Positions 1 to 64,000 of a DNA stretch of 64,000 nucleotides are shown one piece after another (positions within the stretch are counted from its first letter, which is position 1; each line of letters begins with the position of its first letter). The position numbers and the translations under genes are program-made. A model generated the notes under the pieces. That model searched no databases. It saw nothing but the letters and a program-made list of their open reading frames with translations, and was not told the origin of the DNA. This DNA is from Candidatus Curtissbacteria bacterium (lineage in GTDB: Bacteria > Patescibacteriota > Microgenomatia > Curtissbacterales > GWA2-41-24), in assembly GCA_030647775.1 (NCBI GenBank), contig JAUSJC010000010.1, positions 264,927 through 328,926 of the forward strand. The letters are read 5' to 3'.

Positions 1-764
1 ACCTTGAAATAAAGATGTTTTTGTCGGGTGATCACGACGCGGCTTACGCAATCTTGGGGATCCACGCCGGCCAGGGCGGTACCGAAGCCATGGATTGGGT
101 GGACATGTTATCGCGCATGTACCAGAAATATTTCACAAGCAAAAAATGGGATTTTGATGTTATTAATGAAATGCCGGGGGAAGAAGCCGGATTCAAAACC
201 GTGACAATGTTGGTCAAGGTAAATTATGCTTACGGGATCCTGTCAAAAGAAACCGGCGTCCACAGGCTGGTTAGGCAGTCGCCTTTCAACGCCAATAACC
301 TGCGTCAGACCTCCTTCGCCTTAGTTGAAGTTATGCCGGAAATTGAGGAGGCCGAGGGGATAGAAATTAATCCTGATGATATAGAATTTGAAGCTTTCCG
401 TTCAGGCGGCCATGGCGGCCAAAACGTCAACAAAGTTTCCACTGCCGTCCGTCTTAAGCATAAACCCACGGGCATTGTTGTTACTTGCCAAACCCAGAGG
501 TACCAGGCTCAAAACAGGGAGAACGCCATGAAACTCCTGATGGCCAAACTTTGGGAGTTAAAGCAGCTGGAAGACAAAGCCCAGTACGACAAAATAAAAG
601 GCGGCCATATAACTCCCGGCTGGGGTAACCAGATCCGTTCTTATGTCCTCCATCCGTACAAAATGGTTAAAGATTTAAGGACTCAATATGAAACTTCAAA
701 TGCCCAGGCTGTTTTAGACGGAGACTTGGACGAATTCATCAAACATGAATTGGCTCTGCATTAA
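1..764 (+). CDS. prfB: Peptide chain release factor 2, 3' portion (5' end lies upstream of window)
   Basis: The translation aligns with RF2 from about residue 100 onward. It carries the SPF motif ([15 protein letters not shown]) and the GGQ motif ([12 protein letters not shown]). The frame stays open back to nt 1, so the gene is 5'-truncated by the window edge. Confidence 0.9.
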
Positions 765-769
765 CGTGC

Positions 770-1294
770 TTGCCCAATGAAGCTGACTGGTATATAATTT
801 TAAAAACAATGGACGAAAACCAAGACCAAACTCAAGCCCAATCCGCATCACCAATCCCGGGGCTAAGAAGAGTGCCGATTAAAGCAAAGTTCAGCCTGCC
901 AACTAAAGCCGTCCCAATCGCAGTTATTGCTGTTGTTTTGGCAGCCGGTATTTTCTCGGGCCTCATCCTCTCTTCAAGAAACAAAATCCAGTCTTCTAAA
1001 GTCAAGTCAGCCATTCAGGAAGAAAATCTAACTCCGGAACAAAAGACTTCTTTTAATCAAACCTTTAGGGATCAGGCAGAAGGAGAATTGCAAAAGAACG
1101 ATAAGTTAGATAAGTACGCCCAGGGCACGCACAAACTGATTAGGCCAGGCGGGGAAGACCAAACGGCATACCTAACTTCATCTATTTTAGACATGGACCA
1201 GTATGTGGGTAAAAAAGTCAAAGTTTTTGGAGAAACATTTGGTTCTTCACAAGTGGGTTGGTTGATGGATGTCGGCAAAGTCGAAGTCAAATAA
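770..1294 (+). CDS. Hypothetical membrane-anchored protein (single TM, charged ectodomain)
   Basis: 174-aa ORF with one hydrophobic helix (AVPIAVIAVVLAAGIFSGLILSS). No recognisable family. Confidence 0.4.
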   Translation: MPNEADWYIILKTMDENQDQTQAQSASPIPGLRRVPIKAKFSLPTKAVPIAVIAVVLAAGIFSGLILSSRNKIQSSKVKSAIQEENLTPEQKTSFNQTFRDQAEGELQKNDKLDKYAQGTHKLIRPGGEDQTAYLTSSILDMDQYVGKKVKVFGETFGSSQVGWLMDVGKVEVK

Positions 1295-1320
1295 TAACTA
1301 GCCCAAACAATCTCTGCCTC

Positions 1321-2007
1321 ATGATACAGTTCGAATCCGTAACTAAAAAATATCCAAACGGCCAAATTGCCCTGGAAGACATCGATTTAAAAATCGAGGA
1401 CGGCGAATTCGTTTTTCTGGTTGGCCCTTCCGGCGCCGGCAAGACCTCGCTTCTTCGCTTGTTTACCCGCGAAATCTGGCCAAGTGCCGGCAGAATTTTA
1501 TTCAACGAAGAAGATATTTTAAAAATCCCCTCATCCAAAATCCCTTATCTGCGCAGGAAAATTGGTACGGTCTTTCAGGATTTTAAACTGCTTCTCACCC
1601 GGACCCTTTTTGAAAACGTCGCTGTCCCCCTTGAGGTTGTTTCCAAGTCCGAAAAAGAGATCGAAGAAACGGTCAGTGGTGTTTTGGAAAAGGTCGGCTT
1701 ACTGGAAAAAGCCGATATGTTCCCGGCCCAGCTTTCCGGCGGAGAAGTCCAAAGGACGGCAATTGCCAGGGCCATTGTTTCCAAACCGTCAGTCCTTCTG
1801 GCTGACGAGCCAACGGGCGATTTGGATCCAAAAACAGCTTTATCTATCGTTAAGCTCCTTGAAAAAATAAACGAAGAAGATAAAACTACGGTTATTATGG
1901 CTACTCATAACGCCCAAATCGTTAACCACTTTAAAAAACGCGTTGTTTACCTAAAAAACGGTAAAATAGAAAAGGACGAGAAAGAAGGCAAATATGAGGC
2001 AGATTAA
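1321..2007 (+). CDS. ftsE: Cell division ATP-binding protein FtsE
   Basis: Walker A motif GPSGAGKTS and the ABC signature LSGGEVQR. The N-terminus MIQFESVTKKY is typical of FtsE, and ftsX follows immediately. I chose the internal ATG at 1321 over the longer track ORF. Confidence 0.9.
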   Translation: MIQFESVTKKYPNGQIALEDIDLKIEDGEFVFLVGPSGAGKTSLLRLFTREIWPSAGRILFNEEDILKIPSSKIPYLRRKIGTVFQDFKLLLTRTLFENVAVPLEVVSKSEKEIEETVSGVLEKVGLLEKADMFPAQLSGGEVQRTAIARAIVSKPSVLLADEPTGDLDPKTALSIVKLLEKINEEDKTTVIMATHNAQIVNHFKKRVVYLKNGKIEKDEKEGKYEAD

Positions 2008-2866
2008 AAAAACCGTAAAGCTTCTGCGCCGCAGCCCTTATCAGGCACTGGCCGCCGGTCTGGCCATGACCCTTACCTTTTTTGTTGCCTCTATTTTTGC
2101 CGTTCTTATAATCGGCGGCCAGATAGTTTTAAATTATGTTGAACAAAGGCCCCAGGTTATTGCTTTTTTTAAGGATGATGCCAGCCAGACAAAAATTAAC
2201 GATATCATTGCTAAGGTAAAATCAACAGGCCTTGCCAAAGATGTTAAATATGTTACCAAAGAGGAGGCGCTGGCAATCTACAGGGAACGCAATAAAGATG
2301 AACCGCTTCTTTTGGAATCAGTCTCTGCCGATTTCCTGCCGGCGTCAATTGATATATCCGTCAATAAGGCCGGCGACATAGGCGCCGTCACTCAAGCTGT
2401 CAAAGGAGAACCGGAAATTGAACGCGTCATCACCCCCCAAAACTTAGTTGAGCAGCTCGTTAAATGGACAAGCACTATTCGTGCCGGGGGGATTGTTTTT
2501 GTTACCGCGCTTCTTGCTATATCCTTCCTTATTATAATAATGGTTGTCGGTATGAGGATCGCCCTAAGGCGCGATGAAATTTCCATCATGAATTTAGTCG
2601 GTGCCACCAAATGGTATATTGCCAGACCGTTTTTGGCCGAAGGCGCGGTCTATGGCGTTATCGGCGCCAGCATTTCCACGTTTCTAATTTACGCGCTTCT
2701 TTTAATCTATTCCCGGTCTATTCAGAATTTTTTAGGGCCAATCCAGGTTTTTCCGATTAGCCCGCTCTTTTTCATCTATCTTTGGGTAGGAGAAGCGCTT
2801 CTTGCCGCCGCCGTCGGGGTTTCCGGCGCCGCAATAGCCCTTTACCGATACCTGAAGATTAAATGA
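1994..2866 (+). CDS. ftsX: Cell division permease FtsX
   Basis: 290 aa with four TM segments and a periplasmic loop in the FtsX arrangement. Its start overlaps the ftsE stop. Confidence 0.85.
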   Translation: MRQIKKTVKLLRRSPYQALAAGLAMTLTFFVASIFAVLIIGGQIVLNYVEQRPQVIAFFKDDASQTKINDIIAKVKSTGLAKDVKYVTKEEALAIYRERNKDEPLLLESVSADFLPASIDISVNKAGDIGAVTQAVKGEPEIERVITPQNLVEQLVKWTSTIRAGGIVFVTALLAISFLIIIMVVGMRIALRRDEISIMNLVGATKWYIARPFLAEGAVYGVIGASISTFLIYALLLIYSRSIQNFLGPIQVFPISPLFFIYLWVGEALLAAAVGVSGAAIALYRYLKIK

Positions 2867-4032
2867 AGAAACTTCTAGTTGCTCTATTTTTTATTGCCGT
2901 TTTTCTAGCAGGTTCGAGTTCTACATCCGCAATCACGGAATCAGAATGTGATCAAGGTAGCACAGATTCCGGTTGTGTCGACTACTTTACAAACAAAATA
3001 AACCAACTCTCTTCGCAAGCCAACACTCTTTCCGGTCAACTGGCCCAGTTTAATAGCCAAATCCTGTTAACTCAAGTTAAAATAGCCGACGCCCAGGTAA
3101 CTATAGATAAACTGGAAAAAGAAATTGGCGCGCTTGGTACCAGAATCGGCTACATTGCAACCTCTGTAGATAAACTCCAGGTACTTCTTAAACAAAGAAT
3201 CGTCGCAACTTACCAGCAGGGTTTTGTTTCCAATCTGGAAATCATTATGTCGTCACAAAACTTTTCCGATTTTATCCTGCGGGCCCAATATTTAAGACAA
3301 GTCCAGGAAAACGACAGGAAAATTCTGGCAAGCCTCCAGCAGACTAAGGCCAATTATGCAACCCAGAAAGACGACCGCGAGATTAAACAAGCCCAGATTG
3401 AAGAAAGCCAAAAGAAACTAGTTGCCTTAAAAGCAGATCTCGACCAACAAAAAGTATCTAAGCAAGCGCTTCTTAAACTGACTCAAAACGATGAAAGCCG
3501 ATATCAACAGCTGTTGGCAGCAGCTCTGGCTGAAAAGAAAGCTATATCTGCAGCCTTTTCTGACGCCGTTTCGAGGCTAAATTCTGAGGAAGGGTCTCCA
3601 GTTTCGCAGGGTCAAACGATTGCCGTGATGGGTAATTCTGGAGCACCTAACTGTTCTAGTGGCGCTCATCTTCACTTTATGGTTCTTAAAGATGGAATCG
3701 CCCAAAATCCGGCGAACTATCTAAAAAATATTTCTCCGGTTTGGGATAATTCCCCGGATTCCCCATTTGGCTTTTCCGGATCTTGGGATTGGCCGCTTTC
3801 TGGTCCAAGTATCACACAGGGTTTTGGGATGACTTACTGGGCAAGACTTGGTTGGTACAATGGCAGTATTCATGACGGTATTGATATGGTTGGTGGACCA
3901 ACAATAGTTGCCCCCCGCGCTGGGAAATTAATCCTCGGTGCAACCTCCTGTGGTTCCAGCACCCTAAAGTATGCGGCCATCAAACACAACGATGACTCAG
4001 GCATAATCACCCTCTATCTTCATATTCTGTAA
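2863..4032 (+). CDS. EnvC-like murein hydrolase activator / M23 peptidase with N-terminal coiled coil
   Basis: Signal peptide, a long Q/K/L-rich coiled coil, then an M23 (LytM) domain with GAHLHF. This is the expected partner of FtsEX, and its start overlaps the ftsX stop. Confidence 0.8.
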   Translation: MKKLLVALFFIAVFLAGSSSTSAITESECDQGSTDSGCVDYFTNKINQLSSQANTLSGQLAQFNSQILLTQVKIADAQVTIDKLEKEIGALGTRIGYIATSVDKLQVLLKQRIVATYQQGFVSNLEIIMSSQNFSDFILRAQYLRQVQENDRKILASLQQTKANYATQKDDREIKQAQIEESQKKLVALKADLDQQKVSKQALLKLTQNDESRYQQLLAAALAEKKAISAAFSDAVSRLNSEEGSPVSQGQTIAVMGNSGAPNCSSGAHLHFMVLKDGIAQNPANYLKNISPVWDNSPDSPFGFSGSWDWPLSGPSITQGFGMTYWARLGWYNGSIHDGIDMVGGPTIVAPRAGKLILGATSCGSSTLKYAAIKHNDDSGIITLYLHIL

Positions 4033-4070
4033 ATTTGACATTAAATCCCCGAAGCCTAATGATTTAATCA

Positions 4071-4991
4071 GTGGCAAAACTCGCTGCGTTAGTAATTTCC
4101 TTCCTAGCCCTTTTCGTTTTTGCGGAACTTGTTTTCGCCGAAAATCTTCTTTTGAACCCATCATTCGAGGATACTACCGGCGGTTCTCCAAACTCATGGA
4201 CTAAAAATGTAAGCACAGCTACTTTGTCTACGTCAACTACCGCCAAAGCTGGTACAGTGTCAGCGTCAATCAATAAAACAAATAGTACAACTGGGCTAAT
4301 CTACTTATATCAAGATATTGATGTGGAACCGGACGCCTTTTATTCTTTGTCCGGTTATGCAATTAAGAATAGTCCTAATTTTAGCTGGGTGATTTTACGT
4401 ATAAGCTGGAGAAGTTCTAGCGGGGAAATTAGTCAAACCGATTCCCCTCGATTAACATCTGATTCGTCTGATTTCCAATCGCTGAAAATAGATTCAGTAC
4501 AAGCGCCAAGCCAGGCGATAAAGGCCAGAATTGAACTCGCCGCCAATATTGTAACTGCTAATCCTAACAATCCAGCCCTTTTTGATGATGTAGATTTTTC
4601 CCAGATTCCGGCGCCCAACCAACCAACCTCTACACTTGCACCAATGTCTTCACCCACACCTCTTAAATCTCCGTCGCCAACCCCAACTGCTTTGCCAAAA
4701 TCTCCGACACCATCACCCCTAAAATCACCGGCGCCTGCTCCGCAAGTCTTAGCCGAATCTTCCCAAAGCGCCGCGCCGTCGGCCAGCCCAAGTTCATCTC
4801 CGGCATCAAACCAACAAAGCCCTCTGGACACAATTAAAAATAACCCCAAAACTGCTTTAATCCTTGTCGGCTCCGGCCTTATTTTAATCGGTTTATCATC
4901 GGCTTTTTATGTGTGGTATTCTAAGCTCTTGGGAAAAGGTCCAATAAAAAATGCCGAAGGCACTGAGCGAAGTCGAAGTGAAGACGATTAA
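4071..4991 (+). CDS. Cell-surface protein: signal peptide, CBM4/9-like domain, Pro/Ser/Thr-rich linker, C-terminal TM anchor
   Basis: The N-terminus reads MAKLAALVISFLALFVFA then NLLLNPSFEDT, which is CBM4/9-like. Next comes a low-complexity SPSPTPTALPKSPTPSP linker and a C-terminal hydrophobic helix. The C-terminal TERSRSEDD tail is encoded by a repeat motif. Confidence 0.55.
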   Translation: MAKLAALVISFLALFVFAELVFAENLLLNPSFEDTTGGSPNSWTKNVSTATLSTSTTAKAGTVSASINKTNSTTGLIYLYQDIDVEPDAFYSLSGYAIKNSPNFSWVILRISWRSSSGEISQTDSPRLTSDSSDFQSLKIDSVQAPSQAIKARIELAANIVTANPNNPALFDDVDFSQIPAPNQPTSTLAPMSSPTPLKSPSPTPTALPKSPTPSPLKSPAPAPQVLAESSQSAAPSASPSSSPASNQQSPLDTIKNNPKTALILVGSGLILIGLSSAFYVWYSKLLGKGPIKNAEGTERSRSEDD

Positions 4992-6156
4992 AATATCAAA
5001 GTCCGAAACACAAACCCAAAAACTCGGGGAAACTCTTGGGAAGTCATTAAAAGCCGGGGATATTGTTGCCCTGTATGGCGATCTTGGTGCCGGCAAGACC
5101 GTTTTTGTTAAAGGTATCGCCAAAGGCCTGGGCATTAAAAAGAGAATTCTCTCGCCGACCTTTGTCTTTATACGTTCTTACCCGCTTACGGGTGAAAAGC
5201 AGTTTTATCATGTCGATCTTTATCGCGGCCAAAGCCTTGAAGATTTTGAAGCGCTGGGGCTTGAAGAACTATTTTCCAAAAATAACATTGTTGTTTTGGA
5301 ATGGGCTGGGAAAATTGCTAAAATATTGCCTCAAAAACGGATCGATATCAATATAGAAAAAGTCGAAGATACTGAGCGTAGTCGAAGTAAAGATGAAAAT
5401 ACAAGAAAAATCACCATCACTTCACCTGTCATTGCGAGCGCAGCGAAGCAATCTCATAACGAGTCTTCGAGTTACAAGCGCTCTTATATTGTTCGAGCGA
5501 AGTCGAGAACTTCCTCTTCTGTCATCCTGAACTCGTTTCAGGATCTTAAAAAAGTCGTAGATCCTGAGCAAAGTCGAAGGGCCGCCTCCATTTTAAAATC
5601 TGGCGGTGTCGTTATTTTCCCGACCGATACGGTTTACGGTATTGGCTGTAGGTACGACGATAAGGACGCCCTCGACCGTATCTATAAAATTAAGTCAAGG
5701 CCAAAAGACGTACTGTTTCCCATTCTTGTATCAAGCGTCAAACAGGTCGAACGTTTAGCTATCATTACTCCCTCCGCCCGCGAGTTGATAGAAAAATATT
5801 GGCCCGGCGGCCTAACAATAATTCTCTCCACCCGTCATCCTGAACAATGTCATCCTGAACTCGATTCAGGATCTGTAATTGTTTCAGGACTCAATCAAAA
5901 AATCGGTTTCCGCATGCCGGACCACCAAGAAATCTTATCGATGATCGATCTTGTCGGTGTCCCAATAATCGGTACCTCCGCCAATTTCCATGGGCAGTCG
6001 TCCGCAGCGTCTTTTGAAGATCTGGATCCTAAACTCATTAAGCTCGCCGATTTTGTTATCAAAGGTACCTGCCGTAAGGGTGTAGAATCAACAGTAGTCG
6101 ATGCAACTGCAAACCATTTAAAAATCTTAAGACAAGGAGCAGTCACACTACGATGA
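4951..6156 (+). CDS. tRNA t6A biosynthesis: TsaE (P-loop ATPase) domain, repeat-derived linker, TsaC/YrdC/Sua5 domain, all in one continuous ORF
   Basis: The N-terminal 150 aa match TsaE/YjeE (GDLGAGKTVFVKGIAKGL). Residues from about 210 match TsaC/YrdC (SGGVVIFPTDTVYGIGC, GFRMPDH, GTSANFHGQ). The roughly 60-aa stretch between them is encoded by a repeat element with no stop codon. No ATG, GTG or TTG lies in frame ahead of the TsaC domain, so a separate tsaC start is not visible. Confidence 0.7.
   Translation: MPKALSEVEVKTIKISKSETQTQKLGETLGKSLKAGDIVALYGDLGAGKTVFVKGIAKGLGIKKRILSPTFVFIRSYPLTGEKQFYHVDLYRGQSLEDFEALGLEELFSKNNIVVLEWAGKIAKILPQKRIDINIEKVEDTERSRSKDENTRKITITSPVIASAAKQSHNESSSYKRSYIVRAKSRTSSSVILNSFQDLKKVVDPEQSRRAASILKSGGVVIFPTDTVYGIGCRYDDKDALDRIYKIKSRPKDVLFPILVSSVKQVERLAIITPSARELIEKYWPGGLTIILSTRHPEQCHPELDSGSVIVSGLNQKIGFRMPDHQEILSMIDLVGVPIIGTSANFHGQSSAASFEDLDPKLIKLADFVIKGTCRKGVESTVVDATANHLKILRQGAVTLR
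5420..5585. repeat. Palindromic repeat element, copy A (in-frame linker between the TsaE and TsaC domains)
   Basis: It contains gtcattgcgagcgcagcgaagcaatctc and the hairpin atcctgaactcgtttcaggat (5523-5543), followed by a gagcaaagtcgaag motif. It is homologous to the elements at 5835-5876 and 6490-6648. Confidence 0.6.
5835..5876. repeat. Repeat element fragment, copy B, in-frame inside the TsaC domain
   Basis: gtcatcctgaacaatgtcatcctgaactcgattcaggatctg, with the hairpin atcctgaa-ctcga-ttcaggat at 5852-5872. It encodes HPEQCHPELDSGS at a loop position that is longer than in E. coli YrdC. Confidence 0.55.
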
Positions 6157-6180
6157 TACGAATCATCGTAGTAAAATATC

Positions 6181-6489
6181 ATGATTTTAAAAATTGATTC
6201 GACAAACCGCGAAAAAATTACAGTTTCGCTCGACGACACAAAAATCATTGAGGAGCAAAAACTCGGGTCTCAAGTTCTCCTGCCGCTGATTGTCAAAATT
6301 CTCAAAAAGCAAAAAGCCACTTTTGCCGATATTTCCGAAATTAAGGTTAACATCGGCCCCGGTTCTTTTACGGGGACAAGGGTTGGAGTAGCCGTTGCCA
6401 ACGCGCTGGGATTTGCCTTAAATATCCCCGTTAATGGCAAAAAAGGTAAAATAGCATTACCTAAATATGAAAAATCAAAATTCGACTAA
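6181..6489 (+). CDS. tsaB: TsaB/YeaZ-like protein, N-terminal domain only (truncated relative to full-length TsaB)
   Basis: 102 aa with the NIGPGSFTGTRVGVAVANALGFALNIPV motif characteristic of TsaB/Kae1-family N-domains. It is about 100 aa rather than the usual 220 or so. The stop codon directly abuts repeat element copy C. Confidence 0.6.
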   Translation: MILKIDSTNREKITVSLDDTKIIEEQKLGSQVLLPLIVKILKKQKATFADISEIKVNIGPGSFTGTRVGVAVANALGFALNIPVNGKKGKIALPKYEKSKFD

Positions 6490-6648
6490 CATCTCACGTC
6501 ATTGCGAACCCTTCCCCTGTCATTCTGCGCGGAGCGAAAGAATCTCATCAAGTCAGGATAAACTCCGCGAAGCAATCTCTACGATTGTCATCTCTTCGAG
6601 CCTGAGCCTCAGAGCCGAAGGCCTGAACTCGTTTCAGGATCTAAAAAA
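6490..6648. repeat. Palindromic repeat element, copy C (intergenic, between tsaB-like and the epimerase)
   Basis: It shares gtcattgcga, gcgaagcaatctc, tcttcgag and the hairpin cctgaactcgtttcagg (6622-6640) followed by atctaaaaaa with copy A. The track ORF 6467..6655 lies wholly inside it. Confidence 0.6.
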
Positions 6649-6651
6649 CAA

Positions 6652-7563
6652 ATGAGCAGAATTCTTGTAACGGGCGGAGCCGGTTTCATCGGTGGACATG
6701 TAACTAAGATTTTACTTGACGAGGGTCACGATGTTGTCGTCCTCGACAACTTGTCCAAAGGCCATAAAGATTCTGTTGATAAAAGAGCGCAACTAATCGT
6801 CGGAGATATGGCTGATCCCGTCAAAACAAAAGAAGCGCTATCCGGTGCCGACGCCGTCATTCACATGGCCGGCCTGATTGTTGTACCCGAATCGGTTAAA
6901 GACCCCATCAAATATGCCCAAAATAATGTGCTTGGCTCGGTCAGTTTGCTTGAATCGATGAGAGAAACTGGTGTCAAGAAAATTATTTTCTCATCATCGG
7001 CGTGCGTTTACGGCACTCCAGATACTTTACCAATCAAAGAAGATGCGCCGCTTCGCCCGGATAATCCTTACGGCGCCACCAAAGCGTCAATTGAATCTTT
7101 CCTTCAGGCCTATCACGCCAATTTTGGTTTTGATGTCACAATTCTCCGCTACTTCAATCCTTACGGCCCCGGAGAATTGCATGACCCGGAAACCCACGCT
7201 ATCCCAAACTTCATCAAATCTGCTCTTTCAAAAAAACCGATACCTCTTTACTGGAAAGGGGAGCAGGTTAGAGATTTTATTTATATCGAAGACCTCGCCC
7301 GTGCCCATACGGACGTTCTGAGTCTTGCGGGTTTTAATATCTTTAATCTTGGCACGGAAAAAGGCGTGAAAGTGAAAGATGTCATTGACAAAATCTTTGA
7401 AATCGTGGGCTTCGAAGTCGAAGTTAAAGATCTTGGCGAGCGCCTGGGCGACGTGGCGGCAAACTACGCCTCAAGCGAAAGACTCCACGAAGCCGTCGGT
7501 TGGCAGGCAAAAGTGAACCTCAAAGACGGCTTAAAGCAAACAATCGAATTCTTCAAAAAATAA
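6652..7563 (+). CDS. NAD-dependent epimerase/dehydratase (UDP-glucose 4-epimerase family)
   Basis: The N-terminus is ILVTGGAGFIGGHV and the catalytic Y-x3-K lies in YGATKAS. Length and layout match GalE-like SDR enzymes. Confidence 0.8.
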   Translation: MSRILVTGGAGFIGGHVTKILLDEGHDVVVLDNLSKGHKDSVDKRAQLIVGDMADPVKTKEALSGADAVIHMAGLIVVPESVKDPIKYAQNNVLGSVSLLESMRETGVKKIIFSSSACVYGTPDTLPIKEDAPLRPDNPYGATKASIESFLQAYHANFGFDVTILRYFNPYGPGELHDPETHAIPNFIKSALSKKPIPLYWKGEQVRDFIYIEDLARAHTDVLSLAGFNIFNLGTEKGVKVKDVIDKIFEIVGFEVEVKDLGERLGDVAANYASSERLHEAVGWQAKVNLKDGLKQTIEFFKK

Positions 7564-7590
7564 GTTCCCGCAAAATTTGTCCTGAGTTTA

Positions 7591-7650
7591 CCGTCTAGCC
7601 TTGCAAGACCTTGCAAGGCTAGACGGGTCTCAAGGTCTTGTAAGGTCTCA
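7591..7650. promoter_or_regulatory. Structured palindromic element: perfect 16-bp stem-loop (7591-7626) containing CTTGCAAG twice, followed by a related caaggtcttg segment
   Basis: ccgtctagccttgcaa-gacc-ttgcaaggctagacgg is a perfect inverted repeat. No T-tract follows, so it is not a canonical intrinsic terminator. It lies between convergent genes. Confidence 0.4.
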
Positions 7651-7704
7651 TCTTTGCGAAGCGAAGTAAAGTTATAAGAACCCATTTTATTCTTTCTAAC
7701 TTCG

Positions 7705-7724
7705 ATAATCTAGATAATTAGAGT
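7705..7724. repeat. Second copy of the ataatctagat(t/a)a(a/t)tagagt motif, flanking the TrpR-like gene
   Basis: It matches 18 of 20 positions of the 8185-8204 copy in the same orientation. Confidence 0.4.
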
Positions 7725-7742
7725 TAGACTAAACGCAAGATT

Positions 7743-8180
7743 TTAGACAAGAGTTTTCTTTTTGTGACCCAACCTGTATTTAATTACCTCTTCTGGTAAA
7801 AAAGCTTTTCTTGGAGTCCCCAATCTATAAAGCGCGCTTTCTATATCTTGCCAGAATTGCCGACCCGCTTCAGTCATTACAATTTTATTAATTGCAAGTT
7901 TATATCCATTATTCATCTTCAATATTAAAGATACTTTTGAAATAGTTTCTCCCGAAACCTTTAGGAGATTTTTAATAGTCCCGTAATCTGTTGATTTCAA
8001 AAGCAAAACAGCAATAGCCAACCGTTTGGCCAGAACTATTCTTTCTACCGGAGTAAGGAGATCATTTAAAAATATTTGAATATCTTTCTTATCTTTGAGC
8101 TGGGATATGGCTTCCCACAGAGTTTCAAAAATCTGTTCTTCAATTCTTTTATCCAACAACCGTCTTGAAACTTGTGACAC
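7743..8180 (-). CDS. TrpR-related YerC/YecD-family HTH protein
   Basis: 145 aa. The KDKKDIQIFLNDLLTPVERIVLAKRLAIAV segment matches the YerC/TrpR-like pattern KDKEE..FL.DLLTP.E....R. It starts with GTG at 8180-8178. Confidence 0.45.
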   Translation of the reverse strand: MSQVSRRLLDKRIEEQIFETLWEAISQLKDKKDIQIFLNDLLTPVERIVLAKRLAIAVLLLKSTDYGTIKNLLKVSGETISKVSLILKMNNGYKLAINKIVMTEAGRQFWQDIESALYRLGTPRKAFLPEEVIKYRLGHKKKTLV

Positions 8181-8184
8181 TCTA

Positions 8185-8204
8185 ATAATCTAGATTAATA
8201 GAGT
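8185..8204. promoter_or_regulatory. Operator-like site with the perfect palindrome TAATCTAGATTA, 6 nt upstream of the TrpR-like start codon
   Basis: ataatctagattaatagagt carries a 12-bp perfect palindrome at 8186-8197. A near-identical copy (ataatctagataattagagt) lies at 7705-7724, just past the gene's 3' end. Confidence 0.4.
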
Positions 8205-8295
8205 AAAATTACGAAGTCAAGCCTTTACGAAGACCGATTATACGTGGGTTCAGGATTTGACATTATATAGCCGGATATAGTTTGCTGAATTTAGA

Positions 8296-10794
8296 TTGAA
8301 ATTTTTAAAACTTCTAATCTGCCCGATTTTTTTCTTAGCTATTTCGATAGTTATCTCTCCTAAGGAAATTTTTGCGTCAACAGAATTCAAACCGCAACTT
8401 TCCTGGCAAAGAAGCGCTGAAGCCCCGGATAGAATTGTTACGGAGACAAGTATTGGCTCAAAAGTAAACGATGCGCTTTCTCTTCCGCTTGATCCAAGCC
8501 AGGCAGTTTTTGATAATGGAGACTTTACTCCTCTGGCAAATAAAAATGTTGTCGCTTCAGGCATAAATTGGGCTTCCTGGAAACAATATTCGTCGCCGGC
8601 GCCAAATCAATGCGGAAATGTATTCGAGCTAAGACATCTCCAGGCCAAATTTAATTTATCTCAAGACTTCAACATTGCAAATGTTGACAAAGTGAAAATT
8701 GTCAGTCCCTACTATCCAAACGACCTTCTGCCAATAAACGATAATGCTTACATTTATCTCAATGGGAATTTCATCAAACGAGTCGGAACAAGCTATGGAG
8801 CGAGTAATTTTGGGATGAATGGTACTGCACCTTACGCAAACGAAACAGATGGTTGGGCAGGTAATGGCGATTTAGGACAAACAGCTTCTCAATATCTCCA
8901 TTCAGGACAAAACATTATTGATATAGTTGCCGGCGAATTTTGCCTTTGGGGTGGTATGGGGGAACTGGAATTAATACTCCAACTAAAAGCCCCCCTCGGC
9001 CCAACACCATTTCTAGACTTGCCATGGGATTATCAAAGCCAAGGTCAAAGTTTTCAAAATGCCGCAATGGATATTTATTCCTTTTTTGATCATAAGTATC
9101 CTTTAATCTTTACAGAACCGGGAGATGCAAAAGGGAAAATAGTAACTTACACCGGAGTCGAGGAGAGTGATCAAGTGAAACGTTACTCTGGCCACAACGG
9201 TTATGATTATCCTTTGCCAAATGGCACACCGGTTCTCGCAGCAGCAGGCGGTACTGCTTCATATAAATACGATATCGATGGCGGTGAAACTATTATCGTT
9301 TACCATGAGAGTGGCTTCTTTACTTGGTATATGCATCTCCAGAAAGGCACAACAATCACAAATGAACCAGGAAAGACAGTGAATGTTGTTAAAGGCCAAC
9401 AGATAGCTTTATCTGGTAATACTGGTAGTAATACAACCGGTCCTCACCTACATATTTCAGTGATCAAAGATTTAAATAGTAATGGAGTACTGGATTTCGA
9501 CACTGATCACCCTAATGGTTTAATTGATCCTTATGGTTGGGAAGGTGATGGTAATAATGGCACCATAAAAGATGACCCTTGGCCACTTTTTGGCGGCATA
9601 AAAAGCAGTTACCTTTGGATTAAACCTCTAGACCCGACAACTGGTCCAATTTCACAATCTGGGGGTGAGCTAACTGGGGGACAAGCAAAAGTAATTTTTC
9701 CGGAAGATTCTACAAGACCCAATCTTAATCTTAATATTTATGAGCAGCCAGCTTTTAATGCTTCATCAATTCTAAAAGGGATAAGTCACACATTTAACAT
9801 TAAAGTCGTCGATGTTATTGGAAACCTAATCACCAATTTCAATAAACCGTATAAACTAATCATAGACTACAGCAATTTTGACTTGGTAAATATCATTGAA
9901 AACACCCTTTCAATTTACTGGTTTAACCCCATAAGCCAAAACTGGGAAAAAGTGCCTACTGATCTGTCCAATAAAACCGCATCAGCAGAACTTAACCATG
10001 CCTCACTTTTTATCTTGATGGGTGAGGTTAAAGATCTAACACCCCCTACTACAACAATAAATTTGAGGGGTGATGAAGGCCAAGATAATTATTTCAGGTC
10101 AGATGTTACAGTCTCCTTAAATGCTTCTGATAATGGCGGAGTTGGTGTCAACGAAACTTATTTCAGTATTGGCAATAATATAGATTGGCAACTCTACACC
10201 CAGCCACTCAATTTTACCCAAGAAGGGATTTACACAATATTTGTACACTCAATTGATAAAGGCAGAAATGTTGAAACACCACATTCAATAACATTTCATA
10301 TTGATAAAACCCCGCCGGAAGCGAAAATATTTATAGATCAGGACAAACAAGATTTGGTCATTGCCGGCATAGATGCAAATCAAACAACAGTAACAAGAGC
10401 AGACAACCCAACAACCCAAAAGAAAGACGATGCCGTTTATACAATCACGGATATTGCAGGTAACACCCTAAAGCTAGATGTCCGTGAGCGTGACAAAGAA
10501 AAACAAGACAGATTTAAAATCTTCTCCGCACAATACAACAATGATCCACCCATTTTAGAACCGAGTAATCATTTCAATGTTTTATATCAAGGCAAAAAAG
10601 ACAAACTAAATGTTAAGGAGCAAAACTTTGAGATAAAAGACGAAGTAAAAATACGAATTCAATACAATCAAAAGAAAAACCAAAGCACTATTATTACAAA
10701 ACAAAATGGTCAGGAAAGAATTAAAGAAATAAAACCGGGCCTAGTTCTGTTGCAACTAACAACCAATAAAGGTAATCTAGAATATAGCTACTAA
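8296..10794 (+). CDS. Large secreted M23-family peptidase with additional N- and C-terminal domains
   Basis: TTG start and a signal peptide (MKFLKLLICPIFFLAISIV). The M23 core includes YSGHNGYDYPLPNGTPVLAAAGG and SGNTGSNTTGPHLHISV. A long beta-rich C-terminal region follows. Confidence 0.75.
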   Translation: MKFLKLLICPIFFLAISIVISPKEIFASTEFKPQLSWQRSAEAPDRIVTETSIGSKVNDALSLPLDPSQAVFDNGDFTPLANKNVVASGINWASWKQYSSPAPNQCGNVFELRHLQAKFNLSQDFNIANVDKVKIVSPYYPNDLLPINDNAYIYLNGNFIKRVGTSYGASNFGMNGTAPYANETDGWAGNGDLGQTASQYLHSGQNIIDIVAGEFCLWGGMGELELILQLKAPLGPTPFLDLPWDYQSQGQSFQNAAMDIYSFFDHKYPLIFTEPGDAKGKIVTYTGVEESDQVKRYSGHNGYDYPLPNGTPVLAAAGGTASYKYDIDGGETIIVYHESGFFTWYMHLQKGTTITNEPGKTVNVVKGQQIALSGNTGSNTTGPHLHISVIKDLNSNGVLDFDTDHPNGLIDPYGWEGDGNNGTIKDDPWPLFGGIKSSYLWIKPLDPTTGPISQSGGELTGGQAKVIFPEDSTRPNLNLNIYEQPAFNASSILKGISHTFNIKVVDVIGNLITNFNKPYKLIIDYSNFDLVNIIENTLSIYWFNPISQNWEKVPTDLSNKTASAELNHASLFILMGEVKDLTPPTTTINLRGDEGQDNYFRSDVTVSLNASDNGGVGVNETYFSIGNNIDWQLYTQPLNFTQEGIYTIFVHSIDKGRNVETPHSITFHIDKTPPEAKIFIDQDKQDLVIAGIDANQTTVTRADNPTTQKKDDAVYTITDIAGNTLKLDVRERDKEKQDRFKIFSAQYNNDPPILEPSNHFNVLYQGKKDKLNVKEQNFEIKDEVKIRIQYNQKKNQSTIITKQNGQERIKEIKPGLVLLQLTTNKGNLEYSY

Positions 10795-11361
10795 ATGAAA
10801 TTTATACTGCCCATTATTCTCGTACTAGTGCTAATCTCTGGCTACTTTATGTTGTCGAAAAACGGCGCTCCTAGCATTGCTCCTAAATCATCTCAAATAC
10901 AATCACCAAACCCCACGAGTCAAGCGGAGTTAACCCCAGTGAGGAGCTATATGAATAGTTCATTAAAACTCTCTCTTAATTATCCAGAAAATTGGCAAAT
11001 TTCAGAATCAGGAACAGACGTAATATTCGCAACAACAAAAGAAAGTTTGGGCAAGGACGAAACAAGGAAAGAGGAACTACGCGTTTTTATTGGAAGGACG
11101 CCTTTGCTTCAGGGTCAAAATTTAGAAAAATATATCTCCGATATCGATAAAAGATCCAAACCAAATATTTTTGACCAAAAAAGTATTTTAGTCGACAGAG
11201 AAAAAGCAATAAGAAGAGTTACCAGTCTAGGTAATTACGAAGCAATAGTTATTTATGTACAATCTGGAACGAAAATATATACAATATCTGCAACTCCCGC
11301 AGATTCTACGTTTATGCCAGCTTTTGACCAAATGCTCCAAAGTTTTAAATTCCTACCTTGA
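10795..11361 (+). CDS. Hypothetical secreted or membrane-anchored protein
   Basis: 188 aa with an N-terminal hydrophobic helix. Its start abuts the upstream stop. No family recognised. Confidence 0.4.
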   Translation: MKFILPIILVLVLISGYFMLSKNGAPSIAPKSSQIQSPNPTSQAELTPVRSYMNSSLKLSLNYPENWQISESGTDVIFATTKESLGKDETRKEELRVFIGRTPLLQGQNLEKYISDIDKRSKPNIFDQKSILVDREKAIRRVTSLGNYEAIVIYVQSGTKIYTISATPADSTFMPAFDQMLQSFKFLP

Positions 11362-11412
11362 CCAAATCGCCCAATCCTTCCGCTACACGCCGTAGCTTTC
11401 TAGTGCCTATAC

Positions 11413-11441
11413 TTGTTGCTTATTTTGCTGTGTAATATAAT
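11413..11441 (+). promoter_or_regulatory. Candidate sigma70-type promoter upstream of the rml operon
   Basis: -35 TTGTTG at 11413-11418, a 17-nt spacer, then -10 TATAAT at 11436-11441, about 15 nt before the rmlA start. Confidence 0.4.
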
Positions 11442-11455
11442 TACCAAATCAATAT

Positions 11456-12208
11456 ATGAAAGGCGTAATTTTAGCCGGCGGTCTTGGTACCCGCCTTTAT
11501 CCCTTAACCCACGCGACCAATAAACATCTACTTCCGGTTTTTGATAAGCCGATGATCTATTACCCCATAAAGACGCTTGTTGATGCCGGCATTGATGAGA
11601 TTTTAATTATTGTCGGCGGCCCCCACGCCGGAGATTTTATTAGGGTTCTTAAAAACGGTCAGGATTTCGGCGTCAAACATCTGGAATATGCTTATCAGGA
11701 TTCCGGTGACGGGGGAATAGCCGATGCTCTCCGCCTGGCACGTGATTTTGCGGACCATGATTCAGTTACCGTAATCCTTGGAGATAATTGTACCGATGCG
11801 GATATCGGAAAGGAAGTTAAAAATTTTAAAGAAGGCGCAGTTATTTTCTTAAAAGAAGTTCCGGATCCCGAGCGTTTTGGAATTGTCGAGCTTGACCCAA
11901 AGGACAAAACAAGGGTGGTTGATATTGCCGAGAAACCCCAGAAACCAAAAACAAATTTAGCTGTTACCGGTCTATATATTTACGACAGCAATGTCTTTCA
12001 TCATATAGAAACGATTAAACCTTCTGCCCGCGGACAATTGGAAATTACGGATGTAAACAATATTTATGTCAAAGAAGGCAATTTGCGCTGGGCGCCGCTT
12101 TCCGGCTTTTGGTCAGACGCCGGAACGTTTGAAAGTCTTTATCGGACTAGTGTTTATTGGGCAAGGAAAAACCTCGGCAAAGAAGAAAAAGAACTAACAA
12201 CCTTCTAA
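11456..12208 (+). CDS. rmlA: Glucose-1-phosphate thymidylyltransferase-like nucleotidyltransferase (short RmlA form)
   Basis: MKGVILAGGLGTRLYPLT then NKHLLPV. It sits ahead of the rmlB, rmlC and rmlD homologs. Confidence 0.8.
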   Translation: MKGVILAGGLGTRLYPLTHATNKHLLPVFDKPMIYYPIKTLVDAGIDEILIIVGGPHAGDFIRVLKNGQDFGVKHLEYAYQDSGDGGIADALRLARDFADHDSVTVILGDNCTDADIGKEVKNFKEGAVIFLKEVPDPERFGIVELDPKDKTRVVDIAEKPQKPKTNLAVTGLYIYDSNVFHHIETIKPSARGQLEITDVNNIYVKEGNLRWAPLSGFWSDAGTFESLYRTSVYWARKNLGKEEKELTTF

Positions 12209-12209
12209 T

Positions 12210-12344
12210 ATGAAACTCCTTATTACCGGTGGCGCCGGATTCTTAGAGTATGGAGTTACTCTGGGTTTTGAAAAAATACCTAGAGTAACGCAACACTCGC
12301 AAAACGGAGGAATCAACCAAATGCTTGTAGACAAATCAAAATAA
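12210..12344 (+). pseudogene. Remnant of an SDR epimerase/dehydratase N-terminus (MKLLITGGAGF...) followed by unrelated sequence
   Basis: The 44-codon ORF begins MKLLITGGAGF, the Rossmann start shared by rmlB and the other epimerases here, then degenerates. A strong RBS (acggagg) precedes an internal in-frame ATG at 12321, giving a 7-codon mini-ORF just before rmlB. Confidence 0.35.
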
Positions 12345-12351
12345 ACAATTC

Positions 12352-13365
12352 ATGAGTAAGATTTTAGTAACAGGCGGCGCCGGCTTTATCGGAAGCAACT
12401 TTATCTACTATTGGTTAAAAAATCATTCCCAAGACCAAGTAATTAACTACGATAAACTTACCTATTCGGGAAATTTAGAAAATCTCAAAAGCATAGAGTC
12501 AAACAAAAATTATTCTTTTATCCACAGTGATATTGCCGATGCTAAAAAAATTGGGGATGCGCTAAAAGGAGTCGATACTGTTGTAAACTTTGCCGCCGAA
12601 AGCCACGTTGATAGGTCAATTCTCGATCCGGCATCATTTATCCTGACCAATGTTGTTGGTACGCAAGTTCTTCTTGATGCCGCCCGCGATGCAAAAATTA
12701 AAAGGTTTCATCACATCTCAACCGATGAGGTCTTTGGGTCTCTTGATCTTGACTCAAAAGAGAAATTCACGGAAACCACCCCTTATAATCCGAGAAGCCC
12801 ATATGCCGCTTCCAAAGCCGCCTCCGACCATCTCGTCCGTGCCTACTTTCATACTTATGATTTACCAATTACTATCTCCAATTGCGCCAACAACTTTGGC
12901 CCTTACCACTTTCCGGAAAAACTAATCCCCCTTGCCATTACCAATATCCTGGAAGGCAAAAAAGTGCCGGTTTATGGCGACGGCCTTTATGTCCGCGAAT
13001 GGCTGTATGTCGAAGATCATTGTTCCGGTATCGAAAAAGTCTTGGAAAATGGGAAAATCGGCGAGACTTATCTTATCGGTATAGACATGGATATCCCCAA
13101 TATTGAAGTCATCAAAAAAATCCTGCGGCTCCTGTCAGCCAGTGATGATCTAATCGAATACGTTAAAGATCGCCCCGGCCATGACCGCCGGTACGCAATC
13201 GACTCGGCAAAAATCCGAAAAGAACTTGGTTGGGAACCAAAGTACGATTTTGACGAAGCTCTGGCCCTTACCGTAAAGTGGTATCAGGATAATCAAAATT
13301 GGTGGAAGAAACTCAAGGACAAAAGTTATAATGATTATTACAAGAAGCAGTATATAAAAAGATAA
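12352..13365 (+). CDS. rmlB: dTDP-glucose 4,6-dehydratase
   Basis: MSKILVTGGAGFIGSNF, the YDKLTYSGNLENL motif and the catalytic YAASKAASD segment. Length is 337 aa. Confidence 0.9.
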   Translation: MSKILVTGGAGFIGSNFIYYWLKNHSQDQVINYDKLTYSGNLENLKSIESNKNYSFIHSDIADAKKIGDALKGVDTVVNFAAESHVDRSILDPASFILTNVVGTQVLLDAARDAKIKRFHHISTDEVFGSLDLDSKEKFTETTPYNPRSPYAASKAASDHLVRAYFHTYDLPITISNCANNFGPYHFPEKLIPLAITNILEGKKVPVYGDGLYVREWLYVEDHCSGIEKVLENGKIGETYLIGIDMDIPNIEVIKKILRLLSASDDLIEYVKDRPGHDRRYAIDSAKIRKELGWEPKYDFDEALALTVKWYQDNQNWWKKLKDKSYNDYYKKQYIKR

Positions 13366-13904
13366 TGAACTACCAATACCTCAATTTAGAAAACCGGAAA
13401 GATTTAATCGACGGTGTGATTGTCCGCAAGCTAATAATCCATAAAGATGAATCAGGCAGTTTAGTTGAAACCTTAAGACGCGATTGGCAGGATGTTTTTA
13501 ATGACACGAATCTTTCGTTTGCCATGCAATATATGTCTATTACGCCGTCCGGCATTGCGCGCGACGAAGACAAATGGCACGTCCACAAATTTCAAAAAGA
13601 CCGTTTCATCTGTACTTCCGGGAAAATTGTAACCGCTATTTTCGATCCCCGCGAAGGATCCAAAACAAATGGAAAATTAAATCTTTTTGCAATGAGTCCG
13701 AGTAAAGTTGAAGAAATGTATATGGTTGTAATTCCCGAAAATACTTATCATGGTTTTATGGTTGTTTCCAAAGAACCGGCCCATCTTTTAAATTTTCCAA
13801 CCCAACTTTACAATACTGAAGATGAAGGTCGTATTCCAAATACCCAATTCTCTTGGGTAAAAGCCCGGGAAGATTTTGGGCTGCCATCTCTTTCCCTAAA
13901 ATAA
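13365..13904 (+). CDS. rmlC: dTDP-4-dehydrorhamnose 3,5-epimerase family protein (cupin)
   Basis: 179-aa cupin with the RmlC-like C-terminal pattern LYNTEDEGRIPNTQFSW. It sits between rmlB and rmlD. Confidence 0.65.
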   Translation: MNYQYLNLENRKDLIDGVIVRKLIIHKDESGSLVETLRRDWQDVFNDTNLSFAMQYMSITPSGIARDEDKWHVHKFQKDRFICTSGKIVTAIFDPREGSKTNGKLNLFAMSPSKVEEMYMVVIPENTYHGFMVVSKEPAHLLNFPTQLYNTEDEGRIPNTQFSWVKAREDFGLPSLSLK

Positions 13905-14812
13905 TGATTAAAACTAAAATAGCAGTAATTGGTGCGTCGTCAATGGTTGGTTCACGTTTTTATGAACTGGCGGAAGACGATTTTGATTTAATAAAAGCAG
14001 ACTTAAATGGGGAAAACCCTATTGATATAACCAACTCAAAATCGGTAGAAGATTTCTTTCAAAATCATGGTTTTGATTTGGCTATTCTTTTTTCGGCTTA
14101 TACCGATGTCGAAGGGGCCCAAAAACAAAAAGGTGATAAAAATGGTCCCTGTTGGCAAATTAATGTCGAAGGCACCAAAAATGTCGCAGGTGCCTGCCGA
14201 AAATTTCATAAGAGACTAATTTTCGTTTCAACCGATTTTGTTTTTGATGGAGTCGAGGGGCCATCGGCAGAAGACAAGCCAACCCAAAAAGATTATGAGA
14301 AAATTTCTTGGTATGGCGCCTCAAAAGTTGAAGCGGAAAAAATTATTCAGGAAATATTGCCCGAGTCAGTAATCCTAAGGATCGCCTACCCGTACCGCAG
14401 CCGGTACGAGGCCAAAGATGATATTGCCAAAAGGTATCTTAAACTTTACAGGGATCAAAAAATGTATCCGGTTTTTACCGATCAATTAATTACACCGACT
14501 TTTATAGACGATTTGGCTCCGGCGATTAAACTACTGGTTGAAAAAGGTGTAAATGGTATATTCCACGTTGCTAGCCCGAAAGTTGTGACACAATACAATT
14601 TTGCCAAAAAGACCATAGAAGTTTTCGGTGGCGACCCCAACACTATCCCTAAAGGTTCAATCTTGGAGTTTTTAAAAAATCCCGAAGTAACCCCGCGTCC
14701 GATAAATGGCGGCCTAAAAACAGAAAAAATTCAGGCTCTTGGCTTTACTCCCACCAGTTGGGATAAGGGTATTGAAATAATAAACGGACAGTCAAAAGGT
14801 AAATTGATTTAA
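13904..14812 (+). CDS. rmlD: dTDP-4-dehydrorhamnose reductase
   Basis: Starts at the ATG overlapping the rmlC stop (taATGa), giving MIKTKIAVIGASSMVGSRF. The YGASK catalytic motif is present and the size matches RmlD. Confidence 0.8.
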   Translation: MIKTKIAVIGASSMVGSRFYELAEDDFDLIKADLNGENPIDITNSKSVEDFFQNHGFDLAILFSAYTDVEGAQKQKGDKNGPCWQINVEGTKNVAGACRKFHKRLIFVSTDFVFDGVEGPSAEDKPTQKDYEKISWYGASKVEAEKIIQEILPESVILRIAYPYRSRYEAKDDIAKRYLKLYRDQKMYPVFTDQLITPTFIDDLAPAIKLLVEKGVNGIFHVASPKVVTQYNFAKKTIEVFGGDPNTIPKGSILEFLKNPEVTPRPINGGLKTEKIQALGFTPTSWDKGIEIINGQSKGKLI

Positions 14813-14866
14813 TTGACCATTTTTAGCTAAAATGTCCTATACCCGATGCCCATCGGGCTAGTTAAT

Positions 14867-16171
14867 ATGACTTTAACAATTGTAGGCGCTGGATATGTTG
14901 GTCTTGTCACCGCTGCCGTTTTTTCCGAACTCGGCAATAAAGTTTATTGCATTGATGTCGACAAGAAAAAAGTCGAAGGCCTTAAAAAAGGTAAAGTACC
15001 GTTTTTTGAACCCTCTCTCGAAGAATTTATCAAAAGGAACACCCAGGCAAAAAGACTTTTCTTTACCGCAAGTTACGCGGAATCGGTTCCCAAATCCCAG
15101 ATTGTTTTTATATGCGTCGGCACCCCTCCCAAAGAAAATGGAGAAGCTAATCTTACTTATCTGTTTTCCGCTGTTGAAGAAACCGCCAAAAACCTTTCAG
15201 GATATACCCTGATTACCATTAAAAGTACCATTCCCATTGGCCACGAAGGTGACTTGGAAGCAATTGTCAAAAAAAATGCCAAAGCCAAGTTTGAATTTGC
15301 CGCCTCGCCGGAATTTTTAAGGGAAGGGACAGCCCTGGAAGACACCCTGCATCCGGACAGGATTGTCATTGGCACTGCCAGCACCAAGGCCCAAAAACTG
15401 CTTTTAGAGCTGCATGCTCCCATTTCCGGGGAAAGAATCATTTGTGATATAAGATCCGCCCAGCTTATAAAATATGCTTCAAATTCACTTTTAGCAACGA
15501 AGGTTTCCTTTGCAAATGCCCTTGCCACCCTGTGTGAAAAAATGGGAGCAGATGTTAAAAAAGTCTTATTGGGAGTAGGAGCCGACAAGCGCATCGGCCA
15601 TTCTTTTCTTTATCCGGGCGTAGGCTATGGTGGCTCTTGCCTCCCCAAAGATGTCTTGGCTTTTATTGCTCTTTCTTCTCATTTTGGTTACGACTTTGAA
15701 CTAATCCGTGCCGTTGATGCCATCAATAATAACCAAATTGAATCTTTTATAGTCAAAATCCAAAATGCTCTTAAAGCAGGAGGCAAAAACGGTAAAACCA
15801 CGGCGGGTAAAGAATTAGCCGTTTTAGGTTTGGCTTTTAAACCAAATACCGACGACATGCGCGATGCGCCATCGATAAAAATTATTAATCACCTAACTGG
15901 CCTTGGTTACAAAGTTACTGCATACGACCCGCAGGCCATGGAAAATGCCAAAAAGGTTCTCCCTGATATTAAATATGCCAAAGATGAGTATCGGGCGGTC
16001 GATGGTAAAGATGCTATGATAATCATCACGGAGTGGTCACAATTTGCAAACCTTGACATGGATCGCGTTAAAAAGCTTTTAAGACACCCCATTATTATCG
16101 ACGGTCGTAATCTCCTGGATCCTGAAAAAATTCAAAGACTTGGATTTAAATACGTTAGCATCGGCAGATGA
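14867..16171 (+). CDS. ugd: UDP-glucose 6-dehydrogenase / nucleotide-sugar dehydrogenase
   Basis: MTLTIVGAGYVGLVTAAVFSELG and the catalytic GGSCLPKD motif. I chose the internal ATG at 14867 over the track start at 14846. Confidence 0.85.
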   Translation: MTLTIVGAGYVGLVTAAVFSELGNKVYCIDVDKKKVEGLKKGKVPFFEPSLEEFIKRNTQAKRLFFTASYAESVPKSQIVFICVGTPPKENGEANLTYLFSAVEETAKNLSGYTLITIKSTIPIGHEGDLEAIVKKNAKAKFEFAASPEFLREGTALEDTLHPDRIVIGTASTKAQKLLLELHAPISGERIICDIRSAQLIKYASNSLLATKVSFANALATLCEKMGADVKKVLLGVGADKRIGHSFLYPGVGYGGSCLPKDVLAFIALSSHFGYDFELIRAVDAINNNQIESFIVKIQNALKAGGKNGKTTAGKELAVLGLAFKPNTDDMRDAPSIKIINHLTGLGYKVTAYDPQAMENAKKVLPDIKYAKDEYRAVDGKDAMIIITEWSQFANLDMDRVKKLLRHPIIIDGRNLLDPEKIQRLGFKYVSIGR

Positions 16172-17157
16172 AAAAAGCCCTAAATTCCGCGCGGAATCAA
16201 GGTTCTTCGAAGAAGGTTCTTATTACCGGAGTTGCCGGTTTTGTCGGCAGCCATCTTACAAAATATTTAATCGCCCAAAATTTCAAAGTAGTCGGTTTCT
16301 TTCACCCCCTGCATTCAACCGAAAATATAAGTTCTCTAAAAGACAAATTAGAGCTTGTGGCATGTGACATCCTAAACTATAAGCAGGTAGAAGAGGAAAT
16401 TGCGGGGATAAAACCGGATTATGTTTTCCATCTTGCCGCATTTTCCTCGCCTTCGCAAAGTCTTCAAAATCCCCGCCAGACCTTGGAAAATAATATTTTC
16501 GGCCAGATCAACATACTAGATTCACTTGTAAAAATAAAATCCAATGCCAAAATTTTAATTGTCGGATCAGCTGACGAATATGGAAACGTGGATAAAAAAG
16601 ATTTACCCGTCAAGGAAGATCATCCGCTCTCTCCCGGTTCGCCATATGCCGTTTCAAAGGTTGCACAAGACATGCTTGGTTATCAGTACTTTTTAAATTA
16701 CGGGTTAAACATCGTTAGGGTTAGACCCTCAAACCATATCGGCCCCCGCCAGGCACCGGTCTTTGTTGTGTCGGCATTTGCTTCTCAGATAGCCGTGCTG
16801 GAAAAACAAGGAGGAGGCATTATGAAAGTTGGCAATCTTGAGAGTGAGCGTGATTTTACTGATGTGGGGGATATGGTAAAAGCTTATTTACTGGCTCTTG
16901 ATAGGGGCAAAATCGGAGAAGTCTACAATATCGGTTCGGGGAAAGTAATCAAAATTGGAAAAATATTAGAAATAATGCTTTCGCAAGTGCATGTAAAAAT
17001 AACCCCCCAAAAGGATAATGGACTCTTTCGGCCGACAGAGGTTTTTTATAGTGATCCAACAAAATTTAAAAAACAGACCGGTTGGCAGCCAACTATTCCC
17101 ATCAAGACCACTCTTTTTGATACAATAAACTACGAAAGAGAGAAACTCAAAGTATGA
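16168..17157 (+). CDS. NAD-dependent epimerase/dehydratase, probably a GDP-4-keto-6-deoxy-D-mannose reductase (Rmd/Fcl-like)
   Basis: [14 protein letters not shown] and Y-x3-K in YAVSKVAQD. It lies immediately upstream of gmd and is translationally coupled to it. Confidence 0.65.
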
Positions 17158-18125
17158 AAAGAGTGCTAATCACCGGTATCACTGGACAAGACGGCTCCTA
17201 CCTTGCCGAATTTTTGCTCTCCAAAGGTTATAAGGTTTATGGTCTCACCAGAAGGACATCGACTCCCAATTATGAACGCATCAAACACATCCAGGATCAA
17301 ATTGAACTGCTTCCGGGAGATCTTCTTGACCAGCAGTCGCTAACCTCAGCTGTCGCCAAGGCTAACCCGGACGAAATTTATAACCTCGCCGCCCAAAGTT
17401 TTGTCCAGACGTCATGGTCCCAGCCGGTCTTAACCGGAGAATTTACTGCTCTTGGAGCAACAAGAATGTTGGAAGCCCTAAGACAGGCAAAACCGGGGGC
17501 CAGATTTTATCAGGCTTCTTCATCAGAAATGTTTGGCAAAGCGCACGAAACGCCGCAGAATGAAAATACCCCATTTCACCCAAGAAGCCCCTATGGCGTT
17601 GCCAAAGTCTACGCCCACTGGATTACAATCAACTACAGAGAGTCGTATGACGTTTTTGCTGTTTCCGGGATTCTTTTTAACCATGAATCTCCAAGACGCG
17701 GCTTGGAATTTGTCACCAGGAAAATATCCCACTCCGTTGCCAAAATCCACCTTAAAGAGCAGGACCATATTGTCCTGGGAAACCTTGAGGCAAAACGCGA
17801 TTGGGGTTTTGCCGGCGATTATGTCGAGGCAATGTGGCTAATGCTGCAGCAGTCAAAACCGGATGATTATGTTGTAGCCACAGGTCAAAATCATTCGGTA
17901 AAAGAATTCGTCCAAGAAGCATTTAAGGTGATTGGTATTTCCAATTGGCAAAAATACGTTAAAACCTCGAAAGAATTTGTTCGCCCGGCTGAAGTGGATT
18001 TTTTAATTGGGGACAGTTCTAAAGCAAGAAAGGTTCTTGGATGGAAGCCGAAAGTAAATTTCCGGCAACTCGTAAGAATGATGGTCGAGTCCGATATCAA
18101 GCTTCTTGAGAAAAACCACAGATGA
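17154..18125 (+). CDS. gmd: GDP-mannose 4,6-dehydratase
   Basis: [30 protein letters not shown] is a near-canonical Gmd N-terminus. Also [10 protein letters not shown] and [16 protein letters not shown]. Confidence 0.9.
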
Positions 18126-19324
18126 AACTCGTTGTTAACATCCCAACCTACAATGAAAAAGAAAACATTGAATCCTGCATTAAAAATGTCCTTGCCCAGG
18201 CGAAAAACCTAAAAGGGCTAGATCTCGAGATTTTGGTTTCCGATAGTCATTCACCGGATGGTACGGGCGAAATTGTTAAAAAAATTTCACGAACCAACCC
18301 AAAAGTTCACTATCTGGATGTAAAAGAACGCGGTTTAGGAGTTGGTATCGTCAAGGGCCACAGATACGCTATCGACAAACTAAAAGCGGATATCTTAGCT
18401 CAAATGGATGGGGATCTTTCCCACGATCCGGTGACATTACCGCAAATGATTTCTTTCATAAATCAAGGCTACGATTTAGTCAACGGCTCCAGAATGATAA
18501 AGGGCGGTAAAAATCTTCTTGGGTGGCATCGCAGGCTTTTTACTAGAGGTTCTGCCTTATTTTGCAAATTGAGTTGGGGGACTTTCAAACTCACAGAATA
18601 TACTAATTCATACCGGGTTTTCACGAGAGGACTTTTCCAAAAGATTGATTTTTCCAAAGTCCCATGGAAGTCTAAAACTTATATCATCCAGCCGGCTTTT
18701 TTATATGCGGCAATTGAAGCCGGGGCAAAAATCAAAGAAGTCCCGATTACTTTTCAAGACAGGAAAAAAGGGTATTCAAAAGCCAAGATTGTTGCTTACA
18801 CTTTTGACGTTCTAAGGTTTGGTATTAGGGTCCGTCTGGAAAAATCCGCCACTTTCATTAAGTTCTTGATCGTCGGCACGATGAGTTATTTTGTCAATGC
18901 CGTTTTATTGGGCCTTTTATTTCGCGGCCAAATCTATTCATTAAAAGTTTTACCCGGTCCGATTCTATCTTTTCTTCCCCTCGGTGGAATGGCGGCAAAA
19001 ATTTCTATAATTACTCTAGACCGCCTGTTCATTGCTTCAGTAATCGCCGCGGAAGTTTCAATTATCTTCAACTTTTTTTGGCACGAAAATTGGACTTTTA
19101 AAAACCGTGAGCATAAAGGTTCAATATTCCTGCGGCTTTTTAAATTTAACTCCTCATCGATAATCAGCCCGATTATCCAAGTTGTGAGCATTCAGGTTTT
19201 CTTCCATGTTCTCCACTTGAGTGAGCAAATTGGCCTGGCTGTCGGCGTAATAGTCGGACTGTTCGTAAATTATGCCATCAATATCCTTTGGATTTGGAAA
19301 GCCCATCCCCGGCCCGCTAAATAA
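18122..19324 (+). CDS. GT2 polyprenol-phosphate glycosyltransferase (Dpm1/GtrB-like) fused to a C-terminal GtrA-like 4-TM domain
   Basis: The N-terminal 230 aa form a GT-A fold with DSHSPDG and the D-x-D of QMDGD. The C-terminal 150 aa have four TM helices with the GtrA signature [13 protein letters not shown]. Confidence 0.75.
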
Positions 19325-19325
19325 A

Positions 19326-20831
19326 ATGCGCATTGAAAAAAAGAAATTAGAATTAATTATTATTGCCGCGGTCATTTTGATTGCAGTTTTTTTTCGCTTC
19401 TGGCAGATTCGTGATTATGTCGTCTTCTTGGGTGACGAAGGCCGCGATATGCTCGTTATGAGAAATATGATTCTGGAAAAACGTCCGGTTTTTCTTGGCC
19501 CGACAGCCTCTGTCGGGGGTTTTTACCTTGGCCCGATTTATTACTGGATGGCAGCTCCGTTTTTGGCACTTTGGCGCTTTGACCCCGTTGGCCCTTCCGT
19601 TATGGTTGCCACGTTCGGAGTCGCTACTGTCGTCCTTCTTTATAAGTTTTTAAGAGAAGTGGCAGGATTTTGGCCGGCAACTCTTGCCAGTCTTCTTTAT
19701 GCCATTGCCCCTTTAATTGTTCGGTACTCCAGGTCATCTTGGAACCCCAACCCTCTACCATTTTTCGCCCTTCTGCAAATCTATTCTGTCTATTTGGCAA
19801 TTACCAGGAAAAAGCCTTTGCTTTTTTTGGTTTCCGGTTTATGTTTTGGGGTAGCGATCCAACTGCATTATTTGGCGATTTCTCTTATTCCGATCTCGAT
19901 TGCAATAATCGTCTTAAATTCAAATTTCAAAAGTTGGCCCAAGGCGATTGCCTTGACATTTATCGGTGCTTTTATTACTTTTTCTCCTTTTTTAATATTC
20001 GAAGCAAGGCACGGTTTTCCAAACTTTCACACGATTTTAGAATTTGTAACCCGCAAAACGACTCACGGTTATCAAAGTCCGAATATAATCTGGGTTATTT
20101 CGAACTTTGGCAATATTTTATTGGAAGATATTGCAAAATTTAGCGGAACCATTCTTACTAAAGTTGCTTTTTGGAGTTTAAGCTTCGGCAGTATATTTAT
20201 TCTTGCCAAAAATTGGCAAAACGAGAAAAAGCGCCTTATCGGTTCAATTTGTGTCATTTGGTTTTTGGGGGGCTTGGCAGTTCTAAGGTTCTACTCCGGC
20301 CAGATATTCGATTACTATTTCGGTTTTATGTTTCCCGCGCCGTTTTTTGCGTTTGGTGTTGTTGTAGGGGAGTATTGGCAAAAGAATACTTTCAAGTTAA
20401 TTTTTATTTCCTTTACAATTTTTGCATCGGTACTATTTTTAAATAGAGGTTTTTGGCAAAGCCCCCCCAACCGTTTAATTAATCAGACTCAAACTATTGC
20501 GGATTATGTAATACAAAAGTCTCAAGGCGAGCCTTTCAATTTCGCTCTAATGTCAGACCATAATAGCGACCACGCGTATCGCTATTTTCTGGAAATCAGA
20601 GGGGCAAAACCTGTACAATTAGAAACGATGGTTACAGACCAGCTTCTAATAGTCTGTGAATCAAAAAAATGTTCCCCGCTTGGATATCCAAGCTGGGAGG
20701 TAGCCGGTTTTGGTAGAGGAGAAGTAAATGACCAGTGGGAACTGCCAAATTTTGGAATCCGGATTTTTCGTCTGACTCATTGGGCAGGTGCTCCCAACCC
20801 GGCCGGTAAACCCGCAGTCAAAGAACAATGA
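19326..20831 (+). CDS. Polytopic GT-C-type membrane glycosyltransferase (ArnT/PMT-like)
   Basis: Has at least 11 TM helices. The first loop reads VVFLGDEGRDMLV, placing the acidic motif where GT-C enzymes carry it. Follows the GtrB-GtrA fusion gene. Confidence 0.6.
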   Translation: MRIEKKKLELIIIAAVILIAVFFRFWQIRDYVVFLGDEGRDMLVMRNMILEKRPVFLGPTASVGGFYLGPIYYWMAAPFLALWRFDPVGPSVMVATFGVATVVLLYKFLREVAGFWPATLASLLYAIAPLIVRYSRSSWNPNPLPFFALLQIYSVYLAITRKKPLLFLVSGLCFGVAIQLHYLAISLIPISIAIIVLNSNFKSWPKAIALTFIGAFITFSPFLIFEARHGFPNFHTILEFVTRKTTHGYQSPNIIWVISNFGNILLEDIAKFSGTILTKVAFWSLSFGSIFILAKNWQNEKKRLIGSICVIWFLGGLAVLRFYSGQIFDYYFGFMFPAPFFAFGVVVGEYWQKNTFKLIFISFTIFASVLFLNRGFWQSPPNRLINQTQTIADYVIQKSQGEPFNFALMSDHNSDHAYRYFLEIRGAKPVQLETMVTDQLLIVCESKKCSPLGYPSWEVAGFGRGEVNDQWELPNFGIRIFRLTHWAGAPNPAGKPAVKEQ

Positions 20832-21748
20832 AATTAAAACACATTATATCTTCAAAACAGTTCGAGAAAAGTTTTATCCGATCTATTTTTGAAAAGGCCG
20901 ATCAGATTAAAAGCGGCAGATATAATAAAAATATTCTTGCCGGTAGAATAATGGCGACACTCTTTTACGAACCCTCAACAAGGACAAGATTTTCTTTCGA
21001 GTCGGCGATGCAAAGGCTTGGCGGCAGCGTCATCTCAACCGAAAATGCATACCAGTTCTCTTCCGCTGCCAAAGGGGAAACAATTGAGGATACTATTAGG
21101 ATTGTAAGCTCCTACAGCGATGTCATTGTCTTGAGGCACGACACGCTCGGCGCTTCCCAAGTAGCGGCAAGTCTTTCAAAAGTCCCCGTTATCAACGCCG
21201 GGGACGGAAATGGTGAGCACCCCACACAAGCGCTTCTCGATCTTTATACAATTTTCTCAAAATTCAAAACCCCCGATTTTACAGTTATCATGATTGGTGA
21301 TCTTCTAAACGGAAGAACAATTCACTCGCTATCGTATCTACTTTCACTTTACCCAAAAATCAAAATTATTTTTGTTTCACCAAAAGCGCTGGCCATTCCC
21401 AAAACCTTAAAGAGTCATTTAATTGCTACCAAAATTGATTTTACCGAAACAGAAGATTTTGATTTTGCCTTAAAGAAAGCGGACGTAATTTACCAGACAA
21501 GAATTCAAAAAGAAAGGTTTAAAACAAAAAACGATTATAAGAAATATTTTGGAAGGTTCATCATTGATGAAAGTACTTTGCAAAAGATTAAACCAAGAAG
21601 TATCATTATGCACCCTCTGCCAAGAATTAACGAAATTGCACCTAGTGTTGATTCTGACCCCCGTGCCCTTTACTTCCAGCAGGCGGCAAATGGCGTTTAC
21701 ATTAGAATGGCCCTTCTGCTTTATCTCCTTGGCCCGAAAAATCAATGA
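20828..21748 (+). CDS. pyrB: Aspartate carbamoyltransferase catalytic subunit
   Basis: STRTRFSFE, HPTQALLD (ATCase-type HPTQ rather than the OTC-type HPCQ) and HPLPR. Confidence 0.85.
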   Translation: MKLKHIISSKQFEKSFIRSIFEKADQIKSGRYNKNILAGRIMATLFYEPSTRTRFSFESAMQRLGGSVISTENAYQFSSAAKGETIEDTIRIVSSYSDVIVLRHDTLGASQVAASLSKVPVINAGDGNGEHPTQALLDLYTIFSKFKTPDFTVIMIGDLLNGRTIHSLSYLLSLYPKIKIIFVSPKALAIPKTLKSHLIATKIDFTETEDFDFALKKADVIYQTRIQKERFKTKNDYKKYFGRFIIDESTLQKIKPRSIIMHPLPRINEIAPSVDSDPRALYFQQAANGVYIRMALLLYLLGPKNQ

Positions 21749-21771
21749 TAATTTTCGGGCTTTGACAAAGC
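21732..21771. promoter_or_regulatory. Hairpin spanning the pyrB stop codon, then the perfect 13-bp palindrome GCTTTGACAAAGC
   Basis: gcccgaaaa...ttttcgggc forms a 9-bp stem at 21732-21760, followed by gctttgacaaagc at 21759-21771. A second copy, GCTTTGTCAAAGC, lies at 22662-22674. Confidence 0.35.
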
Positions 21772-21801
21772 AGAGTCCTCAAAGCGATAATTATTCTTAC
21801 A

Positions 21802-22623
21802 ATGAAACCAAATCCGCTAGGCCCGCAGTCGAGTCTTGACTCGACGAGGACCGCAAGGAAGTTAACCGAAGGAAAACTTCCTTATCTTTCAGTTATCATC
21901 CCGGCTTACAATGAAGAACCAAATTTCGAAAAAGGTCTTCTCGAGGCTGTCCCCAAATATTTGGAAAAACAAAATTATTCTTATGAAATCTTAATTGTAG
22001 ATGATGGCTCGCTCGACCAGACGGCAAAACTTTGCCAGGGCTTTGCCCAAAAACATAAAAATGTCCGGGTCATCAAAAACCCCCATCAGGGGAAAGCTGA
22101 AACGGTGAAAAAGGGAGTCCAAGAAGCAGGTGGTGAGTACATACTCTTTACCGATTTTGATCAGGCGACCCCAATTTCCGAAATTGAAAAACTTATGCCT
22201 TTTTTTCCACAGTATGATATTGTCATCGGCTCCCGTCAGCTCCCCGGTGCCAAGCGCGAAAAAGAATCATTGCACCGTCATTTAATGGGTTTAGTGTTTA
22301 ATATGATTGTCCAGACAATCGCCGTTAGGGGGATTTGGGACACTCAAGCCGGTTTTAAATGCTTCAAGAAAGAAGTTGCAAAAGAACTATTTGGACAGCT
22401 TAAAGTCTACGGAAAAGGCAAGCAGATCCAAGGGGCTTTAGTTACTGCTTTTGATGTTGAACTTCTTTTTATTGCCAGAAAGAAAGGCTACAAAATAAAA
22501 GAAGTACCTATCATGTGGCACGCTGTTGAGACAACGCGGGTCAGCCCGCTTAAAGATTCCGTAAGGATGTTTCGGGACGTCCTCAAAGTCCGCCTAAACG
22601 ATATTAAGGGTGTCTATAAATAA
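21802..22623 (+). CDS. GT2 glycosyltransferase (Dpm1/GtrB-like polyprenol-phosphate sugar synthase)
   Basis: LSVIIPAYNEE, the D-x-D of VDDGSLD, and a DPM-synthase-like length. Confidence 0.75.
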   Translation: MKPNPLGPQSSLDSTRTARKLTEGKLPYLSVIIPAYNEEPNFEKGLLEAVPKYLEKQNYSYEILIVDDGSLDQTAKLCQGFAQKHKNVRVIKNPHQGKAETVKKGVQEAGGEYILFTDFDQATPISEIEKLMPFFPQYDIVIGSRQLPGAKREKESLHRHLMGLVFNMIVQTIAVRGIWDTQAGFKCFKKEVAKELFGQLKVYGKGKQIQGALVTAFDVELLFIARKKGYKIKEVPIMWHAVETTRVSPLKDSVRMFRDVLKVRLNDIKGVYK

Positions 22624-22687
22624 ATTGAATCTCCGATCTTATTCAGTTAGTTCCTAATTTGGCTTTGTCAAAGCAATTTAGGTAGAA

Positions 22688-23899
22688 TTGTCTAAAGTGT
22701 CCAAACTCGAAAAAATACTCCTTGCGGCAAACGTCCTTCTATATGGTTTCTTAGCCGTATTCTCCTACGCTTATGTTGATTTGAACCTGACACTTTCCCA
22801 AAACCCTGCCGCGCTCGAATTTGTCGGCCTCATGCAGCAGCTTGGCTATTATCACCGCCCCCAGGCGACCTTTATATATGTAATCTTTATAGCTGTCGCC
22901 TTCTCTTTTTTCGTCTTGAATTTATTTCTTTTTGCCAAATCAAAAATCAGCCTTAAATATCTCAAGGTTGCCACCGTCGTAAATACGCTGATACTTATCT
23001 TTGCCTACCCGTTTTTGTCATCGGACCTTTTTAATTATCTTTTTGACGCCAAAATCATTACCCATTATCACGTCAGTCCATACAATCATCGCGCCTTGGA
23101 TTTTCCCCAAGACGATTGGATCCGTTTCATGCGCTGGGTTCACCGCTATTCTCCCTATGGCCCGGCCTGGCTTGGGATGTCACTTATTCCCTCATTCCTT
23201 GGATTTGGAAAATTCCTATTAACGTTTTTTACTTTCAAAGTTTTTATCGGCATTTTCCATCTGGTTAACAGCAGAATTATCTATAAAGTTTTGGAGAAAG
23301 TTAACCCAAAACAAGCTCTTTTTGGCACCGCTTTTTACGCCCTTAATCCGCTGTTTTTAATTGAGGGTATTGCCAATGGCCACAATGATCTCGTTTTTGC
23401 CACATTTTTACTTCTCCCGATTTATTTTTCTCTCGCCAAACGGAAAGAAATCTTATTCGCCGCGACTTTTTTAATAGGGGTACTTATTAAATATATTTCA
23501 GTTTTAAATCTTCCTTGGTACATAGTGAGGACTTATTTGAAAAAACCAAAAGGCTTTGAAAATTTTGTAATTTTAAATATCCTAACAATGGCCGTCTTTA
23601 CCTTTTTATACTCGACCTTCAGGATTACCGTCCCATTTGTTTCTTCCGGTAGCACTCAAGTCCAGTTTCAGCCATGGTATCTTTTCTGGACAATACCGCT
23701 TATCGCTTTTATTCCCAATCCTTTCTATATGGCAGTCGCAATAATTTTGGTAATTGGATCAATGTTGCGTTATCTTCCGTTTATCTATTTCGGCGACTGG
23801 TCCACGCCCGGAACCATCCAGTATATGCGCCTAGTAACTGTTCTGCCTACTTTTATAGCATTATTTGTAGTTGCGGTTCTAAAATTTAGGAAAAGATGA
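22688..23899 (+). CDS. Polytopic integral membrane protein, possible GT-C glycosyltransferase
   Basis: 403 aa with about 11 TM helices and a TTG start. No specific family recognised. Confidence 0.45.
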   Translation: MSKVSKLEKILLAANVLLYGFLAVFSYAYVDLNLTLSQNPAALEFVGLMQQLGYYHRPQATFIYVIFIAVAFSFFVLNLFLFAKSKISLKYLKVATVVNTLILIFAYPFLSSDLFNYLFDAKIITHYHVSPYNHRALDFPQDDWIRFMRWVHRYSPYGPAWLGMSLIPSFLGFGKFLLTFFTFKVFIGIFHLVNSRIIYKVLEKVNPKQALFGTAFYALNPLFLIEGIANGHNDLVFATFLLLPIYFSLAKRKEILFAATFLIGVLIKYISVLNLPWYIVRTYLKKPKGFENFVILNILTMAVFTFLYSTFRITVPFVSSGSTQVQFQPWYLFWTIPLIAFIPNPFYMAVAIILVIGSMLRYLPFIYFGDWSTPGTIQYMRLVTVLPTFIALFVVAVLKFRKR

Positions 23900-25356
23900 A
23901 AAAAACCTATTTTGCCCTTGCAATAATTTTAACAGTTGCAGCACTTTTGAGAATTCCACTAGTTGCCCAGGGCTTTTTTGCTTTTACCTACGACCAGGGA
24001 AGGGATTTTCTGGCAGTTAGTCAAATAGTCGAAACTCATAAAATTCCCTTAATCGGCCCTACAACCGGGTTGCAGGGAATTTTCTACGGGCCGTGGTGGT
24101 ATTATTTCTTAGTCCCATTATTTCTTATAACAAACGGTAATCCCACTGGCATAGCTCTAGCCTTTTCCGTTATTGGCATTATTAATGTTTTTCTTTTTTT
24201 CTTTCTCATTAAAAAAATCACCGGCAGCGATCTTGCCGCGCTTGGAGTCGCCGCTATTGCCGCAATGTCTTCGGTTTTTCTGACATCCTCCAGCCAAATT
24301 TGGAGTCCGTCTTTGGTTTTACCGCTTATGCTGCTTTATGTTTACTCCCTCGTAAAAATTTTTGAAAAGCACACAAAACTCTGGTTTTTTCTGCTTGGTT
24401 TATCATCAGCTTTGGTTATGGAAAGTGGCGCAGCCTTCGGGATAGTACTTATAATTTCAACCTTTATCGCATTTATCTTCTTCTCTAAAGATTTTTTTAG
24501 GAAAAATCTAATCTTCTTTTTCTTGGGACTGATGCTGATTTTCTTGCCGAGAATAATTTTTGAATTGCGGCATAACTTTCTTATTACAAAATCCACTGTT
24601 GATTGGCTTAGCCATCCGAGGGTTTATCAGGAAAAGTTGAATATCCTCCAAAGGTTTTTTATAAGGATTGATCTTTTCGATTGGAATTTAGCCCAAACAT
24701 TCACCCGGTCAAATAAAATTTTAACACTTATACCGATACTGGCAATTGTCCTTGGCCTTAAACTTTCAAAGTTTAAACTCCTCAAAAATAAGCTTTTCAA
24801 ATTTCTTTCAATATTAACCATCATCATACTTTTGGGTTTCACTATTTACCCGGATGCGCTTTGGGATTACTACTTAGTCGGTTTACCGCAAATCGCCCTT
24901 ACCATTTTTGCCATCAGCATTGCGCATCTATTGTCTTATGCAAAAAAACTTGCCATTTCCATTTTGACTCTGACAATTATCTTGGGGTTTAACACCCAAT
25001 TACTCTCCCCATTTTTAATTACTTGGCTTGGAGACGGGGCTATATACCGTAACCAAAAGATGGTTATGGACTATATTGCATCCCAAAAGCCGCAAAATTA
25101 CAGTTTTTACGCTTATACACCGGCCATTTTTGATTACCCTTTCGACTACATTGTCGATTGGTATGCTAGAAGAGGTTTGATAGAAAAGCCCAAAAGCATG
25201 CAAAAATCTTTTTACTTGGTGATCAGAGATAAAAGTAATAAAAAGTATTTTAACGAGGGATGGTATGGGGATAAAACCAGGGATAAAACCCAAGTAATTG
25301 ATAAAAAAGAATTTCCCGGCGATTTACTTTTGGAAAAGCATATCAGAAATGATTAA
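23896..25356 (+). CDS. GT-C membrane glycosyltransferase (ArnT/PMT-like)
   Basis: Polytopic. The first loop FAFTYDQGRDFL carries the acidic motif, and there is a C-terminal soluble domain. Confidence 0.55.
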   Translation: MKKTYFALAIILTVAALLRIPLVAQGFFAFTYDQGRDFLAVSQIVETHKIPLIGPTTGLQGIFYGPWWYYFLVPLFLITNGNPTGIALAFSVIGIINVFLFFFLIKKITGSDLAALGVAAIAAMSSVFLTSSSQIWSPSLVLPLMLLYVYSLVKIFEKHTKLWFFLLGLSSALVMESGAAFGIVLIISTFIAFIFFSKDFFRKNLIFFFLGLMLIFLPRIIFELRHNFLITKSTVDWLSHPRVYQEKLNILQRFFIRIDLFDWNLAQTFTRSNKILTLIPILAIVLGLKLSKFKLLKNKLFKFLSILTIIILLGFTIYPDALWDYYLVGLPQIALTIFAISIAHLLSYAKKLAISILTLTIILGFNTQLLSPFLITWLGDGAIYRNQKMVMDYIASQKPQNYSFYAYTPAIFDYPFDYIVDWYARRGLIEKPKSMQKSFYLVIRDKSNKKYFNEGWYGDKTRDKTQVIDKKEFPGDLLLEKHIRND

Positions 25357-27754
25357 ATCCAAAATCTTTCCTATTATATTTATAACTCTTGTAACGTGTC
25401 TTATCTTTTTCAAGATTTTTAGCCGTGGCCTTTATCCAATCCCCGGTGACCTGTTAGTCTCCTTTTATTTCCCTTGGTATTCGGGGAATTGGCAGGGCTA
25501 TAATCCCTGGACTACCCATAAGGAGCTTCTAAACGCCGATAGTATCCGCCAGATTTATCCCTGGAAAGAATTTGCCGTTCGCGAGTTTAAAAAGGGAAAT
25601 TTTCCGCTCTGGAATCCTTACACCTTTTCCGGCCAGCCGCTTGCCGCCAATTTTCAGTCCAGCGTCTATTATCCTTTTAATATCTTTTACTTTTTGCTGG
25701 ACCCCAAAAACGCCTGGATCGTCCTAATTATTATGCAGCCATTTTTGGGCGGCATTTTTATGTATTTGCTCGTAAGGAGTTTCAAACAATCCCGAACCGC
25801 TTCACTTTTTGCCTCCGTCGCCTTCATGTTTTCCAGCTACTTAATCACCTGGATGGAAAACGGCAATATTGGGAATAGTTACATTTGGCTGCCGCTTGCC
25901 TTTTTTTCAATTATTAAGTATTTCCAACATGCGAAGTTCCGCTATATTTTAATTCTCTCGCTGTCTCTTGCGCTTTCCATATTGGGCGGACATCCGCAAA
26001 CCGCTATTTATATTTATATAGCAACTTTCCTTTTCTGGATTTACAAATCGAGAGAGGGGAGACGAAAGTATTTTTCAAGCACCTTGATTTTTCTTTTTGC
26101 CGCGCTGTCATCACTGCTAGTTAGCTCTATTCAAATCATCCCGACAGCTTATTTTTATAAAGTCTCACCCATATCTTTGCCGTTTTCCAAAGAAGTTTTC
26201 GACAGGTCGATTCTCCCTTTTCAAAACCTGGTTACTTTCTTTGCCAGTGATTTTTTTGGTCATCCGGGAAACAATAATTTCTGGAGTTTTTCCTATGGCG
26301 ATTTCACGCCATATTTCGGAGTAGTTCCGCTTATTTTTTCCCTATGGGCAATTATCAAATTATGGAAAAATAATTTTGTAAAATTTGCGTCCGTTGCATC
26401 AGCCTTTTTTATTATCTGCGCAGTCAATGGCCCCATCACGGCGTTTATTAAGGTAGCTAAAATTCCGCTAATCGACTCAACTACCCCCTCCCGCTTCATT
26501 TCTATTTCAATTTTTCTCATGGTTATTTTATCGGCTTTCGGCGTAGGCGATTTTCTGAAAAATCTGAAAGATATCAAATACCAAAAAAGGTTTTTAAGGT
26601 TTCTTTTCCCGATTCTCGCGCTTTATGCTTTTCTTTGGGTCTTTGCCGTTTTTGGTACCAAATTTCTTCCTCAAACCGAAATTTGGAGCATCAATTTGGC
26701 GGTTACCAGAAGGAATTTAATTCTGCCGACTTTAATGTTTCTTTCGATTTTTGGCCTCACTTCCGGTCTTATATTCATAAGCCCGGTAAAAAAATTCGGC
26801 TACCTAATTTCCGTCTGTGGAATATTTTTCGTAACCCTTTTAGGAGGAGTTTACTTTAGTAATAAATTCATGCCGACTGCCCCAAAAAGTTTTATCTTTC
26901 CGGATCACCCATTGTTTAATTGGTTATCGACGAGTGCCGGGTTGGATAGATTTTACGGCGGGGGAACGGCCCACATTGATTTTAATTTTCCTACCCATTA
27001 CCAAATTTACGGCGCGGAAGGTTACGATACCTTGAGGCTTGAGCGCTATGCCCAGCTGCTGGCGTCATCGTTCTCGGGCTCTGTTCCCAAAACTTATTTA
27101 AGGTCGGACGGAGTATTTCCATCTGCCGAAAACGGGTATAGAAAAAGGTTATTTGAACTCTTGGGTGTTAAATACCTCTTGGACAAAGAAGACAATCCCA
27201 AAACAGGCAGCGACTGGCATTACGAAAGATTTTCCGGCGATAGTGTTGAAGGTTTTTGGCAATATGACAAGTTCCAGGTTTATAGAAGGCGGGAAGTTCT
27301 ACCAAGAATATTTCAAACGACCAAATATTATGTTGCTAAAAATGATAGTGACATAATCCAAAAAATTTACGATCCCAACTATGACCTCCGGCGGATTATT
27401 ATTGAAAAAGATCCGCCCTTAACAATTACCGAGTCAAGCGGGGATCTCGTTATCCCAAAAGTGGAAAAATATGATTCTGATCAGATTTTAATTTCCACCA
27501 GTGATAAGAGTAGTTCACTTCTTTTTCTTTCCGATGCTTATGATAAGGACTGGAATGTATATATCGATAGTCAAAAATCCCAAATTCTTCGTGCCAATTA
27601 CGCCCTTAGGGCAGTAGCTGTCCCCAGTGGAAATCATCAGGTTGCATTTAAATATCAGCCAAAATCATTTACATTGGGCGCATTGGCAACACTCTTTTCA
27701 ATTGTAGGTCTTGCTGCCATCTCTGCCTATCTTGTAAAAAAGAAGAAATTCTGA
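25349..27754 (+). CDS. YfhO-family GT-C membrane glycosyltransferase (paralog 1)
   Basis: About 800 aa. FPLWNPYTFSGQPLAANFQS is shared with the 42621 paralog. A C-terminal DKDWNVYIDSQ beta domain and a final TM are present. Start taken at the ATG overlapping the upstream stop. Confidence 0.7.
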   Translation: MIKSKIFPIIFITLVTCLIFFKIFSRGLYPIPGDLLVSFYFPWYSGNWQGYNPWTTHKELLNADSIRQIYPWKEFAVREFKKGNFPLWNPYTFSGQPLAANFQSSVYYPFNIFYFLLDPKNAWIVLIIMQPFLGGIFMYLLVRSFKQSRTASLFASVAFMFSSYLITWMENGNIGNSYIWLPLAFFSIIKYFQHAKFRYILILSLSLALSILGGHPQTAIYIYIATFLFWIYKSREGRRKYFSSTLIFLFAALSSLLVSSIQIIPTAYFYKVSPISLPFSKEVFDRSILPFQNLVTFFASDFFGHPGNNNFWSFSYGDFTPYFGVVPLIFSLWAIIKLWKNNFVKFASVASAFFIICAVNGPITAFIKVAKIPLIDSTTPSRFISISIFLMVILSAFGVGDFLKNLKDIKYQKRFLRFLFPILALYAFLWVFAVFGTKFLPQTEIWSINLAVTRRNLILPTLMFLSIFGLTSGLIFISPVKKFGYLISVCGIFFVTLLGGVYFSNKFMPTAPKSFIFPDHPLFNWLSTSAGLDRFYGGGTAHIDFNFPTHYQIYGAEGYDTLRLERYAQLLASSFSGSVPKTYLRSDGVFPSAENGYRKRLFELLGVKYLLDKEDNPKTGSDWHYERFSGDSVEGFWQYDKFQVYRRREVLPRIFQTTKYYVAKNDSDIIQKIYDPNYDLRRIIIEKDPPLTITESSGDLVIPKVEKYDSDQILISTSDKSSSLLFLSDAYDKDWNVYIDSQKSQILRANYALRAVAVPSGNHQVAFKYQPKSFTLGALATLFSIVGLAAISAYLVKKKKF

Positions 27755-29343
27755 TGAAAAAATTATTAGTAATTTTGTTTTTATTTTCACTAGTTTCGAT
27801 TTGGCCATTTTTTAAAATTGGATACTTTGAAAGCCATGACGGGGAGTGGATGGTCATTCGTTTTACGGCCTTTCACCAAACATTTAGGGCAGGGCAGTTC
27901 CCTGTCCGTTTTGTGGATAGATTAAATAGTAATTATGGCTATCCGGTTTTAAACTTCCTTTACCCCCTCCCTTTTTACCTGGCGGAAATTCCAAAGATTC
28001 TAGGTTTTAATTTCGTTGACAGCATCAAGGCCGTTTTTGCTATCTCGGCAGTCTTTTCATCTCTGGCCATGTTTTGGGCTCTTCGTCAGAAATTTGACAA
28101 ATATTCCGCTTTTGCCGGCAGTATCTTATATCTTTTTATCCCTTACAGGTTTGTCGATCTTTATGTCAGGGGTTCATTGGGTGAAAGCCTCGCCTTTGCT
28201 TTTGTGCCGCTTTGTTTCGGGGCAATTTTAAAAATCCAAAACGGCAAGAGAATTTATTTCCCTATCCTATCTGCGTCTATCGCTCTTTTAATTTTGTCTC
28301 ATAACGTGATTGCCTTTTTGTTTTTACCATTTTTTTTAATTATCTCCCTAGTCCTTATTAAGAAAAGCCGAATCTTTTTAGTTATGTCATTCTTACTTGG
28401 CATACTTATCTCTTCTTTTTTCACAGTCCCGGCACTTTACGATTTGAAGTTTGTGAGGCTTCCTCAAATTAAAATTGGCAATCCCCAAGATCATTTGGCA
28501 AATTTGATTGATCTGATTGTTCCTAAATGGGGATATGGACCAACCCCCAATGGCCAAAATGCCTTGCCGGTTCAATTTGGCATAGTGCCGCTATTTATTG
28601 CCCTAGCGGCCTTTTATTCACAAATGATTAAAAAAAACAGAAACGTCCTTGTCCAATTTCTTCTTGGCATTTTTGTCTTGATTGCTTTTCTTATGTCAAA
28701 ATTATCTGCCCTCTTTTGGACCAACTTGCCATTCTCAGACCTTATCCAGTTTCCCTGGAGATTGCTCTCAATAATAGTTTTTATTTCAAGTTTTCTTGCC
28801 GCTTACGTTATTGGTATCAGTAAGAATAAAAAAACCCTGACCGCCATTATGGTAGCCGCGAGTATCGCCTCGACCATTCTTTACACAAAACCTGCCGGTT
28901 TCACCGACAAAGGAGATGGTTTCTATTCCACCAATGAGGGCACAACAACGGTGCGGGATGAATATTTGCCCCTTTGGGTAAAAAAACAAAACCCGATAAG
29001 GGCAAACACCAAGATCCAAATAACCGGAGATAGCCCAGTCGAAGATCTAAACATCCGGCCTACTTCATATACTGCAACAATAAAATCGGATATTGATACG
29101 AACGTCCAAGTGAATTCAATTTATTTTCCCGGGTGGCAGGTCAAGATTGATGGTAAAATTACGCCGATAAATTATATGAATGATTTTGGCTTAATAAATT
29201 TCCAGTTGCCACGAGGGGAACACAAAGTTATAATCAAATACACGGAAACTCCGGTTCACACTGCCGCTGATTTAGTATCAATAGGTTCACTGTTGGCTGC
29301 TGGAATTTCCTTTTTCATTTTATGGCGAAAACAAAATTCTTAG
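27754..29343 (+). CDS. YfhO-superfamily-like polytopic membrane protein (paralog family with 34900 and 48911)
   Basis: N-terminus GYFESHDGEWMV...YPVLNFLYPLPFYL and a C-terminal YFPGWQVKIDGK motif like the YfhO C-domain. Confidence 0.55.
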   Translation: MKKLLVILFLFSLVSIWPFFKIGYFESHDGEWMVIRFTAFHQTFRAGQFPVRFVDRLNSNYGYPVLNFLYPLPFYLAEIPKILGFNFVDSIKAVFAISAVFSSLAMFWALRQKFDKYSAFAGSILYLFIPYRFVDLYVRGSLGESLAFAFVPLCFGAILKIQNGKRIYFPILSASIALLILSHNVIAFLFLPFFLIISLVLIKKSRIFLVMSFLLGILISSFFTVPALYDLKFVRLPQIKIGNPQDHLANLIDLIVPKWGYGPTPNGQNALPVQFGIVPLFIALAAFYSQMIKKNRNVLVQFLLGIFVLIAFLMSKLSALFWTNLPFSDLIQFPWRLLSIIVFISSFLAAYVIGISKNKKTLTAIMVAASIASTILYTKPAGFTDKGDGFYSTNEGTTTVRDEYLPLWVKKQNPIRANTKIQITGDSPVEDLNIRPTSYTATIKSDIDTNVQVNSIYFPGWQVKIDGKITPINYMNDFGLINFQLPRGEHKVIIKYTETPVHTAADLVSIGSLLAAGISFFILWRKQNS

Positions 29344-30299
29344 TTACCGGCGGTGCCGGCTTTATCGGGTCAGAGATTGTCAGACAACTTCTTGATGTGG
29401 GTTACATGGTTCGAGTTGCTGATAACTTGTCCAAAAAAAACGCTTCCGTCGACAAACGTGCCGAATTTATCAATGTCGATTTAACAGATTCCAGGAAGAC
29501 AAAAGCAGTTTTTAAAAATATTGATATCTGCATTAATGCCGCAGCAAAAATCGGAGGCATCGGCTACTTTCATAAATTCCCCGCCACAATCCTTTCGGAA
29601 AACAATAAAATTTATAGTTCCACTTTTGAGTCAGCTGTTGCCGCCGGTATCAAAAGGCTCGTTTATATTTCCTCTTCAATGGTATTTGAATCGGCGACAA
29701 AATTTCCGTCGGAAGAAGAAGACGTCACCAAAATTCCGCCCCCCGTCTCATCGTATGGGTTTTCAAAACTTTCCGGCGAATGGTATTGCCGATCTTTTTG
29801 GGACCAATACAGATTGCCATTTTCTATTTGCAGGCCATTTAATGCTTATGGCATCAACGAATTTCCGGAAAGGGAAGTCGGTTACGCGCACGTTATTCCG
29901 GACTTAGTCAGAAAAATTGTAGAAGGTCAGTATCCCTTAGAAATGCTCGGAGACGGAAAACAAACCCGCTGCTTTACTCATGTTTCAGATGTTGCCGACG
30001 GCATAATAACAGTTGCGCTTCACCCAAATGGCCAAAACCAGGATTTTAATATCGGTTCCGATAAAGAAATAAAAATGATAGATTTGGCAGAGAAGATTTG
30101 GGACGTTATGGAAATTAAAAAGCCATTCAAAGTCAAGTTTGTAAAGGGCTTTAAGTATGATATAAGGAAAAGGGTACCAAACGTTCAAAAGGCTAAAAAG
30201 CTAATTAACTGGGAACCCAAAGTAAAATTTGATGATGGACTAAAGGAGGTAATAACTTGGCTGCAAGAGAAAAAAGCAGAAGGAAAATTTCAAAGGTAA
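29322..30299 (+). CDS. NAD-dependent epimerase/dehydratase (UDP-sugar 4-epimerase family)
   Basis: FLVTGGAGFIGSEIV and Y-x3-K in YGFSKLSGE. Confidence 0.8.
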   Translation: MAKTKFLVTGGAGFIGSEIVRQLLDVGYMVRVADNLSKKNASVDKRAEFINVDLTDSRKTKAVFKNIDICINAAAKIGGIGYFHKFPATILSENNKIYSSTFESAVAAGIKRLVYISSSMVFESATKFPSEEEDVTKIPPPVSSYGFSKLSGEWYCRSFWDQYRLPFSICRPFNAYGINEFPEREVGYAHVIPDLVRKIVEGQYPLEMLGDGKQTRCFTHVSDVADGIITVALHPNGQNQDFNIGSDKEIKMIDLAEKIWDVMEIKKPFKVKFVKGFKYDIRKRVPNVQKAKKLINWEPKVKFDDGLKEVITWLQEKKAEGKFQR

Positions 30300-31564
30300 C
30301 GGTTTCCGTAATCGGAATAGGCAGAGTTGGTCTTCCGCTTGCGCTATTTCTGGCTGAATCTGGTCATTTCGTTTACGGTCTAGATGTAGACCAGGGAAAG
30401 GTGAACACTATTCTAAAGGGGGTAATGCCTTTCTTGGAAGAAGGAGCTCCCGAGCTTCTTAAAAAACATATTTCTAAAAACTTTGTTCCAACGACAAATT
30501 TTTCAAGCGTTGCCAAATCCCAAGTCATTATCTTAACTCTGGGAACTCCTGTTGATGAAAACATGAATCCAAGTTTAGTCCAAATTGATAAAACTCTGGA
30601 AAATATTAAACCCCACCTTAAAAAAGGCCAACTCTTAATTTTAAGATCAACCGTTTCTCCGGGGACCACGGATTATGTTAATTTTTATCTTAAGGAATTA
30701 GGTTTTAAAGTAGGGACAAATTTTTTCCTTGCGTTTTGTCCGGAGAGAATAGCCGAAGGAAAATCCCTTCAGGAACTGGCGCAGCTTCCGCAAATAGTTG
30801 GCGGCGTAGAAAGAGTAAGTACGCAAAGAGCCTCTGAATTTTTTCAAAAACTCGGCATTACAGTCAACAAATCCGACGCAGTTTCGGCAGAACTCGCCAA
30901 ACTGTTTACCAATATGTACCGTTATATTAATTTTGCTATCGCCAACGAATTTATGATCCTTGCCGGTAACAACCACCGTGATATTTACCAAATCGTTGAT
31001 CTTGTGAACAAAAATTACAAAAGGGGAGGGCTTGCCCTTCCAGGCTTGACCGGCGGTCCATGTCTTTTTAAAGACGGTTTCTTTTTGGTTGGCGACGTTC
31101 CGTTTGCCGATCTTATCGTTACCAGTTGGAAAATTAACGAATCAATTCCTCTGTTTCTCATCAAGAAAGTCAGGGAAAGAATAAGGCTGGAAGGTAAAAA
31201 AGCTGCCATTCTCGGACTTGCCTTTAAAGCGGAAATCGACGACACTCGCGAATCTTTATCCTTCAAGGTTAAAAAAGCCCTCGAAAGGGAAAGGGCCAAA
31301 GTTTTCTTGCATGACCCCTATGTGCCTGGTTATCAAAATGATCTCGATGAAACCTTAAGGGGGGCAGATCTTATCTTTTTGGCAACAAATCATTCATTCT
31401 ACCGCAAAATGGATATTGCCAAAGTCAAGAAATTAGTTTCCAAAAATTGCATAATTTGTGATGTCTGGAACGTTTTTAAAACCAATAAAATAATTTTCAC
31501 CATTAAATCACTTGAATTCCATCTCAATAAAAACTCCGAGGAAGGCTTGGGAGATATCTTCTAA
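30257..31564 (+). CDS. Nucleotide-sugar dehydrogenase (UDP-ManNAc / UDP-GlcNAc 6-dehydrogenase family)
   Basis: VSVIGIGRVGLPLALFLAESGH Rossmann fold and catalytic GGPCLFKD. Start uncertain; it overlaps the upstream gene by 43 nt. Confidence 0.75.
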   Translation: MAAREKSRRKISKVTVSVIGIGRVGLPLALFLAESGHFVYGLDVDQGKVNTILKGVMPFLEEGAPELLKKHISKNFVPTTNFSSVAKSQVIILTLGTPVDENMNPSLVQIDKTLENIKPHLKKGQLLILRSTVSPGTTDYVNFYLKELGFKVGTNFFLAFCPERIAEGKSLQELAQLPQIVGGVERVSTQRASEFFQKLGITVNKSDAVSAELAKLFTNMYRYINFAIANEFMILAGNNHRDIYQIVDLVNKNYKRGGLALPGLTGGPCLFKDGFFLVGDVPFADLIVTSWKINESIPLFLIKKVRERIRLEGKKAAILGLAFKAEIDDTRESLSFKVKKALERERAKVFLHDPYVPGYQNDLDETLRGADLIFLATNHSFYRKMDIAKVKKLVSKNCIICDVWNVFKTNKIIFTIKSLEFHLNKNSEEGLGDIF

Positions 31565-31613
31565 AACTTGCAATTTACTCAAAAAGTAATATAAAATTAC
31601 CAAGACGAAAAAA

Positions 31614-31630
31614 GCAAAGATTTTCTTTGC
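31614..31630 (-). terminator. Hairpin plus T-tract reading as an intrinsic terminator on the minus strand
   Basis: gcaaaga-ttt-tctttgc, preceded on the + strand by aaaaaa, which is TTTTTT on the minus strand. Confidence 0.35.
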
Positions 31631-31639
31631 AAAATAGAG

Positions 31640-31758
31640 TGATGCCAGAACTGTTCCTGTATTAGGGGCAAGCGCGGTACTTCCACCGCAATGTAGAGCA
31701 TCCGCAACCCAGAAGCGAAAGCACGCCGGGTGCCAGGAAGTTTCAATATAATTGACTC
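31640..31758. ncRNA. Candidate structured RNA or cis-regulatory leader of unknown class
   Basis: About 120 nt of relatively GC-rich non-coding sequence with several potential helices (gcgcggtac...accgc, gccggg...), bracketed by convergent terminator hairpins. I could not match it to SRP, 6S, tmRNA, RNase P or c-di-GMP riboswitch consensus by eye. Confidence 0.2.
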
Positions 31759-31786
31759 GTCCTCTCCGCTTCGAGAGGACTTTTTT
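31759..31786 (+). terminator. Intrinsic terminator on the plus strand
   Basis: gtcctctc-cgcttcg-gagaggac, an 8-bp GC-rich stem, followed by TTTTTTG. Confidence 0.55.
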
Positions 31787-31828
31787 GTTCTTCCACAAAA
31801 AACGCCCGGTACACGAAAGGAAAAATCA

Positions 31829-32617
31829 GTGGAATCTGATCGTTTACGCGCACCGAGCGCAACTATTGCCAATATCAAGAATCAAGCCAAAAAAGTAGGG
31901 CGACCATTGGCCGCCGCTATTATGGCTTTCTCGGGGCAAGTATATGGCGGAGGCCCTTCCGAAGTCAAGGCCGATGATGATGGCCTTGCCCAACAGACAC
32001 TTTCCTCGCAGAGTTTGGAGGTAAATCCCTTTGGCCCGACAGGCCCAGACATTGGAATTCCCTTCCATCCCGCTCTTTCCGAGCAGCAAATAAAAGAAGC
32101 AGTCTTTGCACTCGAATTCCAAGATGTGATGCGCCGGGCCGAACAAGCTGATTTACCAGCCTTTTTTTCTCCAATTTCCTATGCTGCTAAAAGGGGTCAA
32201 GCGCAACTTATGGAAGACCTGAAAGTTTATTATCCCATATATAAAGCGGTAGGAGATAAGTTTGGTCACGATTGGTTTCTCATATGGATTATCCACGAGG
32301 TCGAAAGTTTAGCATCCCAACACCCGGATGTGGTAAATGGTACCTCTTATCACATCGGAGCAGGACAACGAGCGCCAGGTTGGTCCGAATCTGTTGTTGA
32401 CGAAGCTTCCTCGGGTTTAGAATACCTTGCGTTGCTACCTCAAAGACTGCCAAATGACTGGCGGGAGTTGGCTTTTACTGGATGGCATCTTAGAAATGTT
32501 ACCGAGGATGGTACTGTTCTAGGATCACTTAGGGAATACAGTGCTGCTTGGCATGGAGAATTGCGTTACATAATCTTTTTGGACCTCAAGAAAATCTTTG
32601 ACGCTCCGATCAATTAG
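31829..32617 (+). CDS. Hypothetical secreted protein (GC-richer than neighbours)
   Basis: GTG at 31829 is preceded by aaaggaaaaa, and the N-terminus KKVGRPLAAAIMAFSGQVYG is signal-peptide-like. The longer track ORF from 31730 would read through the terminator hairpin. A weak SLT-like segment IIHEVES...GAGQ suggests a lytic transglycosylase but is not convincing. Confidence 0.4.
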   Translation: MESDRLRAPSATIANIKNQAKKVGRPLAAAIMAFSGQVYGGGPSEVKADDDGLAQQTLSSQSLEVNPFGPTGPDIGIPFHPALSEQQIKEAVFALEFQDVMRRAEQADLPAFFSPISYAAKRGQAQLMEDLKVYYPIYKAVGDKFGHDWFLIWIIHEVESLASQHPDVVNGTSYHIGAGQRAPGWSESVVDEASSGLEYLALLPQRLPNDWRELAFTGWHLRNVTEDGTVLGSLREYSAAWHGELRYIIFLDLKKIFDAPIN

Positions 32618-32632
32618 CATTACAATCTATCC

Positions 32633-33382
32633 ATGCGTCTTTCCATCGTTATGCCTGTTTACAATGAAGGGGAAATTATCCCCGAGACAGTAAAACGGAT
32701 TCATGAACAAGTCAAAACGCCGTTTGAACTCTTAATTGTCTACGATATGGAAGGAGATACCACTGTTGACGCCGTAAAAAAAATCCGGAATAAATACAAA
32801 AGTGCAAAGTTAGTCAAAAATATTTATGGCAGGGGAGCATTAAATGCCATTAAAACCGGTTTTACAAAAGCAAAAGGCGATGCCGTTTGTGTCATGATGG
32901 CCGATTTAACCGACGACCCGCAAACCTTAAACGAAATGATGAGGAAATTTGACGCAGGTTTTGATATTGTCTCCGGTTCCCGCTATATGCCCGGCGGCAA
33001 ACAAATCGGAGGTCCTTTTTTGAAGCAGCTTATGTCAAAAACTGCCGGCATTAGTCTCCACTTTCTTGCGGGCATTCCCACGTGGGATCCAACCAACTCT
33101 TTCAGGCTCTATTCCAGCAGATTTCTAAAAAAGGCCAAGATCGAATCAAACGGAGGATTCGAACTTGGCATAGAATTAACAGTAAAAGCCTATTTCGGCG
33201 GTTATAAAGTTACCGAGGTCCCGACAACCTGGGATTATCTCTCAAAGGAATCAAGATTTCTGCTTAAAAAATGGCTGCCGAAATATTTAAAATGGTATCT
33301 CTGGGCGCTTGAAAAAAGATTGCAGGGATATCCGATTTCGAGTTTACGAGAAACAAGCTCTCTTAAAAAAAGTGTAAAATGA
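32633..33382 (+). CDS. GT2 glycosyltransferase (Dpm1/GtrB-like)
   Basis: LSIVMPVYNEGE, the D-x-D of MADLTDD, and a C-terminal amphipathic region. Confidence 0.75.
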   Translation: MRLSIVMPVYNEGEIIPETVKRIHEQVKTPFELLIVYDMEGDTTVDAVKKIRNKYKSAKLVKNIYGRGALNAIKTGFTKAKGDAVCVMMADLTDDPQTLNEMMRKFDAGFDIVSGSRYMPGGKQIGGPFLKQLMSKTAGISLHFLAGIPTWDPTNSFRLYSSRFLKKAKIESNGGFELGIELTVKAYFGGYKVTEVPTTWDYLSKESRFLLKKWLPKYLKWYLWALEKRLQGYPISSLRETSSLKKSVK

Positions 33383-34764
33383 CACGAAAAAATTGGTGGA
33401 TCTTTCCATCTATTTTTATTCTTTCCTTAATCATTTTCAGCCAAAGTCTAACCTATTATTTTTTTCAAGATGACTGGTTTGTTCTAAACTGGATAAGGAC
33501 AGGGAATCTTTTCTCGTTCTTCTCTTTCAGGACAGATATCATTTATTGGCGGCCGCTTTCAATGCCCATTTTTTTCTTCATTGGGAAACAATTGTTTGGT
33601 TTAAACCCGCTTGGTTTTCATATACTCGCTTTCCTAATTCACTTTATAAACATTATATTAGTCTATCTCTTAATAAGACAGCTCAAATTTGAAAAAACAC
33701 TTTCCTATTTTGCAGCTTTCATCTGGGGGACAGCGGCTTTTCATTTTGTACCATTGTCTTGGTTGTCAACTACGTCATACATAATTGGACCTACTTTTAT
33801 CCTATCTTCAATTATTTTTTTCTTAAAATCAAAAATAAAAACGTCTTTTCTCTTTTTTCTTCTTGGCCTTTTGACAAGCGAATTAACGCTAGTCACGATT
33901 CCACTTATTGTTCTTGTCGACGAAAATATTAGGAAAAAGTTTAAAAACCTATTACCGTTTCTAATAGCGGTGGTTCCATATCTTGTGGTTCGATTTTTTA
34001 TCTTCCCGGTTCCGGCTAGTGGAGCTTATGCTATTGCACCAAGAAAAAAGATTATTTCGAATCTCTTGTGGTATTTTGCCTGGACTTTTAATGTTGCCGA
34101 AAGATTTTCGACTATTTTTTACCTCTCAACTGTTAAAAGCGCCGCTGGCTATTTTAAGGATTTTTTTAAACTTTTAATTGGGCCGCTTATTTTGATGCTC
34201 ACATTTTGGCTGCTAACCTTGTCGCTAAAACCAAACCTTAAAATTCTAGCGAGGGGATTTGGCTGGTTTATTATTGGTTTGTCACCTGTTATTTTTCTGC
34301 CCGATCATGCTTATGCCATGTATTTGCCTATAGCGTCTCTGGGCATCATTTATATATTTTGCGCTGCTCTTGAGAAAGCCAAACGGTTCCGGCCCCCAAT
34401 AATGGCAGTAGTCGCGCTACTGTGGTTTATCTCCTCTTTCTTAACCGTAGACCTGTTAAGATCGAATCACTGGATCGGGAACGAGCAGGCGGCCTCCAGG
34501 GCTTATATGGATTTTCTCAAAAAAGAAATAAGGACCCCGCCTCATGGATCAATTTTCATATTTCGAAACCCAGTTGGAAATATCTCCGCAACAAACGGTT
34601 TTACCCTCCACGATTCCGAAAGTACTCTTTATCAATCCTTGAATGCTTCTGCAGCGGTCCAAGTATTATATGACGATTCTACACTGACAAGTTTCTTCCC
34701 GAAAGCGAACCAAAAAGTTGAATTTAACCAAAATCAGCCGGTTTTTGAAATAGTGCCAAAATAG
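33379..34764 (+). CDS. Polytopic membrane protein, GT-C-like
   Basis: 461 aa with at least 11 TM helices. The first loop FFQDDWFVL is acidic. It immediately follows a GtrB-like GT2. Confidence 0.5.
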   Translation: MTRKNWWIFPSIFILSLIIFSQSLTYYFFQDDWFVLNWIRTGNLFSFFSFRTDIIYWRPLSMPIFFFIGKQLFGLNPLGFHILAFLIHFINIILVYLLIRQLKFEKTLSYFAAFIWGTAAFHFVPLSWLSTTSYIIGPTFILSSIIFFLKSKIKTSFLFFLLGLLTSELTLVTIPLIVLVDENIRKKFKNLLPFLIAVVPYLVVRFFIFPVPASGAYAIAPRKKIISNLLWYFAWTFNVAERFSTIFYLSTVKSAAGYFKDFFKLLIGPLILMLTFWLLTLSLKPNLKILARGFGWFIIGLSPVIFLPDHAYAMYLPIASLGIIYIFCAALEKAKRFRPPIMAVVALLWFISSFLTVDLLRSNHWIGNEQAASRAYMDFLKKEIRTPPHGSIFIFRNPVGNISATNGFTLHDSESTLYQSLNASAAVQVLYDDSTLTSFFPKANQKVEFNQNQPVFEIVPK

Positions 34765-34899
34765 GGAAATACATTGAGTTTAAGTTTAATATAATAAGGA
34801 AGGAGTATCCTTCCTTGCGAGAATTTTGCTACTATTGAAATCGTTGTTTCAGTAGTGCTCCATTCTCTAAGGGAAGGAGTAAACTGTCGGATTAACCTT

Positions 34900-36705
34900 A
34901 TGAAAAAGAATCTTATTTTGAACGAAAATCAGAGAACCACGGCCTTTAGACCGTGGGAATCTATTTTTATTATCTTCTTGTTTTTTTTCTCAATTATTAT
35001 CTCAAGCCCTTTTCTAAAACCCGGATTTTATACGGTGCATGATGATCAGCAATTCGCCAGGCTTTTCGAATTTGATAAATCTCTAAGATCCGGTCAAGTC
35101 CCGCCGCGTTGGGTCGAAGACTTAGGCTTTGGTTTTGGCTATCCGCTGTTTGTATTTTATCCGCCGCTTGTCTATTTTTTGGGAGAGGCGTTTCATCTTG
35201 CTGGTTGGGGATATATCGATTCGATAAAACTTGTCTTTTTTATATCAGTATTCGGATCGGCAGTTGCCATGTACATTTTGACTAGAGAATTCTGGGGGAA
35301 GCTCGAGGCCTTTACCTCCAGCATGTTTTACATCTTCGCTCCTTATAGAGCTCTTGATATCTACGTTAGAGGGGCCTTAGCGGAAAGTTTTTCATTTGTT
35401 TGGCTGCCTCTTCTCTTCTGGTCATTTTACAAGCTGCAAAAAACCCAAAAGCCAGTCTATATTATAGCTTCCGGGTCTTTTTTGGCTCTCCTTATGCTCA
35501 CCCATAATTTAATATTTATTCCTTTCATGCTGATTCTTCCTATTTTCCTCCTTTTCCTTCTTTGGCAATCTAAAAGCAAAAAGCTATTCCTAATTGGAAG
35601 TCTTATTTCTTTTATTATTGCTTTTGGAGCCAGTGCCTTTTTTTGGATACCGGCACTTTTGGAAAAAAGATTTACAATCGTTGACCAATTACTTTTAGTT
35701 AATCTTGCCGATTTTCGAATGCATTTTGTTTATCCCGAGCAACTCTGGAATTGGCCATGGGGCTTTGGCGGTTCAGCGCCCGGACTAACAGACGGCATCT
35801 CTTTCAAAATAGGTAAGCTCCACGTTATTGTCTCACTTCTTGCATTTAGCTTAACAATACTACAGCTTGTCAAAGACAAGATAAAATCAAAACAATCAAC
35901 TATTTCGAGTCCACGAGAAACAAGCGCTCTTATATTTTTTGCCCTATTCTTATTTTCGGCATTTATGACCACATCTTACTCGCAGTTGATCTGGGATTTT
36001 ATACCCCCTCTTGCCTATCTTCAATTCCCTTGGCGTTTTCTGACATTTGTTATTCTGACAGGTTCAATCTTGGCAGGTGCCTTTATCTATTTTTTAAGGC
36101 TAGAGATTTTAAAAATAGTTTTTTCGGTACTTTTAATCTCTCTTTTAATTTTTCCGAACCTTAAGCTTTTTAAGCCCCAGACCTACAGGGAAAATTTAAC
36201 GGACAAAATTGTGACCTCAAAGGAGGTCATTAATTGGGATGTTTCATCATCGTCATTTGAGTACGCGCCAAAAGGCGTCGAGCTTTATAAAAATAGCCGG
36301 GGAGCCAATGTCATCAAAATTGAAAAATCCCAAATCCCCAAGGAAAAACTAGAAATTTTATCAGGGGTAGCCCAAATTAATTTGTCAAAAAATAATCCGT
36401 CGGATTTAGAGTTTGATATCAATGCCAAAGAAGACACTAAACTCAAAGCAAACATTTTTTCCTTTCCGGGATGGCAATTAAAAATTGATGGGAATCTGTC
36501 ACCAATTAACGACGATAACAACCTTAAGTTGATCACATTCAATATTCCGTCGGGGTTGCACCATGTAGAACTCGCCTTCAAAAACAGCCTGGTCATAAGT
36601 CTAGCAAACTTGATAACGCTTATGACACTGGTGGCACTTGTAATAATTATTATGTTTAGGAATAATCAACGAGTTAAAACAAAACTAAAATATGTCAGAC
36701 CCTGA
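34900..36705 (+). CDS. YfhO-superfamily-like polytopic membrane protein (paralog of 27754 and 48911)
   Basis: GFYTVHDDQQFARLFEF...YPLFVFYPPLVYFL and a C-terminal FSFPGWQLKIDGN. Start taken at the internal ATG (MKKNLIL). Confidence 0.55.
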   Translation: MKKNLILNENQRTTAFRPWESIFIIFLFFFSIIISSPFLKPGFYTVHDDQQFARLFEFDKSLRSGQVPPRWVEDLGFGFGYPLFVFYPPLVYFLGEAFHLAGWGYIDSIKLVFFISVFGSAVAMYILTREFWGKLEAFTSSMFYIFAPYRALDIYVRGALAESFSFVWLPLLFWSFYKLQKTQKPVYIIASGSFLALLMLTHNLIFIPFMLILPIFLLFLLWQSKSKKLFLIGSLISFIIAFGASAFFWIPALLEKRFTIVDQLLLVNLADFRMHFVYPEQLWNWPWGFGGSAPGLTDGISFKIGKLHVIVSLLAFSLTILQLVKDKIKSKQSTISSPRETSALIFFALFLFSAFMTTSYSQLIWDFIPPLAYLQFPWRFLTFVILTGSILAGAFIYFLRLEILKIVFSVLLISLLIFPNLKLFKPQTYRENLTDKIVTSKEVINWDVSSSSFEYAPKGVELYKNSRGANVIKIEKSQIPKEKLEILSGVAQINLSKNNPSDLEFDINAKEDTKLKANIFSFPGWQLKIDGNLSPINDDNNLKLITFNIPSGLHHVELAFKNSLVISLANLITLMTLVALVIIIMFRNNQRVKTKLKYVRP

Positions 36706-38164
36706 TTTTGAACTGGATATCGAACTTATCACCAAAAGAGCTATTTCCGGAGTTGTTACCTTTACCCTAAGGACATTTTTCCTCCAGATATTCACTTTCT
36801 TTGCCACCTTTATTTTAACTATTCTCCTTGAGCCCTCAATTTTCGGAATTTTCTTTGTCGTTTCTGCTCTTTTAAATTTCTTGGTTTACTTTTCGGATAT
36901 TGGTCTGGCTGCTGCTCTCATTCAGAAAAAAGAAAAGCCGACCGAAGAAGATTTGGCAACAACTTTCACAATTCAACAGGTCATAATTTTAACTCTCGTC
37001 ACAGTAGGCTTATTGTTCTCTTCCCAAGTAGCCAAGTTCTATAATTTAGACGCGAATGGTCTGCAGCTTTTAAGAGTCCTTATTTTTTCGCTGGTCCTCT
37101 CGTCACTGAAAACAATTCCCTCTATTATTCTTGAGCGCCAGTTGAAATTTAGCCGGCTTGTCATTCCCCAAATACTGGAAAACGTTGCCTTTTATACTGT
37201 CGCGGTCGTGCTTGCTTATCTCAAATTTGGTATAGCCGCCTTTACTTGGGCAGTTCTGGCAAGGGGTATCACGGGCCTCGTTACGATCTACATTCTTTCC
37301 CCGTGGATTCCAAAGCTATCCTTCAATAAAGCCGTTGCAAAAAGTCTCACGTCATTTGGTGTACCTTTCCAGTTAAATAGCATCCTTGCTCTCCTAAAAG
37401 ATGATTTGCTCACAGTTTTTTTGGGAAAAATCTTGTCATTCACCCAAATCGGTTACATTGGCTGGGCACAAAAATGGGCCTTCATTCCACTGCGATTTTT
37501 TATGGACAATGTTAACAAAGTTACCTTCCCCGCTTACTCCCGAATGCAATCACATTCGGAAAAACTCGGCAAAGCCATTGAGAAATCAATATTTTTCGTC
37601 ACTTATTTTGTCTACCCGTCAGTTTTTGGAATGGCCGCCATTGCTCCAAAAGTCATAGATATAATCCCCAAATATGGCAAATGGGAACCTGCCCTTCCTC
37701 TCCTATATCTTTTTGGTGTAAATGCTATTTTCTCGGCAGTTTCTACAACTTTTACTAATGCTCTTTTTGCAACGGGTCGTCCTAAGATAGTCTTAAAATT
37801 CATGGTCTTTTGGACAACTTCAACTTGGCTCCTTACTTATCCATTGGTTTCCAAATTTGGGTACGTCGGGGTGGGTATTGCTTCTGCAATCGTCGCCGTA
37901 ACTTCGATTGCCACGGTTTACTTTGTCAAAAAAGAAATCCCCATTTCTGTCGGCAAAAGCATAATCGGACCACTAGCCATATCCATTACTATGTTCTTAG
38001 TAGTTAAATCCCTCCAAAATGTCCTAGTGCCCAACCTACTTGGCTTAATTATTACAATCATAAGCGGAGTCGTTGTCTATATTATTCTCTCGTTCGCGGT
38101 TTTCCGCAGACACCTGTTTGAAGATGCTATGATTATTATTAAATCTCTGCTCTCCAAATCTTAA
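36692..38164 (+). CDS. Polysaccharide biosynthesis flippase (Wzx-like, MOP superfamily)
   Basis: 490 aa with about 14 TM helices and a MOP/Wzx-like topology. Confidence 0.65.
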   Translation: MSDPDFELDIELITKRAISGVVTFTLRTFFLQIFTFFATFILTILLEPSIFGIFFVVSALLNFLVYFSDIGLAAALIQKKEKPTEEDLATTFTIQQVIILTLVTVGLLFSSQVAKFYNLDANGLQLLRVLIFSLVLSSLKTIPSIILERQLKFSRLVIPQILENVAFYTVAVVLAYLKFGIAAFTWAVLARGITGLVTIYILSPWIPKLSFNKAVAKSLTSFGVPFQLNSILALLKDDLLTVFLGKILSFTQIGYIGWAQKWAFIPLRFFMDNVNKVTFPAYSRMQSHSEKLGKAIEKSIFFVTYFVYPSVFGMAAIAPKVIDIIPKYGKWEPALPLLYLFGVNAIFSAVSTTFTNALFATGRPKIVLKFMVFWTTSTWLLTYPLVSKFGYVGVGIASAIVAVTSIATVYFVKKEIPISVGKSIIGPLAISITMFLVVKSLQNVLVPNLLGLIITIISGVVVYIILSFAVFRRHLFEDAMIIIKSLLSKS

Positions 38165-38165
38165 A

Positions 38166-39071
38166 ATGAAAATTTCAGTTGTTATTTCCGCATTCAATGA
38201 AGAAAAAATGATCGAGGATTGTTTAAAGTCGGCTAAGCTGGTGGCAGATGAGATAATCTTAGTCGACAATACTTCACAGGATTCAACTGTCGAAATTGCC
38301 AAAAAATATACGGATAAGATCTTTATTCGTCCAAACGACCCTGTGATGTTAAATAGGAATAAAAACTTCGGTTTTTCCAAGGCAACAGGCGACTGGATTA
38401 TTTCCCTTGATGCGGACGAAAGAATTACCGGGCAGTTGGCATCTGAAATTAAAAAAGCAGTTGCTAAAAAAGATTTTAATGGTTGGGAAATCCCCAGAAA
38501 AAATATAATCTTTGGGAAATGGATAAGGCACTCAATTTGGTGGCCGGATTATAATTTAAGACTTTTTAGAAGGGGATACGGCAAATTTGCTGAAAAGCAC
38601 GTTCACGAAAAATTGGACGTTAAAGGAGAAATCGGCCAATTAGAAAATCCTATGACTCATTATAACTATCAAACGGTCTCCCAATTTATCGGGAAGCTTG
38701 ATAAAACTTATACCGAGTCAGAAGTTGATAATTTTTTGAAAAGCGGCAAAAGCATTTTTTGGTACGATGCCATTCGTTGGCCGGCCAACGATTTTATTAA
38801 AACCTTCTTTTTTCAACAAGGCTATAAAGACGGTCTGCACGGCCTGATCCTTTCTCAACTCCAGGCATTTTATGCGCTTATCTTTTTTGCCAAGGTTTGG
38901 GAAAGAAAAGAAAACTTTAAAGATCTAACACCTGATAATTTCTTCATGGAATTTCTAAAGGAATTGTCGCAAATTGCCAAAGATATAAAATACTGGATTT
39001 ATGAAGTACTAATGGAAGAAAATCCTGCTAAAAAAATCCTCTTTAGAATTAAAAGAAGGCTAAATCTTTAG
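38166..39071 (+). CDS. GT2 glycosyltransferase
   Basis: ISVVISAFNEEKMIEDCL and the D-x-D of LDADE. Paralogous to the 40094 gene. Confidence 0.75.
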   Translation: MKISVVISAFNEEKMIEDCLKSAKLVADEIILVDNTSQDSTVEIAKKYTDKIFIRPNDPVMLNRNKNFGFSKATGDWIISLDADERITGQLASEIKKAVAKKDFNGWEIPRKNIIFGKWIRHSIWWPDYNLRLFRRGYGKFAEKHVHEKLDVKGEIGQLENPMTHYNYQTVSQFIGKLDKTYTESEVDNFLKSGKSIFWYDAIRWPANDFIKTFFFQQGYKDGLHGLILSQLQAFYALIFFAKVWERKENFKDLTPDNFFMEFLKELSQIAKDIKYWIYEVLMEENPAKKILFRIKRRLNL

Positions 39072-39192
39072 TGGAGTTCGAGAACCGGCGTCTCCTCATT
39101 ATATCAGCCGCCGAAGACACTACCCTGATATAATTACTCAGTGCATTTCAGAAAGTTAAATCGCCGGCCCAAATCTTAGATAAATAACAACC

Positions 39193-40092
39193 ATGGATCA
39201 ACTAAAAATAGCGATTGTTGTCTTAAATTATAAAGGCTTGGGAGAAACGCTCGAATGTCTTGAGTCTTTAAGACGCTGTGCAAAAGGAAATTACAATGTC
39301 GAAATAATTGTTGTCGAAAACGGGTCGGATGACGGATCGGTTGAAGCGCTTTCCAAAATAAAGGACACACATTTTGTGGCAAATAATAAAAATCTAGGAT
39401 TCTCAGGAGGGATGAATAGCGGAATAAGATATGCGCTAAAAAGAAACGCCGATTATATTATCATTTTAAATAACGACACCATAGTCGACAAAAATCTCGT
39501 CGTAACTCTTGCTAAGTCGGCACAAAGTGCCGATATTGTTGCCCCGAAAATTTATTTCGCCCCGGGTTTTGAATTTCATAAGGATAGATACAAAAAGCAA
39601 GACCTTGGCAAAGTTATATGGTATGCCGGAGGTTCTATCGACTGGAAAAATATACTTGGAATACATACGGGAGTTGACGAGATAGACAAAGGCCAATTTG
39701 CAAAGTATAAAGAAATTGATTTCGCAACCGGCGCCTGTATGCTTATAAAAAAAGAGGTCTTTGAAAAGATTGGCCTTCTTGACGAAAAATATTTTTTATA
39801 TCTGGAAGATATGGATTTTTGTGTCAGGGTCAAAAAGGCAGGATTTAAAATAAAATTTTGCCCAGGAGCCATTTTATGGCATAAAAATGCCGTCTCTGCT
39901 GGCGGTTCCGGATCAAAACTTCAGGACTACTATATAACCCGCAACAGGCTTCTTTTTGCTTTTAAATACGCAAAGCCAAGGACAAAAATTGCCGTTTTAA
40001 AACAAATCATTTTACAATCCGGCGATCCTCTTAAAAGAAAGGCTCTGATTGACTTCTTAACTTTCAAATTTGGAGCAAAACAATTTACATAA
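39193..40092 (+). CDS. GT2 glycosyltransferase (rhamnosyltransferase-like)
   Basis: IAIVVLNYKG, then NNDT, and YLEDMDFC. Confidence 0.75.
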   Translation: MDQLKIAIVVLNYKGLGETLECLESLRRCAKGNYNVEIIVVENGSDDGSVEALSKIKDTHFVANNKNLGFSGGMNSGIRYALKRNADYIIILNNDTIVDKNLVVTLAKSAQSADIVAPKIYFAPGFEFHKDRYKKQDLGKVIWYAGGSIDWKNILGIHTGVDEIDKGQFAKYKEIDFATGACMLIKKEVFEKIGLLDEKYFLYLEDMDFCVRVKKAGFKIKFCPGAILWHKNAVSAGGSGSKLQDYYITRNRLLFAFKYAKPRTKIAVLKQIILQSGDPLKRKALIDFLTFKFGAKQFT

Positions 40093-40093
40093 C

Positions 40094-40879
40094 ATGAATA
40101 TCTCAGCCCTTGTTCTCGCTAGAAATGAAGAGGAAATGATCAAAGATTGTCTAAGTCAACTAAATTTTGTTGATGAAATAATTATTCTAGACCAGGGCTC
40201 AACAGATAAAACCCGCCAAATCGCCAAAAAATATACAAAAAAAATATTTACAACATCCTATGAATCATTTGCGAAAAATCGTGAAATCTTAGCTGCTCAC
40301 GCAAAAAGTGATTGGCTACTTTACATAGATGTCGACGAAAGGTTTGATAATGAGGTAATTGAAGAAATTAAAGAAGCTATCAGGCAGCAAAAATATCAGG
40401 CCTTCTACTTCCCCAGAAAAAACATCATTCTTGGAAAATGGCTCAGGCACGGCGGCTGGTTTCCGGATTACGTGCCGAAGCTTTTTGAAAGAGGTTCCTT
40501 AAAAGGTTGGACGGGGCAAGTTCATGAAAGCCCAAAGGTAGACGGGGCATTTGGATATTTCAAAACGCCCATTACGCATTTAACTGCCAGAAATTTAAGT
40601 TCGATGCTTGGAAAAACTATTAAATGGGCTAAGGTCGAAGCCGATCTGGCTTATAGTGCCAACCATCCCCGGGTAACAATCACCAGGGTTATTTGGGCAG
40701 CCGCCAAGGAATTCTCCGGACGTTATTTTGTAAAACTCGGTCTTCTGGATGGATTTATCGGTTTTATCGAAGCAGTCTATCAGGCCCTCCATCGAGCGAT
40801 AACCCTCGTCTATTTATGGGAAACACAAAATAATATTCAAGAATTGTTTGAAAAAACCAAGGACAAATTAAATGAATAA
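40094..40879 (+). CDS. GT2 glycosyltransferase (paralog of 38166)
   Basis: ISALVLARNEEEMIKDCL, YIDVDER, then WLRHGGWFPDY, which parallels WIRHSIWWPDY in the paralog. Confidence 0.7.
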   Translation: MNISALVLARNEEEMIKDCLSQLNFVDEIIILDQGSTDKTRQIAKKYTKKIFTTSYESFAKNREILAAHAKSDWLLYIDVDERFDNEVIEEIKEAIRQQKYQAFYFPRKNIILGKWLRHGGWFPDYVPKLFERGSLKGWTGQVHESPKVDGAFGYFKTPITHLTARNLSSMLGKTIKWAKVEADLAYSANHPRVTITRVIWAAAKEFSGRYFVKLGLLDGFIGFIEAVYQALHRAITLVYLWETQNNIQELFEKTKDKLNE

Positions 40880-41621
40880 GCACAGCTTTTCTTCGAATAA
40901 GCACAGCTTTTCTTCGAATAAGCATGGCTTTTCTTCGAATAAGCACTTTCTTTTTTACGACACTTATGAAAGACATAAAAAAATCGGCGGTTTAATCAAA
41001 AACGGTGAAACGGTACTGGATGTTGGCGGAGCCGCCAATCACCTGTCACAATTTGCCAAACCACGGAAGATTATCACTGCCAACCTGTCCGGTGGCGAAA
41101 ATTCCGATGTGATAATTAAGGGAGACAAATTACCTTTTAAAAATAATTCTTTTGACGTTGTTTGTTCAATTGATGTCCTTGAACATCTTCCCAAAAATGA
41201 TAGAGCGAAATTCATTAAAGAGTTAAAAAGGGTAGCAGCCAAAAGAATTATCTTGTCTTTTCCCATCCAAACCCCCCAGCATGAGGCCTACGAACGCCAA
41301 ACCCAAGAATGGCTCCAGTCCAAGGGGAAAGATGTCACCTATTTGAAAGAACACATAAAATTTGGACTTCCGGAAAAAGATGAAATCTTAAATATAACAA
41401 AGGGCCAAAAAACTGCTATGATTTATTCCGGCAATACCAATGTAAATAAATTCCTTTTCATGCTATTTATATTTGATCCAAGATTAAAATTCATAAGAAA
41501 ATTAACGTACTGCGCCAAACTTGTCTTTAATTTGGTAACGAACAGGTTGTTTTATGAGATCCTATCCAATAAAAAATTTAGAAAATCGGTAAATCGCGCC
41601 TACTTAATCATTGAAAAATGA
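40872..41621 (+). CDS. Class I SAM-dependent methyltransferase with a repeat-encoded N-terminus
   Basis: Motif I VLDVGGAANH and motif II FDVVCSIDVLEHL. The only in-frame ATG is at 40872, so the NKHSFSS repeats are translated if this start is used. Confidence 0.7.
   Translation: MNKHSFSSNKHSFSSNKHGFSSNKHFLFYDTYERHKKIGGLIKNGETVLDVGGAANHLSQFAKPRKIITANLSGGENSDVIIKGDKLPFKNNSFDVVCSIDVLEHLPKNDRAKFIKELKRVAAKRIILSFPIQTPQHEAYERQTQEWLQSKGKDVTYLKEHIKFGLPEKDEILNITKGQKTAMIYSGNTNVNKFLFMLFIFDPRLKFIRKLTYCAKLVFNLVTNRLFYEILSNKKFRKSVNRAYLIIEK
40874..40950. repeat. 21-bp tandem repeat gaataagcacagcttttcttc, about 3.7 copies
   Basis: Three full units (40874-40894, 40895-40915, and 40916-40936 carrying a ca-to-tg variant) plus a partial fourth. 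The array starts at the upstream stop codon and encodes (NKHSFSS)n at the methyltransferase N-terminus. Confidence 0.9.
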
Positions 41622-42667
41622 AATTTGGTTTTTATAGTCCTTATCTTGACACGTTTGGTGGGGGGGAGAGATATATGCTGTCCCTTGCCTCTCATCTTGC
41701 CCAAAACCATTTAGTTGATATTTTTTGGGATGATGTAAATATTAAACCTCCACTGGCGCGATTTTTAAAAATAGATCTTACTAAAACGAGGTTTGTTAAA
41801 AATATTTTTGCAGAAAGTTTAGCCAAAAGGGCATTTGCAATGCTTGGCTATAATTTAATTTTTGTTCTTTCCGATGGCTCTATTCCCTCCACATTCGCGC
41901 CCAAAAATATTCTTCATTTTCAAGTGCCATTTAACTTCCAGGGGACAAGCCTTAGCAATAAGCTGAAATTAAAAAGATATAACTACGTTGTCTGCAACTC
42001 CAATTTTACAAAAAAATTTATAGACAAGAGTTTTAATGTTAACTCAATAGTTATATACCCCCCAGTCGATATCCAATCAATAAAACCGGGGAAAAAAGAA
42101 AATTTAATAATTTCAGTCGGCCGTTTTAGCGCCCACCAGCTTCATCCCAAAAAGCAGGAAGTATTGATAGAAATATTTAAAGAACTTTCAAAAAAGGCAA
42201 AGGGATGGCGTCTTGTTTTGGCAGGGCAGGCAAAAAAAGAAGACGAGAAATATTTACGGCAGCTCAAAAAGGCTTGTCGCGGTTTTGCTATCAGAATAGA
42301 AGAAAATATGCCGATTGAGGAATTAGGGAAATTATATTCGCAGGCATCAATCTATTGGCACGCGACTGGATTTGGCGAGGACGAATTAAAAAACCCCGAA
42401 AAAATGGAGCACTTCGGAATTTCTACTGTTGAAGCTCAGGCTGGCGGTGCGGTTCCGGTAGTAATCGATAAAGGGGGGCAAAAAGAGATAGTCCAAGAAG
42501 GCAAAAATGGTCTTCTTTGGACGACAAAAGCCCAGCTTTATGAACAAACTTTAAGGCTGATTAACTCACCCGATCTCATCGAAAAACTTTCCCTGGCGGC
42601 TATTAGAAATAGTAAAAGATTTGACCAGGAAAAATTCTTCCGCAAATATGGAGAGATCATTTTATAA
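41618..42667 (+). CDS. GT4 (GT-B) glycosyltransferase
   Basis: C-terminal EHFGISTVEAQAGGAVPVV, matching the E-x7-E motif. Confidence 0.8.
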   Translation: MKFGFYSPYLDTFGGGERYMLSLASHLAQNHLVDIFWDDVNIKPPLARFLKIDLTKTRFVKNIFAESLAKRAFAMLGYNLIFVLSDGSIPSTFAPKNILHFQVPFNFQGTSLSNKLKLKRYNYVVCNSNFTKKFIDKSFNVNSIVIYPPVDIQSIKPGKKENLIISVGRFSAHQLHPKKQEVLIEIFKELSKKAKGWRLVLAGQAKKEDEKYLRQLKKACRGFAIRIEENMPIEELGKLYSQASIYWHATGFGEDELKNPEKMEHFGISTVEAQAGGAVPVVIDKGGQKEIVQEGKNGLLWTTKAQLYEQTLRLINSPDLIEKLSLAAIRNSKRFDQEKFFRKYGEIIL

Positions 42668-44981
42668 TAATATCTTAGGCCTTTTAGTAACCGTCCTTCT
42701 TATTTTGGCTTTTTTTCTTCCAGGCGCGTTTAAAGGTAAATTCCCAATCCCTGCAGATGCACTTATCAATCTTTATCATCCCCTAAGAGATATATCCCAA
42801 GACGGCTATAGTCCGGGCAGGTTCCCGGCAAAAAATACTCTCATTACCGATCCGGTTCTTCAAACTTATCCATGGAGGTTTACGGCAGTCAGCGATATGA
42901 AGTCTGGCAATTTTCCGCTATGGAATCCCTACAATTTTTCCGGCCAGCCGCTTTCAGCCAATATCCAATCCGCGCCCTTTCAAATCACAAACATTTTGTT
43001 TCTTGTTCTTCCTTTTAAAATAGCATGGTCAATCCAAATTATTCTTCCAGAAATCCTTTTGGGGGTTTTTATCTATTTTTACTTACGGTTTGGGCTCAAT
43101 CTTTCTATTATCCCATCGGTTTTTGGCGGTTTTATAGCACCTTTTACCGGTTTTTTTGTTGCTTGGATGACGTGGGGAACTGTGGTTACAACTGCCATGT
43201 GGCTGCCCCTAATTTTGCTTTCAATAGAACAAATTTTCAAAAAATCTCCTCTTTGGATAATTATCCTGATTCTTAGTGTCTCTCAAACAATTTTCTCCGG
43301 TCATTGGCAAACTGCCCTCTATGTTCTTGGCGCAAGCACCGTCTATATAATTTTTAAAATTGCCCAATTCAAAGATTATAAAAGATTAGGAGAAGTTGTA
43401 TTTGCGCTAATAGTTTCAGTTTTAATTACAGGCGTTCAAATCCTACCCGCCTTCGAATTTTTAAAATATTCTGCCAGAGGCTTGGATCAAGCCTTTACTT
43501 CCGGTAGACAAGATTGGTTTTTACCGCCTCAGCATCTAATCCAAATGATCGCGCCGGATTTTTTTGGTAATCCGGCAACGGGTAATTACTGGGGAATTTG
43601 GAATTATGGAGAATTTGTTTCCTTCATTGGCATCGTTCCGTTGTTTTTGGTAATTCTTGCTTTTTTCAAAAGGAATAGGGGAACTTACTTCTTTATCTTT
43701 TTAGCTGTAACATCTCTGGTTCTAGCTCTTCCCAATCCGATTTCAAAAATTCCCTATCTCTTAAACCTTCCGCAAATATCCTCCATGCAGCCCTCCAGAA
43801 TAATTTTTTTATTGGATTTTTCACTAATAATCCTTGCTGCTTTTGGGCTGGAGTTTCTGCTTAAGGAGAAAAAAATCAAAAAGATACTTTTTTCTGCACT
43901 CCCAATCATATTTATATCAATAGTTCTCGCTCTTGCACCACTTCTGGCAAAGGGTTTTTTCCCAAATATAAACGGTATAGATCCGATATCAATATCTTCA
44001 AGGAACGTAGTGATGCCGCTTTTTACCTCAATCCTATTACTGCTCATTATTTTTGTGAAAAAGATAACCACAAAAAAGCATTATTTGGTTTTAATCATCT
44101 TTTTGATAACGGCGTTTGAACTATTCAGGTTCTCTTACAAGTTCACGCCATTTTCAAAACTATCATGGGTTTTCCCCCAGACAAAAACACTGACATATTT
44201 AGGGTCTCAGGAAAAACCGTTTAGAATAATTACCACCGACAGAAGAATCCTTCATCCAAACTCATCCGCCGCTTACGGCATCGAGTCGATTGATGGTTAT
44301 GACCCCCTGTACCTGCTCAAGTATGCAAAATTTATCTCTGCCCTGCAGTCAAATAGCGTCCAGTCAGCCGTGTCTTCTTACAATAGAATCATTACGCCCC
44401 AAAAAATAGAATCGAATCTCACCAATCTTCTAAACGTAAAATATATACTTACTTTTAATGAATTTAAAAACCCGGATTTTGTAAAAGTTTTTGAAGAGGG
44501 GGAAACAAAAACATATTTGAATAAAAAATCTCTGCCAAGGGCGTTTTTTGTTAGTAGTGTGGAAAAACAATCAACCGACGCAGGAGAGCTTGCAAAGCTT
44601 TTGGACAAGAATTTCGATATTGCCTCTCAAGCAACATCGAAGGATTTTTCGTTTCCAAGACAAGTTCTTATCGGTCAAGTAAAAATTAATTCTTATAGCG
44701 ACTCTTCAATAACCCTAAAAACGTCGCTTGATAAAGAGGCCCCTCTAGTTTTAACAAATATCAATTACCCCGGTTGGAAAGCAGAAATTGACGGGAAAGA
44801 AACAAAGATAAATGAAGTTGATTTTATGTTCCAATCGGCATTAATCCCGGCAGGTGAACATATTGTTGATTTCAAATACAAGCCCCAATCCTTCTATAAT
44901 GGGTTATACTTAACTCTAGCTGGAATAGCGATTTCAATTGCAAGCTTAATCTTTTTATGCCGCAAAAAATATCTGTCGTAA
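42621..44981 (+). CDS. YfhO-family GT-C membrane glycosyltransferase (paralog 2)
   Basis: FPLWNPYNFSGQPLSANIQS, and the C-terminal INYPGWKAEIDGKETKI is YfhO-like. It is a clear paralog of 25349..27754. The exact start is uncertain by 1 nt in my counting. Confidence 0.7.
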   Translation: MTRKNSSANMERSFYNNILGLLVTVLLILAFFLPGAFKGKFPIPADALINLYHPLRDISQDGYSPGRFPAKNTLITDPVLQTYPWRFTAVSDMKSGNFPLWNPYNFSGQPLSANIQSAPFQITNILFLVLPFKIAWSIQIILPEILLGVFIYFYLRFGLNLSIIPSVFGGFIAPFTGFFVAWMTWGTVVTTAMWLPLILLSIEQIFKKSPLWIIILILSVSQTIFSGHWQTALYVLGASTVYIIFKIAQFKDYKRLGEVVFALIVSVLITGVQILPAFEFLKYSARGLDQAFTSGRQDWFLPPQHLIQMIAPDFFGNPATGNYWGIWNYGEFVSFIGIVPLFLVILAFFKRNRGTYFFIFLAVTSLVLALPNPISKIPYLLNLPQISSMQPSRIIFLLDFSLIILAAFGLEFLLKEKKIKKILFSALPIIFISIVLALAPLLAKGFFPNINGIDPISISSRNVVMPLFTSILLLLIIFVKKITTKKHYLVLIIFLITAFELFRFSYKFTPFSKLSWVFPQTKTLTYLGSQEKPFRIITTDRRILHPNSSAAYGIESIDGYDPLYLLKYAKFISALQSNSVQSAVSSYNRIITPQKIESNLTNLLNVKYILTFNEFKNPDFVKVFEEGETKTYLNKKSLPRAFFVSSVEKQSTDAGELAKLLDKNFDIASQATSKDFSFPRQVLIGQVKINSYSDSSITLKTSLDKEAPLVLTNINYPGWKAEIDGKETKINEVDFMFQSALIPAGEHIVDFKYKPQSFYNGLYLTLAGIAISIASLIFLCRKKYLS

Positions 44982-45877
44982 TCCCTAACTTCAACGGCGC
45001 AAATCTGCTATCTAAAAATTTACCGCAAGTTTTAAAAAACTGTCCCGGATGTCAAATAATTGTTGTCGATGATGCTTCCACCGACAACTCGGTTTCCATT
45101 CTCAAAGAAAAGTTTAAAAACATTAAACTGCTCATTAACCCCGAAAACCTCGGTTTTTCGGGAGCAGTCAATCGAGGGATCAAGAACTCCAGTGGTGATT
45201 TAGTTTTACTCTTAAACTCCGATGTTTCCCCAAGAATCGGTTTTTTAAAACCCACACTCGACCGCTTTAAAGATAAAAAAGTTTTCGCTGTCGCCCTGAA
45301 TGATTGCAGTCACGAGGGAGGGAAAATTATTGAGAGAGGGAAGGGAGGAGCCAATTATAAAAAAGGATTCTTAAACCATTTCGCGGCCAGAATCGGAGAA
45401 GGGGAAACCCTTTGGGTTTCCGGTGGATCCGGTCTTTTCGTCAGGGAAATCCTAAATAGGCTTGGGGGTTTTGATCCGATTTACTCCCCTTTTTATTGGG
45501 AAGACATAGATCTCTCTTTTAGAGCCCGCCAAAACGGATATATTTGCATTTTTGAACCGGCATCAAAAGTTGATCATTACCACGAAGAAGGTGCTATTAA
45601 AAAAACGAGAAAACCTTTCGAAATAAAGACTATCTCATATAGGAACCAATTCATTTTCATCTGGAAAAACTTTTCAGATCCTATTTTCCTGGTTCAGCAC
45701 TTATTATGGTTTCCTTACCATTTGCTAAAAGCGATTATGTCCAAAGACTTTGCTTTTTTCTTGGGTTTTACCAAAGCGCTTGCAAAAATTCCCCAAATAG
45801 TTCAAAATCCCCAGTATCGGGTTAGCCCAAAGGCTGTTTCCGACAGGGATGTTATTAAGAAATTCGAAAAACCATAA
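44957..45877 (+). CDS. GT2 glycosyltransferase
   Basis: ISVVIPNFNG, the D-x-D of VDDASTD, NSDV, and YWEDIDLSFR. Confidence 0.75.
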   Translation: MPQKISVVIPNFNGANLLSKNLPQVLKNCPGCQIIVVDDASTDNSVSILKEKFKNIKLLINPENLGFSGAVNRGIKNSSGDLVLLLNSDVSPRIGFLKPTLDRFKDKKVFAVALNDCSHEGGKIIERGKGGANYKKGFLNHFAARIGEGETLWVSGGSGLFVREILNRLGGFDPIYSPFYWEDIDLSFRARQNGYICIFEPASKVDHYHEEGAIKKTRKPFEIKTISYRNQFIFIWKNFSDPIFLVQHLLWFPYHLLKAIMSKDFAFFLGFTKALAKIPQIVQNPQYRVSPKAVSDRDVIKKFEKP

Positions 45878-46637
45878 TATTCTTTGGGAATCTTCCAAAA
45901 AGCCTAAAATTATCGTTGTTCTGCCTGCATATTTTGCCGAAAAAACCGTCAGAAAAACCTACGACGATCTCCCAAAAGATCTTATATCCGAAATCATCTT
46001 AGTCGACGACGCCTCAAAGGATAAAACCGTAGAGGTTGCTAAAAAGCTTGGCCTTTCGGTTTATATCCACCCCAAGAATAAGGGTTATGGTGGAAACCAA
46101 AAGACTTGCTACGATCAGGCGCTAAAGAGAAATCCCAGCGTTGTTGTTATGGTCCATCCCGATTATCAGTACGACCCCAAACTTTTAGGAATACTCTGTG
46201 AGCCAATCGTCAACGGTAGGGTAGATATAATGTTGGGTTCGCGAATTCAGAGCCGGCGCCAAGCCTTAGCAGGCGGTATGCCGCTTTATAAATATTTTTT
46301 CAATAGGTTCCTAACAATGCTGGAAAACATAGTTCTTGGAATAAATCTATCAGAGTTTCATACTGGTTACAGAGCATTTTCCTCCAAATCTTTAAACATG
46401 TTACCTTATCACAAATTTTCTGACGACTTCGTCTTCGATCAGGAGATTTTAATTTCGGCAGTCTCTTATGGTTTAACAATTTCAGACACGCCGGTTCCAT
46501 GCAAGTATTTTCCGGAAGCATCATCAATAAACTTTAAAAGATCAACTACATATGGGATCATGACTCTTTGGACACTTTCTCTTTATGTCATGCACCAGGC
46601 AGGTTTAATAAAAAGTAAATTCTTCAAGAAGATCTAA
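45849..46637 (+). CDS. GT2 glycosyltransferase (Dpm1/GtrB-like)
   Basis: IIVVLPAYFAE and the D-x-D of VDDASKD. Confidence 0.7.
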   Translation: MLLRNSKNHNILWESSKKPKIIVVLPAYFAEKTVRKTYDDLPKDLISEIILVDDASKDKTVEVAKKLGLSVYIHPKNKGYGGNQKTCYDQALKRNPSVVVMVHPDYQYDPKLLGILCEPIVNGRVDIMLGSRIQSRRQALAGGMPLYKYFFNRFLTMLENIVLGINLSEFHTGYRAFSSKSLNMLPYHKFSDDFVFDQEILISAVSYGLTISDTPVPCKYFPEASSINFKRSTTYGIMTLWTLSLYVMHQAGLIKSKFFKKI

Positions 46638-47637
46638 ATCTCTCAAGTAATTTCAAGAAGCCTGTTTTTGTTTCCTCCGTTACAGTAATTAGGACCAAGC
46701 CTTCGTTGGGTTGTCCGTAAACGATTCGCCACCCAAGCGGCGCCAAAATTGTTGCCGGCAAAACTGCGAGGTCTTCTTCACCAATAATTTCTATGACAGA
46801 ACCGTCATTCTTATTAGCAATATTTTCCTTTATACTTCTCGAAAGTTTCCGCTTGATTGTCGAAGCTGGATTTTGAATAATCTCAAACTTTTGGTTCTTT
46901 GAAAACCCCAAATCCGCAATATCCTCAAAAATCTTTTTTCTCCCGACCTTTAAATCAACAATCGAAAGCCTTGGCACAATTCCCTTTTTCAGAAAATTGA
47001 AAGTTGTTTCATCTCCAACAGCGATGACTTTACTTGGTAAGACTCGAGATTTAAGGTCGTCAATATCCCCAAAGAGTTCCCCGTGTGGCACCGAAAGTTC
47101 AATACGCAGGTTTTCCGGCAGATAATAATCCTTATTGCCTATTTTTGAAAAGTAACCGCTGCCGTCTCGATCGATTTCCCCAAGACTTATTCTGCTTGAA
47201 GAAATAGGTTTATTATCATCTGCCATAACAATTGGGAACACTAAAACTTTCAAAGAGGCAAGCCCCAGCCGTGTTCTTTTCTTGTTAATCAAAGCCGCTC
47301 CTTCCTGTGTGAGTTTGGTTACGGCAATCCCATCAATTGTTATATCTGAAACTGTACTGCCGAAGACATCGTCAAGTAAAATCGTTTTTGACCGTTTGTC
47401 AAAACCTTTCGCCCTTAAATAATTATTTAGCTCTGCCAACCGCAGCTTGAGAGGCCGGACGTTTAATTTTTCGCTTGATATAAATTTATCGGTTGTAATC
47501 CCAATAGAAACAGCCGCCGCTTTGGAAAAGGCAAAATCCAAAAAAGCTTTATGTCCCAGATGTAAATAATCAAAGGTTCCGCCAAGTGCCAAATGATTAA
47601 ATGGGTACCCCATAAATGTTAATCTTAGCTCCCCCAT
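46624..47637 (-). CDS. Bifunctional archaeal-type PPAT / DUF359 (GTP-dependent dephospho-CoA kinase-like) protein
   Basis: The N-terminal half has a cytidylyltransferase fold with the HxGH motif (GGTFDYLHLGH). The C-terminal half carries GDETTF and GEEDLAVLPA, which I recall as DUF359 signatures. Start taken at the internal ATG (MGELRL) to avoid overlap with the convergent... rather, the divergent pyrC-like gene. Confidence 0.55.
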   Translation of the reverse strand: MGELRLTFMGYPFNHLALGGTFDYLHLGHKAFLDFAFSKAAAVSIGITTDKFISSEKLNVRPLKLRLAELNNYLRAKGFDKRSKTILLDDVFGSTVSDITIDGIAVTKLTQEGAALINKKRTRLGLASLKVLVFPIVMADDNKPISSSRISLGEIDRDGSGYFSKIGNKDYYLPENLRIELSVPHGELFGDIDDLKSRVLPSKVIAVGDETTFNFLKKGIVPRLSIVDLKVGRKKIFEDIADLGFSKNQKFEIIQNPASTIKRKLSRSIKENIANKNDGSVIEIIGEEDLAVLPATILAPLGWRIVYGQPNEGLVLITVTEETKTGFLKLLERFRSS

Positions 47638-47660
47638 CTTAAATTTGCTAGAATTAACTC

Positions 47661-48734
47661 GTGTCCAAGCTTGACAAAATTCTGAAATTACCAGGCTTGG
47701 TTGATGTCCATGTTCACCTTCGGGAACCCGGAGCAACCCAAAAAGAAGATTTCCGAACCGGAACCATGGCAGCTGTCGCTGGTGGTTATACCCAGATTTT
47801 AGATATGCCCAATAACACACCGCCAACAACAAGTCCTAATGCTCTAAATCAAAAAATTGATTTGGCAAAGGGTAAAATTTGGTGCGATCTAGGTTTTAAT
47901 TTCGGAGCAACTGCCTCTTCCACAAAATATTTTAGAAAGATTGAGAATAAAGTTTTCGGCCTTAAAGTTTATATGAATCAAACAACCGGACCGCTTCTTG
48001 TCGAGAGCGAAGAAGATCGGGATTTGATATTCAAATCATGGCCTTCTTCTTTACCGATTATGGTTCACGCAGAAGGGGAGACCGTGGAAATAGCTATCAA
48101 GCTTGCTAAAAAATACCATAAATCACTTCACGTTTGTCATGTAACGGCAGATCAAATTAATGCAATCGAAAACGCAAAAAAGGAAAACGTTTTGATAAGC
48201 TGTGAAGTTTGTCCCCATCACCTTTTTTTGAATCAATTTGACATTCAAAAACTGGGGCCGTTTGGTTTAATGAAACCGCCGCTGCTTTCCAAAAAAGATC
48301 AAGAAAAACTCTGGAGTAAAATGGATAAAATCGATATGATATCAACCGACCACGCACCTCATACAAAAGAAGAAAAGATGAATCAGCCTGGCCCTAAGTT
48401 TGGTGTTCCCGGTCTTGAAACAACGCTCCCGCTTCTTTTAAAAGCCGTTGAAGAAGGCAGAATTTCGCTTGAAAGATTAATCGAAATGACCGCAACAAAT
48501 CCCAGGAAAATCTTTAAAATTCCAACTCAAAAAAATACTTACGTTCTTATCAATTCAAAAATTACTTATAAAATTTCTAACAAAAATTTATTTACAAAAT
48601 GCCGCTGGACTCCCTTTGTCGGTATGGAAGGCAGGGGAGAAATACAGAAAGTTATTATCCGCGGCAAAACGGTTTATGAGAATGGTAAATTTATTGGCAG
48701 ACCCATAGGCAAAGTAATCTATCCTCGTATTTAA
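47661..48734 (+). CDS. pyrC: Dihydroorotase-like amidohydrolase
   Basis: LPGLVDVHVHLREPG, DMPNNTPP, and STDHAPH. Confidence 0.8.
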   Translation: MSKLDKILKLPGLVDVHVHLREPGATQKEDFRTGTMAAVAGGYTQILDMPNNTPPTTSPNALNQKIDLAKGKIWCDLGFNFGATASSTKYFRKIENKVFGLKVYMNQTTGPLLVESEEDRDLIFKSWPSSLPIMVHAEGETVEIAIKLAKKYHKSLHVCHVTADQINAIENAKKENVLISCEVCPHHLFLNQFDIQKLGPFGLMKPPLLSKKDQEKLWSKMDKIDMISTDHAPHTKEEKMNQPGPKFGVPGLETTLPLLLKAVEEGRISLERLIEMTATNPRKIFKIPTQKNTYVLINSKITYKISNKNLFTKCRWTPFVGMEGRGEIQKVIIRGKTVYENGKFIGRPIGKVIYPRI

Positions 48735-48892
48735 TGTAGCGATTTTAAAACATCAAAAAACCAGGCCAGTAAACTTTCATTTTTCACCAGCACACTTTTT
48801 TCAGCAAGCACTCTTTCTGAGTCAGGAATCGAAAGATCTATGTTTGATTCACCGATCACCGGCCTGCCGATCGAGTTTAAATAGGCAGTTGT

Positions 48893-48901
48893 GCTACAAT
48901 T
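48893..48901 (+). promoter_or_regulatory. Extended -10 element (TGcTACAAT) close to the GTG start of the next gene
   Basis: tgctacaat at 48893-48901 with a GTG start at 48911. If used, the mRNA would have little or no leader. Confidence 0.25.
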
Positions 48902-48910
48902 TCAAAAATT

Positions 48911-50662
48911 GTGAAGTTTTGGCCCAATCCCCATTTTTTATCGATATTTGCTCTCCTTTTTTTCTCAGTCTTCGCGCTTAAAAGCTTGAGTACTTCCGGA
49001 TTCTATACTAGCCATGATGGAGAAACCCATACGGCCAGAATTGCCCAATACTTTATAGCACTTTCAGACTGGCAAATTCCCCCGCGCCATGCCGCCTCAT
49101 TCTATAGTGGACTTGGCAGTCCGATTTTTGTCTACATTTATCCTCTTCCGTACCTACTGGGATCGGCAGTCCACGTGCTGGGTTTTTCTTTCGCAAATTC
49201 ATTCAAGATAATAATGGCACTGGGTTTCGTCATGTCGCAAGTTTTTGCCTATCTTTGGTTTTTCGAGTTTTTTAAAAGCCAAAAAGCAGCTTTTCTGGGG
49301 GCTCTATTTTATGTATGGGTACCTTACAGGCTTTCCCTGGTTTATGTTCGGGGGTCTCTTTCCGAACTTCTTGCTTATACTTTTCTGCCTCTGGCATTTT
49401 ATGCTCTCACAAAATTATCAAAACAAAAAAATCCTCTTTGGATTGCCATAAGCGCCGTTTCTATCTCCTTGATTCTCCTGTCACAAAATCTCGTTGCGGC
49501 AATTACACTGCCTGTAATTTTTGCCTACGTCATTATCCTTAGTATTTTTGAAAAATCAATCAAATATTTAGCTTTGGCTTCAATCGCTTTTTTGTGGGGA
49601 TTGGCGCTGTCGCTAGTTACCTACTTGCCGTCACTTTTTGAAATAAAATTTACGAGATTTAGCGAAACCATTCCGCTTGCCTATGCCAACCACTTTATTA
49701 CCCTAAAACAGCTCATCAGTTCGCCTTGGGGTTATGGTTTCGACCTGGATGGAAGCGCCGCCGATGCGATGTCTTTTCAGATAGGCCTTGCGCACATCCT
49801 GATTTTAGGTACCGCCATTTTTCTGTGTACATACTTTTTTGTCAAAAAATTCCCTTTCGTTAAGAAAATTGGCCGGGTTTTTGTGCGCGAGGTAGAAGCG
49901 AAATCCCAAGCTGTTGCCATTTTTTTCATTGCCGCCTTTCTAATCAGCGTCGTTTTGATGCTCGACATTAAAGCGACTAGATCAATCTGGAACGATTTTA
50001 AACCACTCCACACAATTGATATCCCCTGGAGATTTTTAGGTATCTCCTCACTCGCCACTGCTTTCTTGGCGGCATTCGTTTCTAAAACCGTTAAAAGCGG
50101 ATTGATATTTATTTTGGCAATTTTGGCGGTAGTTATTGCAAACAGAAATAACCTAAGAATCAATGAACCGGTTTTTTATAGTGACAGCCATTTTTTAAAC
50201 TATACCGGGAGTGCCACCCAATACGGTGAATTTACGCCGGTCTGGAGACAGACGACGAGGGTGCCCATCGGCATTGACCCCGGCAGCAAAATTCGTTCAA
50301 TCCCGCAAACAGTCGATATAATAGGCCTTGTCGCTTCGTCCCAAAAAATCACTTTCGATGCCGATGTTCTTTCCCAAACAGCCGAAGTTAGAATCAATAA
50401 GTTCTATTTTCCCGATACCGATGTTAAGGTTGACGGCAAAAAATTAAAGCCGTTTTCGGATTTTTCAATTACCGGTTCGACTAGCTTGGTTATTGATAAG
50501 GACGAAGACGGATCAGGCATGCTTCTTATAAAACTGGCAAAAGGCCTCCACCATATCGATGTAGCCTACAAAGAAACTACCCTTAGGTTATTTGCCGACA
50601 TTCTCTCTCTTGTGGCTTTCGTCGCGGCTCTTTTCGTCATTGTCAAATATGCTAAAAAATAA
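48911..50662 (+). CDS. YfhO-superfamily-like polytopic membrane protein (paralog of 27754 and 34900)
   Basis: GFYTSHDGETHTARIAQY...SPIFVYIYPLPYLL. A C-terminal beta domain and a final TM are present. Confidence 0.55.
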   Translation: MKFWPNPHFLSIFALLFFSVFALKSLSTSGFYTSHDGETHTARIAQYFIALSDWQIPPRHAASFYSGLGSPIFVYIYPLPYLLGSAVHVLGFSFANSFKIIMALGFVMSQVFAYLWFFEFFKSQKAAFLGALFYVWVPYRLSLVYVRGSLSELLAYTFLPLAFYALTKLSKQKNPLWIAISAVSISLILLSQNLVAAITLPVIFAYVIILSIFEKSIKYLALASIAFLWGLALSLVTYLPSLFEIKFTRFSETIPLAYANHFITLKQLISSPWGYGFDLDGSAADAMSFQIGLAHILILGTAIFLCTYFFVKKFPFVKKIGRVFVREVEAKSQAVAIFFIAAFLISVVLMLDIKATRSIWNDFKPLHTIDIPWRFLGISSLATAFLAAFVSKTVKSGLIFILAILAVVIANRNNLRINEPVFYSDSHFLNYTGSATQYGEFTPVWRQTTRVPIGIDPGSKIRSIPQTVDIIGLVASSQKITFDADVLSQTAEVRINKFYFPDTDVKVDGKKLKPFSDFSITGSTSLVIDKDEDGSGMLLIKLAKGLHHIDVAYKETTLRLFADILSLVAFVAALFVIVKYAKK

Positions 50663-52274
50663 TCTATTACTCGTCATAATTATTGCTCTATCAATAGCCC
50701 TTCGTTTTTACCAGCTTGGCCAAAATCCGCCGGCATTGGATTGGGATGAAACCGCTCATGGCTATAACGCTTACAGTCTATTAAAAACAGGCCGCGACGA
50801 ATATGGTTATAAATTGCCGCTGTCAATAAGGTCATTTGACGACTATAAACCGCCGCTTTATACATACCTCGTAGTTCCGTCGGTTGCCGTCTTCGGCATT
50901 AATGATTTCGCTGTCCGCTTTCCGTCTGCTTTTCTTGGGGTTTTGGCAGTCTTTTTCACTTACCTGATGGTTTTTGAACTTTTCAAAAACAAAAATATTG
51001 CTCTTCTTGCCGCATTATTCTTAGCTATTTCTCCATGGCACGTTCAATTTTCAAGAGTCGCCTTTGAGACAAATAGTGCAACTTTTTGGTCGGTGCTTGG
51101 CACCTGGGCGTATTTAAAAGGCATGGATTCCAAAGGTAAAAAAATCACATTGTGGCTGTCACTAGCGGCAATAGCATTCGGTGCCAATCTCTACATGTAC
51201 CATAATGCCCGGGTTTTTATACCAATTTACTCACTCGCTCTTGTAATCCTTTTTCGGAAATTTATTCAAAAGAATATAAAATATATTATTCCTCCTCTCT
51301 TAATTTTCGCGATATTTATTGTATTTTTGATACCCATCATTTTCTCAATTTCCGGCCAGCTTAGATTCAAAGGTACCACAATTTTTTCCGACGTTTCTCC
51401 GCAGTTTCATGCCTCAGGCCTAATCGTCCAGGATGAAAAAGCCGGACTTGGAACCGTTGGCAAAATCTTGCATAACCGCCGCTTTGTCTACGTGCCTATT
51501 TTAATTGATAATTACCTTTCACATTTTCGCCCGACATTCCTTTTTATAACTGCCGATATGGAAAGGCATCACGCCCCCCAAATCGGTCTTTTATATTTTT
51601 GGGACCTGCCGTTTATTGTTGCCGGTATTTACTTTTTAATAAAAAACAAATTCGTTGCGTCTTCCAAAATTATCGTTTTATGGTGGTTTTTGATTTCTCC
51701 GGTAGCAGCCTCCGTAACTTGGGGAGTACCGCATTCTCTAAGGAGCGAGATTTTTCTGCCCACTTTCCAGATCTTTGCGGCAATTGGTGTTTATACCCTT
51801 TACACTTACTCAAAAAGGAAAAAACTCTTCGCAATCTTGGCGGCTATTACTCTTTTGGCCAATTTCACCTTTTATCTTCATCAATATTATGTTCATATGC
51901 CGTACGATTTTTCTAAATATTGGCTTTATGGCAGAAAAGAAGCAATAGAGTACACCGAAGCAAATAAAAATAAATACCAGCAAGTCATTGTTTCCACCAA
52001 GTTGGAACAGCCGCATGAGTTCTGGCTTTATTATTCAAAATACGACCCGGTTAAATATCTTTCAGAAGGTGGAACCGTTTCTGGCGGATTTTTAGAAGAT
52101 AGAAATAAATTCGATAAATATTTGTTCAAACCTATCGATTTTGCCAAGCAAAATGAAGAAGCAAAAACCCTATTCGTTGGCACGCCCAAAGAATTCCCTC
52201 CCGGTGTAAATATCCTAAAGCAAATAAATTATCTAAATGGCGAGCCGGCTATTTATATTATAGGCAATGACTAA
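50649..52274 (+). CDS. ArnT/PMT-family (GT39/GT83-like) GT-C glycosyltransferase, array paralog 1
   Basis: LRFYQLGQNPPALDWDETAHGYNAYS carries the D-E loop motif. Also YKPPLY and SPWHVQFSR. Confidence 0.75.
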   Translation: MLKNNLLLVIIIALSIALRFYQLGQNPPALDWDETAHGYNAYSLLKTGRDEYGYKLPLSIRSFDDYKPPLYTYLVVPSVAVFGINDFAVRFPSAFLGVLAVFFTYLMVFELFKNKNIALLAALFLAISPWHVQFSRVAFETNSATFWSVLGTWAYLKGMDSKGKKITLWLSLAAIAFGANLYMYHNARVFIPIYSLALVILFRKFIQKNIKYIIPPLLIFAIFIVFLIPIIFSISGQLRFKGTTIFSDVSPQFHASGLIVQDEKAGLGTVGKILHNRRFVYVPILIDNYLSHFRPTFLFITADMERHHAPQIGLLYFWDLPFIVAGIYFLIKNKFVASSKIIVLWWFLISPVAASVTWGVPHSLRSEIFLPTFQIFAAIGVYTLYTYSKRKKLFAILAAITLLANFTFYLHQYYVHMPYDFSKYWLYGRKEAIEYTEANKNKYQQVIVSTKLEQPHEFWLYYSKYDPVKYLSEGGTVSGGFLEDRNKFDKYLFKPIDFAKQNEEAKTLFVGTPKEFPPGVNILKQINYLNGEPAIYIIGND

Positions 52275-53865
52275 AAAATATCTGCTGGTAATAATCATTC
52301 TCGCCGCATTTTTGCGATTTTATAAACTTGCCTCCTTTCCTGTTTCTCTTTACTGGGACGAAGCGGCAATCGGCTATAATGCTTTTTCCATTGCCAAAAC
52401 CGGCCACGATGAGTATGGAAGAAAATTCCCTCTCCTTTTTCAGTCATTCAACGATTACAAACTACCGGGCTATATTTATACCGACTCCATTTTTATAAAA
52501 GTTTTCGATTTGTCGGAGTTTTGGGTTAGATTCCCGTCGGCGCTTTTTGGAACGTTTGCCGTTTTGTTAATTTACTTGTTGAATCGTAAAATTTTTAATG
52601 AAAATATAGCTCTTGCCTCCGCATTTTTGCTGGCAATTTCCCCTTGGCATTTACAATTTTCCCGGGCCGCTTTTGAAGCAAATGCGGCTTTGACCTTGGT
52701 CGTTTTGGGAATCGTCCTAATTTTTTACGGGTTCAGAAATAAAATAGCGGCTATGCTTTCACTGCCAATTTTGTTTTTATCATTTTATTTCTATCATTCT
52801 CCAAGAATCTTTGTTCCTGCTATCCTGCTTACGATAGCTTTTTTATACCGCAAAGAAATTGCCAAAAACGCAAAAGCATATATTGTCGGTTTGGTTGTTG
52901 GTGCAATATTGATTATCCCGATTTTAGTCCAAATTGTTTCGCCTCAAGGCATGAAGCGGGTAGGAGAGGTAAGCCTTTTTTCAGACCGGTCAATAATCGA
53001 ACCGTATGTTCTTATCAGAGAATCGGTAAACATCCCTTCATCTGCAATTTTCTTAAACCGCAGAATTCCGCTTGCGTTTGAAATACTTCATAGTTACTTT
53101 TCGCATTTTTCACCAGGGTTCTTATTTTTCGGTGACGATCCAAACCCAAGGCAAAAATCGGCCCTCCACGGCAATCTTTATTTGGTTGAAATCCCGCTTC
53201 TTTTGGCGGGCTTATGGATGCTGTTAAAACAAAAAGACAACAAATCTAAACTCTTCATCGTCGCTTGGCTTTTAGTTGCTCCTATCCCGGCGGGTTTAGC
53301 TAGAGAATTCCCGCATTCCTTGCGCGCGCTTTTAATGCTTCCTGCACTTGTCACCCTATCCGCCATAGGTTTTACCTCTGCCTTCAGGATCAAGTTCGCG
53401 AAATTAATAATCCCGATAGTCTTTTCGCTTTCAATAATCAATTATTTATTCACTTATTACGTGGTATCCCCGCAAACGAGTAGCGCCTCTTGGGCATATG
53501 GTTATGAGCAAGCCTTTGTCAAAGTCGCCGCACTTGAGGGGGATTACGATCGGGTTATTTTCACCGGCAACTACTGGAAACCATATATTTTCTATCTTTT
53601 TTATAATAAAGTTGATCCCGGCATCTTTGCCAAAAGCCGCAGCGAAACGGAATTGGGTAAGTACAGATTCGGCGTGGCCGCTTGGGATGGCGGCAAAAAT
53701 TTTGACAACACGAGGGTTGAAGAACTCAAATCTGGCAAAACCCTTGTCGTACTTTCGCCCCAGGAGTTTTCAACTCTTATGTCTGGAGAAAAACTTAAAT
53801 CACTTCAAACGATTTACGATTTCGCCGGTACCAACGAAATATTTAAGATAGGGCAGTGGCAATGA
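52267..53865 (+). CDS. ArnT/PMT-family GT-C glycosyltransferase, array paralog 2
   Basis: LRFYKLASFPVSLYWDEAAIGYNAFS and SPWHLQFSR. Confidence 0.75.
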   Translation: MTKKYLLVIIILAAFLRFYKLASFPVSLYWDEAAIGYNAFSIAKTGHDEYGRKFPLLFQSFNDYKLPGYIYTDSIFIKVFDLSEFWVRFPSALFGTFAVLLIYLLNRKIFNENIALASAFLLAISPWHLQFSRAAFEANAALTLVVLGIVLIFYGFRNKIAAMLSLPILFLSFYFYHSPRIFVPAILLTIAFLYRKEIAKNAKAYIVGLVVGAILIIPILVQIVSPQGMKRVGEVSLFSDRSIIEPYVLIRESVNIPSSAIFLNRRIPLAFEILHSYFSHFSPGFLFFGDDPNPRQKSALHGNLYLVEIPLLLAGLWMLLKQKDNKSKLFIVAWLLVAPIPAGLAREFPHSLRALLMLPALVTLSAIGFTSAFRIKFAKLIIPIVFSLSIINYLFTYYVVSPQTSSASWAYGYEQAFVKVAALEGDYDRVIFTGNYWKPYIFYLFYNKVDPGIFAKSRSETELGKYRFGVAAWDGGKNFDNTRVEELKSGKTLVVLSPQEFSTLMSGEKLKSLQTIYDFAGTNEIFKIGQWQ

Positions 53866-55646
53866 CTAAAAACAAGCTTTTTATTCGCAGAAAAGCTCTG
53901 CTTATTCGCAGAAAAGCTCTGCTTATTCGCAGAAAAGCTCTGCTTATTCGCAGAAAAGCTCTGCTTATTCGCAGAAAAGCTCTGCTTATTCGCAGAAAAG
54001 CTCTGCTTATTCGCAGAAAAGCTTTGCTTAATTCGAGCACCACGAGAATCAAGGTTCTGAGTAAAACTCAGGTTCTTCTTTTTCTCGCAATTGCCATTTT
54101 ATCCTTTGGTCTAAGATTTTATAATCTTTCGGAAAATCCTCCGGGCCTTTATTGGGATGAGGCGGCCTTTGGTTACAACGCTTATTCAATTTTAAAAACA
54201 GGGCACGATGAACATGGGCGCTTTTTGCCATTATTTTTTGAAAGCTTTGGGGACTGGAAACTACCGGGCTATTTCTATCTCCTTGTTCCGTCAATAAAAC
54301 TTTTTGGCCTGTCAGAATTATCGGTACGCTTCCCTTCTGCCTTACTTGGTTCACTGGCGCCGCTTATTTTCTTTCTGCTTATCAAAAAAATTACCAAAAA
54401 TACAAACCTGGCCTTGACGAGTATGTTTTTTCTGGCAATTTCCCCCTGGCATATCCAGTTCTCAAGGTCTGGTTTTGAGTCTACTCCAAGTCTTTTCTTC
54501 GTTGTTTCTGGCGTCTATCTGATGCTTTTAGGGATCGAGACAAAGAAAATATCAATACTTTCTTTGTCTTTTTTTCTTTTTGTTCTTTCAATCTACACAT
54601 ACCATGCTTCCCGAATTTTTGTTCCGCTTCTGGTTATTTCAATAATTCTTACAAACTTGAAGTGGATTAAGCAAAATATTAAACTTTGGGCTTTTCCAGC
54701 CCTCATCGGGCTAATTTTGTTGATTCCGATGATTATATTCACCCTTTCCCCAAATGGTAGAAGCAGGGCAATTTCCGAGTCGGCTTTTAAAGAAGATGAT
54801 CGCCAAACTGCCCGCCTAAACTTTGACCAGAAGTCCAAAAAACCCTTGCGCTTCTTGTCCGGGTATCTTTTCAATCCTCCTGCTTATTATACGCAAGTTG
54901 TGCTTATCGGGTACTTGAATCATTTTTCCCCGACCTTCCTTTTTATAAACGGTGACCAGATAGGCCGCCATTCCCAAGTCGATATGGGGCAAATTTATCT
55001 GTTTGATGCTATCTTTTTATTTCTGTCCTTCTCCGCTTATAAAAAACTTAAAGGAGACGGCAAAAAAATAATGCTTTTTTGGCTGCTGCTTGCACCAATT
55101 CCGGCTAGCTTTGTCACCCCGACGCCCCATGCTCAAAGAGCCCTTCAGATGTCCATACCCCTGGCTTTTCTCTCAAGCCTCGGGGCTTATTATTTTTTCT
55201 CGGCCAAAAAACTAATTGTTATTAAAATTCTTCTTGCCGGAGTTGTGATATTTTCCTTTGCCGTTTTTATCCACCTCTTATTTGTTCACTATCCTAAAAA
55301 GTTTGCTGCCGATTGGCAGGACGGCTATAGGCAAATGGTTCAAGAGGTCAAAAAATACCAAGATGACTATCCAAAAGTATACATAACCAATATAAACAAT
55401 GTCCCCTATATTTATTTACTTCTTTACTTGCCATACGATCCAGAAAAATTTGTCAAAGAAAATAGCACCAAGGGCGCTTTTGGCAAGTATGTTTTTATTG
55501 ACCCAAATTACAATATATATAATAAAGGAAGAGTTCTTTATGTTGCACCCTCATGGCAAAAAGAAGACGGCGAAAGGCTTTCTACCGTCAATGATTCTTC
55601 CGGCAGGCATATTTATTCACTTTGGGATATAGGGGGTAAAAATTAA
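53856..55646 (+). CDS. ArnT/PMT-family GT-C glycosyltransferase, array paralog 3, with a repeat-encoded basic N-terminal extension
   Basis: GTG start, then (IRRKALL)x7, then LRFYNLSENPPGLYWDEAAFGYNAYS and SPWHIQFSR. No canonical start codon lies between the repeat and the first TM helix. Confidence 0.7.
   Translation: MAMTKNKLFIRRKALLIRRKALLIRRKALLIRRKALLIRRKALLIRRKALLIRRKALLNSSTTRIKVLSKTQVLLFLAIAILSFGLRFYNLSENPPGLYWDEAAFGYNAYSILKTGHDEHGRFLPLFFESFGDWKLPGYFYLLVPSIKLFGLSELSVRFPSALLGSLAPLIFFLLIKKITKNTNLALTSMFFLAISPWHIQFSRSGFESTPSLFFVVSGVYLMLLGIETKKISILSLSFFLFVLSIYTYHASRIFVPLLVISIILTNLKWIKQNIKLWAFPALIGLILLIPMIIFTLSPNGRSRAISESAFKEDDRQTARLNFDQKSKKPLRFLSGYLFNPPAYYTQVVLIGYLNHFSPTFLFINGDQIGRHSQVDMGQIYLFDAIFLFLSFSAYKKLKGDGKKIMLFWLLLAPIPASFVTPTPHAQRALQMSIPLAFLSSLGAYYFFSAKKLIVIKILLAGVVIFSFAVFIHLLFVHYPKKFAADWQDGYRQMVQEVKKYQDDYPKVYITNINNVPYIYLLLYLPYDPEKFVKENSTKGAFGKYVFIDPNYNIYNKGRVLYVAPSWQKEDGERLSTVNDSSGRHIYSLWDIGGKN
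53881..54037. repeat. 21-bp tandem repeat ttattcgcagaaaagctctgc, about 7.5 copies
   Basis: Seven full units (53881-54027; the last has a c-to-t change) plus a partial eighth. The unit is the reverse complement of the 40874 repeat unit with 2 mismatches in 21. Confidence 0.9.
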
Positions 55647-55710
55647 AAAATTAATTTTCGTCCTTTTAGCACTAACCTTTTTCTTCAGGCTTTGGCAAAC
55701 AACCGGCTGC

Positions 55711-56208
55711 GTGCATTTTAACGGTTTTTATTTTAATCCACTCTCTGTCAAGATTAATGTCGAATCCCAAACCGGTCTTGATCCTTCAGGCCAAAAGGTA
55801 ATATCAAAAATCTTTCATAATAAAATAGTTACCTTTCCGTTTGAGGCCTCAAAGTCTTTTGCAAAAACAATCGATCCGGGATTCCTCTTAGAAGTACTCG
55901 GCCCGGCGGGGTTTTTACTGCTGATTCTATCTCCGGTCGAAATTTTTAGGAGAAAAAGAAAACTGGGGTTTATCCACTTAACAGTAGTCCTGGCAGTTCT
56001 TATCTTTTCCCTAAGACCAATATCACCCAAAATCGCCTTTTGGGCCGTATCAATATCTTTTTATACCCTTTCTCTTTGGGGCATCGGTGCGGTAGTCAAG
56101 AACAAATATATTAGTTTTTTCTTTATCGTATTAATTTTTTACTCGTTGTGGTATTTTGCTATAAATTGGCAAATGCCGGCACTTTGCAATGAAATCTTTT
56201 TTAACTAA
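55711..56208 (+). CDS. Small membrane protein, paralog of 57688..58134
   Basis: HNKIVTFPFEASKSFAKTIDPGFLLEVLG aligns with HNKIGIYASEFSRCYANVFDPNFIYHTVG of the other copy. There are three C-terminal TM helices. The frame is open upstream to 55633 and encodes a signal-like KKLIFVLLALTFFF segment, but no canonical start codon is present there. Confidence 0.5.
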   Translation: MHFNGFYFNPLSVKINVESQTGLDPSGQKVISKIFHNKIVTFPFEASKSFAKTIDPGFLLEVLGPAGFLLLILSPVEIFRRKRKLGFIHLTVVLAVLIFSLRPISPKIAFWAVSISFYTLSLWGIGAVVKNKYISFFFIVLIFYSLWYFAINWQMPALCNEIFFN

Positions 56209-57691
56209 AAACGTTTTCCTCATTATTATTATGGTAATTGCGGCGGCTTTAAGGTTCTACCAGTTTGGTCAGGATCATCCCAGCCTTTTCGTTGATGAGG
56301 TGTCCAATGGCTATAACGCTTACAGCATTTTAAAAACCGGCCGCGATGAATATGGAAATTTCCTCCCGCTGGTAATTAGGTCATTCGGGGACTATAATCC
56401 GGCTCTCTCCGCATACCTATTAATCCCCTCGATTGCCGTTTTTGGTTTAAACGAAAGTGGCGTCAGGTTTCCGTCGGCACTTCTGGGCACATTGACTGTT
56501 CTTCTGACCTATTTTTTAGTTTTAAAACTCTTAAGAAATAATAAAATCGCCCTGTTTTCAAGTTTTTTTCTGGCTATTTCCCCATGGCACTTACAATTTT
56601 CCCGTTATGACCACGAAGCTAATTTTATGGTCTTTTTTGGCGTTTTAGGTATCGTACTTTTCCTGCATTCGTCAAAAAATCTTCGTTTGCTTATTGCTTC
56701 AACGCTGTCATTCGGTCTTGCCCTCAATTCTTACCAGGGTGCAAAGATTTGGATTCCTGTTCTTTTGACGGTGATCTTTCTTTTCTACCATAAAGAAGTC
56801 CTTGCCTTTAGACATAAGCTCGTTTATCCGTTTATCATCCTGTTAATATTTTGCTTTCCAATCATTTTAAACTTCAAAAGTAGTTTAATCCGCGGCCAAT
56901 CTGTGGGAATTTTGGGTACTCAAAAACCCCTAGAAACATTTATTACCGGGTATCTTTCCCACTACAATCCCAATTTTCTTTTCACTTCAGGAGACAACAT
57001 TGGCCGCCATTCGGTTCCTGGTATGGGCGAGCTTTATATTTTTGAAGCACCGTTGATTGTCTTAGGTCTCCTTTTTCTTGTTCGTCAAAAAACACGGGCC
57101 CCCAAATTCCTTCTGGCATGGCTTCTGGTTGCCGCTATCCCGCCGGCTACAGCCGTTCCTACACCCCATGCACTGCGGGGACTGACATTCATTCCGATTT
57201 GGTCGATAGTTGCCGCCTGCGGCGCAAGTGTCATCTTCTCCGCCAAAATTAAAGGCGGCGCCAAAAAGGGGTTAGTTTTTATTTTGGCAGCTGTTGCCTT
57301 TTACAATATCGTTACTTACTTCCATCTCTACTACAAACATTACCCCAAAGAAAAAGCCCCTGATTGGTCGGACGGCTATAAAGAGATGGTACAGGCCGTG
57401 GATAAGATTAAAGATGGTTATAGCTCTATCGCTATCTCTTCGTACTACGGCCATCCGTATATTTTTACGCTCTTTTACGGAAAGTACGATCCCGTTAAGT
57501 ATCAACCCCAGTCTGCTGATCAAACCAAATTTGACAAATTCGAATTTTTTGGCCCTTCATGGAAAAAGACCAAACCAGGCAAGGCTTTGGTCGTTACGCC
57601 CGAGTGGCAGGCGCATCCCGATAAAGTTTTAAAACAAATATACTCGATAAACGGCGATCTAAGATTTAATATCTCCGAAACAGAACAATGA
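56189..57691 (+). CDS. ArnT/PMT-family GT-C glycosyltransferase, array paralog 4
   Basis: LRFYQFGQDHPSLFVDEVSNGYNAYS and SPWHLQFSR. Confidence 0.75.
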   Translation: MKSFLTKNVFLIIIMVIAAALRFYQFGQDHPSLFVDEVSNGYNAYSILKTGRDEYGNFLPLVIRSFGDYNPALSAYLLIPSIAVFGLNESGVRFPSALLGTLTVLLTYFLVLKLLRNNKIALFSSFFLAISPWHLQFSRYDHEANFMVFFGVLGIVLFLHSSKNLRLLIASTLSFGLALNSYQGAKIWIPVLLTVIFLFYHKEVLAFRHKLVYPFIILLIFCFPIILNFKSSLIRGQSVGILGTQKPLETFITGYLSHYNPNFLFTSGDNIGRHSVPGMGELYIFEAPLIVLGLLFLVRQKTRAPKFLLAWLLVAAIPPATAVPTPHALRGLTFIPIWSIVAACGASVIFSAKIKGGAKKGLVFILAAVAFYNIVTYFHLYYKHYPKEKAPDWSDGYKEMVQAVDKIKDGYSSIAISSYYGHPYIFTLFYGKYDPVKYQPQSADQTKFDKFEFFGPSWKKTKPGKALVVTPEWQAHPDKVLKQIYSINGDLRFNISETEQ

Positions 57692-58134
57692 AAATCTTTT
57701 TACTAATAATATTTTCGGCAGTGATTATTTCAGTTAGGGCAAATGCCAGCCTGCCGATTTGCAATTTGGATACCGCAAAACAAGCTATTCCTCCCCGGAT
57801 TTTTGCCGAACAAACGATAGACGGTAGAGATCAAAATATCACGCTTACCAGATTTTTACACAATAAAATCGGAATTTACGCTTCGGAGTTTAGCAGGTGC
57901 TACGCAAATGTCTTCGACCCCAATTTTATATATCACACCGTTGGGATAGTCGGAATTATCACCTGGCTTTATTTTGTATACCAAATCATCCAAAGAAAAT
58001 ATTATTTTCTGCTTATTGTTCTACTTGCTTTACCTCTTCTGCCGTTTCTAAAATTTTCGCTTCTGCCAATTTTATTTGCCTACAAGCTTTTTGCTATCAT
58101 AGGACTGGGGTTTCTGCTGTCTAAACTAAAATGA
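57688..58134 (+). CDS. Small secreted/membrane protein, paralog of 55711..56208
   Basis: Signal peptide MKIFLLIIFSAVIISVRANA, the conserved HNKIGIYASEF...DPNF block, and two or three C-terminal TM helices. Confidence 0.5.
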   Translation: MKIFLLIIFSAVIISVRANASLPICNLDTAKQAIPPRIFAEQTIDGRDQNITLTRFLHNKIGIYASEFSRCYANVFDPNFIYHTVGIVGIITWLYFVYQIIQRKYYFLLIVLLALPLLPFLKFSLLPILFAYKLFAIIGLGFLLSKLK

Positions 58135-59753
58135 GGAAATATTTACTTCTTGGCATTATCCTTCTGGCCGCAACTTTGAGATTATATAAATTGGCTTCTG
58201 TTCCGCCGTCGCTTTATTGGGACGAAGCATCTTTGGGCTACAATGCATATTCAATTTTAAAGACCGCGCATGATGAGCATGGAAAATTTTTACCACTCAC
58301 CAATTTTGCCGCTTTTGGTGATTACAAACCGCCCGGCTACATCTACGCCGCGGTTCCTTCTATTGCCGTCTTTGGCCTTACCGAATTTGCTATTCGTTTC
58401 CCATCGGCGTTTTTTGGAACGCTGACCGTTTTATTAACTTATCTTCTTGCCAAAAAACTTTTTGAAAAAGAAAAAATTGCGCTTCTTTCGGCCTTTTTTC
58501 TGGCTATTTCCCCATGGCACTTACAATTTTCCCGGGGTGCCTTTGAGGCGAATCTTGGTTTATTTTTAAGTGTTCTTGGAATTTACTTATTTGTAAAATT
58601 TGCAAAAGATAATCAATATTGGATTCTTCTGTCCCTCCTATCGTTTTTAGCCGCCATGTATACCTTTACGGGGCAAAGGTTATTTGTTCCTTTTATTCTG
58701 CTTATTCTTTTCATCCAGTTTAAAAATGCAGTTGTCAAAAATCTCAAAGTTGTTATCCCGGGTATAATTATCTTTGCTTTTCTCTTTTGGCCGCTTTATA
58801 AATTTGCCACCGGTACCATTGAAGGCAGGCTTCGTTTTAACGAGGTTTCAATTTTCAACGATCTGGCGCCGGCAGACGAGTCAACACGCTTAAGGACGAA
58901 AGATAACTTCGCCTGGTGGGCAAATCTAATCCATAACAGGCGCTTAGAGTACGCCCATGAATATCTAGTCCACTATTTCGATGCTTTCAACCCGGCCTTT
59001 CTTTTTACAAAAGGGGATGTTAATCCGAGGCTTTCCGTTCAGGAAGTAGGCGAACTATATCTTATCGATTTGCCGCTAATTTTATCCGGCATTTACTTTC
59101 TTTTTGCCAAAAAACAAAATTTCAGGTTCTTAATTATCGCCTGGTTACTGGTTTCCCCGCTCGGTCCGGCAACAGCCCGCGAAACTCCCCATGCCTTGCG
59201 GATGATTCATATCCTGCCCACATTCCAATTGCTTGCCGCTTTTGGATTTTTTGGCCTTTGGGAAATGATTAAGTACAAAAAAGTCTTCGCCGTTTCTGTT
59301 TTCTTACTGCTTGCGGCCAGTTTTATCTATTATCTCAATATGTACTATATTCACTGGCCAATAAATTATTCGGGGGAGTGGCAATACGGCTATAAACAGG
59401 CTGTCCAGACAGCTAACTTGCAAAAGTCCGCCAATGTTGTTGTCACCAAAAGCCTTGGGAGGCCCTATATCTATTTCCTTCTCTATTCAAAATATGACCC
59501 TGGAGAGTTTTGGGCCACGGGGCAAGTCGTCAGGGATAAATTTTTCTTTCTAGACGTTAACGGTTTTGGTAAATATCACTTTGTTGACGATGTAAATCAA
59601 GCAAAAGTCTCCGGCGAAACCGTCTACGTTTCACCTCCCGGGAGTGTTCCAAAAGGAGCCCAAGTAATTGATACGATCTTAAACCTCGATGGCAGCCCGA
59701 CCTTGGTCATTTCAAAGAAGAACGTGCCGAATCCTCCCGATAATAAAAACTAA
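58131..59753 (+). CDS. ArnT/PMT-family GT-C glycosyltransferase, array paralog 5
   Basis: LRLYKLASVPPSLYWDEASLGYNAYS, YKPPGY, and SPWHLQFSR. Confidence 0.75.
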   Translation: MRKYLLLGIILLAATLRLYKLASVPPSLYWDEASLGYNAYSILKTAHDEHGKFLPLTNFAAFGDYKPPGYIYAAVPSIAVFGLTEFAIRFPSAFFGTLTVLLTYLLAKKLFEKEKIALLSAFFLAISPWHLQFSRGAFEANLGLFLSVLGIYLFVKFAKDNQYWILLSLLSFLAAMYTFTGQRLFVPFILLILFIQFKNAVVKNLKVVIPGIIIFAFLFWPLYKFATGTIEGRLRFNEVSIFNDLAPADESTRLRTKDNFAWWANLIHNRRLEYAHEYLVHYFDAFNPAFLFTKGDVNPRLSVQEVGELYLIDLPLILSGIYFLFAKKQNFRFLIIAWLLVSPLGPATARETPHALRMIHILPTFQLLAAFGFFGLWEMIKYKKVFAVSVFLLLAASFIYYLNMYYIHWPINYSGEWQYGYKQAVQTANLQKSANVVVTKSLGRPYIYFLLYSKYDPGEFWATGQVVRDKFFFLDVNGFGKYHFVDDVNQAKVSGETVYVSPPGSVPKGAQVIDTILNLDGSPTLVISKKNVPNPPDNKN

Positions 59754-61243
59754 TGAAATATCTTCGTAAACTAAATTTTTTAGCTCTGGTAGTTCCAGTC
59801 TATTTTGCAACAAGGCTTGTTAATTTTTTAATTATCCCGATTTTTACCGATGAGGCAATCTATAGCTATTGGGCCCAAGTCGCCCTTCACGATCCCGCCA
59901 ATCGGTTTATATCTTTAGAAGACGGGAAACAGCCTCTTTTTATCTGGCTGGCGGCTATCTTTCAGAGATTAATTTCTGATCCTTTGGTGGCAACTCGTCT
60001 CGTTTCGGTTTTTGCCGGTCTTGGGTCTTTACTGGGGGTTTACTTTCTAGCCCGTGAATTGTTTGGCACAAAAGTTGCCAAAATTGCCGGCGTTCTTTAT
60101 ATAATTTTACCCTTCACCCTGCTTTATGACCGCATGGCTCTTTTTGATTCGCTCCTAACCATGTTTTGCGTCTGGTCAGTCTTTCTGACTTATAAGATGG
60201 CTAAAAGCCCTCGCCTCGACTACGCGCTGCTCAATGGAATTATTTTGGGTCTCGGCTTAATAACCAAATCCTCAATAAGCTTTTTCCTGTATCTTCTTCC
60301 GGCATCACTCATAGTTTTTGATTTCAAAAAAGAGCTGTTAATAAAACGTTTATCAAAGTGGCTAGGGTTGTCCGTAATAACTTTTGCCATATCCGAAACA
60401 ATTTATAATGCACTTCGAGTTTCCCCTCTCTTTTACATGATCGACCGCAAAAACCATGAGTTTATTAGAACTTTTTCCGAGGTTATCAAAAATCCATTCC
60501 TGCATTTTTCCGGAAACATCAATAGCATGGCTACATGGTTATTCCAATACAATGGGCCGCTTATTTTGGTAGTTCCGGCCGTGATGATTTATGGATTGGC
60601 AAAGAAGGACAAAAGAATAATTCTTCTTTCGGTATACATCTTGGTGCCTTTTTTGGCTAAAGCTCTTTTCAATCAAATTTTATATCCGAGGTTTTCTTTA
60701 TTCTATTTCCCATTTATTATTATTTTAATTAGTTTTGGTATAAGTTTAACTTTGGCGTCGTTATCAAAATATAAAGGGTTAGTCTGGACTGTGCTTTCGG
60801 CTTTAATAATTTTTCCGCTGGTCTCGTCATTTTATTTGCTGACAAATCCCCCCAAAGCTGGTATTGCTGGTTCCGATAAATTCCAATATATAAACGGTTG
60901 GTCTTCCGGATATGGAATCCGCCAAATCGTCAATATTTTAAAAACGGGAAACTCCAAAGAGAAAGTTTATGTGGGGACAGAAGGCACTTTTGGTCTTTTA
61001 CCATTCGCCTTGCAAATCTATTTTTATGGCAACCCGAATATTCAAGTGGTAGGTTATTGGCCTGTCGGAAGCCTTCCAAAACAGGTTTTAGATTCGGCCA
61101 AAACCCAAAAAACTTATTTCATCTTTTACCAAAACCAAAATCTCCCGCAAATGGACGATCTTGCTCACTTGAAATTAATTGGCAAATATCAAAAAGGTAA
61201 CGGTGCAAACTTTATGAGTTTTTACGAAGTTAATGGAAACTAA
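59753..61243 (+). CDS. PMT/ArnT-family GT-C glycosyltransferase, divergent subfamily
   Basis: IIPIFTDEAIYSYWAQV carries a D-E loop, and the protein has about 12 TM helices. Its sequence family differs from that of the flanking paralogs. Confidence 0.65.
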   Translation: MKYLRKLNFLALVVPVYFATRLVNFLIIPIFTDEAIYSYWAQVALHDPANRFISLEDGKQPLFIWLAAIFQRLISDPLVATRLVSVFAGLGSLLGVYFLARELFGTKVAKIAGVLYIILPFTLLYDRMALFDSLLTMFCVWSVFLTYKMAKSPRLDYALLNGIILGLGLITKSSISFFLYLLPASLIVFDFKKELLIKRLSKWLGLSVITFAISETIYNALRVSPLFYMIDRKNHEFIRTFSEVIKNPFLHFSGNINSMATWLFQYNGPLILVVPAVMIYGLAKKDKRIILLSVYILVPFLAKALFNQILYPRFSLFYFPFIIILISFGISLTLASLSKYKGLVWTVLSALIIFPLVSSFYLLTNPPKAGIAGSDKFQYINGWSSGYGIRQIVNILKTGNSKEKVYVGTEGTFGLLPFALQIYFYGNPNIQVVGYWPVGSLPKQVLDSAKTQKTYFIFYQNQNLPQMDDLAHLKLIGKYQKGNGANFMSFYEVNGN

Positions 61244-62913
61244 TGAAAGGCAAACTTATCCTTCTGGTTATCATTCTAATTGCAGCACTGCTCAGATTAA
61301 TTAACCTCGGATCAATACCTGTCGGTTTTAACGATGATGAAGCCGCTTTTGGCTACAATGCTTATTCAATTTTAAAAACGGGTCAAGATGAGTGGGGAAG
61401 GAAAATCCCTTTTCCGGTCTTTGAAAGTTTTGGTGACTGGAAGCTAGTCGGTTACTTGTATATGACTGTAGTTTCAGTGAAATTCTTTGGTCTGAACGAA
61501 TTTGCGACAAGATTCCCTTCAGTGTTATTTGGGATTCTTTCTGTTTTTGCTACCTATCTTTTATCAAAAAAACTTTTCAACAGGGAAATTGCTTACGGTG
61601 CGGCCTTTTTGCTTGCAATCTCACCCTGGCACATTGTCGCTTCTAGGAACGCCTTTGAATCAGACGTATTAATATTCTTAATTACAATTTCGGCATATTT
61701 CTTTCTATGCGGTTTACAAAAGAGCAAATATTTGCTTCTTTCCTATTTAGGATTTATAGCTAGTTTTTATATCTATAGATCCAGCTGGATTTTCGTACCC
61801 CTGTTCATTCTAACTCAAACCTATTTTTTCAGAAGCCGGATTAAAAAAGCGGTTTTAAAACACTCCAAATATTTTATCGCCATAACTTTTTTGATATTAC
61901 CTTTAATTCCTGTTGTATTAACATTTAAAGGTCAATCTAGGTTTATTCAAGAGAGTTTTATTTCCGGAACTTCTAAAATTGGTATCATAAATAACATTAA
62001 TGAAAAACGGGGATTGTGCCAAACCAAAATACCGGACATTGTCTGTAGACTTATCCATAATAAATATAGCTATTTTGCAAACACTTACATAAACAACTAT
62101 TTAGGAAATTTGTCGGGTGTGACATTCTTTAATAAGGCAAACCCGACCGGTTTTCAATCTTTTGCAACAAGAAGCGTTTTTTATATTTTTGAGCTGCCTT
62201 TACTAATTGCCGGTCTTATCTTTCTTTTTAAAAATAAAAACCAAGGCGCAAAAATACTAATTCCGTGGTTATTATTAGTCCCGGTCGGAGCATCAATGGT
62301 TGGCATTGGAAATTTTGGTCGGATCAACATTATTATGCCGGCTCCTCAGATAATAGAAGCCTTCGGATTTTTTTCCCTTTTCGGTTTCCTAAAAAAAATA
62401 GAATTAAGGAAAATGACCTTAATATTTGTAATATTTATTGTTTCGATTTCATTTTTAGAATTTATTTCAGAACTGTTTCTGGTTGAACCCTATACAACCG
62501 CAAGAGCCGGAAGATATGGCTACAAAGGGCTTTTTAACTATCTGGAATCCCAGGAAAATAGCTACAGTCAAATTCTTATTTCTAAAAAAATTGATAGTAG
62601 TCATCAATACATTCAATACGTCTTCTTTCAAAAGATAAATCCTCAGTATTTTATTGCAAGCGCCAATCGCCCCAAAGCAGATAACGGTTGGGTAGATTTT
62701 GAAAGCATAGGCAAGTATGAATTTGTTCACTCAATGCCCGATGTTCCAAAAATTCCCAAAAATACGCTGGGAGTGGTGGGTGAAAATGAAGTTGAATACC
62801 CAATTCCTCCAAAATTTATAATACGAGATTTAAGAGGGGACATTTTATTTAAAATCTTCGATATTGACGAAGTAAAAGAAAAGTTGCAGGCGAATATAAA
62901 TAAAAATTCATAA
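61243..62913 (+). CDS. ArnT/PMT-family GT-C glycosyltransferase, array paralog 6
   Basis: LRLINLGSIPVGFNDDEAAFGYNAYS and SPWHIVASR. Confidence 0.75.
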   Translation: MKGKLILLVIILIAALLRLINLGSIPVGFNDDEAAFGYNAYSILKTGQDEWGRKIPFPVFESFGDWKLVGYLYMTVVSVKFFGLNEFATRFPSVLFGILSVFATYLLSKKLFNREIAYGAAFLLAISPWHIVASRNAFESDVLIFLITISAYFFLCGLQKSKYLLLSYLGFIASFYIYRSSWIFVPLFILTQTYFFRSRIKKAVLKHSKYFIAITFLILPLIPVVLTFKGQSRFIQESFISGTSKIGIINNINEKRGLCQTKIPDIVCRLIHNKYSYFANTYINNYLGNLSGVTFFNKANPTGFQSFATRSVFYIFELPLLIAGLIFLFKNKNQGAKILIPWLLLVPVGASMVGIGNFGRINIIMPAPQIIEAFGFFSLFGFLKKIELRKMTLIFVIFIVSISFLEFISELFLVEPYTTARAGRYGYKGLFNYLESQENSYSQILISKKIDSSHQYIQYVFFQKINPQYFIASANRPKADNGWVDFESIGKYEFVHSMPDVPKIPKNTLGVVGENEVEYPIPPKFIIRDLRGDILFKIFDIDEVKEKLQANINKNS

Positions 62914-64000
62914 TGTTGAAAAACAAGTTATTTTTAATCATAATTTGTTTGGCACTCGTCTTGAGATTCTATAAGTTAGGGCAAATTCCGCTTTCTCTGG
63001 ATTGGGATGAGGCCAGTAATGCTTATAATGCCTATTCCATCCTAAAAACCGCCCGTGACGAATACGGTACTTTTCTTCCCCTTACCAACAGGTCGTTTGA
63101 TGATTACAAACCGCCTCTTTACATGTATCTTAATGTCCCGACAGTCGCTATTTTTGGTTTAACTCCATTTGCCGCAAGGTTCCCATCGGCATTTTTTGGG
63201 TTTCTGACGGTACTGGCTATTTATTTTCTGGTCAAGAAATTATTTAACCAGAAGATTATGGCTCTTACCGCTATGTCTCTGCTTACAATTTCCCCATGGC
63301 ATATCCAGTTTTCCAGAGTAGGTTTTGAGGCCAATGTCGGCCTTTTTACGGCAGTGGCGGCAGTCACGGCGTTCCTTTACGGACTTAAGAACTGGAAATT
63401 CTTGATTCTTTCAAGCATTTTTCTGGGGCTTTCCATGTACAGTTACCATACAGAAAGAATGGTTGCACCCCTACTTTTTTTGTCGGCTTTCATAATTTGG
63501 AGAAAAGAAGTGTTTTCCCTTTCCAAAAAATACTTAAGCCTGTTTGTAGTAATTTCCGTCTTGATTATCTTACCGCTGGTAATATTCACCCCCCAGAAGG
63601 TTATCCTTCAAAGGTTCGAGACAACCACCGCCAATAGCACGCTGGACGATATCAATAAATCGATTAAATTTATTCGACAGGATCAGGATGCCCATTTTCC
63701 GCTTGGAAACATTATTGACAATAGAAGGGTTATTATTGCAAAAACTTATCTTACAAATTATTTGTCCCATTTTAGTTTCAACTTCCTCTTTATAAAAGGC
63801 GATGATAACTTCAGGCATCACGTTGAAGGTTTTGGTATGCTTTATCTCTTTGAACTGCCCCTTTTAATTCTGGGTGTTATAAGATTAGTTAGAGAGAAAA
63901 ATAAAGCAAAATATTTTGTTTTTGCTTGGCTGCTTATCTCGCCGATTGCGGCCGCCCCGGCTAGCCCTAGCCCTCATGCCGTAAGGTCACTGCCGGAAGT
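62913..64000 (+). CDS. ArnT/PMT-family GT-C glycosyltransferase, array paralog 7 (3' end beyond window)
   Basis: ATG at 62913, giving MLKNKLFLIIICLALVLRFYKLGQIPLSLDWDEASNAYNAYS, YKPPLY, and SPWHIQFSR. The frame is open to the window end. It is absent from the ORF track only because no stop lies inside the window. Confidence 0.7.
   Translation, partial: MLKNKLFLIIICLALVLRFYKLGQIPLSLDWDEASNAYNAYSILKTARDEYGTFLPLTNRSFDDYKPPLYMYLNVPTVAIFGLTPFAARFPSAFFGFLTVLAIYFLVKKLFNQKIMALTAMSLLTISPWHIQFSRVGFEANVGLFTAVAAVTAFLYGLKNWKFLILSSIFLGLSMYSYHTERMVAPLLFLSAFIIWRKEVFSLSKKYLSLFVVISVLIILPLVIFTPQKVILQRFETTTANSTLDDINKSIKFIRQDQDAHFPLGNIIDNRRVIIAKTYLTNYLSHFSFNFLFIKGDDNFRHHVEGFGMLYLFELPLLILGVIRLVREKNKAKYFVFAWLLISPIAAAPASPSPHAVRSLPE

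Follow-up and report, generated by a model that had tools for sequence, protein, structure and literature searches.

Tagged palindromic repeats as probable insertions at permissive sites around a fused tsaE::tsaC operon of a Candidatus Curtissbacteria genome

The tsaE::tsaC–mini-tsaB operon of a Candidatus Curtissbacteria MAG is very probably decorated, at permissive sites in and around its genes, by CGTC/TGTC-tagged REP units together with two related types of hairpin. The window, by which we mean the whole stretch of 64,000 nucleotides analyzed here, comes from this MAG, and the host of the genes belongs to the CPR/Patescibacteria. In-frame REP decoration of permissive sites is a known phenomenon, found here in a new host lineage. 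The initial annotation knew of no account of such insertion in this lineage, and we likewise found no earlier description of in-frame REP/RPE-type insertion in the CPR in the searchable literature. In-frame REP/RPE-type decoration of essential proteins now extends to the Candidate Phyla Radiation.

Repeat units and reading frames of the operon

The genes and repeat units are as follows (window coordinates).

4951–6156, + strand: tsaE::tsaC fusion ORF, 401 aa; Pfam TsaE at aa 17–143 and Sua5/YrdC (TsaC) at aa 214–396
6181–6489, + strand: mini-tsaB, intact, 102 aa, covering just the N-terminal half of TsaB; match to PF00814 positions 30–84
4944–4987, + strand: module C0, hairpin CACT-GAGCGAAGTCGA-AGTG (4961–4980), in the overlap of the upstream ORF end and the tsaE start
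5353–5396, + strand: module C1, TACT-GAGCGTAGTCGA-AGTA (5370–5389), encoding VEDTERSRSKDE
5427–5455, + strand: module A1, TGTC-ATTGC-GAGCGCAGCGAA-GCAAT-CTC, encoding VIASAAKQS
5458–5493, + strand: module D1, hairpin AAC-GAGTCTTCGAG-TT, then ACAAGCGCTCTTATATT; related copies at 33339 and 35906
5491–5510, + strand: module C2, GTTC-GAGCGAAGTCGA-GAAC
5520–5547, + strand: module B1, TGTC-ATCCTGAA-CTCGT-TTCAGGAT-CTT, a CGTC-2-type REP translated as VILNSFQDL
5545–5588, + strand: module C3, CCT-GAGCAAAGTCGA-AGG (5563–5580), closing the linker cluster; the TsaC domain follows from ∼5590
5833–5890, + strand: two REPs, one nested in the other, within a surface loop of TsaC; outer unit CGTC-ATCCTGAA-CAAT..ATTGT-TTCAGGAC, inner unit at 5848–5874
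6490–6648, + strand: mosaic in the spacer from tsaB to the epimerase gene; an outer element split by an inner one, then two more hairpins

The clearest unit, module B, reads (C/T)GTC-ATCCTGAA-CTCGW-TTCAGGAT-CT. Its hairpin, GTCATCCTGAACTCG(T/A)TTCAGGATCT, occurs at 5521–5546 and 5849–5874, with 0 matches expected from shuffles, and its 20-nt core recurs at 6622–6641, giving 3 matches where 0.01 are expected; the three clusters do have a hairpin in common, as previously noted. Module A, GTCATTGCGAGCGCAGCGAAGCAATCTC at 5428–5455, has an 82% copy, CTTCCCCTGTCATTCTGCGCGGAGCGAAAGAATCTCAT, at 6511–6548 and a third, split copy formed by GTCATTGCGA at 6498–6507 and GCGAAGCAATCTC at 6567–6579. Two hairpin types had been overlooked: one with the core GAGCGAAGTCGA, present four times (cores beginning at 4965, 5374, 5495 and 5566), and one with the core CGAGTCTTCGAG at 5460, whose two relatives further along the window have compensating stems, TTTC/GAAA. 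In modules A, C and D, only 3–5 Watson-Crick stem pairs surround a conserved 12-nt core. Hairpins with the core GAGCGAAGYCGA are a repeat type of the window beside the (C/T)GTC-AT-stem-loop-stem units.

Nesting is evident both in the TsaC loop and in the intergenic mosaic. The inner loop element, TGTC-ATCCTGAA-CTCGA-TTCAGGAT-CT, is translated as CHPELDSGS, in a frame other than that of B1. In the mosaic, the outer element CGTC-ATTGC-GA...GCGAA-GCAAT-CTC (6497–6507 and 6567–6579) is split by TGTC-ATTCT-GCGCGGAGCGAA-AGAAT-CTC at 6518–6546, and the 3′ part comprises a TGTC-tagged palindrome (6586–6621) followed by an untagged B hairpin, CCTGAACTCGTTTCAGGATCT (6622–6642). Searched against Rfam at gathering thresholds, the whole window gave no match. 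Intein and intron readings were dismissed, the size being unsuitable and no domain or Rfam family matching.

The TsaE and TsaC domains lie in one 401-aa ORF, as first described. The protein is 100% identical to one NCBI Curtissbacteria protein and has many fused homologs in protein comparison; the catalytic and nucleotide-binding motifs GxxGxGKT, HxDxYR and SxN are invariant in the homolog alignment. Module C0 encodes an extra N-terminal ALSEVEV, a stretch absent from homologs, and with an alternative GTG at 4978 as the start the first repeat module would fall outside the protein. Module C1 is positioned at the turn between the last two β strands of TsaE, where relatives L121 and L122 have the same insert.

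The linker cluster (5418–5585; 168 nt, 56 codons) separates the two domains and is open in the gene's frame only, in line with the earlier observation of a stop-free first copy at this position; 5% of its shuffles are free of stops. The loop insert, HPEQCHPELDSGSVIVSGL (nt 5833–5890), is also in frame, as had been proposed, but amounts to ∼19 residues when measured against the closest homolog rather than ∼13, and the TsaC loop has 31 aa here versus a basal 13–14 aa. Small palindromes are translated within both the linker and a loop of an essential t6A protein, and this part of the initial annotation holds. As DNA, the whole linker cluster folds no better than its shuffles (z-score −0.27); only the individual hairpins and the loop insert stand out, the latter being a nested palindrome whose folding scores a z of −4.05. 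In the AlphaFold2 model, pLDDT is below 50 only at aa 1–6, 163–201 and 302–314 and falls to 55 at aa 141–150, the region of module C1. The model shows confidently predicted protein domains, with the repeat-encoded segments predicted at low confidence and without regular structure.

Fusion, short TsaB and occupied sites in relatives

The initial annotation had the repeats fuse tsaE to tsaC, and named the same fusion in close relatives as evidence to the contrary. The fusion (PF02367 + PF01300) is already present in dozens of relatives, at lengths of 316–384 aa, and in the shortest of them, P0024 (316 aa) and P0019 (318 aa), the linker insert is essentially absent. Since these fused relatives have almost no linker insert, the repeats would have entered a linker already present. 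Judged from these sequence comparisons, the fusion is ancestral and the repeats are not its cause; a repeat inside a fusion need not be the cause of that fusion.

A similar argument applies to tsaB, which had been described as truncated by the third cluster. Canonical TsaB has ∼206–251 aa and a two-lobed ASKHA-type fold, whereas mini-TsaB corresponds to the N-terminal ∼100 aa only and aligns with residues ∼35–95 of TsaB chains 206–251 aa long. Its syntenic orthologs have 107–109 aa and an identical C-terminal ending, ...KYEKSKFD and stop. The ∼100-aa form is ancestral, a lineage trait, because the orthologs conserve it, with no truncation by a repeat. The search for a C-terminal remnant downstream led to the same rejection: orthologs stop at the same residue, and the epimerase gene comes next in conserved synteny. 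The third cluster does directly follow the stop codon of the short TsaB-like ORF, as reported, but is simply intergenic. In relatives, the tsaB-epimerase gap measures 14 nt (L122) or 96 nt, the latter with a different tagged hairpin at this position (L124).

In relatives, both the linker and the loop also bear tagged palindromes, but other ones than in the window. Of 27 close homologs, 13 have an enlarged TsaC loop, and the inserts fall into at least four classes; the close relatives P0024, P0019 and P0003 have no repeats at the linker and loop sites. The TGTC unit of the linker and homologs of module C1 recur in independent assemblies. In the window and in L121, L122 and L123, the linker insert starts with (C)TGTCAT and ends with GGATCT at near-equal alignment columns; between the window and L121 the flanks (TCTTCTGTCATCCTGA...GGATCTT) are identical and the hairpin interiors differ. 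Repeats account for much of the length variation among orthologs (316–401 aa), and one enzyme whose two permissive sites have repeatedly received palindromes, of at least four families, constitutes a clear natural experiment.

Relation to CGTC-tagged REPs and other palindromic repeats

CGTC REPs have a tag with the variants TGTC (frequent) and CCTC, a stem of 8–9 bp whose first two positions are complementary A-T, a loop of 4–5 nt and a 3-nt tail with the consensus CCA (Di Nocera et al., 2013, BMC Genomics 14:522). Reported in 2013 from five phyla, they are dispersed, multi-copy and mostly extragenic, head-to-head dimers dominating and clusters being rare; they have no associated transposase, and intragenic in-frame units encode ∼9–30 aa (Di Nocera et al., 2013).

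On sequence criteria, module B fits this superfamily, and within it family CGTC-2. Like CGTC-2 REPs, it has an unpaired (C/T)GTC tag, an 8-bp stem with an AT start (ATCCTGAA/TTCAGGAT), a 5-nt loop (CTCGT or CTCGA) and a 3-nt tail, and it shares with them a distribution over many phyla, in-frame units inside genes and the lack of an associated transposase. Tags in the window are TGTC at 5427, 5520, 5848 and 6518 and CGTC at 5833 and 6497; the B copy at 6622 is untagged. The peptide HPELDSGS encoded here resembles HSELVSGS, part of the RHSELVSGS encoded by an intragenic CGTC-2 unit of Sulfurovum (Di Nocera et al., 2013, supplement).

Other features agree less well and weigh against the assignment to REPs. 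Stems of modules A begin with AT but have only five Watson-Crick pairs (ATTGC/GCAAT and ATTCT/AGAAT), a partial fit, and the cluster includes short-stem hairpins (A, C and D) whose 12-nt cores lie beyond the published stem and loop ranges unless G.A pairs are counted. We infer that non-canonical G.A pairs may bring these modules within range, and propose G.A-paired mini-hairpin cores for the ssDNA of ATTGCGAGCGCAGCGAAGCAAT and CACTGAGCGAAGTCGAAGTG. The tails in the window are CTT, CTG, CTA or CTC, that is, CTN instead of CCA; Sphingomonadales copies have CCA-like tails and CPR copies mostly CT. Moreover, the tagged units are confined to a single 1.7-kb stretch (4944–6648) of the 64 kb covered, whereas the unit is dispersed in other genomes, and the window copies are clustered, all on the + strand and co-oriented with the genes, in contrast to the head-to-head dimers that prevail elsewhere. 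The host belongs to a group outside the 2013 survey.

The 20-nt core of module B has exact matches at no fewer than 120 loci of the genome_contigs collection. Among the matches listed, the hosts are CPR bacteria, Sphingomonadales, Bacteroidota, Campylobacterota, Chloroflexota, Bacillota and others, so that one exact CGTC-2-type core spans ∼15 phyla, compared with the five of 2013. Again among the matches listed, GTCAT nearly always stands 5′ of the core, an inverted partner hairpin lies within 100 nt of 49 of 125 B copies, and seven of the 125 have an orphan 5′ half-site, as in the window. The module A 26-mer, in which any base was allowed at the single N position, occurs at 120 or more metagenome loci. 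Its tag there is C/T-GTC and its tail CA/TC; among the matches listed, 103 of the 147 A copies have within 90 nt an ATGAC tag, which marks an inverted partner. At CPR loci, 20 of 24 B copies have no long open frame across them, a count that is only crude because high-GC genomes have long open frames by chance; most CPR copies of module B look extragenic. Module D showed no enrichment in 244 fetched loci (8 matches versus 11 expected, none with flanking stems) and may be genome-specific. No REP-flanked transposase gene was found in the REP-dense locus L025, and a Pfam search of 51 large window ORFs found no transposase domain and no RAYT gene in the window.

Ogata et al. (2000/2002) are reported to have found palindromic elements in frame in essential genes of Rickettsia, a reduced-genome, host-dependent bacterium. 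The units described here, in a host of the same kind, are likewise in-frame palindromes of an essential gene, sited in loops and linkers with the fold predicted to be left intact, as the homolog inserts, the frame and the restriction of low pLDDT to the inserts suggest. RPE-1 is a single 100–150-bp element, unlike the mosaic of 20–35-nt units seen here. The comparison with Rickettsia RPEs drawn in the initial annotation is nevertheless apt: R. conorii RPE-4 and RPE-6 have been placed in the CGTC superfamily that module B fits, and equated with CGTC-4 and CGTC-1, the statement on which the link to RPEs rests (Di Nocera et al., 2013).

BIMEs and REPINs are mosaic clusters or doublets of REPs mobilized by RAYT Y1 transposases. 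The window resembles them in its clustered short tagged hairpins with short spacers, and the same units form inverted doublets elsewhere. They are, however, GTAG-tagged, extragenic and RAYT-associated, while here the tag is CGTC/TGTC, the orientation direct, some units intragenic and no RAYT present in the window.

Origin and spread of the units

The initial annotation treated the three clusters as a ∼160-bp element family. It is very unlikely that three insertions of one composite palindromic mobile element of this size, similar to RPE-1 or to a MITE, fused tsaE to tsaC and truncated tsaB. Although both end modules are common to copies 1 and 3 in the same order and the gene's own frame has no stop codon, the similarity of these copies is confined to a 5′ module of 38 nt and a 3′ module of 27 nt and does not extend to their middles (pairwise alignment), and copy 2, in the loop, is the hairpin module alone. 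The composite pattern (module A end, 40–70 nt, module B) gave 0 matches in metagenome contigs, against the at least 120 loci of each single module, and the single-element model is therefore rejected. Relatives without these elements already have the fusion and the short TsaB, and no terminal inverted repeats (inverted-repeat listing, pairwise alignment) or target-site duplications bound a 160-bp unit, in contrast to a MITE, which has both around the whole recurring unit. In-frame MITEs, of which those of Coxiella are reportedly an example, are similar in being small non-autonomous repeats able to lengthen ORFs, but the composite unit here is not repeated elsewhere in the metagenome collection. 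The "three 160-bp elements" consist of 20–35-nt hairpin modules that are independent of one another and form mosaics.

It is unlikely that the inserts arose in place, through duplication and slippage within an ancestral linker containing a hairpin, with no insertion of dispersed elements. Such an origin would explain the shared ends of the linker insert in the window and three relatives, and the half-site duplications suggest slippage; an ancestral orthologous hairpin diversifying in place could account for part of the linker pattern. Exact 20–26-nt units in unrelated loci and phyla, the same units elsewhere around the operon (loop and intergenic spacer) and loop inserts of unrelated palindrome families in relatives argue against a local origin. 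Nor do we find it at all likely that the hairpins are selected cis-regulatory structures (an mRNA stabilizer or processing signal, a translational pause at the domain border or a gyrase/IHF-type site) whose placement where genes end and domains meet would be functional. Their co-orientation with transcription, their location at the borders of genes, at one domain boundary and in a loop, the occupation of the same sites in several relatives and the RNA-element role proposed for REPs in the literature would suit such a function, but occupancy is variable, down to none in three relatives, sequence at one site varies among relatives, the linker folds no better than shuffles and no Rfam family matches. 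Least credible of all is an assembly or binning artefact, in which short ubiquitous repeats yield chimeric joins and false in-frame segments. The source is a MAG, and the same 20–26-mers occur in many co-occurring organisms; yet four independent assemblies are colinear with the window in gene order and in the flanks on either side of each cluster, the reading frame is kept, homologous inserts (C1 and the linker TGTC unit) occur in independent assemblies, and the units are shorter than usual assembly k-mers plus flanks.

Under the preferred reading, decoration by REP units and related hairpins, small palindromic units would have accumulated, partly by nesting into each other, at five permissive sites: the upstream gene boundary, the β-turn at the end of TsaE, the TsaE-TsaC linker, the TsaC surface loop and the tsaB-epimerase spacer. 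They would spread as non-autonomous hairpin DNA through some trans-acting activity, which, by analogy, could be a HUH/Y1 "RAYT"-like processing of ssDNA hairpins; to our knowledge, CGTC REPs have no dedicated transposase. The units may tend to insert at or within existing hairpins. Purifying selection in an essential gene would then keep only in-frame, stop-free insertions in linkers and loops, and the encoded peptides would be tolerated passengers, not functional additions.

We raise more tentatively, as a doubtful possibility, that CGTC/TGTC REPs are still spreading in CPR bacteria with a preference for existing hairpins, and that an essential enzyme is re-colonized repeatedly at its linker and its loop. 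Nested units, orphan 5′ half-sites and the differing interiors in the window and L121 are consistent with ongoing spread. If it is true, comparison of REP-rich with REP-free CPR genomes could expose the activity that mobilizes CGTC REPs, because CPR genomes encode very few proteins; such tiny gene sets may make the enzyme tractable.

For annotation, such repeats call for caution, as they yield odd peptides and spurious ORFs. The ORF at 6467–6655 is an example of a spurious ORF produced by repeats.

Host genes and modular build of the repeats

All repeat units lie on the plus strand, as do all but two of the window's 53 large ORFs. When scanned for conserved cores and hairpins with a tag, the region breaks down into short units of types A, B, C and D.

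Genes and repeat units (dashes separate unit segments)
4951–6156, +, tsaE::tsaC ORF, 401 aa
6181–6489, TsaB-like ORF, 102 aa, matching PF00814 (TsaB/TsaD family) at positions 30–84 only
From 6652, NAD-dependent epimerase gene, downstream of the TsaB-like ORF
5427, +, module A, TGTC-ATTGC-GAGCGCAGCGAA-GCAAT-CTC
6518, +, module A, TGTC-ATTCT-GCGCGGAGCGAA-AGAAT-CTC
6497/6567, +, module A, split copy
5520 and 5848 (tagged), 6622 (untagged), +, module B, (C/T)GTC-ATCCTGAA-CTCG(T/A)-TTCAGGAT-CT
4961, 5370, 5491, 5563, +, module C, constant GAGCGAAGTCGA core with varying complementary stems (CACT/AGTG, TACT/AGTA, GTTC/GAAC and CCT/AGG, respectively)
5458, +, module D, AAC-GAGTCTTCGAG-TT

The tsaE::tsaC product comprises a TsaE domain (aa 17–143, E = 3e-38) and a Sua5/YrdC (TsaC) domain (aa 214–396, E = 1e-47), and is 100% identical to a Candidatus Curtissbacteria MAG protein from a contig of 526,960 bp. 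Throughout the homolog alignment, TsaE keeps its Walker A and HxDxYR motifs, and TsaC its FPTDT and SAN motifs, without change.

The repeated motifs reported in the initial annotation are present at their sites and exceed chance. Two sites, 5521 and 5849, carry the 26-mer GTCATCCTGAACTCGTTTCAGGATCT, the second with a single mismatch, and it has no match in any shuffled version of the window; its 20-nt core recurs at 6622, giving three matches against 0.01 expected. GTCATTGCGAGCGCAGCGAAGCAATCTC lies at 5428, with an 82% relative at 6511–6548 and a third copy split into halves (6498–6507 and 6567–6579) ∼59 nt apart. The same annotation's element of ∼160 bp does not survive alignment. Pairwise, 5410–5590 and 6480–6660 have in common only two modules, one of 38 nt on the 5′ side and one of 27 nt on the 3′ side, with no similarity seen between their middles, and the copy at 5833–5890 contains the 3′ module alone. 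A single ∼160-bp unit is therefore rejected, the clusters being mosaics of short units. The stems of module A at 5427 and 6518 differ by compensatory changes (GC/GC to CT/AG).

Units are nested in two clusters. In the TsaC loop, a complete inner unit is enclosed by an outer palindrome, CGTC-ATCCTGAA...TTCAGGAC, and the 66 nt have a folding z-score of −4.05; in the intergenic cluster, an inner A unit interrupts an outer A unit. Relatives of module D with TTTC/GAAA stems are found at 33339–33372 and 35906–35939 (TTTC-GAGTNNACGAG-AAA, then ACAAGCKCTCTTA). The former lies 3′-terminally in an ORF for a GT2 glycosyltransferase (32633–33382), and the latter is translated in frame (SSPRETSALIF) within a 616-aa membrane protein (ORF 34855–36705).

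Age of the insertions relative to their host genes

The repeats had been proposed to fuse tsaE to tsaC and to truncate tsaB, and neither proposal holds. Dozens of the best 120 homologs contain PF02367 and PF01300 together (316–384 aa), and in two of these proteins, P0024 (316 aa) and P0019 (318 aa), the domains align as joined nearly without a linker. The linker was therefore in place before the repeats entered it, and they are younger than the fusion. The best 120 also include TsaC-TsaB fusions (280–333 aa) and a single TsaE-TsaC-TsaB protein (P0026, 446 aa). Across Microgenomates, t6A genes are fused variously, as TsaE-TsaC, TsaC-miniTsaB and, once, TsaE-TsaC-TsaB (P0026, P0056–P0106), with the TsaB partner retaining just the N-terminal ∼100 residues of the canonical 206–251 aa. 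The t6A review PMC4615747 makes no mention of a TsaE-TsaC fusion or mini-TsaB architecture.

Four independent assemblies preserve the gene order PcsB-like M23 peptidase, tsaE::tsaC, a 107–109-aa PF00814 protein and epimerase. The small TsaB orthologs align end to end and have a common C terminus, KYEKSKFD, which indicates that the short TsaB is a lineage trait and leaves the third cluster as plain intergenic sequence. Solved TsaB chains span 206–251 aa, and the mini-TsaB match is confined to their first ∼100 residues. A 62-aa ORF at 6467–6655, consisting almost entirely of the intergenic cluster (…HCEPFPCHSARSERISSSQDKLREAIS…GLNSFQDLKNK), is probably spurious, as an example of the ORFs that such repeats generate.

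The occupation of similar sites in relatives is established as firmly as the identity, architecture and positions of the units themselves. The tsaB-epimerase gap measures 14 nt at locus L122, 96 nt at L124 and 162 nt in the window; that of L124 holds a different tagged hairpin, TGTC-ATCCT-GAGCGGAGCGA-AGGAT-CT. Tagged palindromes also occupy the TsaE-TsaC linker at three relative loci. That of L121 contains module C1, the C copy near the end of the TsaE domain, and TGTC-ATCCT-GAGCGAAACGA-AGGAT-CT; that of L122 contains C1 and TGTC-ATCCCGAG...CGAGGGAT-CTC; and that of L123 has a half-site duplication, then TGTC-ATTCCCGC-GAAA-GCGGGAAT-CT and then an inverted partner. The flanks TCTTCTGTCATCCTGA...GGATCTT surround both the ATCCT/AGGAT hairpin of L121 and module B in the window, with different interiors in these orthologous linkers (ACTCGTTTCA at 5517–5547 in the window, GCGAAACGAA at ∼3470–3500 in L121). 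Identical flanks around different hairpins suggest that REP variants were replaced or converted at one linker site.

The TsaC loops of L122 and L123 hold long, unrelated palindromes. Among 27 close homologs, the WPGG-to-GxRxP segment has a basal length of 13–14 aa and reaches 18–40 aa in 13, with inserts of at least four classes; the EW...FPTDT segment has a basal length of 46–58 aa and is longest in the window (103 aa). The tsaB ortholog of L121, the closest relative, reads NGSPRGEAGKK (4290–4316) near the contig end where others read NGKKGKI, and its DNA, ctcgcctcgcggcgaagcgggc, resembles a further insert with a GCGAAGC core.

Reading frame and predicted fold of the inserts

The linker cluster (5418–5585) is exactly 168 nt long, and its sole open frame is that of the gene; just 5% of its shuffles are free of stops. 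Module B is read in two frames of one protein, as VILNSFQDL (5521) and HPELDSGS (5852), the only two sense frames without stops that its sequence permits. An AlphaFold2 model built from a 25-sequence alignment (mean pLDDT 81) falls below 50 solely at aa 1–6, 163–201 and 302–314, and dips to 55 at aa 141–150. These low-scoring segments are encoded by repeats and lie between well-predicted secondary-structure elements, such that the model confines the inserts to low-confidence segments without regular secondary structure.

Family identity, distribution and possible mobility

CGTC-tagged REPs have a terminal CGTC tag, frequently TGTC or CCTC, stems of 8–9 bp with initial A-T pairs, loops of 4–5 nt and 3-nt tails; they form mostly head-to-head dimers, occur also within genes, and are rarely clustered (Di Nocera, De Gregorio, and Rocco, 2013). 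RPE-6 of R. conorii is equated with CGTC-1 and RPE-4 with CGTC-4, and a Sulfurovum CGTC-2 unit in a ferredoxin-like gene encodes RHSELVSGS (Di Nocera et al., 2013, and supplement), matching CHPELDSGS in the window, the same unit in the same reading. Judged by this peptide and by its tag, stem and loop, module B is a CGTC-2-type REP. The design of CGTC REPs recurs in modules A, C and D, as a tag, a stem starting with AT and a tail, or as an invariant core between covarying stems; their stems and loops match the published ranges only if non-canonical pairs are included, and we infer that their cores contain putative GNA mini-hairpins of the GCGAAGC type with tandem G.A pairs on either side. Co-oriented clustering, CTN tails and the absence of further copies from the other 62 kb of the window also depart from the published profile.

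The 20-nt core of module B has exact matches in at least 120 loci (one genome per species), within CPR in Falkow-, Sacchari-, Moran-, Roizman-, Woese-, Peri-, Dojka- and Magasanikbacteria. It also occurs in many Sphingomonadales, in Bacteroidota, Rhodothermales and Balneolaceae, and in Campylobacterota, Desulfobacterota, Chloroflexota, Bacillota, Melainabacteria, Armatimonadota, Nitrospirota, Elusimicrobia, Treponema, an atribacterial family and gammaproteobacteria. Among the matches listed, (C/T)GTCAT almost always directly precedes the core, and tails are CCA-like in alphaproteobacteria and CT in CPR. An inverted partner hairpin lies within 100 nt of 49 of the 125 copies listed, and seven carry an orphan half-site on the 5′ side, GTCATCCTGAAC-N7-15-GTCATCCTGAAC, with a counterpart at 5834–5860 in the window. 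Module A is found in at least 120 loci of metagenome contigs, with C/T-GTC tags and CA/TC tails; the ATGAC tag marking an inverted partner is within 90 nt in 103 of the 147 copies listed.

In-frame insertion of REPs and RPEs into linkers and loops has been described for several phyla (Di Nocera et al., 2013), and full-text literature searches found no description of REP or palindromic elements in Patescibacteria/CPR; this is therefore a known kind of element in another host lineage. Pfam scanning of 51 large window ORFs found no transposase domain, in agreement with the published lack of a dedicated transposase for CGTC REPs (Di Nocera et al., 2013). The units may spread as non-autonomous hairpin DNA through some trans-acting activity and would tend to land at hairpins already present, with selection presumably filtering insertions in the essential gene. 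The two recurrently occupied sites and a unit exactly conserved across phyla are leads, and the minimal gene sets of CPR offer a possible route to the mobilising activity.

Regular tandem arrays of REP units occur at four other loci, L024 (126–634), L045 (4495–6190), L155 (3910–4903) and L191 (1897–2223), with periods of 163 nt in Sphingomonas echinoides and, for module A, 121–124 nt in two metagenome contigs. Elsewhere in the window, an ORF for a PMT_2 glycosyltransferase (53856–55646) contains, within its 5′ end, ∼7 tandem copies of the 21-nt TTATTCGCAGAAAAGCTCTGC (53881–54030). The near reverse complement of this repeat (18/21 by direct comparison), GAATAAGCACAGCTTTTCTTC, is present in three copies (40874–40946) where a methyltransferase ORF (40872–41621) has its 5′ end. 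Seven paralogous PMT_2-type membrane glycosyltransferase genes run from 50700 to 63400, and the rest of the window encodes mainly sugar-nucleotide and cell-envelope glycosylation functions, nearly all on one strand.

Follow-up and report, generated by a model that had tools for sequence, protein, structure and literature searches.

A contiguous locus of sugar-activation and membrane GT-C genes occupies more than 53 kb in a metagenome-assembled genome (MAG) of Candidatus Curtissbacteria, an ultra-small, uncultured CPR/Patescibacteria organism whose genome measures about 1 Mb. In the window, i.e., the whole 64,000-nucleotide stretch of DNA analyzed, the locus starts at rmlA (11456) and runs beyond the window end. 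Every main ORF was scanned against Pfam and NCBIfam, and the glycosylation gene inventory of the original prediction was borne out almost gene for gene: rmlA to the window end contains rmlABCD, gmd, two NDP-sugar dehydrogenases, two further SDRs, eight GT2 genes, one GT4 gene, a Wzx-type flippase, a methyltransferase, the two expected pyrimidine-pathway genes (pyrB and pyrC), and exactly 17 GT-C genes where about 17 had been proposed. The genes were also said to be nearly all co-directional with overlapping junctions; indeed, 42 of 43 lie on the plus strand, as do all genes described below unless stated otherwise, and with maximal ORFs 31 of the 42 junctions are overlapping. GT-C genes take up 28.0 of 52.5 kb (53% of the region length). 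Run SRR13727527 yields two contigs whose matches to the window are 100% identical. Past base 64000 the locus goes on with the remainder of gene 62913 (522 aa in full) and then a minus-strand PMT_2 gene (519 aa), i.e., one more GT-C in this MAG; in relatives, further glycosylation genes follow. The locus is genuine and conserved among relatives, and is without description in the literature searchable here.

The locus begins with genes for sugar-nucleotide supply. By homology, rmlA (11456-12208; NTP_transferase, 192 bits), rmlB (12352-13365; GDP_Man_Dehyd/Epimerase), rmlC (13365-13904; dTDP_sugar_isom, 46 bits), and rmlD (13853/13943-14812; RmlD_sub_bind, 146 bits; start 13943 in the Logan gene call) would supply dTDP-L-rhamnose. 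A UDP-glucose-dehydrogenase-like NDP-sugar 6-dehydrogenase with three UDPG_MGDP_dh domains (14846-16171), a candidate for UDP-GlcA supply, matches NCBIfam subfamily TIGR03026 (438 bits, cut-off 190) and a TuaD-like model (486 bits, under the equivalog cut-off). The gmd gene (17154-18125) encodes GDP-mannose 4,6-dehydratase (TIGR01472, 443.7 bits, equivalog cut-off 415). Its predicted partner reductase (16168-17157) is on sequence no more than an SDR, 29% identical to Gmd and coupled to gmd by a 4-nt overlap; the pair may supply a GDP-6-deoxyhexose. Further along lie an SDR epimerase/reductase (29322-30299; Epimerase, 188 bits) and a UDP-ManNAc-dehydrogenase-like NDP-sugar dehydrogenase (30257-31564; UDPG_MGDP_dh domains); in NCBIfam this pair matches TIGR03026 (317 bits) and a GDP-fucose-synthase-like model (119 bits, under cut-off). 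The ugd-like and wecC-like dehydrogenases of the original prediction were thus both found, together with two of its three or more SDR epimerases; the third, GalE (6652), lies upstream of the island. Apart from those for Gmd and GalE, sugar-specificity calls fall under the NCBIfam equivalog cut-offs.

Eight GT2 genes (18122, 21802, 32633, 38166, 39193, 40070, 44957, and 45849) were counted with Pfam and NCBIfam, fewer than the ten or so predicted. Only 18122 (18122-19324) has strong similarity to a lipid-phosphate-sugar synthase: it fuses a GT2 domain to a GtrA/DPMS-type 4-TM domain (Glycos_transf_2; GtrA_DPMS_TM, E 1.4e-16), as in polyprenyl-phosphate sugar synthases, and among solved structures it comes nearest to Pyrococcus DPMS (5MLZ, E 1.4e-34), with ArnC and GtrB next. 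Three others are candidates for the same role. The PgfS/ArnC/DPMS-type 21802 (21802-22623; GT2, 97 bits) has best NCBIfam matches to EpsD, PgfS, ArnC, AglJ, and dolichyl-phosphate hexose transferase, all under cut-offs. The PgfS/ArnC-like 32633 (32633-33382; GT2, 87.7 bits) is 27% identical to 18122 and matches PgfS (E 1.5e-20) and ArnC (5e-14), both under cut-offs. The AglJ/PpgS/DPMS-type 45849 (45849-46637) has DPMS 5MLZ as its sole PDB match (E 3.5e-6). A DPMS-like GT2 gene followed by one or more GT-C genes is a recurring order: 18122 precedes 19272, 21802 precedes 22688-27754, 32633 precedes 33379 and 34855, and 45849 lies ahead of the tandem array. Pfam and NCBIfam also place three GT2 genes (38166-39071; the rhamnosyltransferase-like 39193-40092; 40070-40879), a methyltransferase (40872-41621), and a GT4 (41618-42667) side by side, which we read as a probable cytoplasmic glycan-assembly module; a further GT2 lies at 44957-45877. 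The Wzx-type (MOP family) flippase (36692-38164) matches Polysacc_synt_3 (183 bits), Polysacc_synt, and MurJ, and in NCBIfam the MOP flippase and O-glycosylation Wzx models (about E 1e-34, under cut-offs).

The 17 GT-Cs comprise ten PMT/PMT_2 proteins (19272, 23896, 50592, 52267, 53856, 56189, 58131, 59753, 61243, and 62913), where at least eight ArnT-like genes had been anticipated; the two YfhO and three YfhO/PTPS_related proteins that had also been foreseen; one MptA_B family member; and one assigned by predicted fold. Nine lie outside the array. Directly 3' of synthase 18122 is 19272 (19272-20831; PMT_2, 49 bits), which carries a 'GDE' motif after TM1, has a 65% identical ortholog in relative L002, and overlaps pyrB by 4 nt. 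The MptA/MptB-type 22688 (22688-23899) has about 10 TM segments; it is assigned by a precomputed PF26314 (MptA_B_family) match on the identical gene in L001 and has no match in the directly scanned Pfam copy. The weak PMT_2 protein 23896 (23896-25356; 27.4 bits, cut-off 26.1) has 13 hydrophobic segments and no ortholog in L002. The two large YfhO proteins are 25298 (25298/25349-27754; about 801-818 aa; 72.7 bits; L002 ortholog, 66%) and 42621 (42621-44981; 786 aa; 95.7 bits; L083 ortholog, 49%), which are 30% identical. The YfhO/PTPS_related proteins are 27754 (27754-29343; YfhO 44.4 and PTPS_related 34.7 bits; L002 ortholog, 58%), 34855 (34855-36705; PTPS_related 26.4 bits, exactly at cut-off; 30% identical to 27754, E 4e-64), and 48911 (48911-50662; PTPS_related 35.8 bits; L085 ortholog, 64%), which heads the array. 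The remaining protein, 33379 (33379-34764; 461 aa, about 12 TM), has no Pfam match and carries an invariant Q-D-D-W after TM1. No other polytopic protein at a suitable location was left unassigned, which made it a candidate Wzy or WaaL, but its predicted fold is that of a GT-C.

The last 15 kb of the window hold a tandem array of eight GT-Cs: 50592-52274, 52267-53865, 53856-55646, 56189-57691 (81% identical to its L085 ortholog), 58131-59753, the divergent 59753-61243 (PMT_2 only), 61243-62913, and 62913 to beyond 64000. Interleaved are two small membrane proteins, weakly similar to each other: a 3-4-TM protein (55711-56208) without Pfam match (L085 ortholog, 73%), and 57688-58134, which is always inside the array (same position in L085, L167, and L168) and has 69 homologs, all named ones being from Curtissbacteria. 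Array paralogs are mutually 30-45% identical, and each of seven has a closer, collinear ortholog at 56-84% in the nearest relative (L085), which indicates old, non-redundant copies. Of the related metagenome loci, all 29 that reach 15 kb or more carry tandem members (2-7 each). In an alignment of 30 array-family proteins (six in-window members and 24 orthologs), D31-E32, D48-E49, R89xPS, and SPWH are invariant, as they are (R89-F-P-S) in 13 sequences including full-length 62913 from L082; every array paralog keeps the catalytic Asp-Glu of the first external loop. Paralogs share 55-57% identity over residues 1-140 and only 26-30% elsewhere, and among orthologs the C-terminal domain evolves fastest (48% identity). 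This pattern of a conserved N-terminal donor/catalytic module and a divergent C-terminal periplasmic module suggests shared donors and different acceptors or linkages.

Several embedded genes have other or unassigned functions. The pyrB gene (20828-21748; aspartate carbamoyltransferase; OTCace_N, OTCace) has a 70% identical, equivalently placed ortholog in Curtissbacteria MFBU01000022, and pyrC (47661-48734; dihydroorotase; TIGR00857, 283.4 bits, cut-off 279) keeps its place in L083 and L168. The sole minus-strand gene of the region (46624-47832) is not a glycosylation gene: it encodes a fusion of archaeal-type phosphopantetheine adenylyltransferase and GTP-dependent dephospho-CoA kinase (CTP_transf_like, DUF359; PRK00777, 134.7 bits, cut-off 104), probably starting near 47620, with a 330-aa ortholog at the same position in L083. 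A soluble 295-aa protein (31730-32617) has neither a Pfam or NCBIfam match nor a TM segment. Upstream of the locus by 6.5 kb, gene 4071-4991 encodes a secreted, C-terminally anchored protein with a Pro/Ser/Thr-rich linker of roughly 75 residues. Two 21-nt tandem repeats were also found: 3.5 copies at 40874-40946 (TRF score 132), in frame with the methyltransferase ORF at its 5' end, and 7.3 near-perfect copies at 53881-54035 (TRF score 294) at the 5' end of GT-C 53856, which if translated would read (IRRKALL)x7. The former unit is the reverse complement of the latter with 2-3 mismatches; the latter has 10 matches in the window compared to none in shuffles, and this repeat was absent among 166 other loci examined.

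Other Curtissbacteria carry the locus in collinear form, with amino-acid identities of 47-84%, which indicates an inherited feature of the lineage. Synteny across relatives includes the embedded pyrB and pyrC, contradicting the idea of a mobile or horizontally acquired island. Relatives additionally have an SMR-like protein just downstream of the locus and a PIG-V/GT87-like GT-C.

Taken together, we favor with moderate confidence the view that this vertically inherited locus is the main cell-envelope glycan factory of the organism and most likely a greatly expanded multi-component transmembrane glycosylation system. Cytoplasmic enzymes would, on homology, produce dTDP-L-rhamnose, a GDP-6-deoxyhexose, UDP-glucuronate, and a second uronic acid. 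The four DPMS/GtrB/ArnC-like GT2s (18122, 21802, 32633, and 45849) would then put single sugars on polyprenyl phosphate, a role supported by homology for one of them and by weaker similarity for three. Lipid-linked sugars would be flipped across the membrane, perhaps by the GtrA-like TM domain of 18122, Wzx 36692, or the SMR-like protein seen downstream in relatives. The 17 GT-Cs of the window (at least 19 in the whole locus), in which fold and catalytic motif are evident, may finally move these sugars to acceptors on the outer face, and the GT2/GT4/methyltransferase module with Wzx probably supplies a lipid-linked oligosaccharide as primer or acceptor. In Firmicutes, YfhO and PMT_2 enzymes are known to follow this logic of GT-A lipid-phosphate-sugar synthase, flippase, and GT-C (PMC8035078), and streptococci glycosylate proteins by the same logic (PMC12041528). 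Because the window has neither a stand-alone GtrA-type flippase nor a polymerase, cell-wall ligase, or initiating phosphoglycosyltransferase, it does not allow the acceptor pathway to be pieced together.

A possible if doubtful alternative is that the GT-Cs mainly carry out PMT-type protein O-glycosylation, with paralogs, perhaps homo- or heterodimers like fungal Pmt1-7, targeting different Ser/Thr/Pro-rich surface proteins, pilins, or an S-layer. Eight of the ten PMT_2-type genes score above the Pfam PMT (GT39) threshold as well, the invariant loop-1 Asp-Glu is a PMT-type motif, the anchored protein at 4071-4991 offers a Pro/Ser/Thr-rich linker, and streptococcal GtrB with a GT-C glycosylates Ser/Thr-rich disordered regions (PMC12041528). 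However, one or two GT-Cs suffice in known bacteria, teichoic acids and lipid A are further targets of PMT_2 members (PMC8035078), a MIR domain was not detected, and neither a pilin nor an S-layer gene was found in the window; moreover, the MptA/B-like GT-C here and the PIG-V/GT87-like one in relatives are of types that build polymers in mycobacteria. We give little credence to an ordinary Wzx/Wzy-dependent O-antigen, capsule, or teichoic-acid locus, unusual in size only. While rmlABCD, ugd, gmd, Wzx, several GT2s, GT4, and the methyltransferase do resemble a classical repeat-unit module (36692-46637), none of the window ORFs matched, in Pfam, a WecA/WbaP-type initiating transferase, Wzy, Wzz/PCP, LCP ligase, or Tag/Tar protein, 33379 has a GT-C fold, and GT-C genes dominate the locus; conservation, which the original prediction would have expected in characterised relatives under such a reading, was seen only in uncultured Curtissbacteria. 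Least credible is an array serving surface variation (e.g., phage or host evasion, like serotype-converting gtr clusters) whose members are gained, lost, or switched: L083 has six members and lacks orthologs of 52267, 53856, 56189, and both small proteins, 23896 is missing from L002, members are fragmented in L167, and repeats mark the 5' ends of two genes, but the paralogs are old, most members have collinear orthologs, the 21-nt period preserves the reading frame and so is not a simple on/off switch, and nothing in the window points to recent duplication, invertible promoters, recombinases, or genes of mobile elements.

The closest known systems show both parallels and differences. The three-component systems GtrA/GtrB/GtrV of enterobacterial phages, and CsbB-GtcA-YfhO and GtlA-GtcA-GtlB of Bacillus, Listeria, and Staphylococcus, likewise pair a GT2 lipid-phosphate-sugar synthase with a YfhO or PMT_2 GT-C (PMC8035078) and a GtrA-type TM domain, here fused to synthase 18122, and keep the acidic motif in the first external loop. 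In contrast, known organisms have 1-3 pairs compared to 17 to at least 19 GT-Cs and about four candidate synthases in this locus, which has no stand-alone GtrA and, in the window, no LTA or WTA genes, and the host is a CPR bacterium with a small genome. Like fungal and actinobacterial GT39 Pmt, streptococcal GtrB/PgtC2, and Pgf, the family scores above the Pfam PMT threshold with an invariant loop-1 Asp-Glu, and it has multiple paralogs like fungal Pmt1-7; unlike GT39 Pmt, these GT-Cs end in a beta-rich periplasmic domain (about 110 residues) in place of the MIR domain, their fold is equally similar to ALG12, ArnT, and STT3, and protein acceptors are putative. Databases annotate the array family as 'ArnT-like', and ArnT (GT83, lipid A aminoarabinose transferase; 5EZM) is the sole PDB sequence detected by its profile (E 0.006, TM3-7). 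Yet this similarity is very weak, the window has no arnA, arnB, or arnD, and lipid A synthesis is reported lacking in CPR bacteria (PMC5220378, for a Parcubacterium), which probably leaves no substrate for ArnT.

By analogy, the locus resembles LM/LAM and arabinogalactan assembly in mycobacteria and corynebacteria (Ppm1, then PimE, MptA/B/C, Emb, and Aft), where many non-redundant GT-Cs use few polyprenyl-phosphate sugars for an extracellular complex glycan, as would be the case here; an MptA/B-family member and a DPMS-type synthase are present, with a PIG-V/GT87-like member in relatives. Unlike in that assembly, there is no sequence-level orthology to Emb or Aft and no decaprenyl-phospho-arabinose pathway, and the dominant family is a PMT_2 subfamily in tandem array. 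We retain the cautious part of the original prediction: the gene inventory upholds a very large investment in cell-surface glycoconjugates whose acceptor is not identifiable, the share of coding capacity being judged from contig sizes (527 kb for the MAG contig, 0.74-1.15 Mb for the largest related contigs) rather than a whole-genome census. The preferred acceptor would be a complex heteroglycan, of the secondary cell wall or anchored in the membrane, whose extension and branching take place outside the cell in the manner of mycobacterial LM/LAM/arabinogalactan or of side-chain addition on streptococcal rhamnopolysaccharide, and some GT-Cs may instead O-glycosylate Ser/Thr/Pro-rich surface proteins.

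Each main ORF in 11456–64000 was searched with Pfam and, where it encodes an enzyme, also with NCBIfam; genes are designated here by their start coordinates in the window. The original inventory is correct apart from small adjustments. All four genes of rmlABCD are present, gmd scores above its NCBIfam equivalog cut-off (443.7 vs. 415 bits), the two predicted dehydrogenases are NDP-sugar dehydrogenases (one UDP-Glc dehydrogenase-like and one UDP-ManNAc dehydrogenase-like), and the GT4, the Wzx-like flippase, and the methyltransferase were each recovered once, as were the two expected pyrimidine-pathway genes, pyrB and pyrC (the latter at 283 vs. a cut-off of 279 bits). The proposal of at least three SDR epimerases held in part, with two further SDRs found in 11456–64000, and the GT2 genes number eight rather than about ten. 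As had been described, the genes are almost all co-directional and tightly packed: 42 of 43 lie on the plus strand and, taking maximal ORFs, overlaps occur at 31 of 42 junctions. GT-C genes occupy 53% of the length of the region. The sole minus-strand gene of the locus (46624–47832) encodes, in a bacterium, a fusion of a GTP-dependent dephospho-CoA kinase (DUF359) with an archaeal-type phosphopantetheine adenylyltransferase, and its position beside pyrC is kept in two relatives (contigs L083 and L168). At 31730–32617 lies a gene for a 295-aa soluble protein that has no family match and whose N-terminal third looks disordered.

The locus is longer than the window. Two contigs assembled from SRR13727527 are 100% identical to the window at the nucleotide level. 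The last gene, 62913, is complete (522 aa) and is followed by a minus-strand PMT_2 gene (519 aa) on contig L082, which covers 2.3 kb of this genome downstream of the window. In four relatives, the sequence 3' of the array of tandem GT-C genes that closes the window encodes a GT2, a GT4, a PIG-V/GT87-like GT-C, and an SMR-like membrane protein of 122 aa; on L168, where the locus extends furthest, an additional GT2, an SDR, and a DUF2304 protein come after these. On the other side, the first 11 kb of the window hold genes of bacterial housekeeping and division, namely RF2, FtsE, FtsX, a PcsB-like M23 peptidase, and a TsaE-TsaC (Sua5/YrdC) fusion of 401 aa followed by a 102-aa ORF (4951–6489). 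This small ORF matched a TsaD/TsaB profile at residues 30–84 only and may be a truncated TsaB. Scans of the window for promoters (52 matches vs. 42 expected) and terminators (38 vs. 23 expected, the surplus coming mostly from a tandem repeat) were uninformative.

Hydropathy analysis gave 6–15 hydrophobic segments for 17 of 17 GT-C candidates, in keeping with the 8–13 transmembrane helices sought. Two of the 17 were modelled and resemble solved GT-C structures, and the DSSP helix pattern of these two models agrees with a polytopic topology; the remaining 15 were assigned through the Pfam families PMT, PMT_2, YfhO, PTPS_related, and MptA_B, all members of the Pfam GT-C clan. In the first extracytoplasmic loop, the acidic pairs D31-E32 and D48-E49 are invariant in an alignment of 13 sequences, including seven array paralogs, and in another of 30 sequences. 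Homologs of 33379, a GT-C assigned by its predicted fold, have an invariant D31-D32 (33 sequences), and both 19272 and 59753 carry a DE pair after TM1; this check covered the array family, the 33379 homologs, 19272, and 59753. From family knowledge and from the DPMS-like synthases that adjoin them, we infer that these GT-Cs would take lipid-phosphate-linked sugar donors and act at the non-cytoplasmic face of the membrane. What the analysis establishes directly is membership of families or folds, conservation of catalytic residues, synteny, and which genes are paralogs or orthologs. The idea that 33379 supplies the missing Wzy polymerase or O-antigen ligase was rejected on its GT-C fold and QDDW loop motif, the WaaL and Wzy folds being absent among its matches. 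Its family comprises 544 representative clusters at E ≤1e-30 and merges into the wider PMT_2 family at 13,707 (E ≤1e-10); current profile libraries miss this GT-C family.

The tandem array runs from 48911 to beyond 64000. Seven of its members (50592, 52267, 53856, 56189, 58131, 61243, and 62913) share 30–45% identity with each other; 59753 is a distant relative. Since orthologs from different genomes are far closer than paralogs within one genome, the duplications are old and their products have been retained. All copies keep D31-E32, D48-E49, R-x-P-S, and S-P-W-H. The paralogs are 55–57% identical over residues 1–140, which span TM1–4 and the catalytic loop, and 26–30% identical elsewhere; variation is greatest in the C-terminal periplasmic domain (about 110 residues), and this holds among orthologs too. 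Such a pattern would be expected of enzymes that share a donor type and differ in their acceptors. Tandem arrays are also the rule in related metagenome contigs: each of the 29 loci that reach 15 kb or more contains 2–7 members of the array subfamily (median 4), one member per locus being guaranteed by the way in which the loci were found.

Interleaved in the array are two genes for small proteins with 3–4 TM helices and weak similarity to each other (55711–56208 and 57688–58134). Among the 69 homologs of 57688, every named one is from Curtissbacteria, and in four of four contexts examined the family lies inside the array, between the same two members. GtrA or SMR flippases were rejected as identities for both proteins, which lack Pfam support even at E 5. 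Both show a marginal similarity to the EL4 loop motif that the array GT-Cs carry (IHNRRLxY..YL..Y.D.F.P.FLF), at E 0.0013 and 0.19 in a 55-sequence database. They may be accessory subunits or fragments derived from GT-Cs.

Four GT2 genes are candidates for synthases of polyprenyl-phosphate sugars, and each is followed by at least one GT-C gene. In 18122, the GT2 domain is fused to a four-helix GtrA/DPMS transmembrane domain (GtrA_DPMS_TM, E 1.4e-16), and the best structural match is the dolichyl-phosphate mannose synthase of Pyrococcus (5MLZ, E 1.4e-34), with ArnC and GtrB next. The best matches of 21802, 32633, and 45849 are PgfS, ArnC, AglJ, PpgS, and DPMS, all under the family cut-offs. The four would thus qualify as lipid-phosphate-monosaccharide synthases of the GT-A/GT2 type by homology. 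In multi-component transmembrane glycosylation, a GT-A enzyme forms a C55-P-sugar, a flippase takes it across the membrane, and a GT-C of the YfhO or PMT_2 type passes the sugar on to an acceptor outside the cell (Rismondo et al., PMC8035078); streptococci glycosylate Ser/Thr-rich regions of membrane proteins by the same three-part logic (PMC12041528). The order of synthase and then GT-C at this locus would follow that logic, with formation of a polyprenyl-phosphate sugar, flipping, and transfer outside the cell. The Wzx flippase 36692 is present (Polysacc_synt_3, 183 bits), and a stand-alone GtrA was not found in the window. The SMR/EamA-like protein of the relatives (122 aa; PF00893, 26.3 vs. 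a cut-off of 23.7 bits; L168:18497–18865 and L083:21262–21630) adjoins the PIG-V/GT87-like GT-C and a GT2, an arrangement that recalls the ArnE/F undecaprenyl-phosphate-sugar flippases. Such a protein is probably present just past this window.

We then compared the locus with known systems. The GT-Cs match poorly to ArnT (GT83): the profile search against the PDB gave E 0.006 over 160 residues only, and arnA, arnB, and arnD are absent from the window. The WWDYG motif, with which the C-terminal soluble domain of STT3, AglB, and PglB begins, was not found. Genes for acceptor synthesis as in LTA, WTA, O-antigen, or rhamnopolysaccharide pathways were not recognisable in the window. As in a Wzx/Wzy system, a Wzx, cytoplasmic glycosyltransferases, and NDP-sugar genes occur together (36692; five GT2s, the GT4, and the methyltransferase at 38166–46637; and rml, ugd, and gmd). 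The stretch 36692–46637 is like a cytoplasmic repeat-unit module, comprising Wzx, five GT2s, the methyltransferase, and the GT4, with one YfhO interposed. No ORF of the window matched Bac_transf, Glycos_transf_4, Wzy_C, Wzz, or LytR_cpsA_psr at E ≤1e-3, and any such genes may reside in other parts of the genome; because the initiating transferase, Wzy, Wzz, and LCP ligase are absent from the window, we did not class the locus as a Wzx/Wzy system.

The gene order of the locus is conserved among Curtissbacteria. For pyrB, the nearest species representative is Curtissbacteria RIFCSPLOWO2_02_41_11 (70% identity). Contig MFBU01000022, also from Curtissbacteria, keeps the order gmd, GT2-GtrA, PMT_2, pyrB, GT2, MptA/B, YfhO, YfhO-like, and SDR at 58–79% identity, without 23896 and with a 2.9-kb insertion. 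On L085, all array genes and both small proteins have one-to-one collinear orthologs (56–84% identity; 84% for that of 58131). On the 975,962-bp contig L083, where the 58131 ortholog is 64% identical, the order is GT4, YfhO, GT2, GT2, PPAT/DPCK (minus strand), pyrC, and the array, here of six members, with orthologs of 52267, 53856, 56189, and the small proteins absent. On these comparisons, the locus is a lineage feature inherited vertically, with some members gained or lost, and not a mobile island. A mobile or horizontally acquired island was rejected, given that the window has no integrase, transposase, or tRNA genes, that GC content (0.37–0.43 vs. 0.43–0.45 in the flank) drops as slightly as expected of membrane proteins, and that the synteny, pyrB and pyrC included, is conserved in relatives. 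The contig of one relative (L167, 134.8 kb) has fragments of 191, 165, 354, 120, and 96 aa at several array positions (6051–10004 and 16917–17661), some with weak PMT matches, and restriction-modification genes upstream in place of pyrC; either the array has decayed and been rearranged there, or frameshifts were introduced during assembly.

Here, 25.9 kb separate pyrB (20828–21748) from pyrC (47661–48734), and each gene keeps its place in Curtissbacteria. In eight of nine other Patescibacteria loci (L011, L015, L016, L022, L025, L052, L058, and L079), pyrC lies 0–2.6 kb 3' of pyrB. The simplest reading is that pyrB and pyrC were once neighbours and that the glycosylation genes built up between them. 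The two pyrimidine genes are passengers; pyrB overlaps the preceding GT-C gene by 4 nt and is presumably co-transcribed with it.

Two genes begin with 21-nt tandem repeats. One (53881–54035, 7.3 copies) lies at the 5' end of the array GT-C 53856 and would encode (IRRKALL)x7 in frame, and the other (40874–40946, 3.5 copies) lies at the 5' end of the methyltransferase gene 40872 and would encode (NKHSFSS)x3, also in frame. Both arrays of repeats start less than about 20 nt from the ATG, in opposite orientations, and their units are reverse complements of each other with 2–3 mismatches, carrying the palindrome GCAGA-N5-TCTGC. The unit had 10 matches in the window vs. 0 in shuffled sequence, and it was not found in 166 other loci. 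On L085, the ortholog of 53856 lacks the repeat and is shorter by about 50 aa. The repeat may act as a regulatory element or form an N-terminal extension of variable copy number.

With respect to the acceptor, we tend to favour a complex envelope heteroglycan whose extension and branching would take place outside the cell, because the GT-Cs are many and non-redundant vs. few donors and because MptA/B-like and PIG-V/GT87-like members are among them. Protein O-glycosylation is a serious rival. Eight genes score 26.9–55.7 bits against PF02366 (PMT, GT39; cut-off 22.7), with the PMT-type DE pair of loop 1 invariant. The MIR domain is absent from the Pfam scans of these PMT-type genes; actinobacterial Pmt is not known to carry one either, so its absence does not exclude protein glycosylation. 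A plausible acceptor candidate for this pathway is the 306-aa protein encoded at 4071–4991: it has a signal peptide and a weakly CBM_4_9-like N-terminus (E 0.013), then a linker rich in Pro, Ser, and Thr (about 75 residues), and it is anchored by a TM helix at the C-terminus. Its gene lies 6.5 kb upstream of the locus, and Ser and Thr make up 25% of the protein. A bolder proposal is that Curtissbacteria, as ultra-small CPR bacteria, build their principal envelope glycan almost wholly at the membrane's outer face, using about 20 non-redundant GT-Cs and few polyprenyl-phosphate sugars; the mycobacterial LAM/arabinogalactan strategy would then have arisen a second time, independently, and the bacterial envelope would be of a previously unknown type. 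We consider this rather unlikely. If true, it would describe an envelope assembly line with lineage-specific parts, namely a Pfam-orphan GT-C family, small membrane proteins embedded in the array and found only in Curtissbacteria, and 21-nt repeats at two gene starts.

The components of the locus are of known kinds; what is unusual is its scale (17 to at least 19 GT-Cs at one locus), its conserved tandem array, and its lineage-specific parts (the two small proteins of the array and the family of 33379). The contigs of relatives (0.74–1.15 Mb) suggest a genome of about 1 Mb, in which case the density of GT-Cs per megabase would be several times that of M. tuberculosis. Full-text literature searches on CPR, Patescibacteria, Microgenomates, and Curtissbacteria with GT-C, ArnT, PMT, YfhO, or oligosaccharyltransferase found no description of GT-C arrays or of this locus. 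Earlier work on CPR genomes noted abundant glycosyltransferases as well as rml genes and described the envelope as unclear (PMC5220378; PMC11809585), and the structure and biogenesis of the CPR/Patescibacteria envelope are acknowledged as open (PMC5220378). The four candidate lipid-sugar synthases are amenable to heterologous expression, and the paralogs, with their shared catalytic module and divergent acceptor modules, offer a natural experiment in GT-C specificity. CPR/Patescibacteria live attached to, or depend on, other cells, and for this reason surface glycans probably mediate their lifestyle; the locus points to the enzymes that build the CPR cell surface.

Follow-up and report, generated by a model that had tools for sequence, protein, structure and literature searches.

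The protein encoded at 18122..19324 is probably a single-chain polyprenyl-phosphate glycosyltransferase, built like the archaeal type-III DPMS, that feeds the ArnT/PMT-like GT-C glycosyltransferase encoded directly downstream. The proposal is based on the identities of the domains, their fold, conserved catalytic and phosphate-binding residues, a conserved tight linkage of the two genes and natural fusions; the nature of the sugar, lipid and acceptor, and any flipping activity, are inferences. The fused gene is DPMS-like (type-III architecture), an architecture already known from the archaeal mannose-lipid synthase. The window, i.e. the whole 64-kb stretch of DNA that was analysed, came from the genome of a groundwater member of Candidatus Curtissbacteria, which belong to the Candidate Phyla Radiation (CPR). 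Its relevant features are listed in Table 1.

Table 1. Positions in the window of the fused gene, its domains and the neighbouring sugar, GT2 and GT-C-type genes.
Feature	Position	Strand	Basis
Rmd, GDP-6-deoxy-D-lyxo-4-hexulose reductase	16168..17157	+	PDB 2pk3, E 2.2e-70
Gmd, GDP-mannose 4,6-dehydratase	17154..18125	+	TIGR01472, 443.7 bits (cutoff 415)
DPMS-like GT2 with GtrA/DPMS-type four-helix membrane domain, 400 aa	18122..19324	+	PF00535 and PF04138, PDB 5mlz, AF2
Cytoplasmic GT-A catalytic domain and interface helix, residues 1-240	18122..18841	+	Conserved motifs, PfDPMS alignment
GtrA/DPMS-type membrane domain, four helices	18848..19294	+	AF2, family profile, PfDPMS alignment
ArnT/PMT-like GT-C glycosyltransferase, 501 aa	19326..20831	+	Pfam PMT_2, AF2 fold match
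Short DPMS-like GT2, 273 aa, GSR motif	21802..22623	+	5mlz 1.1e-16; family profile 2e-37
Polytopic protein, 403 aa, MptA/MptB-family-like GT-C	22688..23899	+	Ten hydrophobic segments
PMT_2 GT-C, paralogue of 19326, motif YDQGRD	23896..25356	+	Pfam PMT_2; phmmer vs 19326 1e-17
Short DPMS-like GT2, 249 aa	32633..33382	+	5mlz 1.4e-22; family profile 4e-40
Polytopic protein, 461 aa, QDDW after first helix	33379..34764	+	Ten hydrophobic segments
PTPS_related polytopic membrane protein, GT-C-like	34855..36705	+	PF10131
YfhO-family GT-C-like membrane protein	42621..44981	+	PF09586, 3.3e-27
Short DPMS-like GT2, 262 aa, weakest of the three	45849..46637	+	5mlz 3.5e-6; family profile 4e-24

The fused gene starts with an ATG that shares bases with the TGA of the upstream gmd (an ATGA overlap), and its coordinates were exactly those of the first-pass annotation, which had described a GT2 domain joined to a GtrA-like four-helix C-terminus. 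Both profiles that it had named for checking this were matched above gathering score in the one polypeptide: Glycos_transf_2 (PF00535) at residues 6–174 (90.8 bits; Pfam cutoff 23.3) and GtrA_DPMS_TM (PF04138) at residues 302–392 (61.2 bits; cutoff 26.1). The 13-residue motif quoted in the annotation corresponds to residues 316–328. The topology that it had expected was likewise borne out by the AlphaFold2 (AF2) model (pLDDT 94.6), with four membrane helices at residues 243–267, 301–325, 335–363 and 368–391. The PF04138 match missed the first helix; the alignment with the Pyrococcus furiosus DPMS (PfDPMS) and the family profile (residues 247–399) covered all four. NCBIfam contained no equivalog above cutoff for the fused protein, and NCBI already holds an identical protein, named ‘glycosyltransferase’.

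The GT-A domain carried the motifs PTYNE, D41, D96-G-D98-L-S-H101, G-S-R124, R137 and R214-KKGYS-K220. Among 88 family members, E12, S44, T48, D98, R124, R137 and R214 were invariant, and D96, H101 and K220 were each kept in at least 82. The predicted metal, donor and acceptor-phosphate residues (D96/D98/H101, R124, R137, R214..K220) are invariant or nearly so in this set.

PfDPMS (PDB 5MLZ) was the best sequence match of the fused protein (E = 1.4e-34, 28% identity, both domains aligned) and the best fold match of its model (E = 2e-22, approximately 400 aligned columns; top structures 5mlz, 9ep0 and 5mm1), with ArnC and GtrB ranking after it, much weaker. Like the fused protein, PfDPMS (5MLZ, 5MM0, 5MM1, 9EP0; Gandini et al.; PMC12992685) unites a GT-A domain, interface helices and a four-helix GtrA-like domain in a single chain. 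Since a GT2 and a GtrA-like four-helix domain in one chain is the type-III DPMS architecture already described (PMC12992685), and Pfam's own name for PF04138 is ‘GtrA/DPMS, transmembrane domain’, the fusion is not as noteworthy as the first-pass annotation had made it. Nor is the enzyme of the GtrB type, as had been claimed: the match to GtrB (5ekp) was restricted to the N-terminal half and had an E-value of 8e-5, and the two-helix C-terminal anchor of GtrB is replaced by four GtrA-like helices. An ordinary DPM-synthase anchor in place of a GtrA domain had been proposed as the refuting outcome. This is a false dichotomy that cannot discriminate, because the DPMS anchor is itself a GtrA-like domain.

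Residues R124 and R137 align to Arg117 and Arg131 of PfDPMS, which bind dolichyl phosphate (PMC12992685), and N259, N317 and N383 align to its polar-pocket residues Asn248, Asn277 and Arg341. In the 88 family members, the first pocket position was Asn in 60 and Gln in 16, whilst N317 was kept in 77 and N383 in 78. At the third position, the Asn of the fused protein agrees with every type-III sequence analysed outside Thermococcales (PMC12992685).

The strict definition of type-III DPMS (PMC12992685; 2026) comprises the motif 89-DADxQHPP-96 (x = Leu, Phe or Tyr), the lipid-phosphate ligands Arg117 (SRY), Arg131, Ser135 and Lys178 (KIL), and, in the membrane domain, the polar-pocket residues Asn248 and Asn277 together with a gating Phe338 (Tyr tolerated); GDP-mannose:dolichyl-phosphate mannosyltransferase activity also belongs to the definition. 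The one-chain arrangement of a GT-A and a four-helix membrane domain was present in the model (AF2, full-length 5mlz fold match), and N259 and N317 provide the pocket asparagines. Strict membership was rejected on two points: the fused protein reads 96-DGDLSHDP-103 and has Leu380 at the position of Phe338. Both regions vary within the family of 88, with Ser in 57 and Gln in 31 members at position 100, Asp in 60 at position 102, and L (29), V (14), T (14), F (10) or M (8) at the Phe338-equivalent position. Tyr118 of PfDPMS is replaced by Met (SRY to SRM) and Ser135 by Thr141; Lys178 aligns to K183 by phmmer, in a region where the 88-member alignment is ambiguous. A loop insert of 33 residues (268–300) between membrane helices 1 and 2, variable and lineage-specific among relatives, is absent from PfDPMS. 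The host is a mesophilic CPR bacterium instead of a hyperthermophilic archaeon, to which type-III DPMS were stated to be restricted (PMC12992685), and a bacterial polyprenyl phosphate presumably takes the place of dolichyl phosphate as the lipid.

The GT-C gene starts 1 nt past the stop codon of the fused gene, and the earlier assignment of a GT-C enzyme to this position was confirmed by a PMT_2 match (49.1 bits; Pfam cutoff 26.1) and an ArnT-like model. The model (pLDDT 83.7, pTM 0.87), computed from an alignment of 41 sequences (database homologues and window paralogues), was closest in fold to ArnT (5f15; TM 0.60/0.57), followed by STT3, AglB, PglB, ALG12, Pmt4 and AftB. A sequence-only PDB search with the protein gave no meaningful match, and NCBIfam had no family for it. 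The motif FLGD37-E38-GRD lies directly after the first helix. With D37 invariant and E38 conserved in at least 90% of the 41 sequences, paralogues included, it provides the conserved acidic motif in the first extracytoplasmic loop of ArnT/PMT-type GT-C enzymes. The orthologues, named ‘glycosyltransferase family 39 protein’ by NCBI, read FLGD[EQ]GRD. An alternative start at 19272 was disfavoured, as it would create a 53-nt overlap with the upstream gene and add residues outside the conserved N-termini of the orthologues; gene calls of 501 aa (P0270, L085) back the start at 19326. The enzyme is presumed to be the consumer of the lipid-linked sugar.

The two-domain architecture of the fused protein was common to all of its 120 closest homologues and was found in 79 of the best 133 cluster representatives at 50% identity. 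In other Curtissbacteria the order gmd–fused gene–GT-C was kept, at 67–76% protein identity. A search for related loci, based on an alignment of 13 sequences, placed a GT-C gene of the 19326 type immediately downstream of the fused gene at 18 of 70 loci and a GT-C-like gene at most 6 kb away at 35 of 58; gmd was the upstream neighbour at 21 of 74. Two proteins were natural triple fusions of GT2, GtrA and PMT_2 (P0149 and P0226, the latter a single uninterrupted ORF), and two others joined GT2 to PMT_2 (P0151, P0193). In relatives from WWE3 and Saccharibacteria, a short GT2 gene and ugd, and not a GT-C gene, came after the fused gene, which weighs against the proposal. Literature searches returned nothing specific on CPR GT-C enzymes or on described bacterial GT2–GtrA fusions.

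We hypothesize that the cytoplasmic GT-A domain would use a nucleotide sugar as donor, most likely GDP-mannose, and load its sugar (then mannose) onto polyprenyl phosphate; the interface helix and the four helices of the GtrA-like domain would keep this lipid at the surface of the membrane. The lipid-linked sugar would then reach the outer face of the membrane, possibly aided by the same GtrA-like domain, and the GT-C enzyme would pass the sugar to an extracytoplasmic acceptor, a surface protein or a wall polymer. The GtrA-GtrB-GtrC-type logic invoked in the first-pass annotation fits this scheme: a lipid-phosphate sugar synthase, a GtrA-like membrane module and a GT-C transferase.

The part played by the GtrA-like domain can be read in more than one way. 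It may be an anchor that presents the polyprenyl chain, with the lipid-linked sugar crossing via another protein or spontaneously, a reading to which we give slightly less than an even chance. In one crystal form of PfDPMS, flipped Dol-P-Man occupied the polar pocket of the membrane domain; flipping by this domain is nevertheless only a hypothesis, and catalysis survives removal of the domain or blockage of the pocket (PMC12992685). The gating Phe338 position is not kept in the bacterial family. A Wzx/MurJ-like transporter is encoded in the window, at 36692, and the three other DPMS-like GT2s of the window do not have a GtrA-like domain, so they need something else or share that of the fused gene. 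Against a mere anchor, the three pocket positions are strongly Asn/Gln in 88 diverse members, which is more than passive anchoring would need, and stand-alone GtrA-family proteins such as GtcA are required in three-component glycosylation (PMC7389260). At the other extreme, the fused synthases could correspond in mesophilic bacteria to the type-III DPMS, with the Asn-lined GtrA-like domain flipping the lipid-sugar just made; the sole such domain found in 64 kb would then supply approximately 16 GT-C-type enzymes. We regard this as doubtful. If it were true, the triple fusions of synthase, GtrA and GT-C would point to a channelled machine that makes, flips and transfers the sugar, and there would be a compact system in which to test how polyprenyl-phosphate sugars get across membranes, a question long unresolved.

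It is very improbable that the protein is an ordinary glycan-elongating GT2 with an incidental membrane domain, unconnected in function to the neighbouring GT-C enzyme. The GT2 family is very large and diverse in activity, and the missing NCBIfam equivalog would suit such an enzyme, but the best matches were all polyprenyl-phosphate glycosyltransferases (DPMS, ArnC, GtrB and PgfS), the Arg equivalents of the lipid-phosphate ligands of PfDPMS are invariant, and the natural fusions to PMT_2 tie both activities together.

The donor sugar was considered separately. Upstream, rmd, gmd and the fused gene are linked by successive stop-to-start overlaps, and Rmd is a possible donor-supply step. The fused enzyme might load D-rhamnose from GDP-D-rhamnose (made by Gmd and Rmd) in place of mannose, and other clades perhaps a UDP-pentose, which we consider unlikely. 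The overlaps, the assignments of Rmd (2e-70 to 2pk3) and Gmd (above the TIGRFAM cutoff), and the recurrence of gmd at related loci speak for it. However, in Roizmanbacteria and another Microgenomates genome it is a UDP-glucuronate decarboxylase gene that lies immediately upstream of the fused gene; no orthologue of it was found in the window. Moreover, both the DxDxSH signature and the nearest structures point to mannose synthases, eukaryotic DPM1 has DADLSH, and we know of no described polyprenyl-phosphate D-rhamnose. Inferring the donor from adjacency was rejected, since the upstream gene differs between clades and the fused gene lies in a general block of nucleotide-sugar supply genes, rmlABCD and ugd among them.

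The pair, a mannose-lipid synthase-like protein and its presumed GT-C partner, resembles several multi-component systems. The Gtr system of Shigella and Salmonella phages (GtrB 5EKP) follows the same logic: the polyprenyl-phosphate sugar is the product of a cytoplasmic GT2, a GtrA-family membrane module takes part and a GT-C enzyme carries out the extracytoplasmic transfer. The adjacent GT-C gene of that system has its counterpart in 19326. There, GtrA is a separate small protein, whereas here PF04138 is fused into the synthase chain; the Gtr system is phage-borne, uses UDP-glucose and targets O-antigen, whereas the locus described here is chromosomal and conserved. To our knowledge, O-antigen would not be expected in a CPR bacterium. 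From the ArnC–ArnE/F–ArnT system, ArnC was the second-best structural match of the GT2 domain and ArnT the best fold match of the GT-C enzyme; its flippase is a separate SMR-like pair, its sugar is Ara4FN from ArnA/B and its acceptor is lipid A. In actinobacterial mannosylation (Ppm1/Pmt and MptA/MptB), GT-C mannosyltransferases are supplied by a polyprenyl-phosphate mannose synthase; Ppm1 has no GtrA-like domain, and that of M. tuberculosis is fused to a different membrane domain. The MptA_B-family GT-C orthologue at 22688 is a likeness to this mannosylation. Among Gram-positive-type systems, the three-component teichoic-acid glycosylation of Bacillus and Listeria, CsbB/GtlA–GtcA–YfhO/GtlB (PMC5836110, PMC7389260), includes a GtrA-family member and shares YfhO-family proteins with the window (25298, 42621). 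Its components are separate genes, and the partner of the fused gene is PMT_2/ArnT-like and not YfhO.

The GT2 genes at 21802, 32633 and 45849 were all real ORFs encoding DPMS-like proteins without membrane helices. The catalytic-domain profile of the fused family matched them with E-values of 4e-24 to 4e-40 and near full-length coverage, compared with 1e-6 to 6e-13 and partial coverage for the four generic GT2 genes of the window. Each had been reported to sit beside a GT-C-type gene. This is so for 21802, which ends 65 bp ahead of a polytopic GT-C-type gene, and for 32633, which shares 4 bp with the polytopic gene that comes next; 45849 is separated from the upstream YfhO gene (42621) by another GT2 (44957) and is followed by a minus-strand gene. 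The island had therefore been taken for an iteration of one module, of which the GT2/GT-C pair indeed recurs. The fused module does not: with the family profile searched against all window frames of at least 60 aa, the GtrA-like domain turned up in the fused gene alone. In related genomes, co-occurrence of the pair held up as had been suggested: a GT-C-like gene came directly after 36 of the 52 short DPMS-like GT2 genes. The protein encoded at 22688 had no Pfam match in the window scan, although its syntenic orthologues carry PF26314 (MptA_B_family). That at 33379 had no Pfam family and is possibly a GT-C enzyme. The PTPS_related protein at 34855 has paralogues at 27754 and 48911.

We advise annotating the two genes as a DPMS-like (type-III-architecture) polyprenyl-phosphate glycosyltransferase and an ArnT/PMT-like GT-C enzyme, and not as a novel GtrB–GtrA fusion. 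The finding puts a qualification on the recent view of type-III DPMS as a hyperthermophilic archaeal trait, and the bacterial proteins, including the triple fusions with the GT-C partner, are material for testing synthase-coupled flipping. The approximately 16 GT-C-type genes in 64 kb show the share of a small CPR genome that is given to extracytoplasmic glycosylation.

The fused protein carried a Glycos_transf_2 domain at residues 6-174 (Pfam, E = 1.2e-25) and PF04138 at residues 302-392 (E = 1.4e-16). Both scores, and that of PMT_2 in the protein of the adjoining gene 19326 (genes are named by their start coordinate), were well above the gathering thresholds. As the 13-residue motif cited in the first-pass annotation was also located, at residues 316-328, the domain features described there are real and far beyond chance. 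In a search of solved structures, the type-III dolichyl-phosphate mannose synthase of Pyrococcus furiosus (PfDPMS, 5mlz) was by far the top match (E = 1.4e-34), aligning in two stretches, residues 1-266 (catalytic domain plus first helix) and residues 304-392 (helices 2-4). ArnC (approximately 1e-8) and GtrB (8e-5) matched the catalytic half only. An AlphaFold2 model built from 88 diverse family members (mean pLDDT 94.6) comprised a GT-A domain, an interface helix (223-241) and four long helices at 243-267, 301-325, 335-363 and 368-391, the first two of which are separated by a 33-residue loop insert that differs among lineages. In a Foldseek search of the PDB, three PfDPMS entries ranked first (approximately 400 aligned columns, E ~1e-22, TM 0.59/0.65), followed by ArnC and GtrB. 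By these sequence and fold matches, the fused protein is built like a type-III DPMS. The first-pass annotation had set a GtrA domain against an ordinary DPM-synthase anchor; this distinction cannot discriminate, since both belong to the same domain family, which Pfam itself names "GtrA/DPMS, transmembrane domain".

Coordinates of features in the window
Feature	Position or gene start	Strand	Remarks
Fused gene	18122..19324	+	400 aa (ORF list)
19326 open frame	19272..20831	+	internal ATG at 19326
PMT_2 genes with FLGD[EQ]GRD	19326, 23896		two of ~16 GT-C-type genes
MptA_B-like gene	22688
YfhO genes (two)	25298, 42621
PTPS_related genes (three)	27754, 34855, 48911
10-helix protein	33379		listed with the GT-C-type genes
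Tandem PMT/PMT_2 paralogues (six)	50592, 52267, 53856, 56189, 58131, 61243		mutual E 1e-52 to 1e-121
PMT_2 singleton	59753
Wzx-type cluster	36692-45877		Polysacc_synt_3 flippase, three generic GT2, methyltransferase, GT1, YfhO, another GT2
pyrB (aspartate carbamoyltransferase)	20828-21748
Tandem repeat	53881-54035		21-bp unit, 7.3 copies, 98% matches
TsaE + Sua5/YrdC ORF	4951-6156

The strict motif definition of type-III DPMS (PMC12992685) was mapped onto the fused protein through its alignment with 5mlz, and conservation was counted in the 88-sequence family alignment. Strict membership was rejected on the DxD-region motif and the gating Phe. The DxD region of eukaryotic DPM1 reads DADLSH, which the Ser-His version in the fused protein resembles.

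Residues of the strict type-III definition and their counterparts
PfDPMS	Fused protein	Family alignment (88 sequences)
DADxQHPP	DGDLSHDP	D96 87/88, D98 invariant, H101 82/88
Arg117	R124	invariant
Arg131	R137	invariant
Ser135	T141	Ser 67, Thr 16
Lys178	K183 (alignment ambiguous)	Lys 30, Arg 15
Asn248	N259	Asn 60, Gln 16
Asn277	N317	Asn 77
Phe338 (gate)	L380	variable
Arg341	N383	Asn 78

Asparagine occupies the Arg341 position in every type-III sequence analysed outside Thermococcales (PMC12992685), a pattern that N383 fits. The alignment to PfDPMS also showed that the lipid-phosphate-binding arginines and the polar pocket are kept, and it was in that pocket of PfDPMS that flipped Dol-P-Man was observed (PMC12992685). 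For the predicted role of the membrane domain, a function as an anchor only has somewhat less than an even chance, and the stronger reading, in which the domain would act as flippase and in supply, seems rather unlikely.

An identical protein was present in NCBI under the title "glycosyltransferase [Candidatus Curtissbacteria bacterium]", and relatives were titled dolichol-phosphate mannosyltransferase by JGI and UniRef. Each of the 120 closest homologues, none below 69% identity, carried both Pfam domains. When representatives clustered at 50% identity were searched exhaustively, 20,341 relatives passed E ≤ 1e-3, of which 166 also passed E ≤ 1e-30; GT2 and PF04138 were combined in 79 of the best 133. 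In a scan of species-representative genomes, relatives were found mainly in lineages of the Candidate Phyla Radiation (CPR), namely Curtiss-, Davies-, Gottesman-, Roizman-, Collier-, Beckwith- and Shapirobacteria, WWE3 and Saccharibacteria, with a few elsewhere. Given these counts, database titles and the genome scan, the architecture is common and already annotated automatically. The fused protein is not new in kind: its architecture is known, and both Pfam's naming of the family and automatic annotation already account for it.

The ATG of gene 19326 lies one base past the stop codon of the fused gene, and this start is backed by a 501-aa gene call for an identical protein (P0270; locus L085). 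The protein contained PMT_2 (E = 9.8e-13), and its orthologues are titled "glycosyltransferase family 39 protein" in NCBI. The top fold match of its model (pLDDT 83.7, pTM 0.87) was ArnT (5f15, TM 0.60/0.57), followed by oligosaccharyltransferases, ALG12, Pmt4 and AftB. Just after the first helix, Asp37 was invariant and Glu38 conserved, as expected for a GT-C enzyme.

In other Curtissbacteria (67-76% protein identity), the order rmlA-B-C-D, ugd, rmd, gmd, fused gene, 19326 GT-C and pyrB was retained, followed by a short GT2 gene, an MptA_B-family GT-C, YfhO and PTPS_related. The pyrB gene sits between two GT2/GT-C pairs, an odd site kept in most other Curtissbacteria contigs. Neighbours were counted in 80 related genome loci. 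A 19326-like gene was immediately downstream of the fused gene in 18 of the 70 loci with enough flank, which included all close relatives among these 70 and a few more distant ones, and any GT-C-like gene was within 6 kb in 35/58. The pairing found here is clade-specific, because in WWE3 and Saccharibacteria relatives what comes after the fused synthase is a short DPMS-like GT2 gene and ugd, not a GT-C gene (L037, L051, L052, L058, L061, L064, L068, L071, L083, L084). Among the representatives were natural GT2–GtrA–PMT_2 fusions (P0149, 851 aa; P0226, 1041 aa), the latter a single uninterrupted ORF on its own contig (L086:1019-4144), and GT2–PMT_2 fusions (P0151, P0193). Such fusions provide independent support for a functional coupling of synthase and GT-C. 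P0201 had the reverse order, GtrA–GT2. A GT2–GtrA–DUF6798 fusion (P0199) also occurred among the relatives.

The genes rmd (2pk3, E = 2e-70), gmd (TIGR01472 above cutoff) and the fused gene follow one another with overlapping stop and start codons, an arrangement suggestive of GDP-D-rhamnose as an alternative donor. In one Roizmanbacteria relative and one other Microgenomates genome, the gene directly upstream encodes a UDP-glucuronate decarboxylase (UDP-xylose synthase; E = 1e-94 and 1e-99; L020:5036-5998, L045:5039-5998), preceded by ugd; gmd holds that position in Curtissbacteria, and no orthologue of the decarboxylase was found in the window. The fused gene thus closes a block of general nucleotide-sugar supply genes, and its neighbours do not reveal which donor it uses. 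Homology makes mannose the best guess, with moderate confidence.

With a profile of the family's catalytic domain, two groups could be told apart among the GT2 genes of the window. Genes 32633 (E = 4e-40), 21802 (2e-37) and 45849 (4e-24) were covered nearly full-length, contained the GSR motif with the phosphate-binding Arg and had PfDPMS as top PDB match, so the first-pass annotation had picked the right genes. The others (38166, 39193, 40070, 44957; 1e-6 to 6e-13) matched mainly in the N-terminal part. Downstream of 21802 come 22688, which has orthologues with PF26314 (MptA_B_family), and then 23896 (PMT_2). The end of 32633 runs into the start of 33379, which has no Pfam family, and a PTPS_related protein comes next; 45849 lies only in the vicinity of a YfhO gene, from which a further GT2 gene separates it. 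Of the proposed iterated module, the pair of synthase and GT-C does recur (a GT-C-like gene directly follows 36/52 short DPMS-like GT2 genes in related loci), but the fused form does not: no membrane helix was found in any other GT2 protein of the window, nor a second GtrA-like domain within its 64 kb.

The window, 64 kb from a small CPR genome, contains approximately 16 polytopic GT-C-type genes (19326-62913), and a separate Wzx-type polysaccharide cluster is located between GT2/GT-C pairs. In the reading frame of GT-C gene 53856, the 21-bp repeat translates to an N-terminal LIRRKAL ×7; the repeat may code for a repetitive basic tail or precede the true start codon. Elsewhere, one ORF joins TsaE and Sua5/YrdC (TsaC-type) domains, two fused components of the t6A pathway.

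The fused protein is quite probably a polyprenyl-phosphate sugar synthase that feeds the adjacent GT-C enzyme. Its cytoplasmic domain would move a hexose from a nucleotide sugar onto polyprenyl phosphate, the lipid-linked sugar would get to the outer leaflet, and the GT-C enzyme would pass it to a surface acceptor. The analysis showed the identity of the domains, their fold, the conservation of catalytic and lipid-phosphate residues, the linkage of the genes and the natural fusions, whereas we infer the flipping as well as which sugar, lipid and acceptor take part. Proteins of type-III-like DPMS architecture are abundant in mesophilic CPR bacteria, with the pocket asparagines conserved and, in some cases, the GT-C consumer fused on. 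This qualifies the conclusion that type-III DPMS is confined to hyperthermophilic archaea, which rests on the strict motif definition (PMC12992685), and the bacterial type-III-like proteins are material for testing synthase-coupled flipping.
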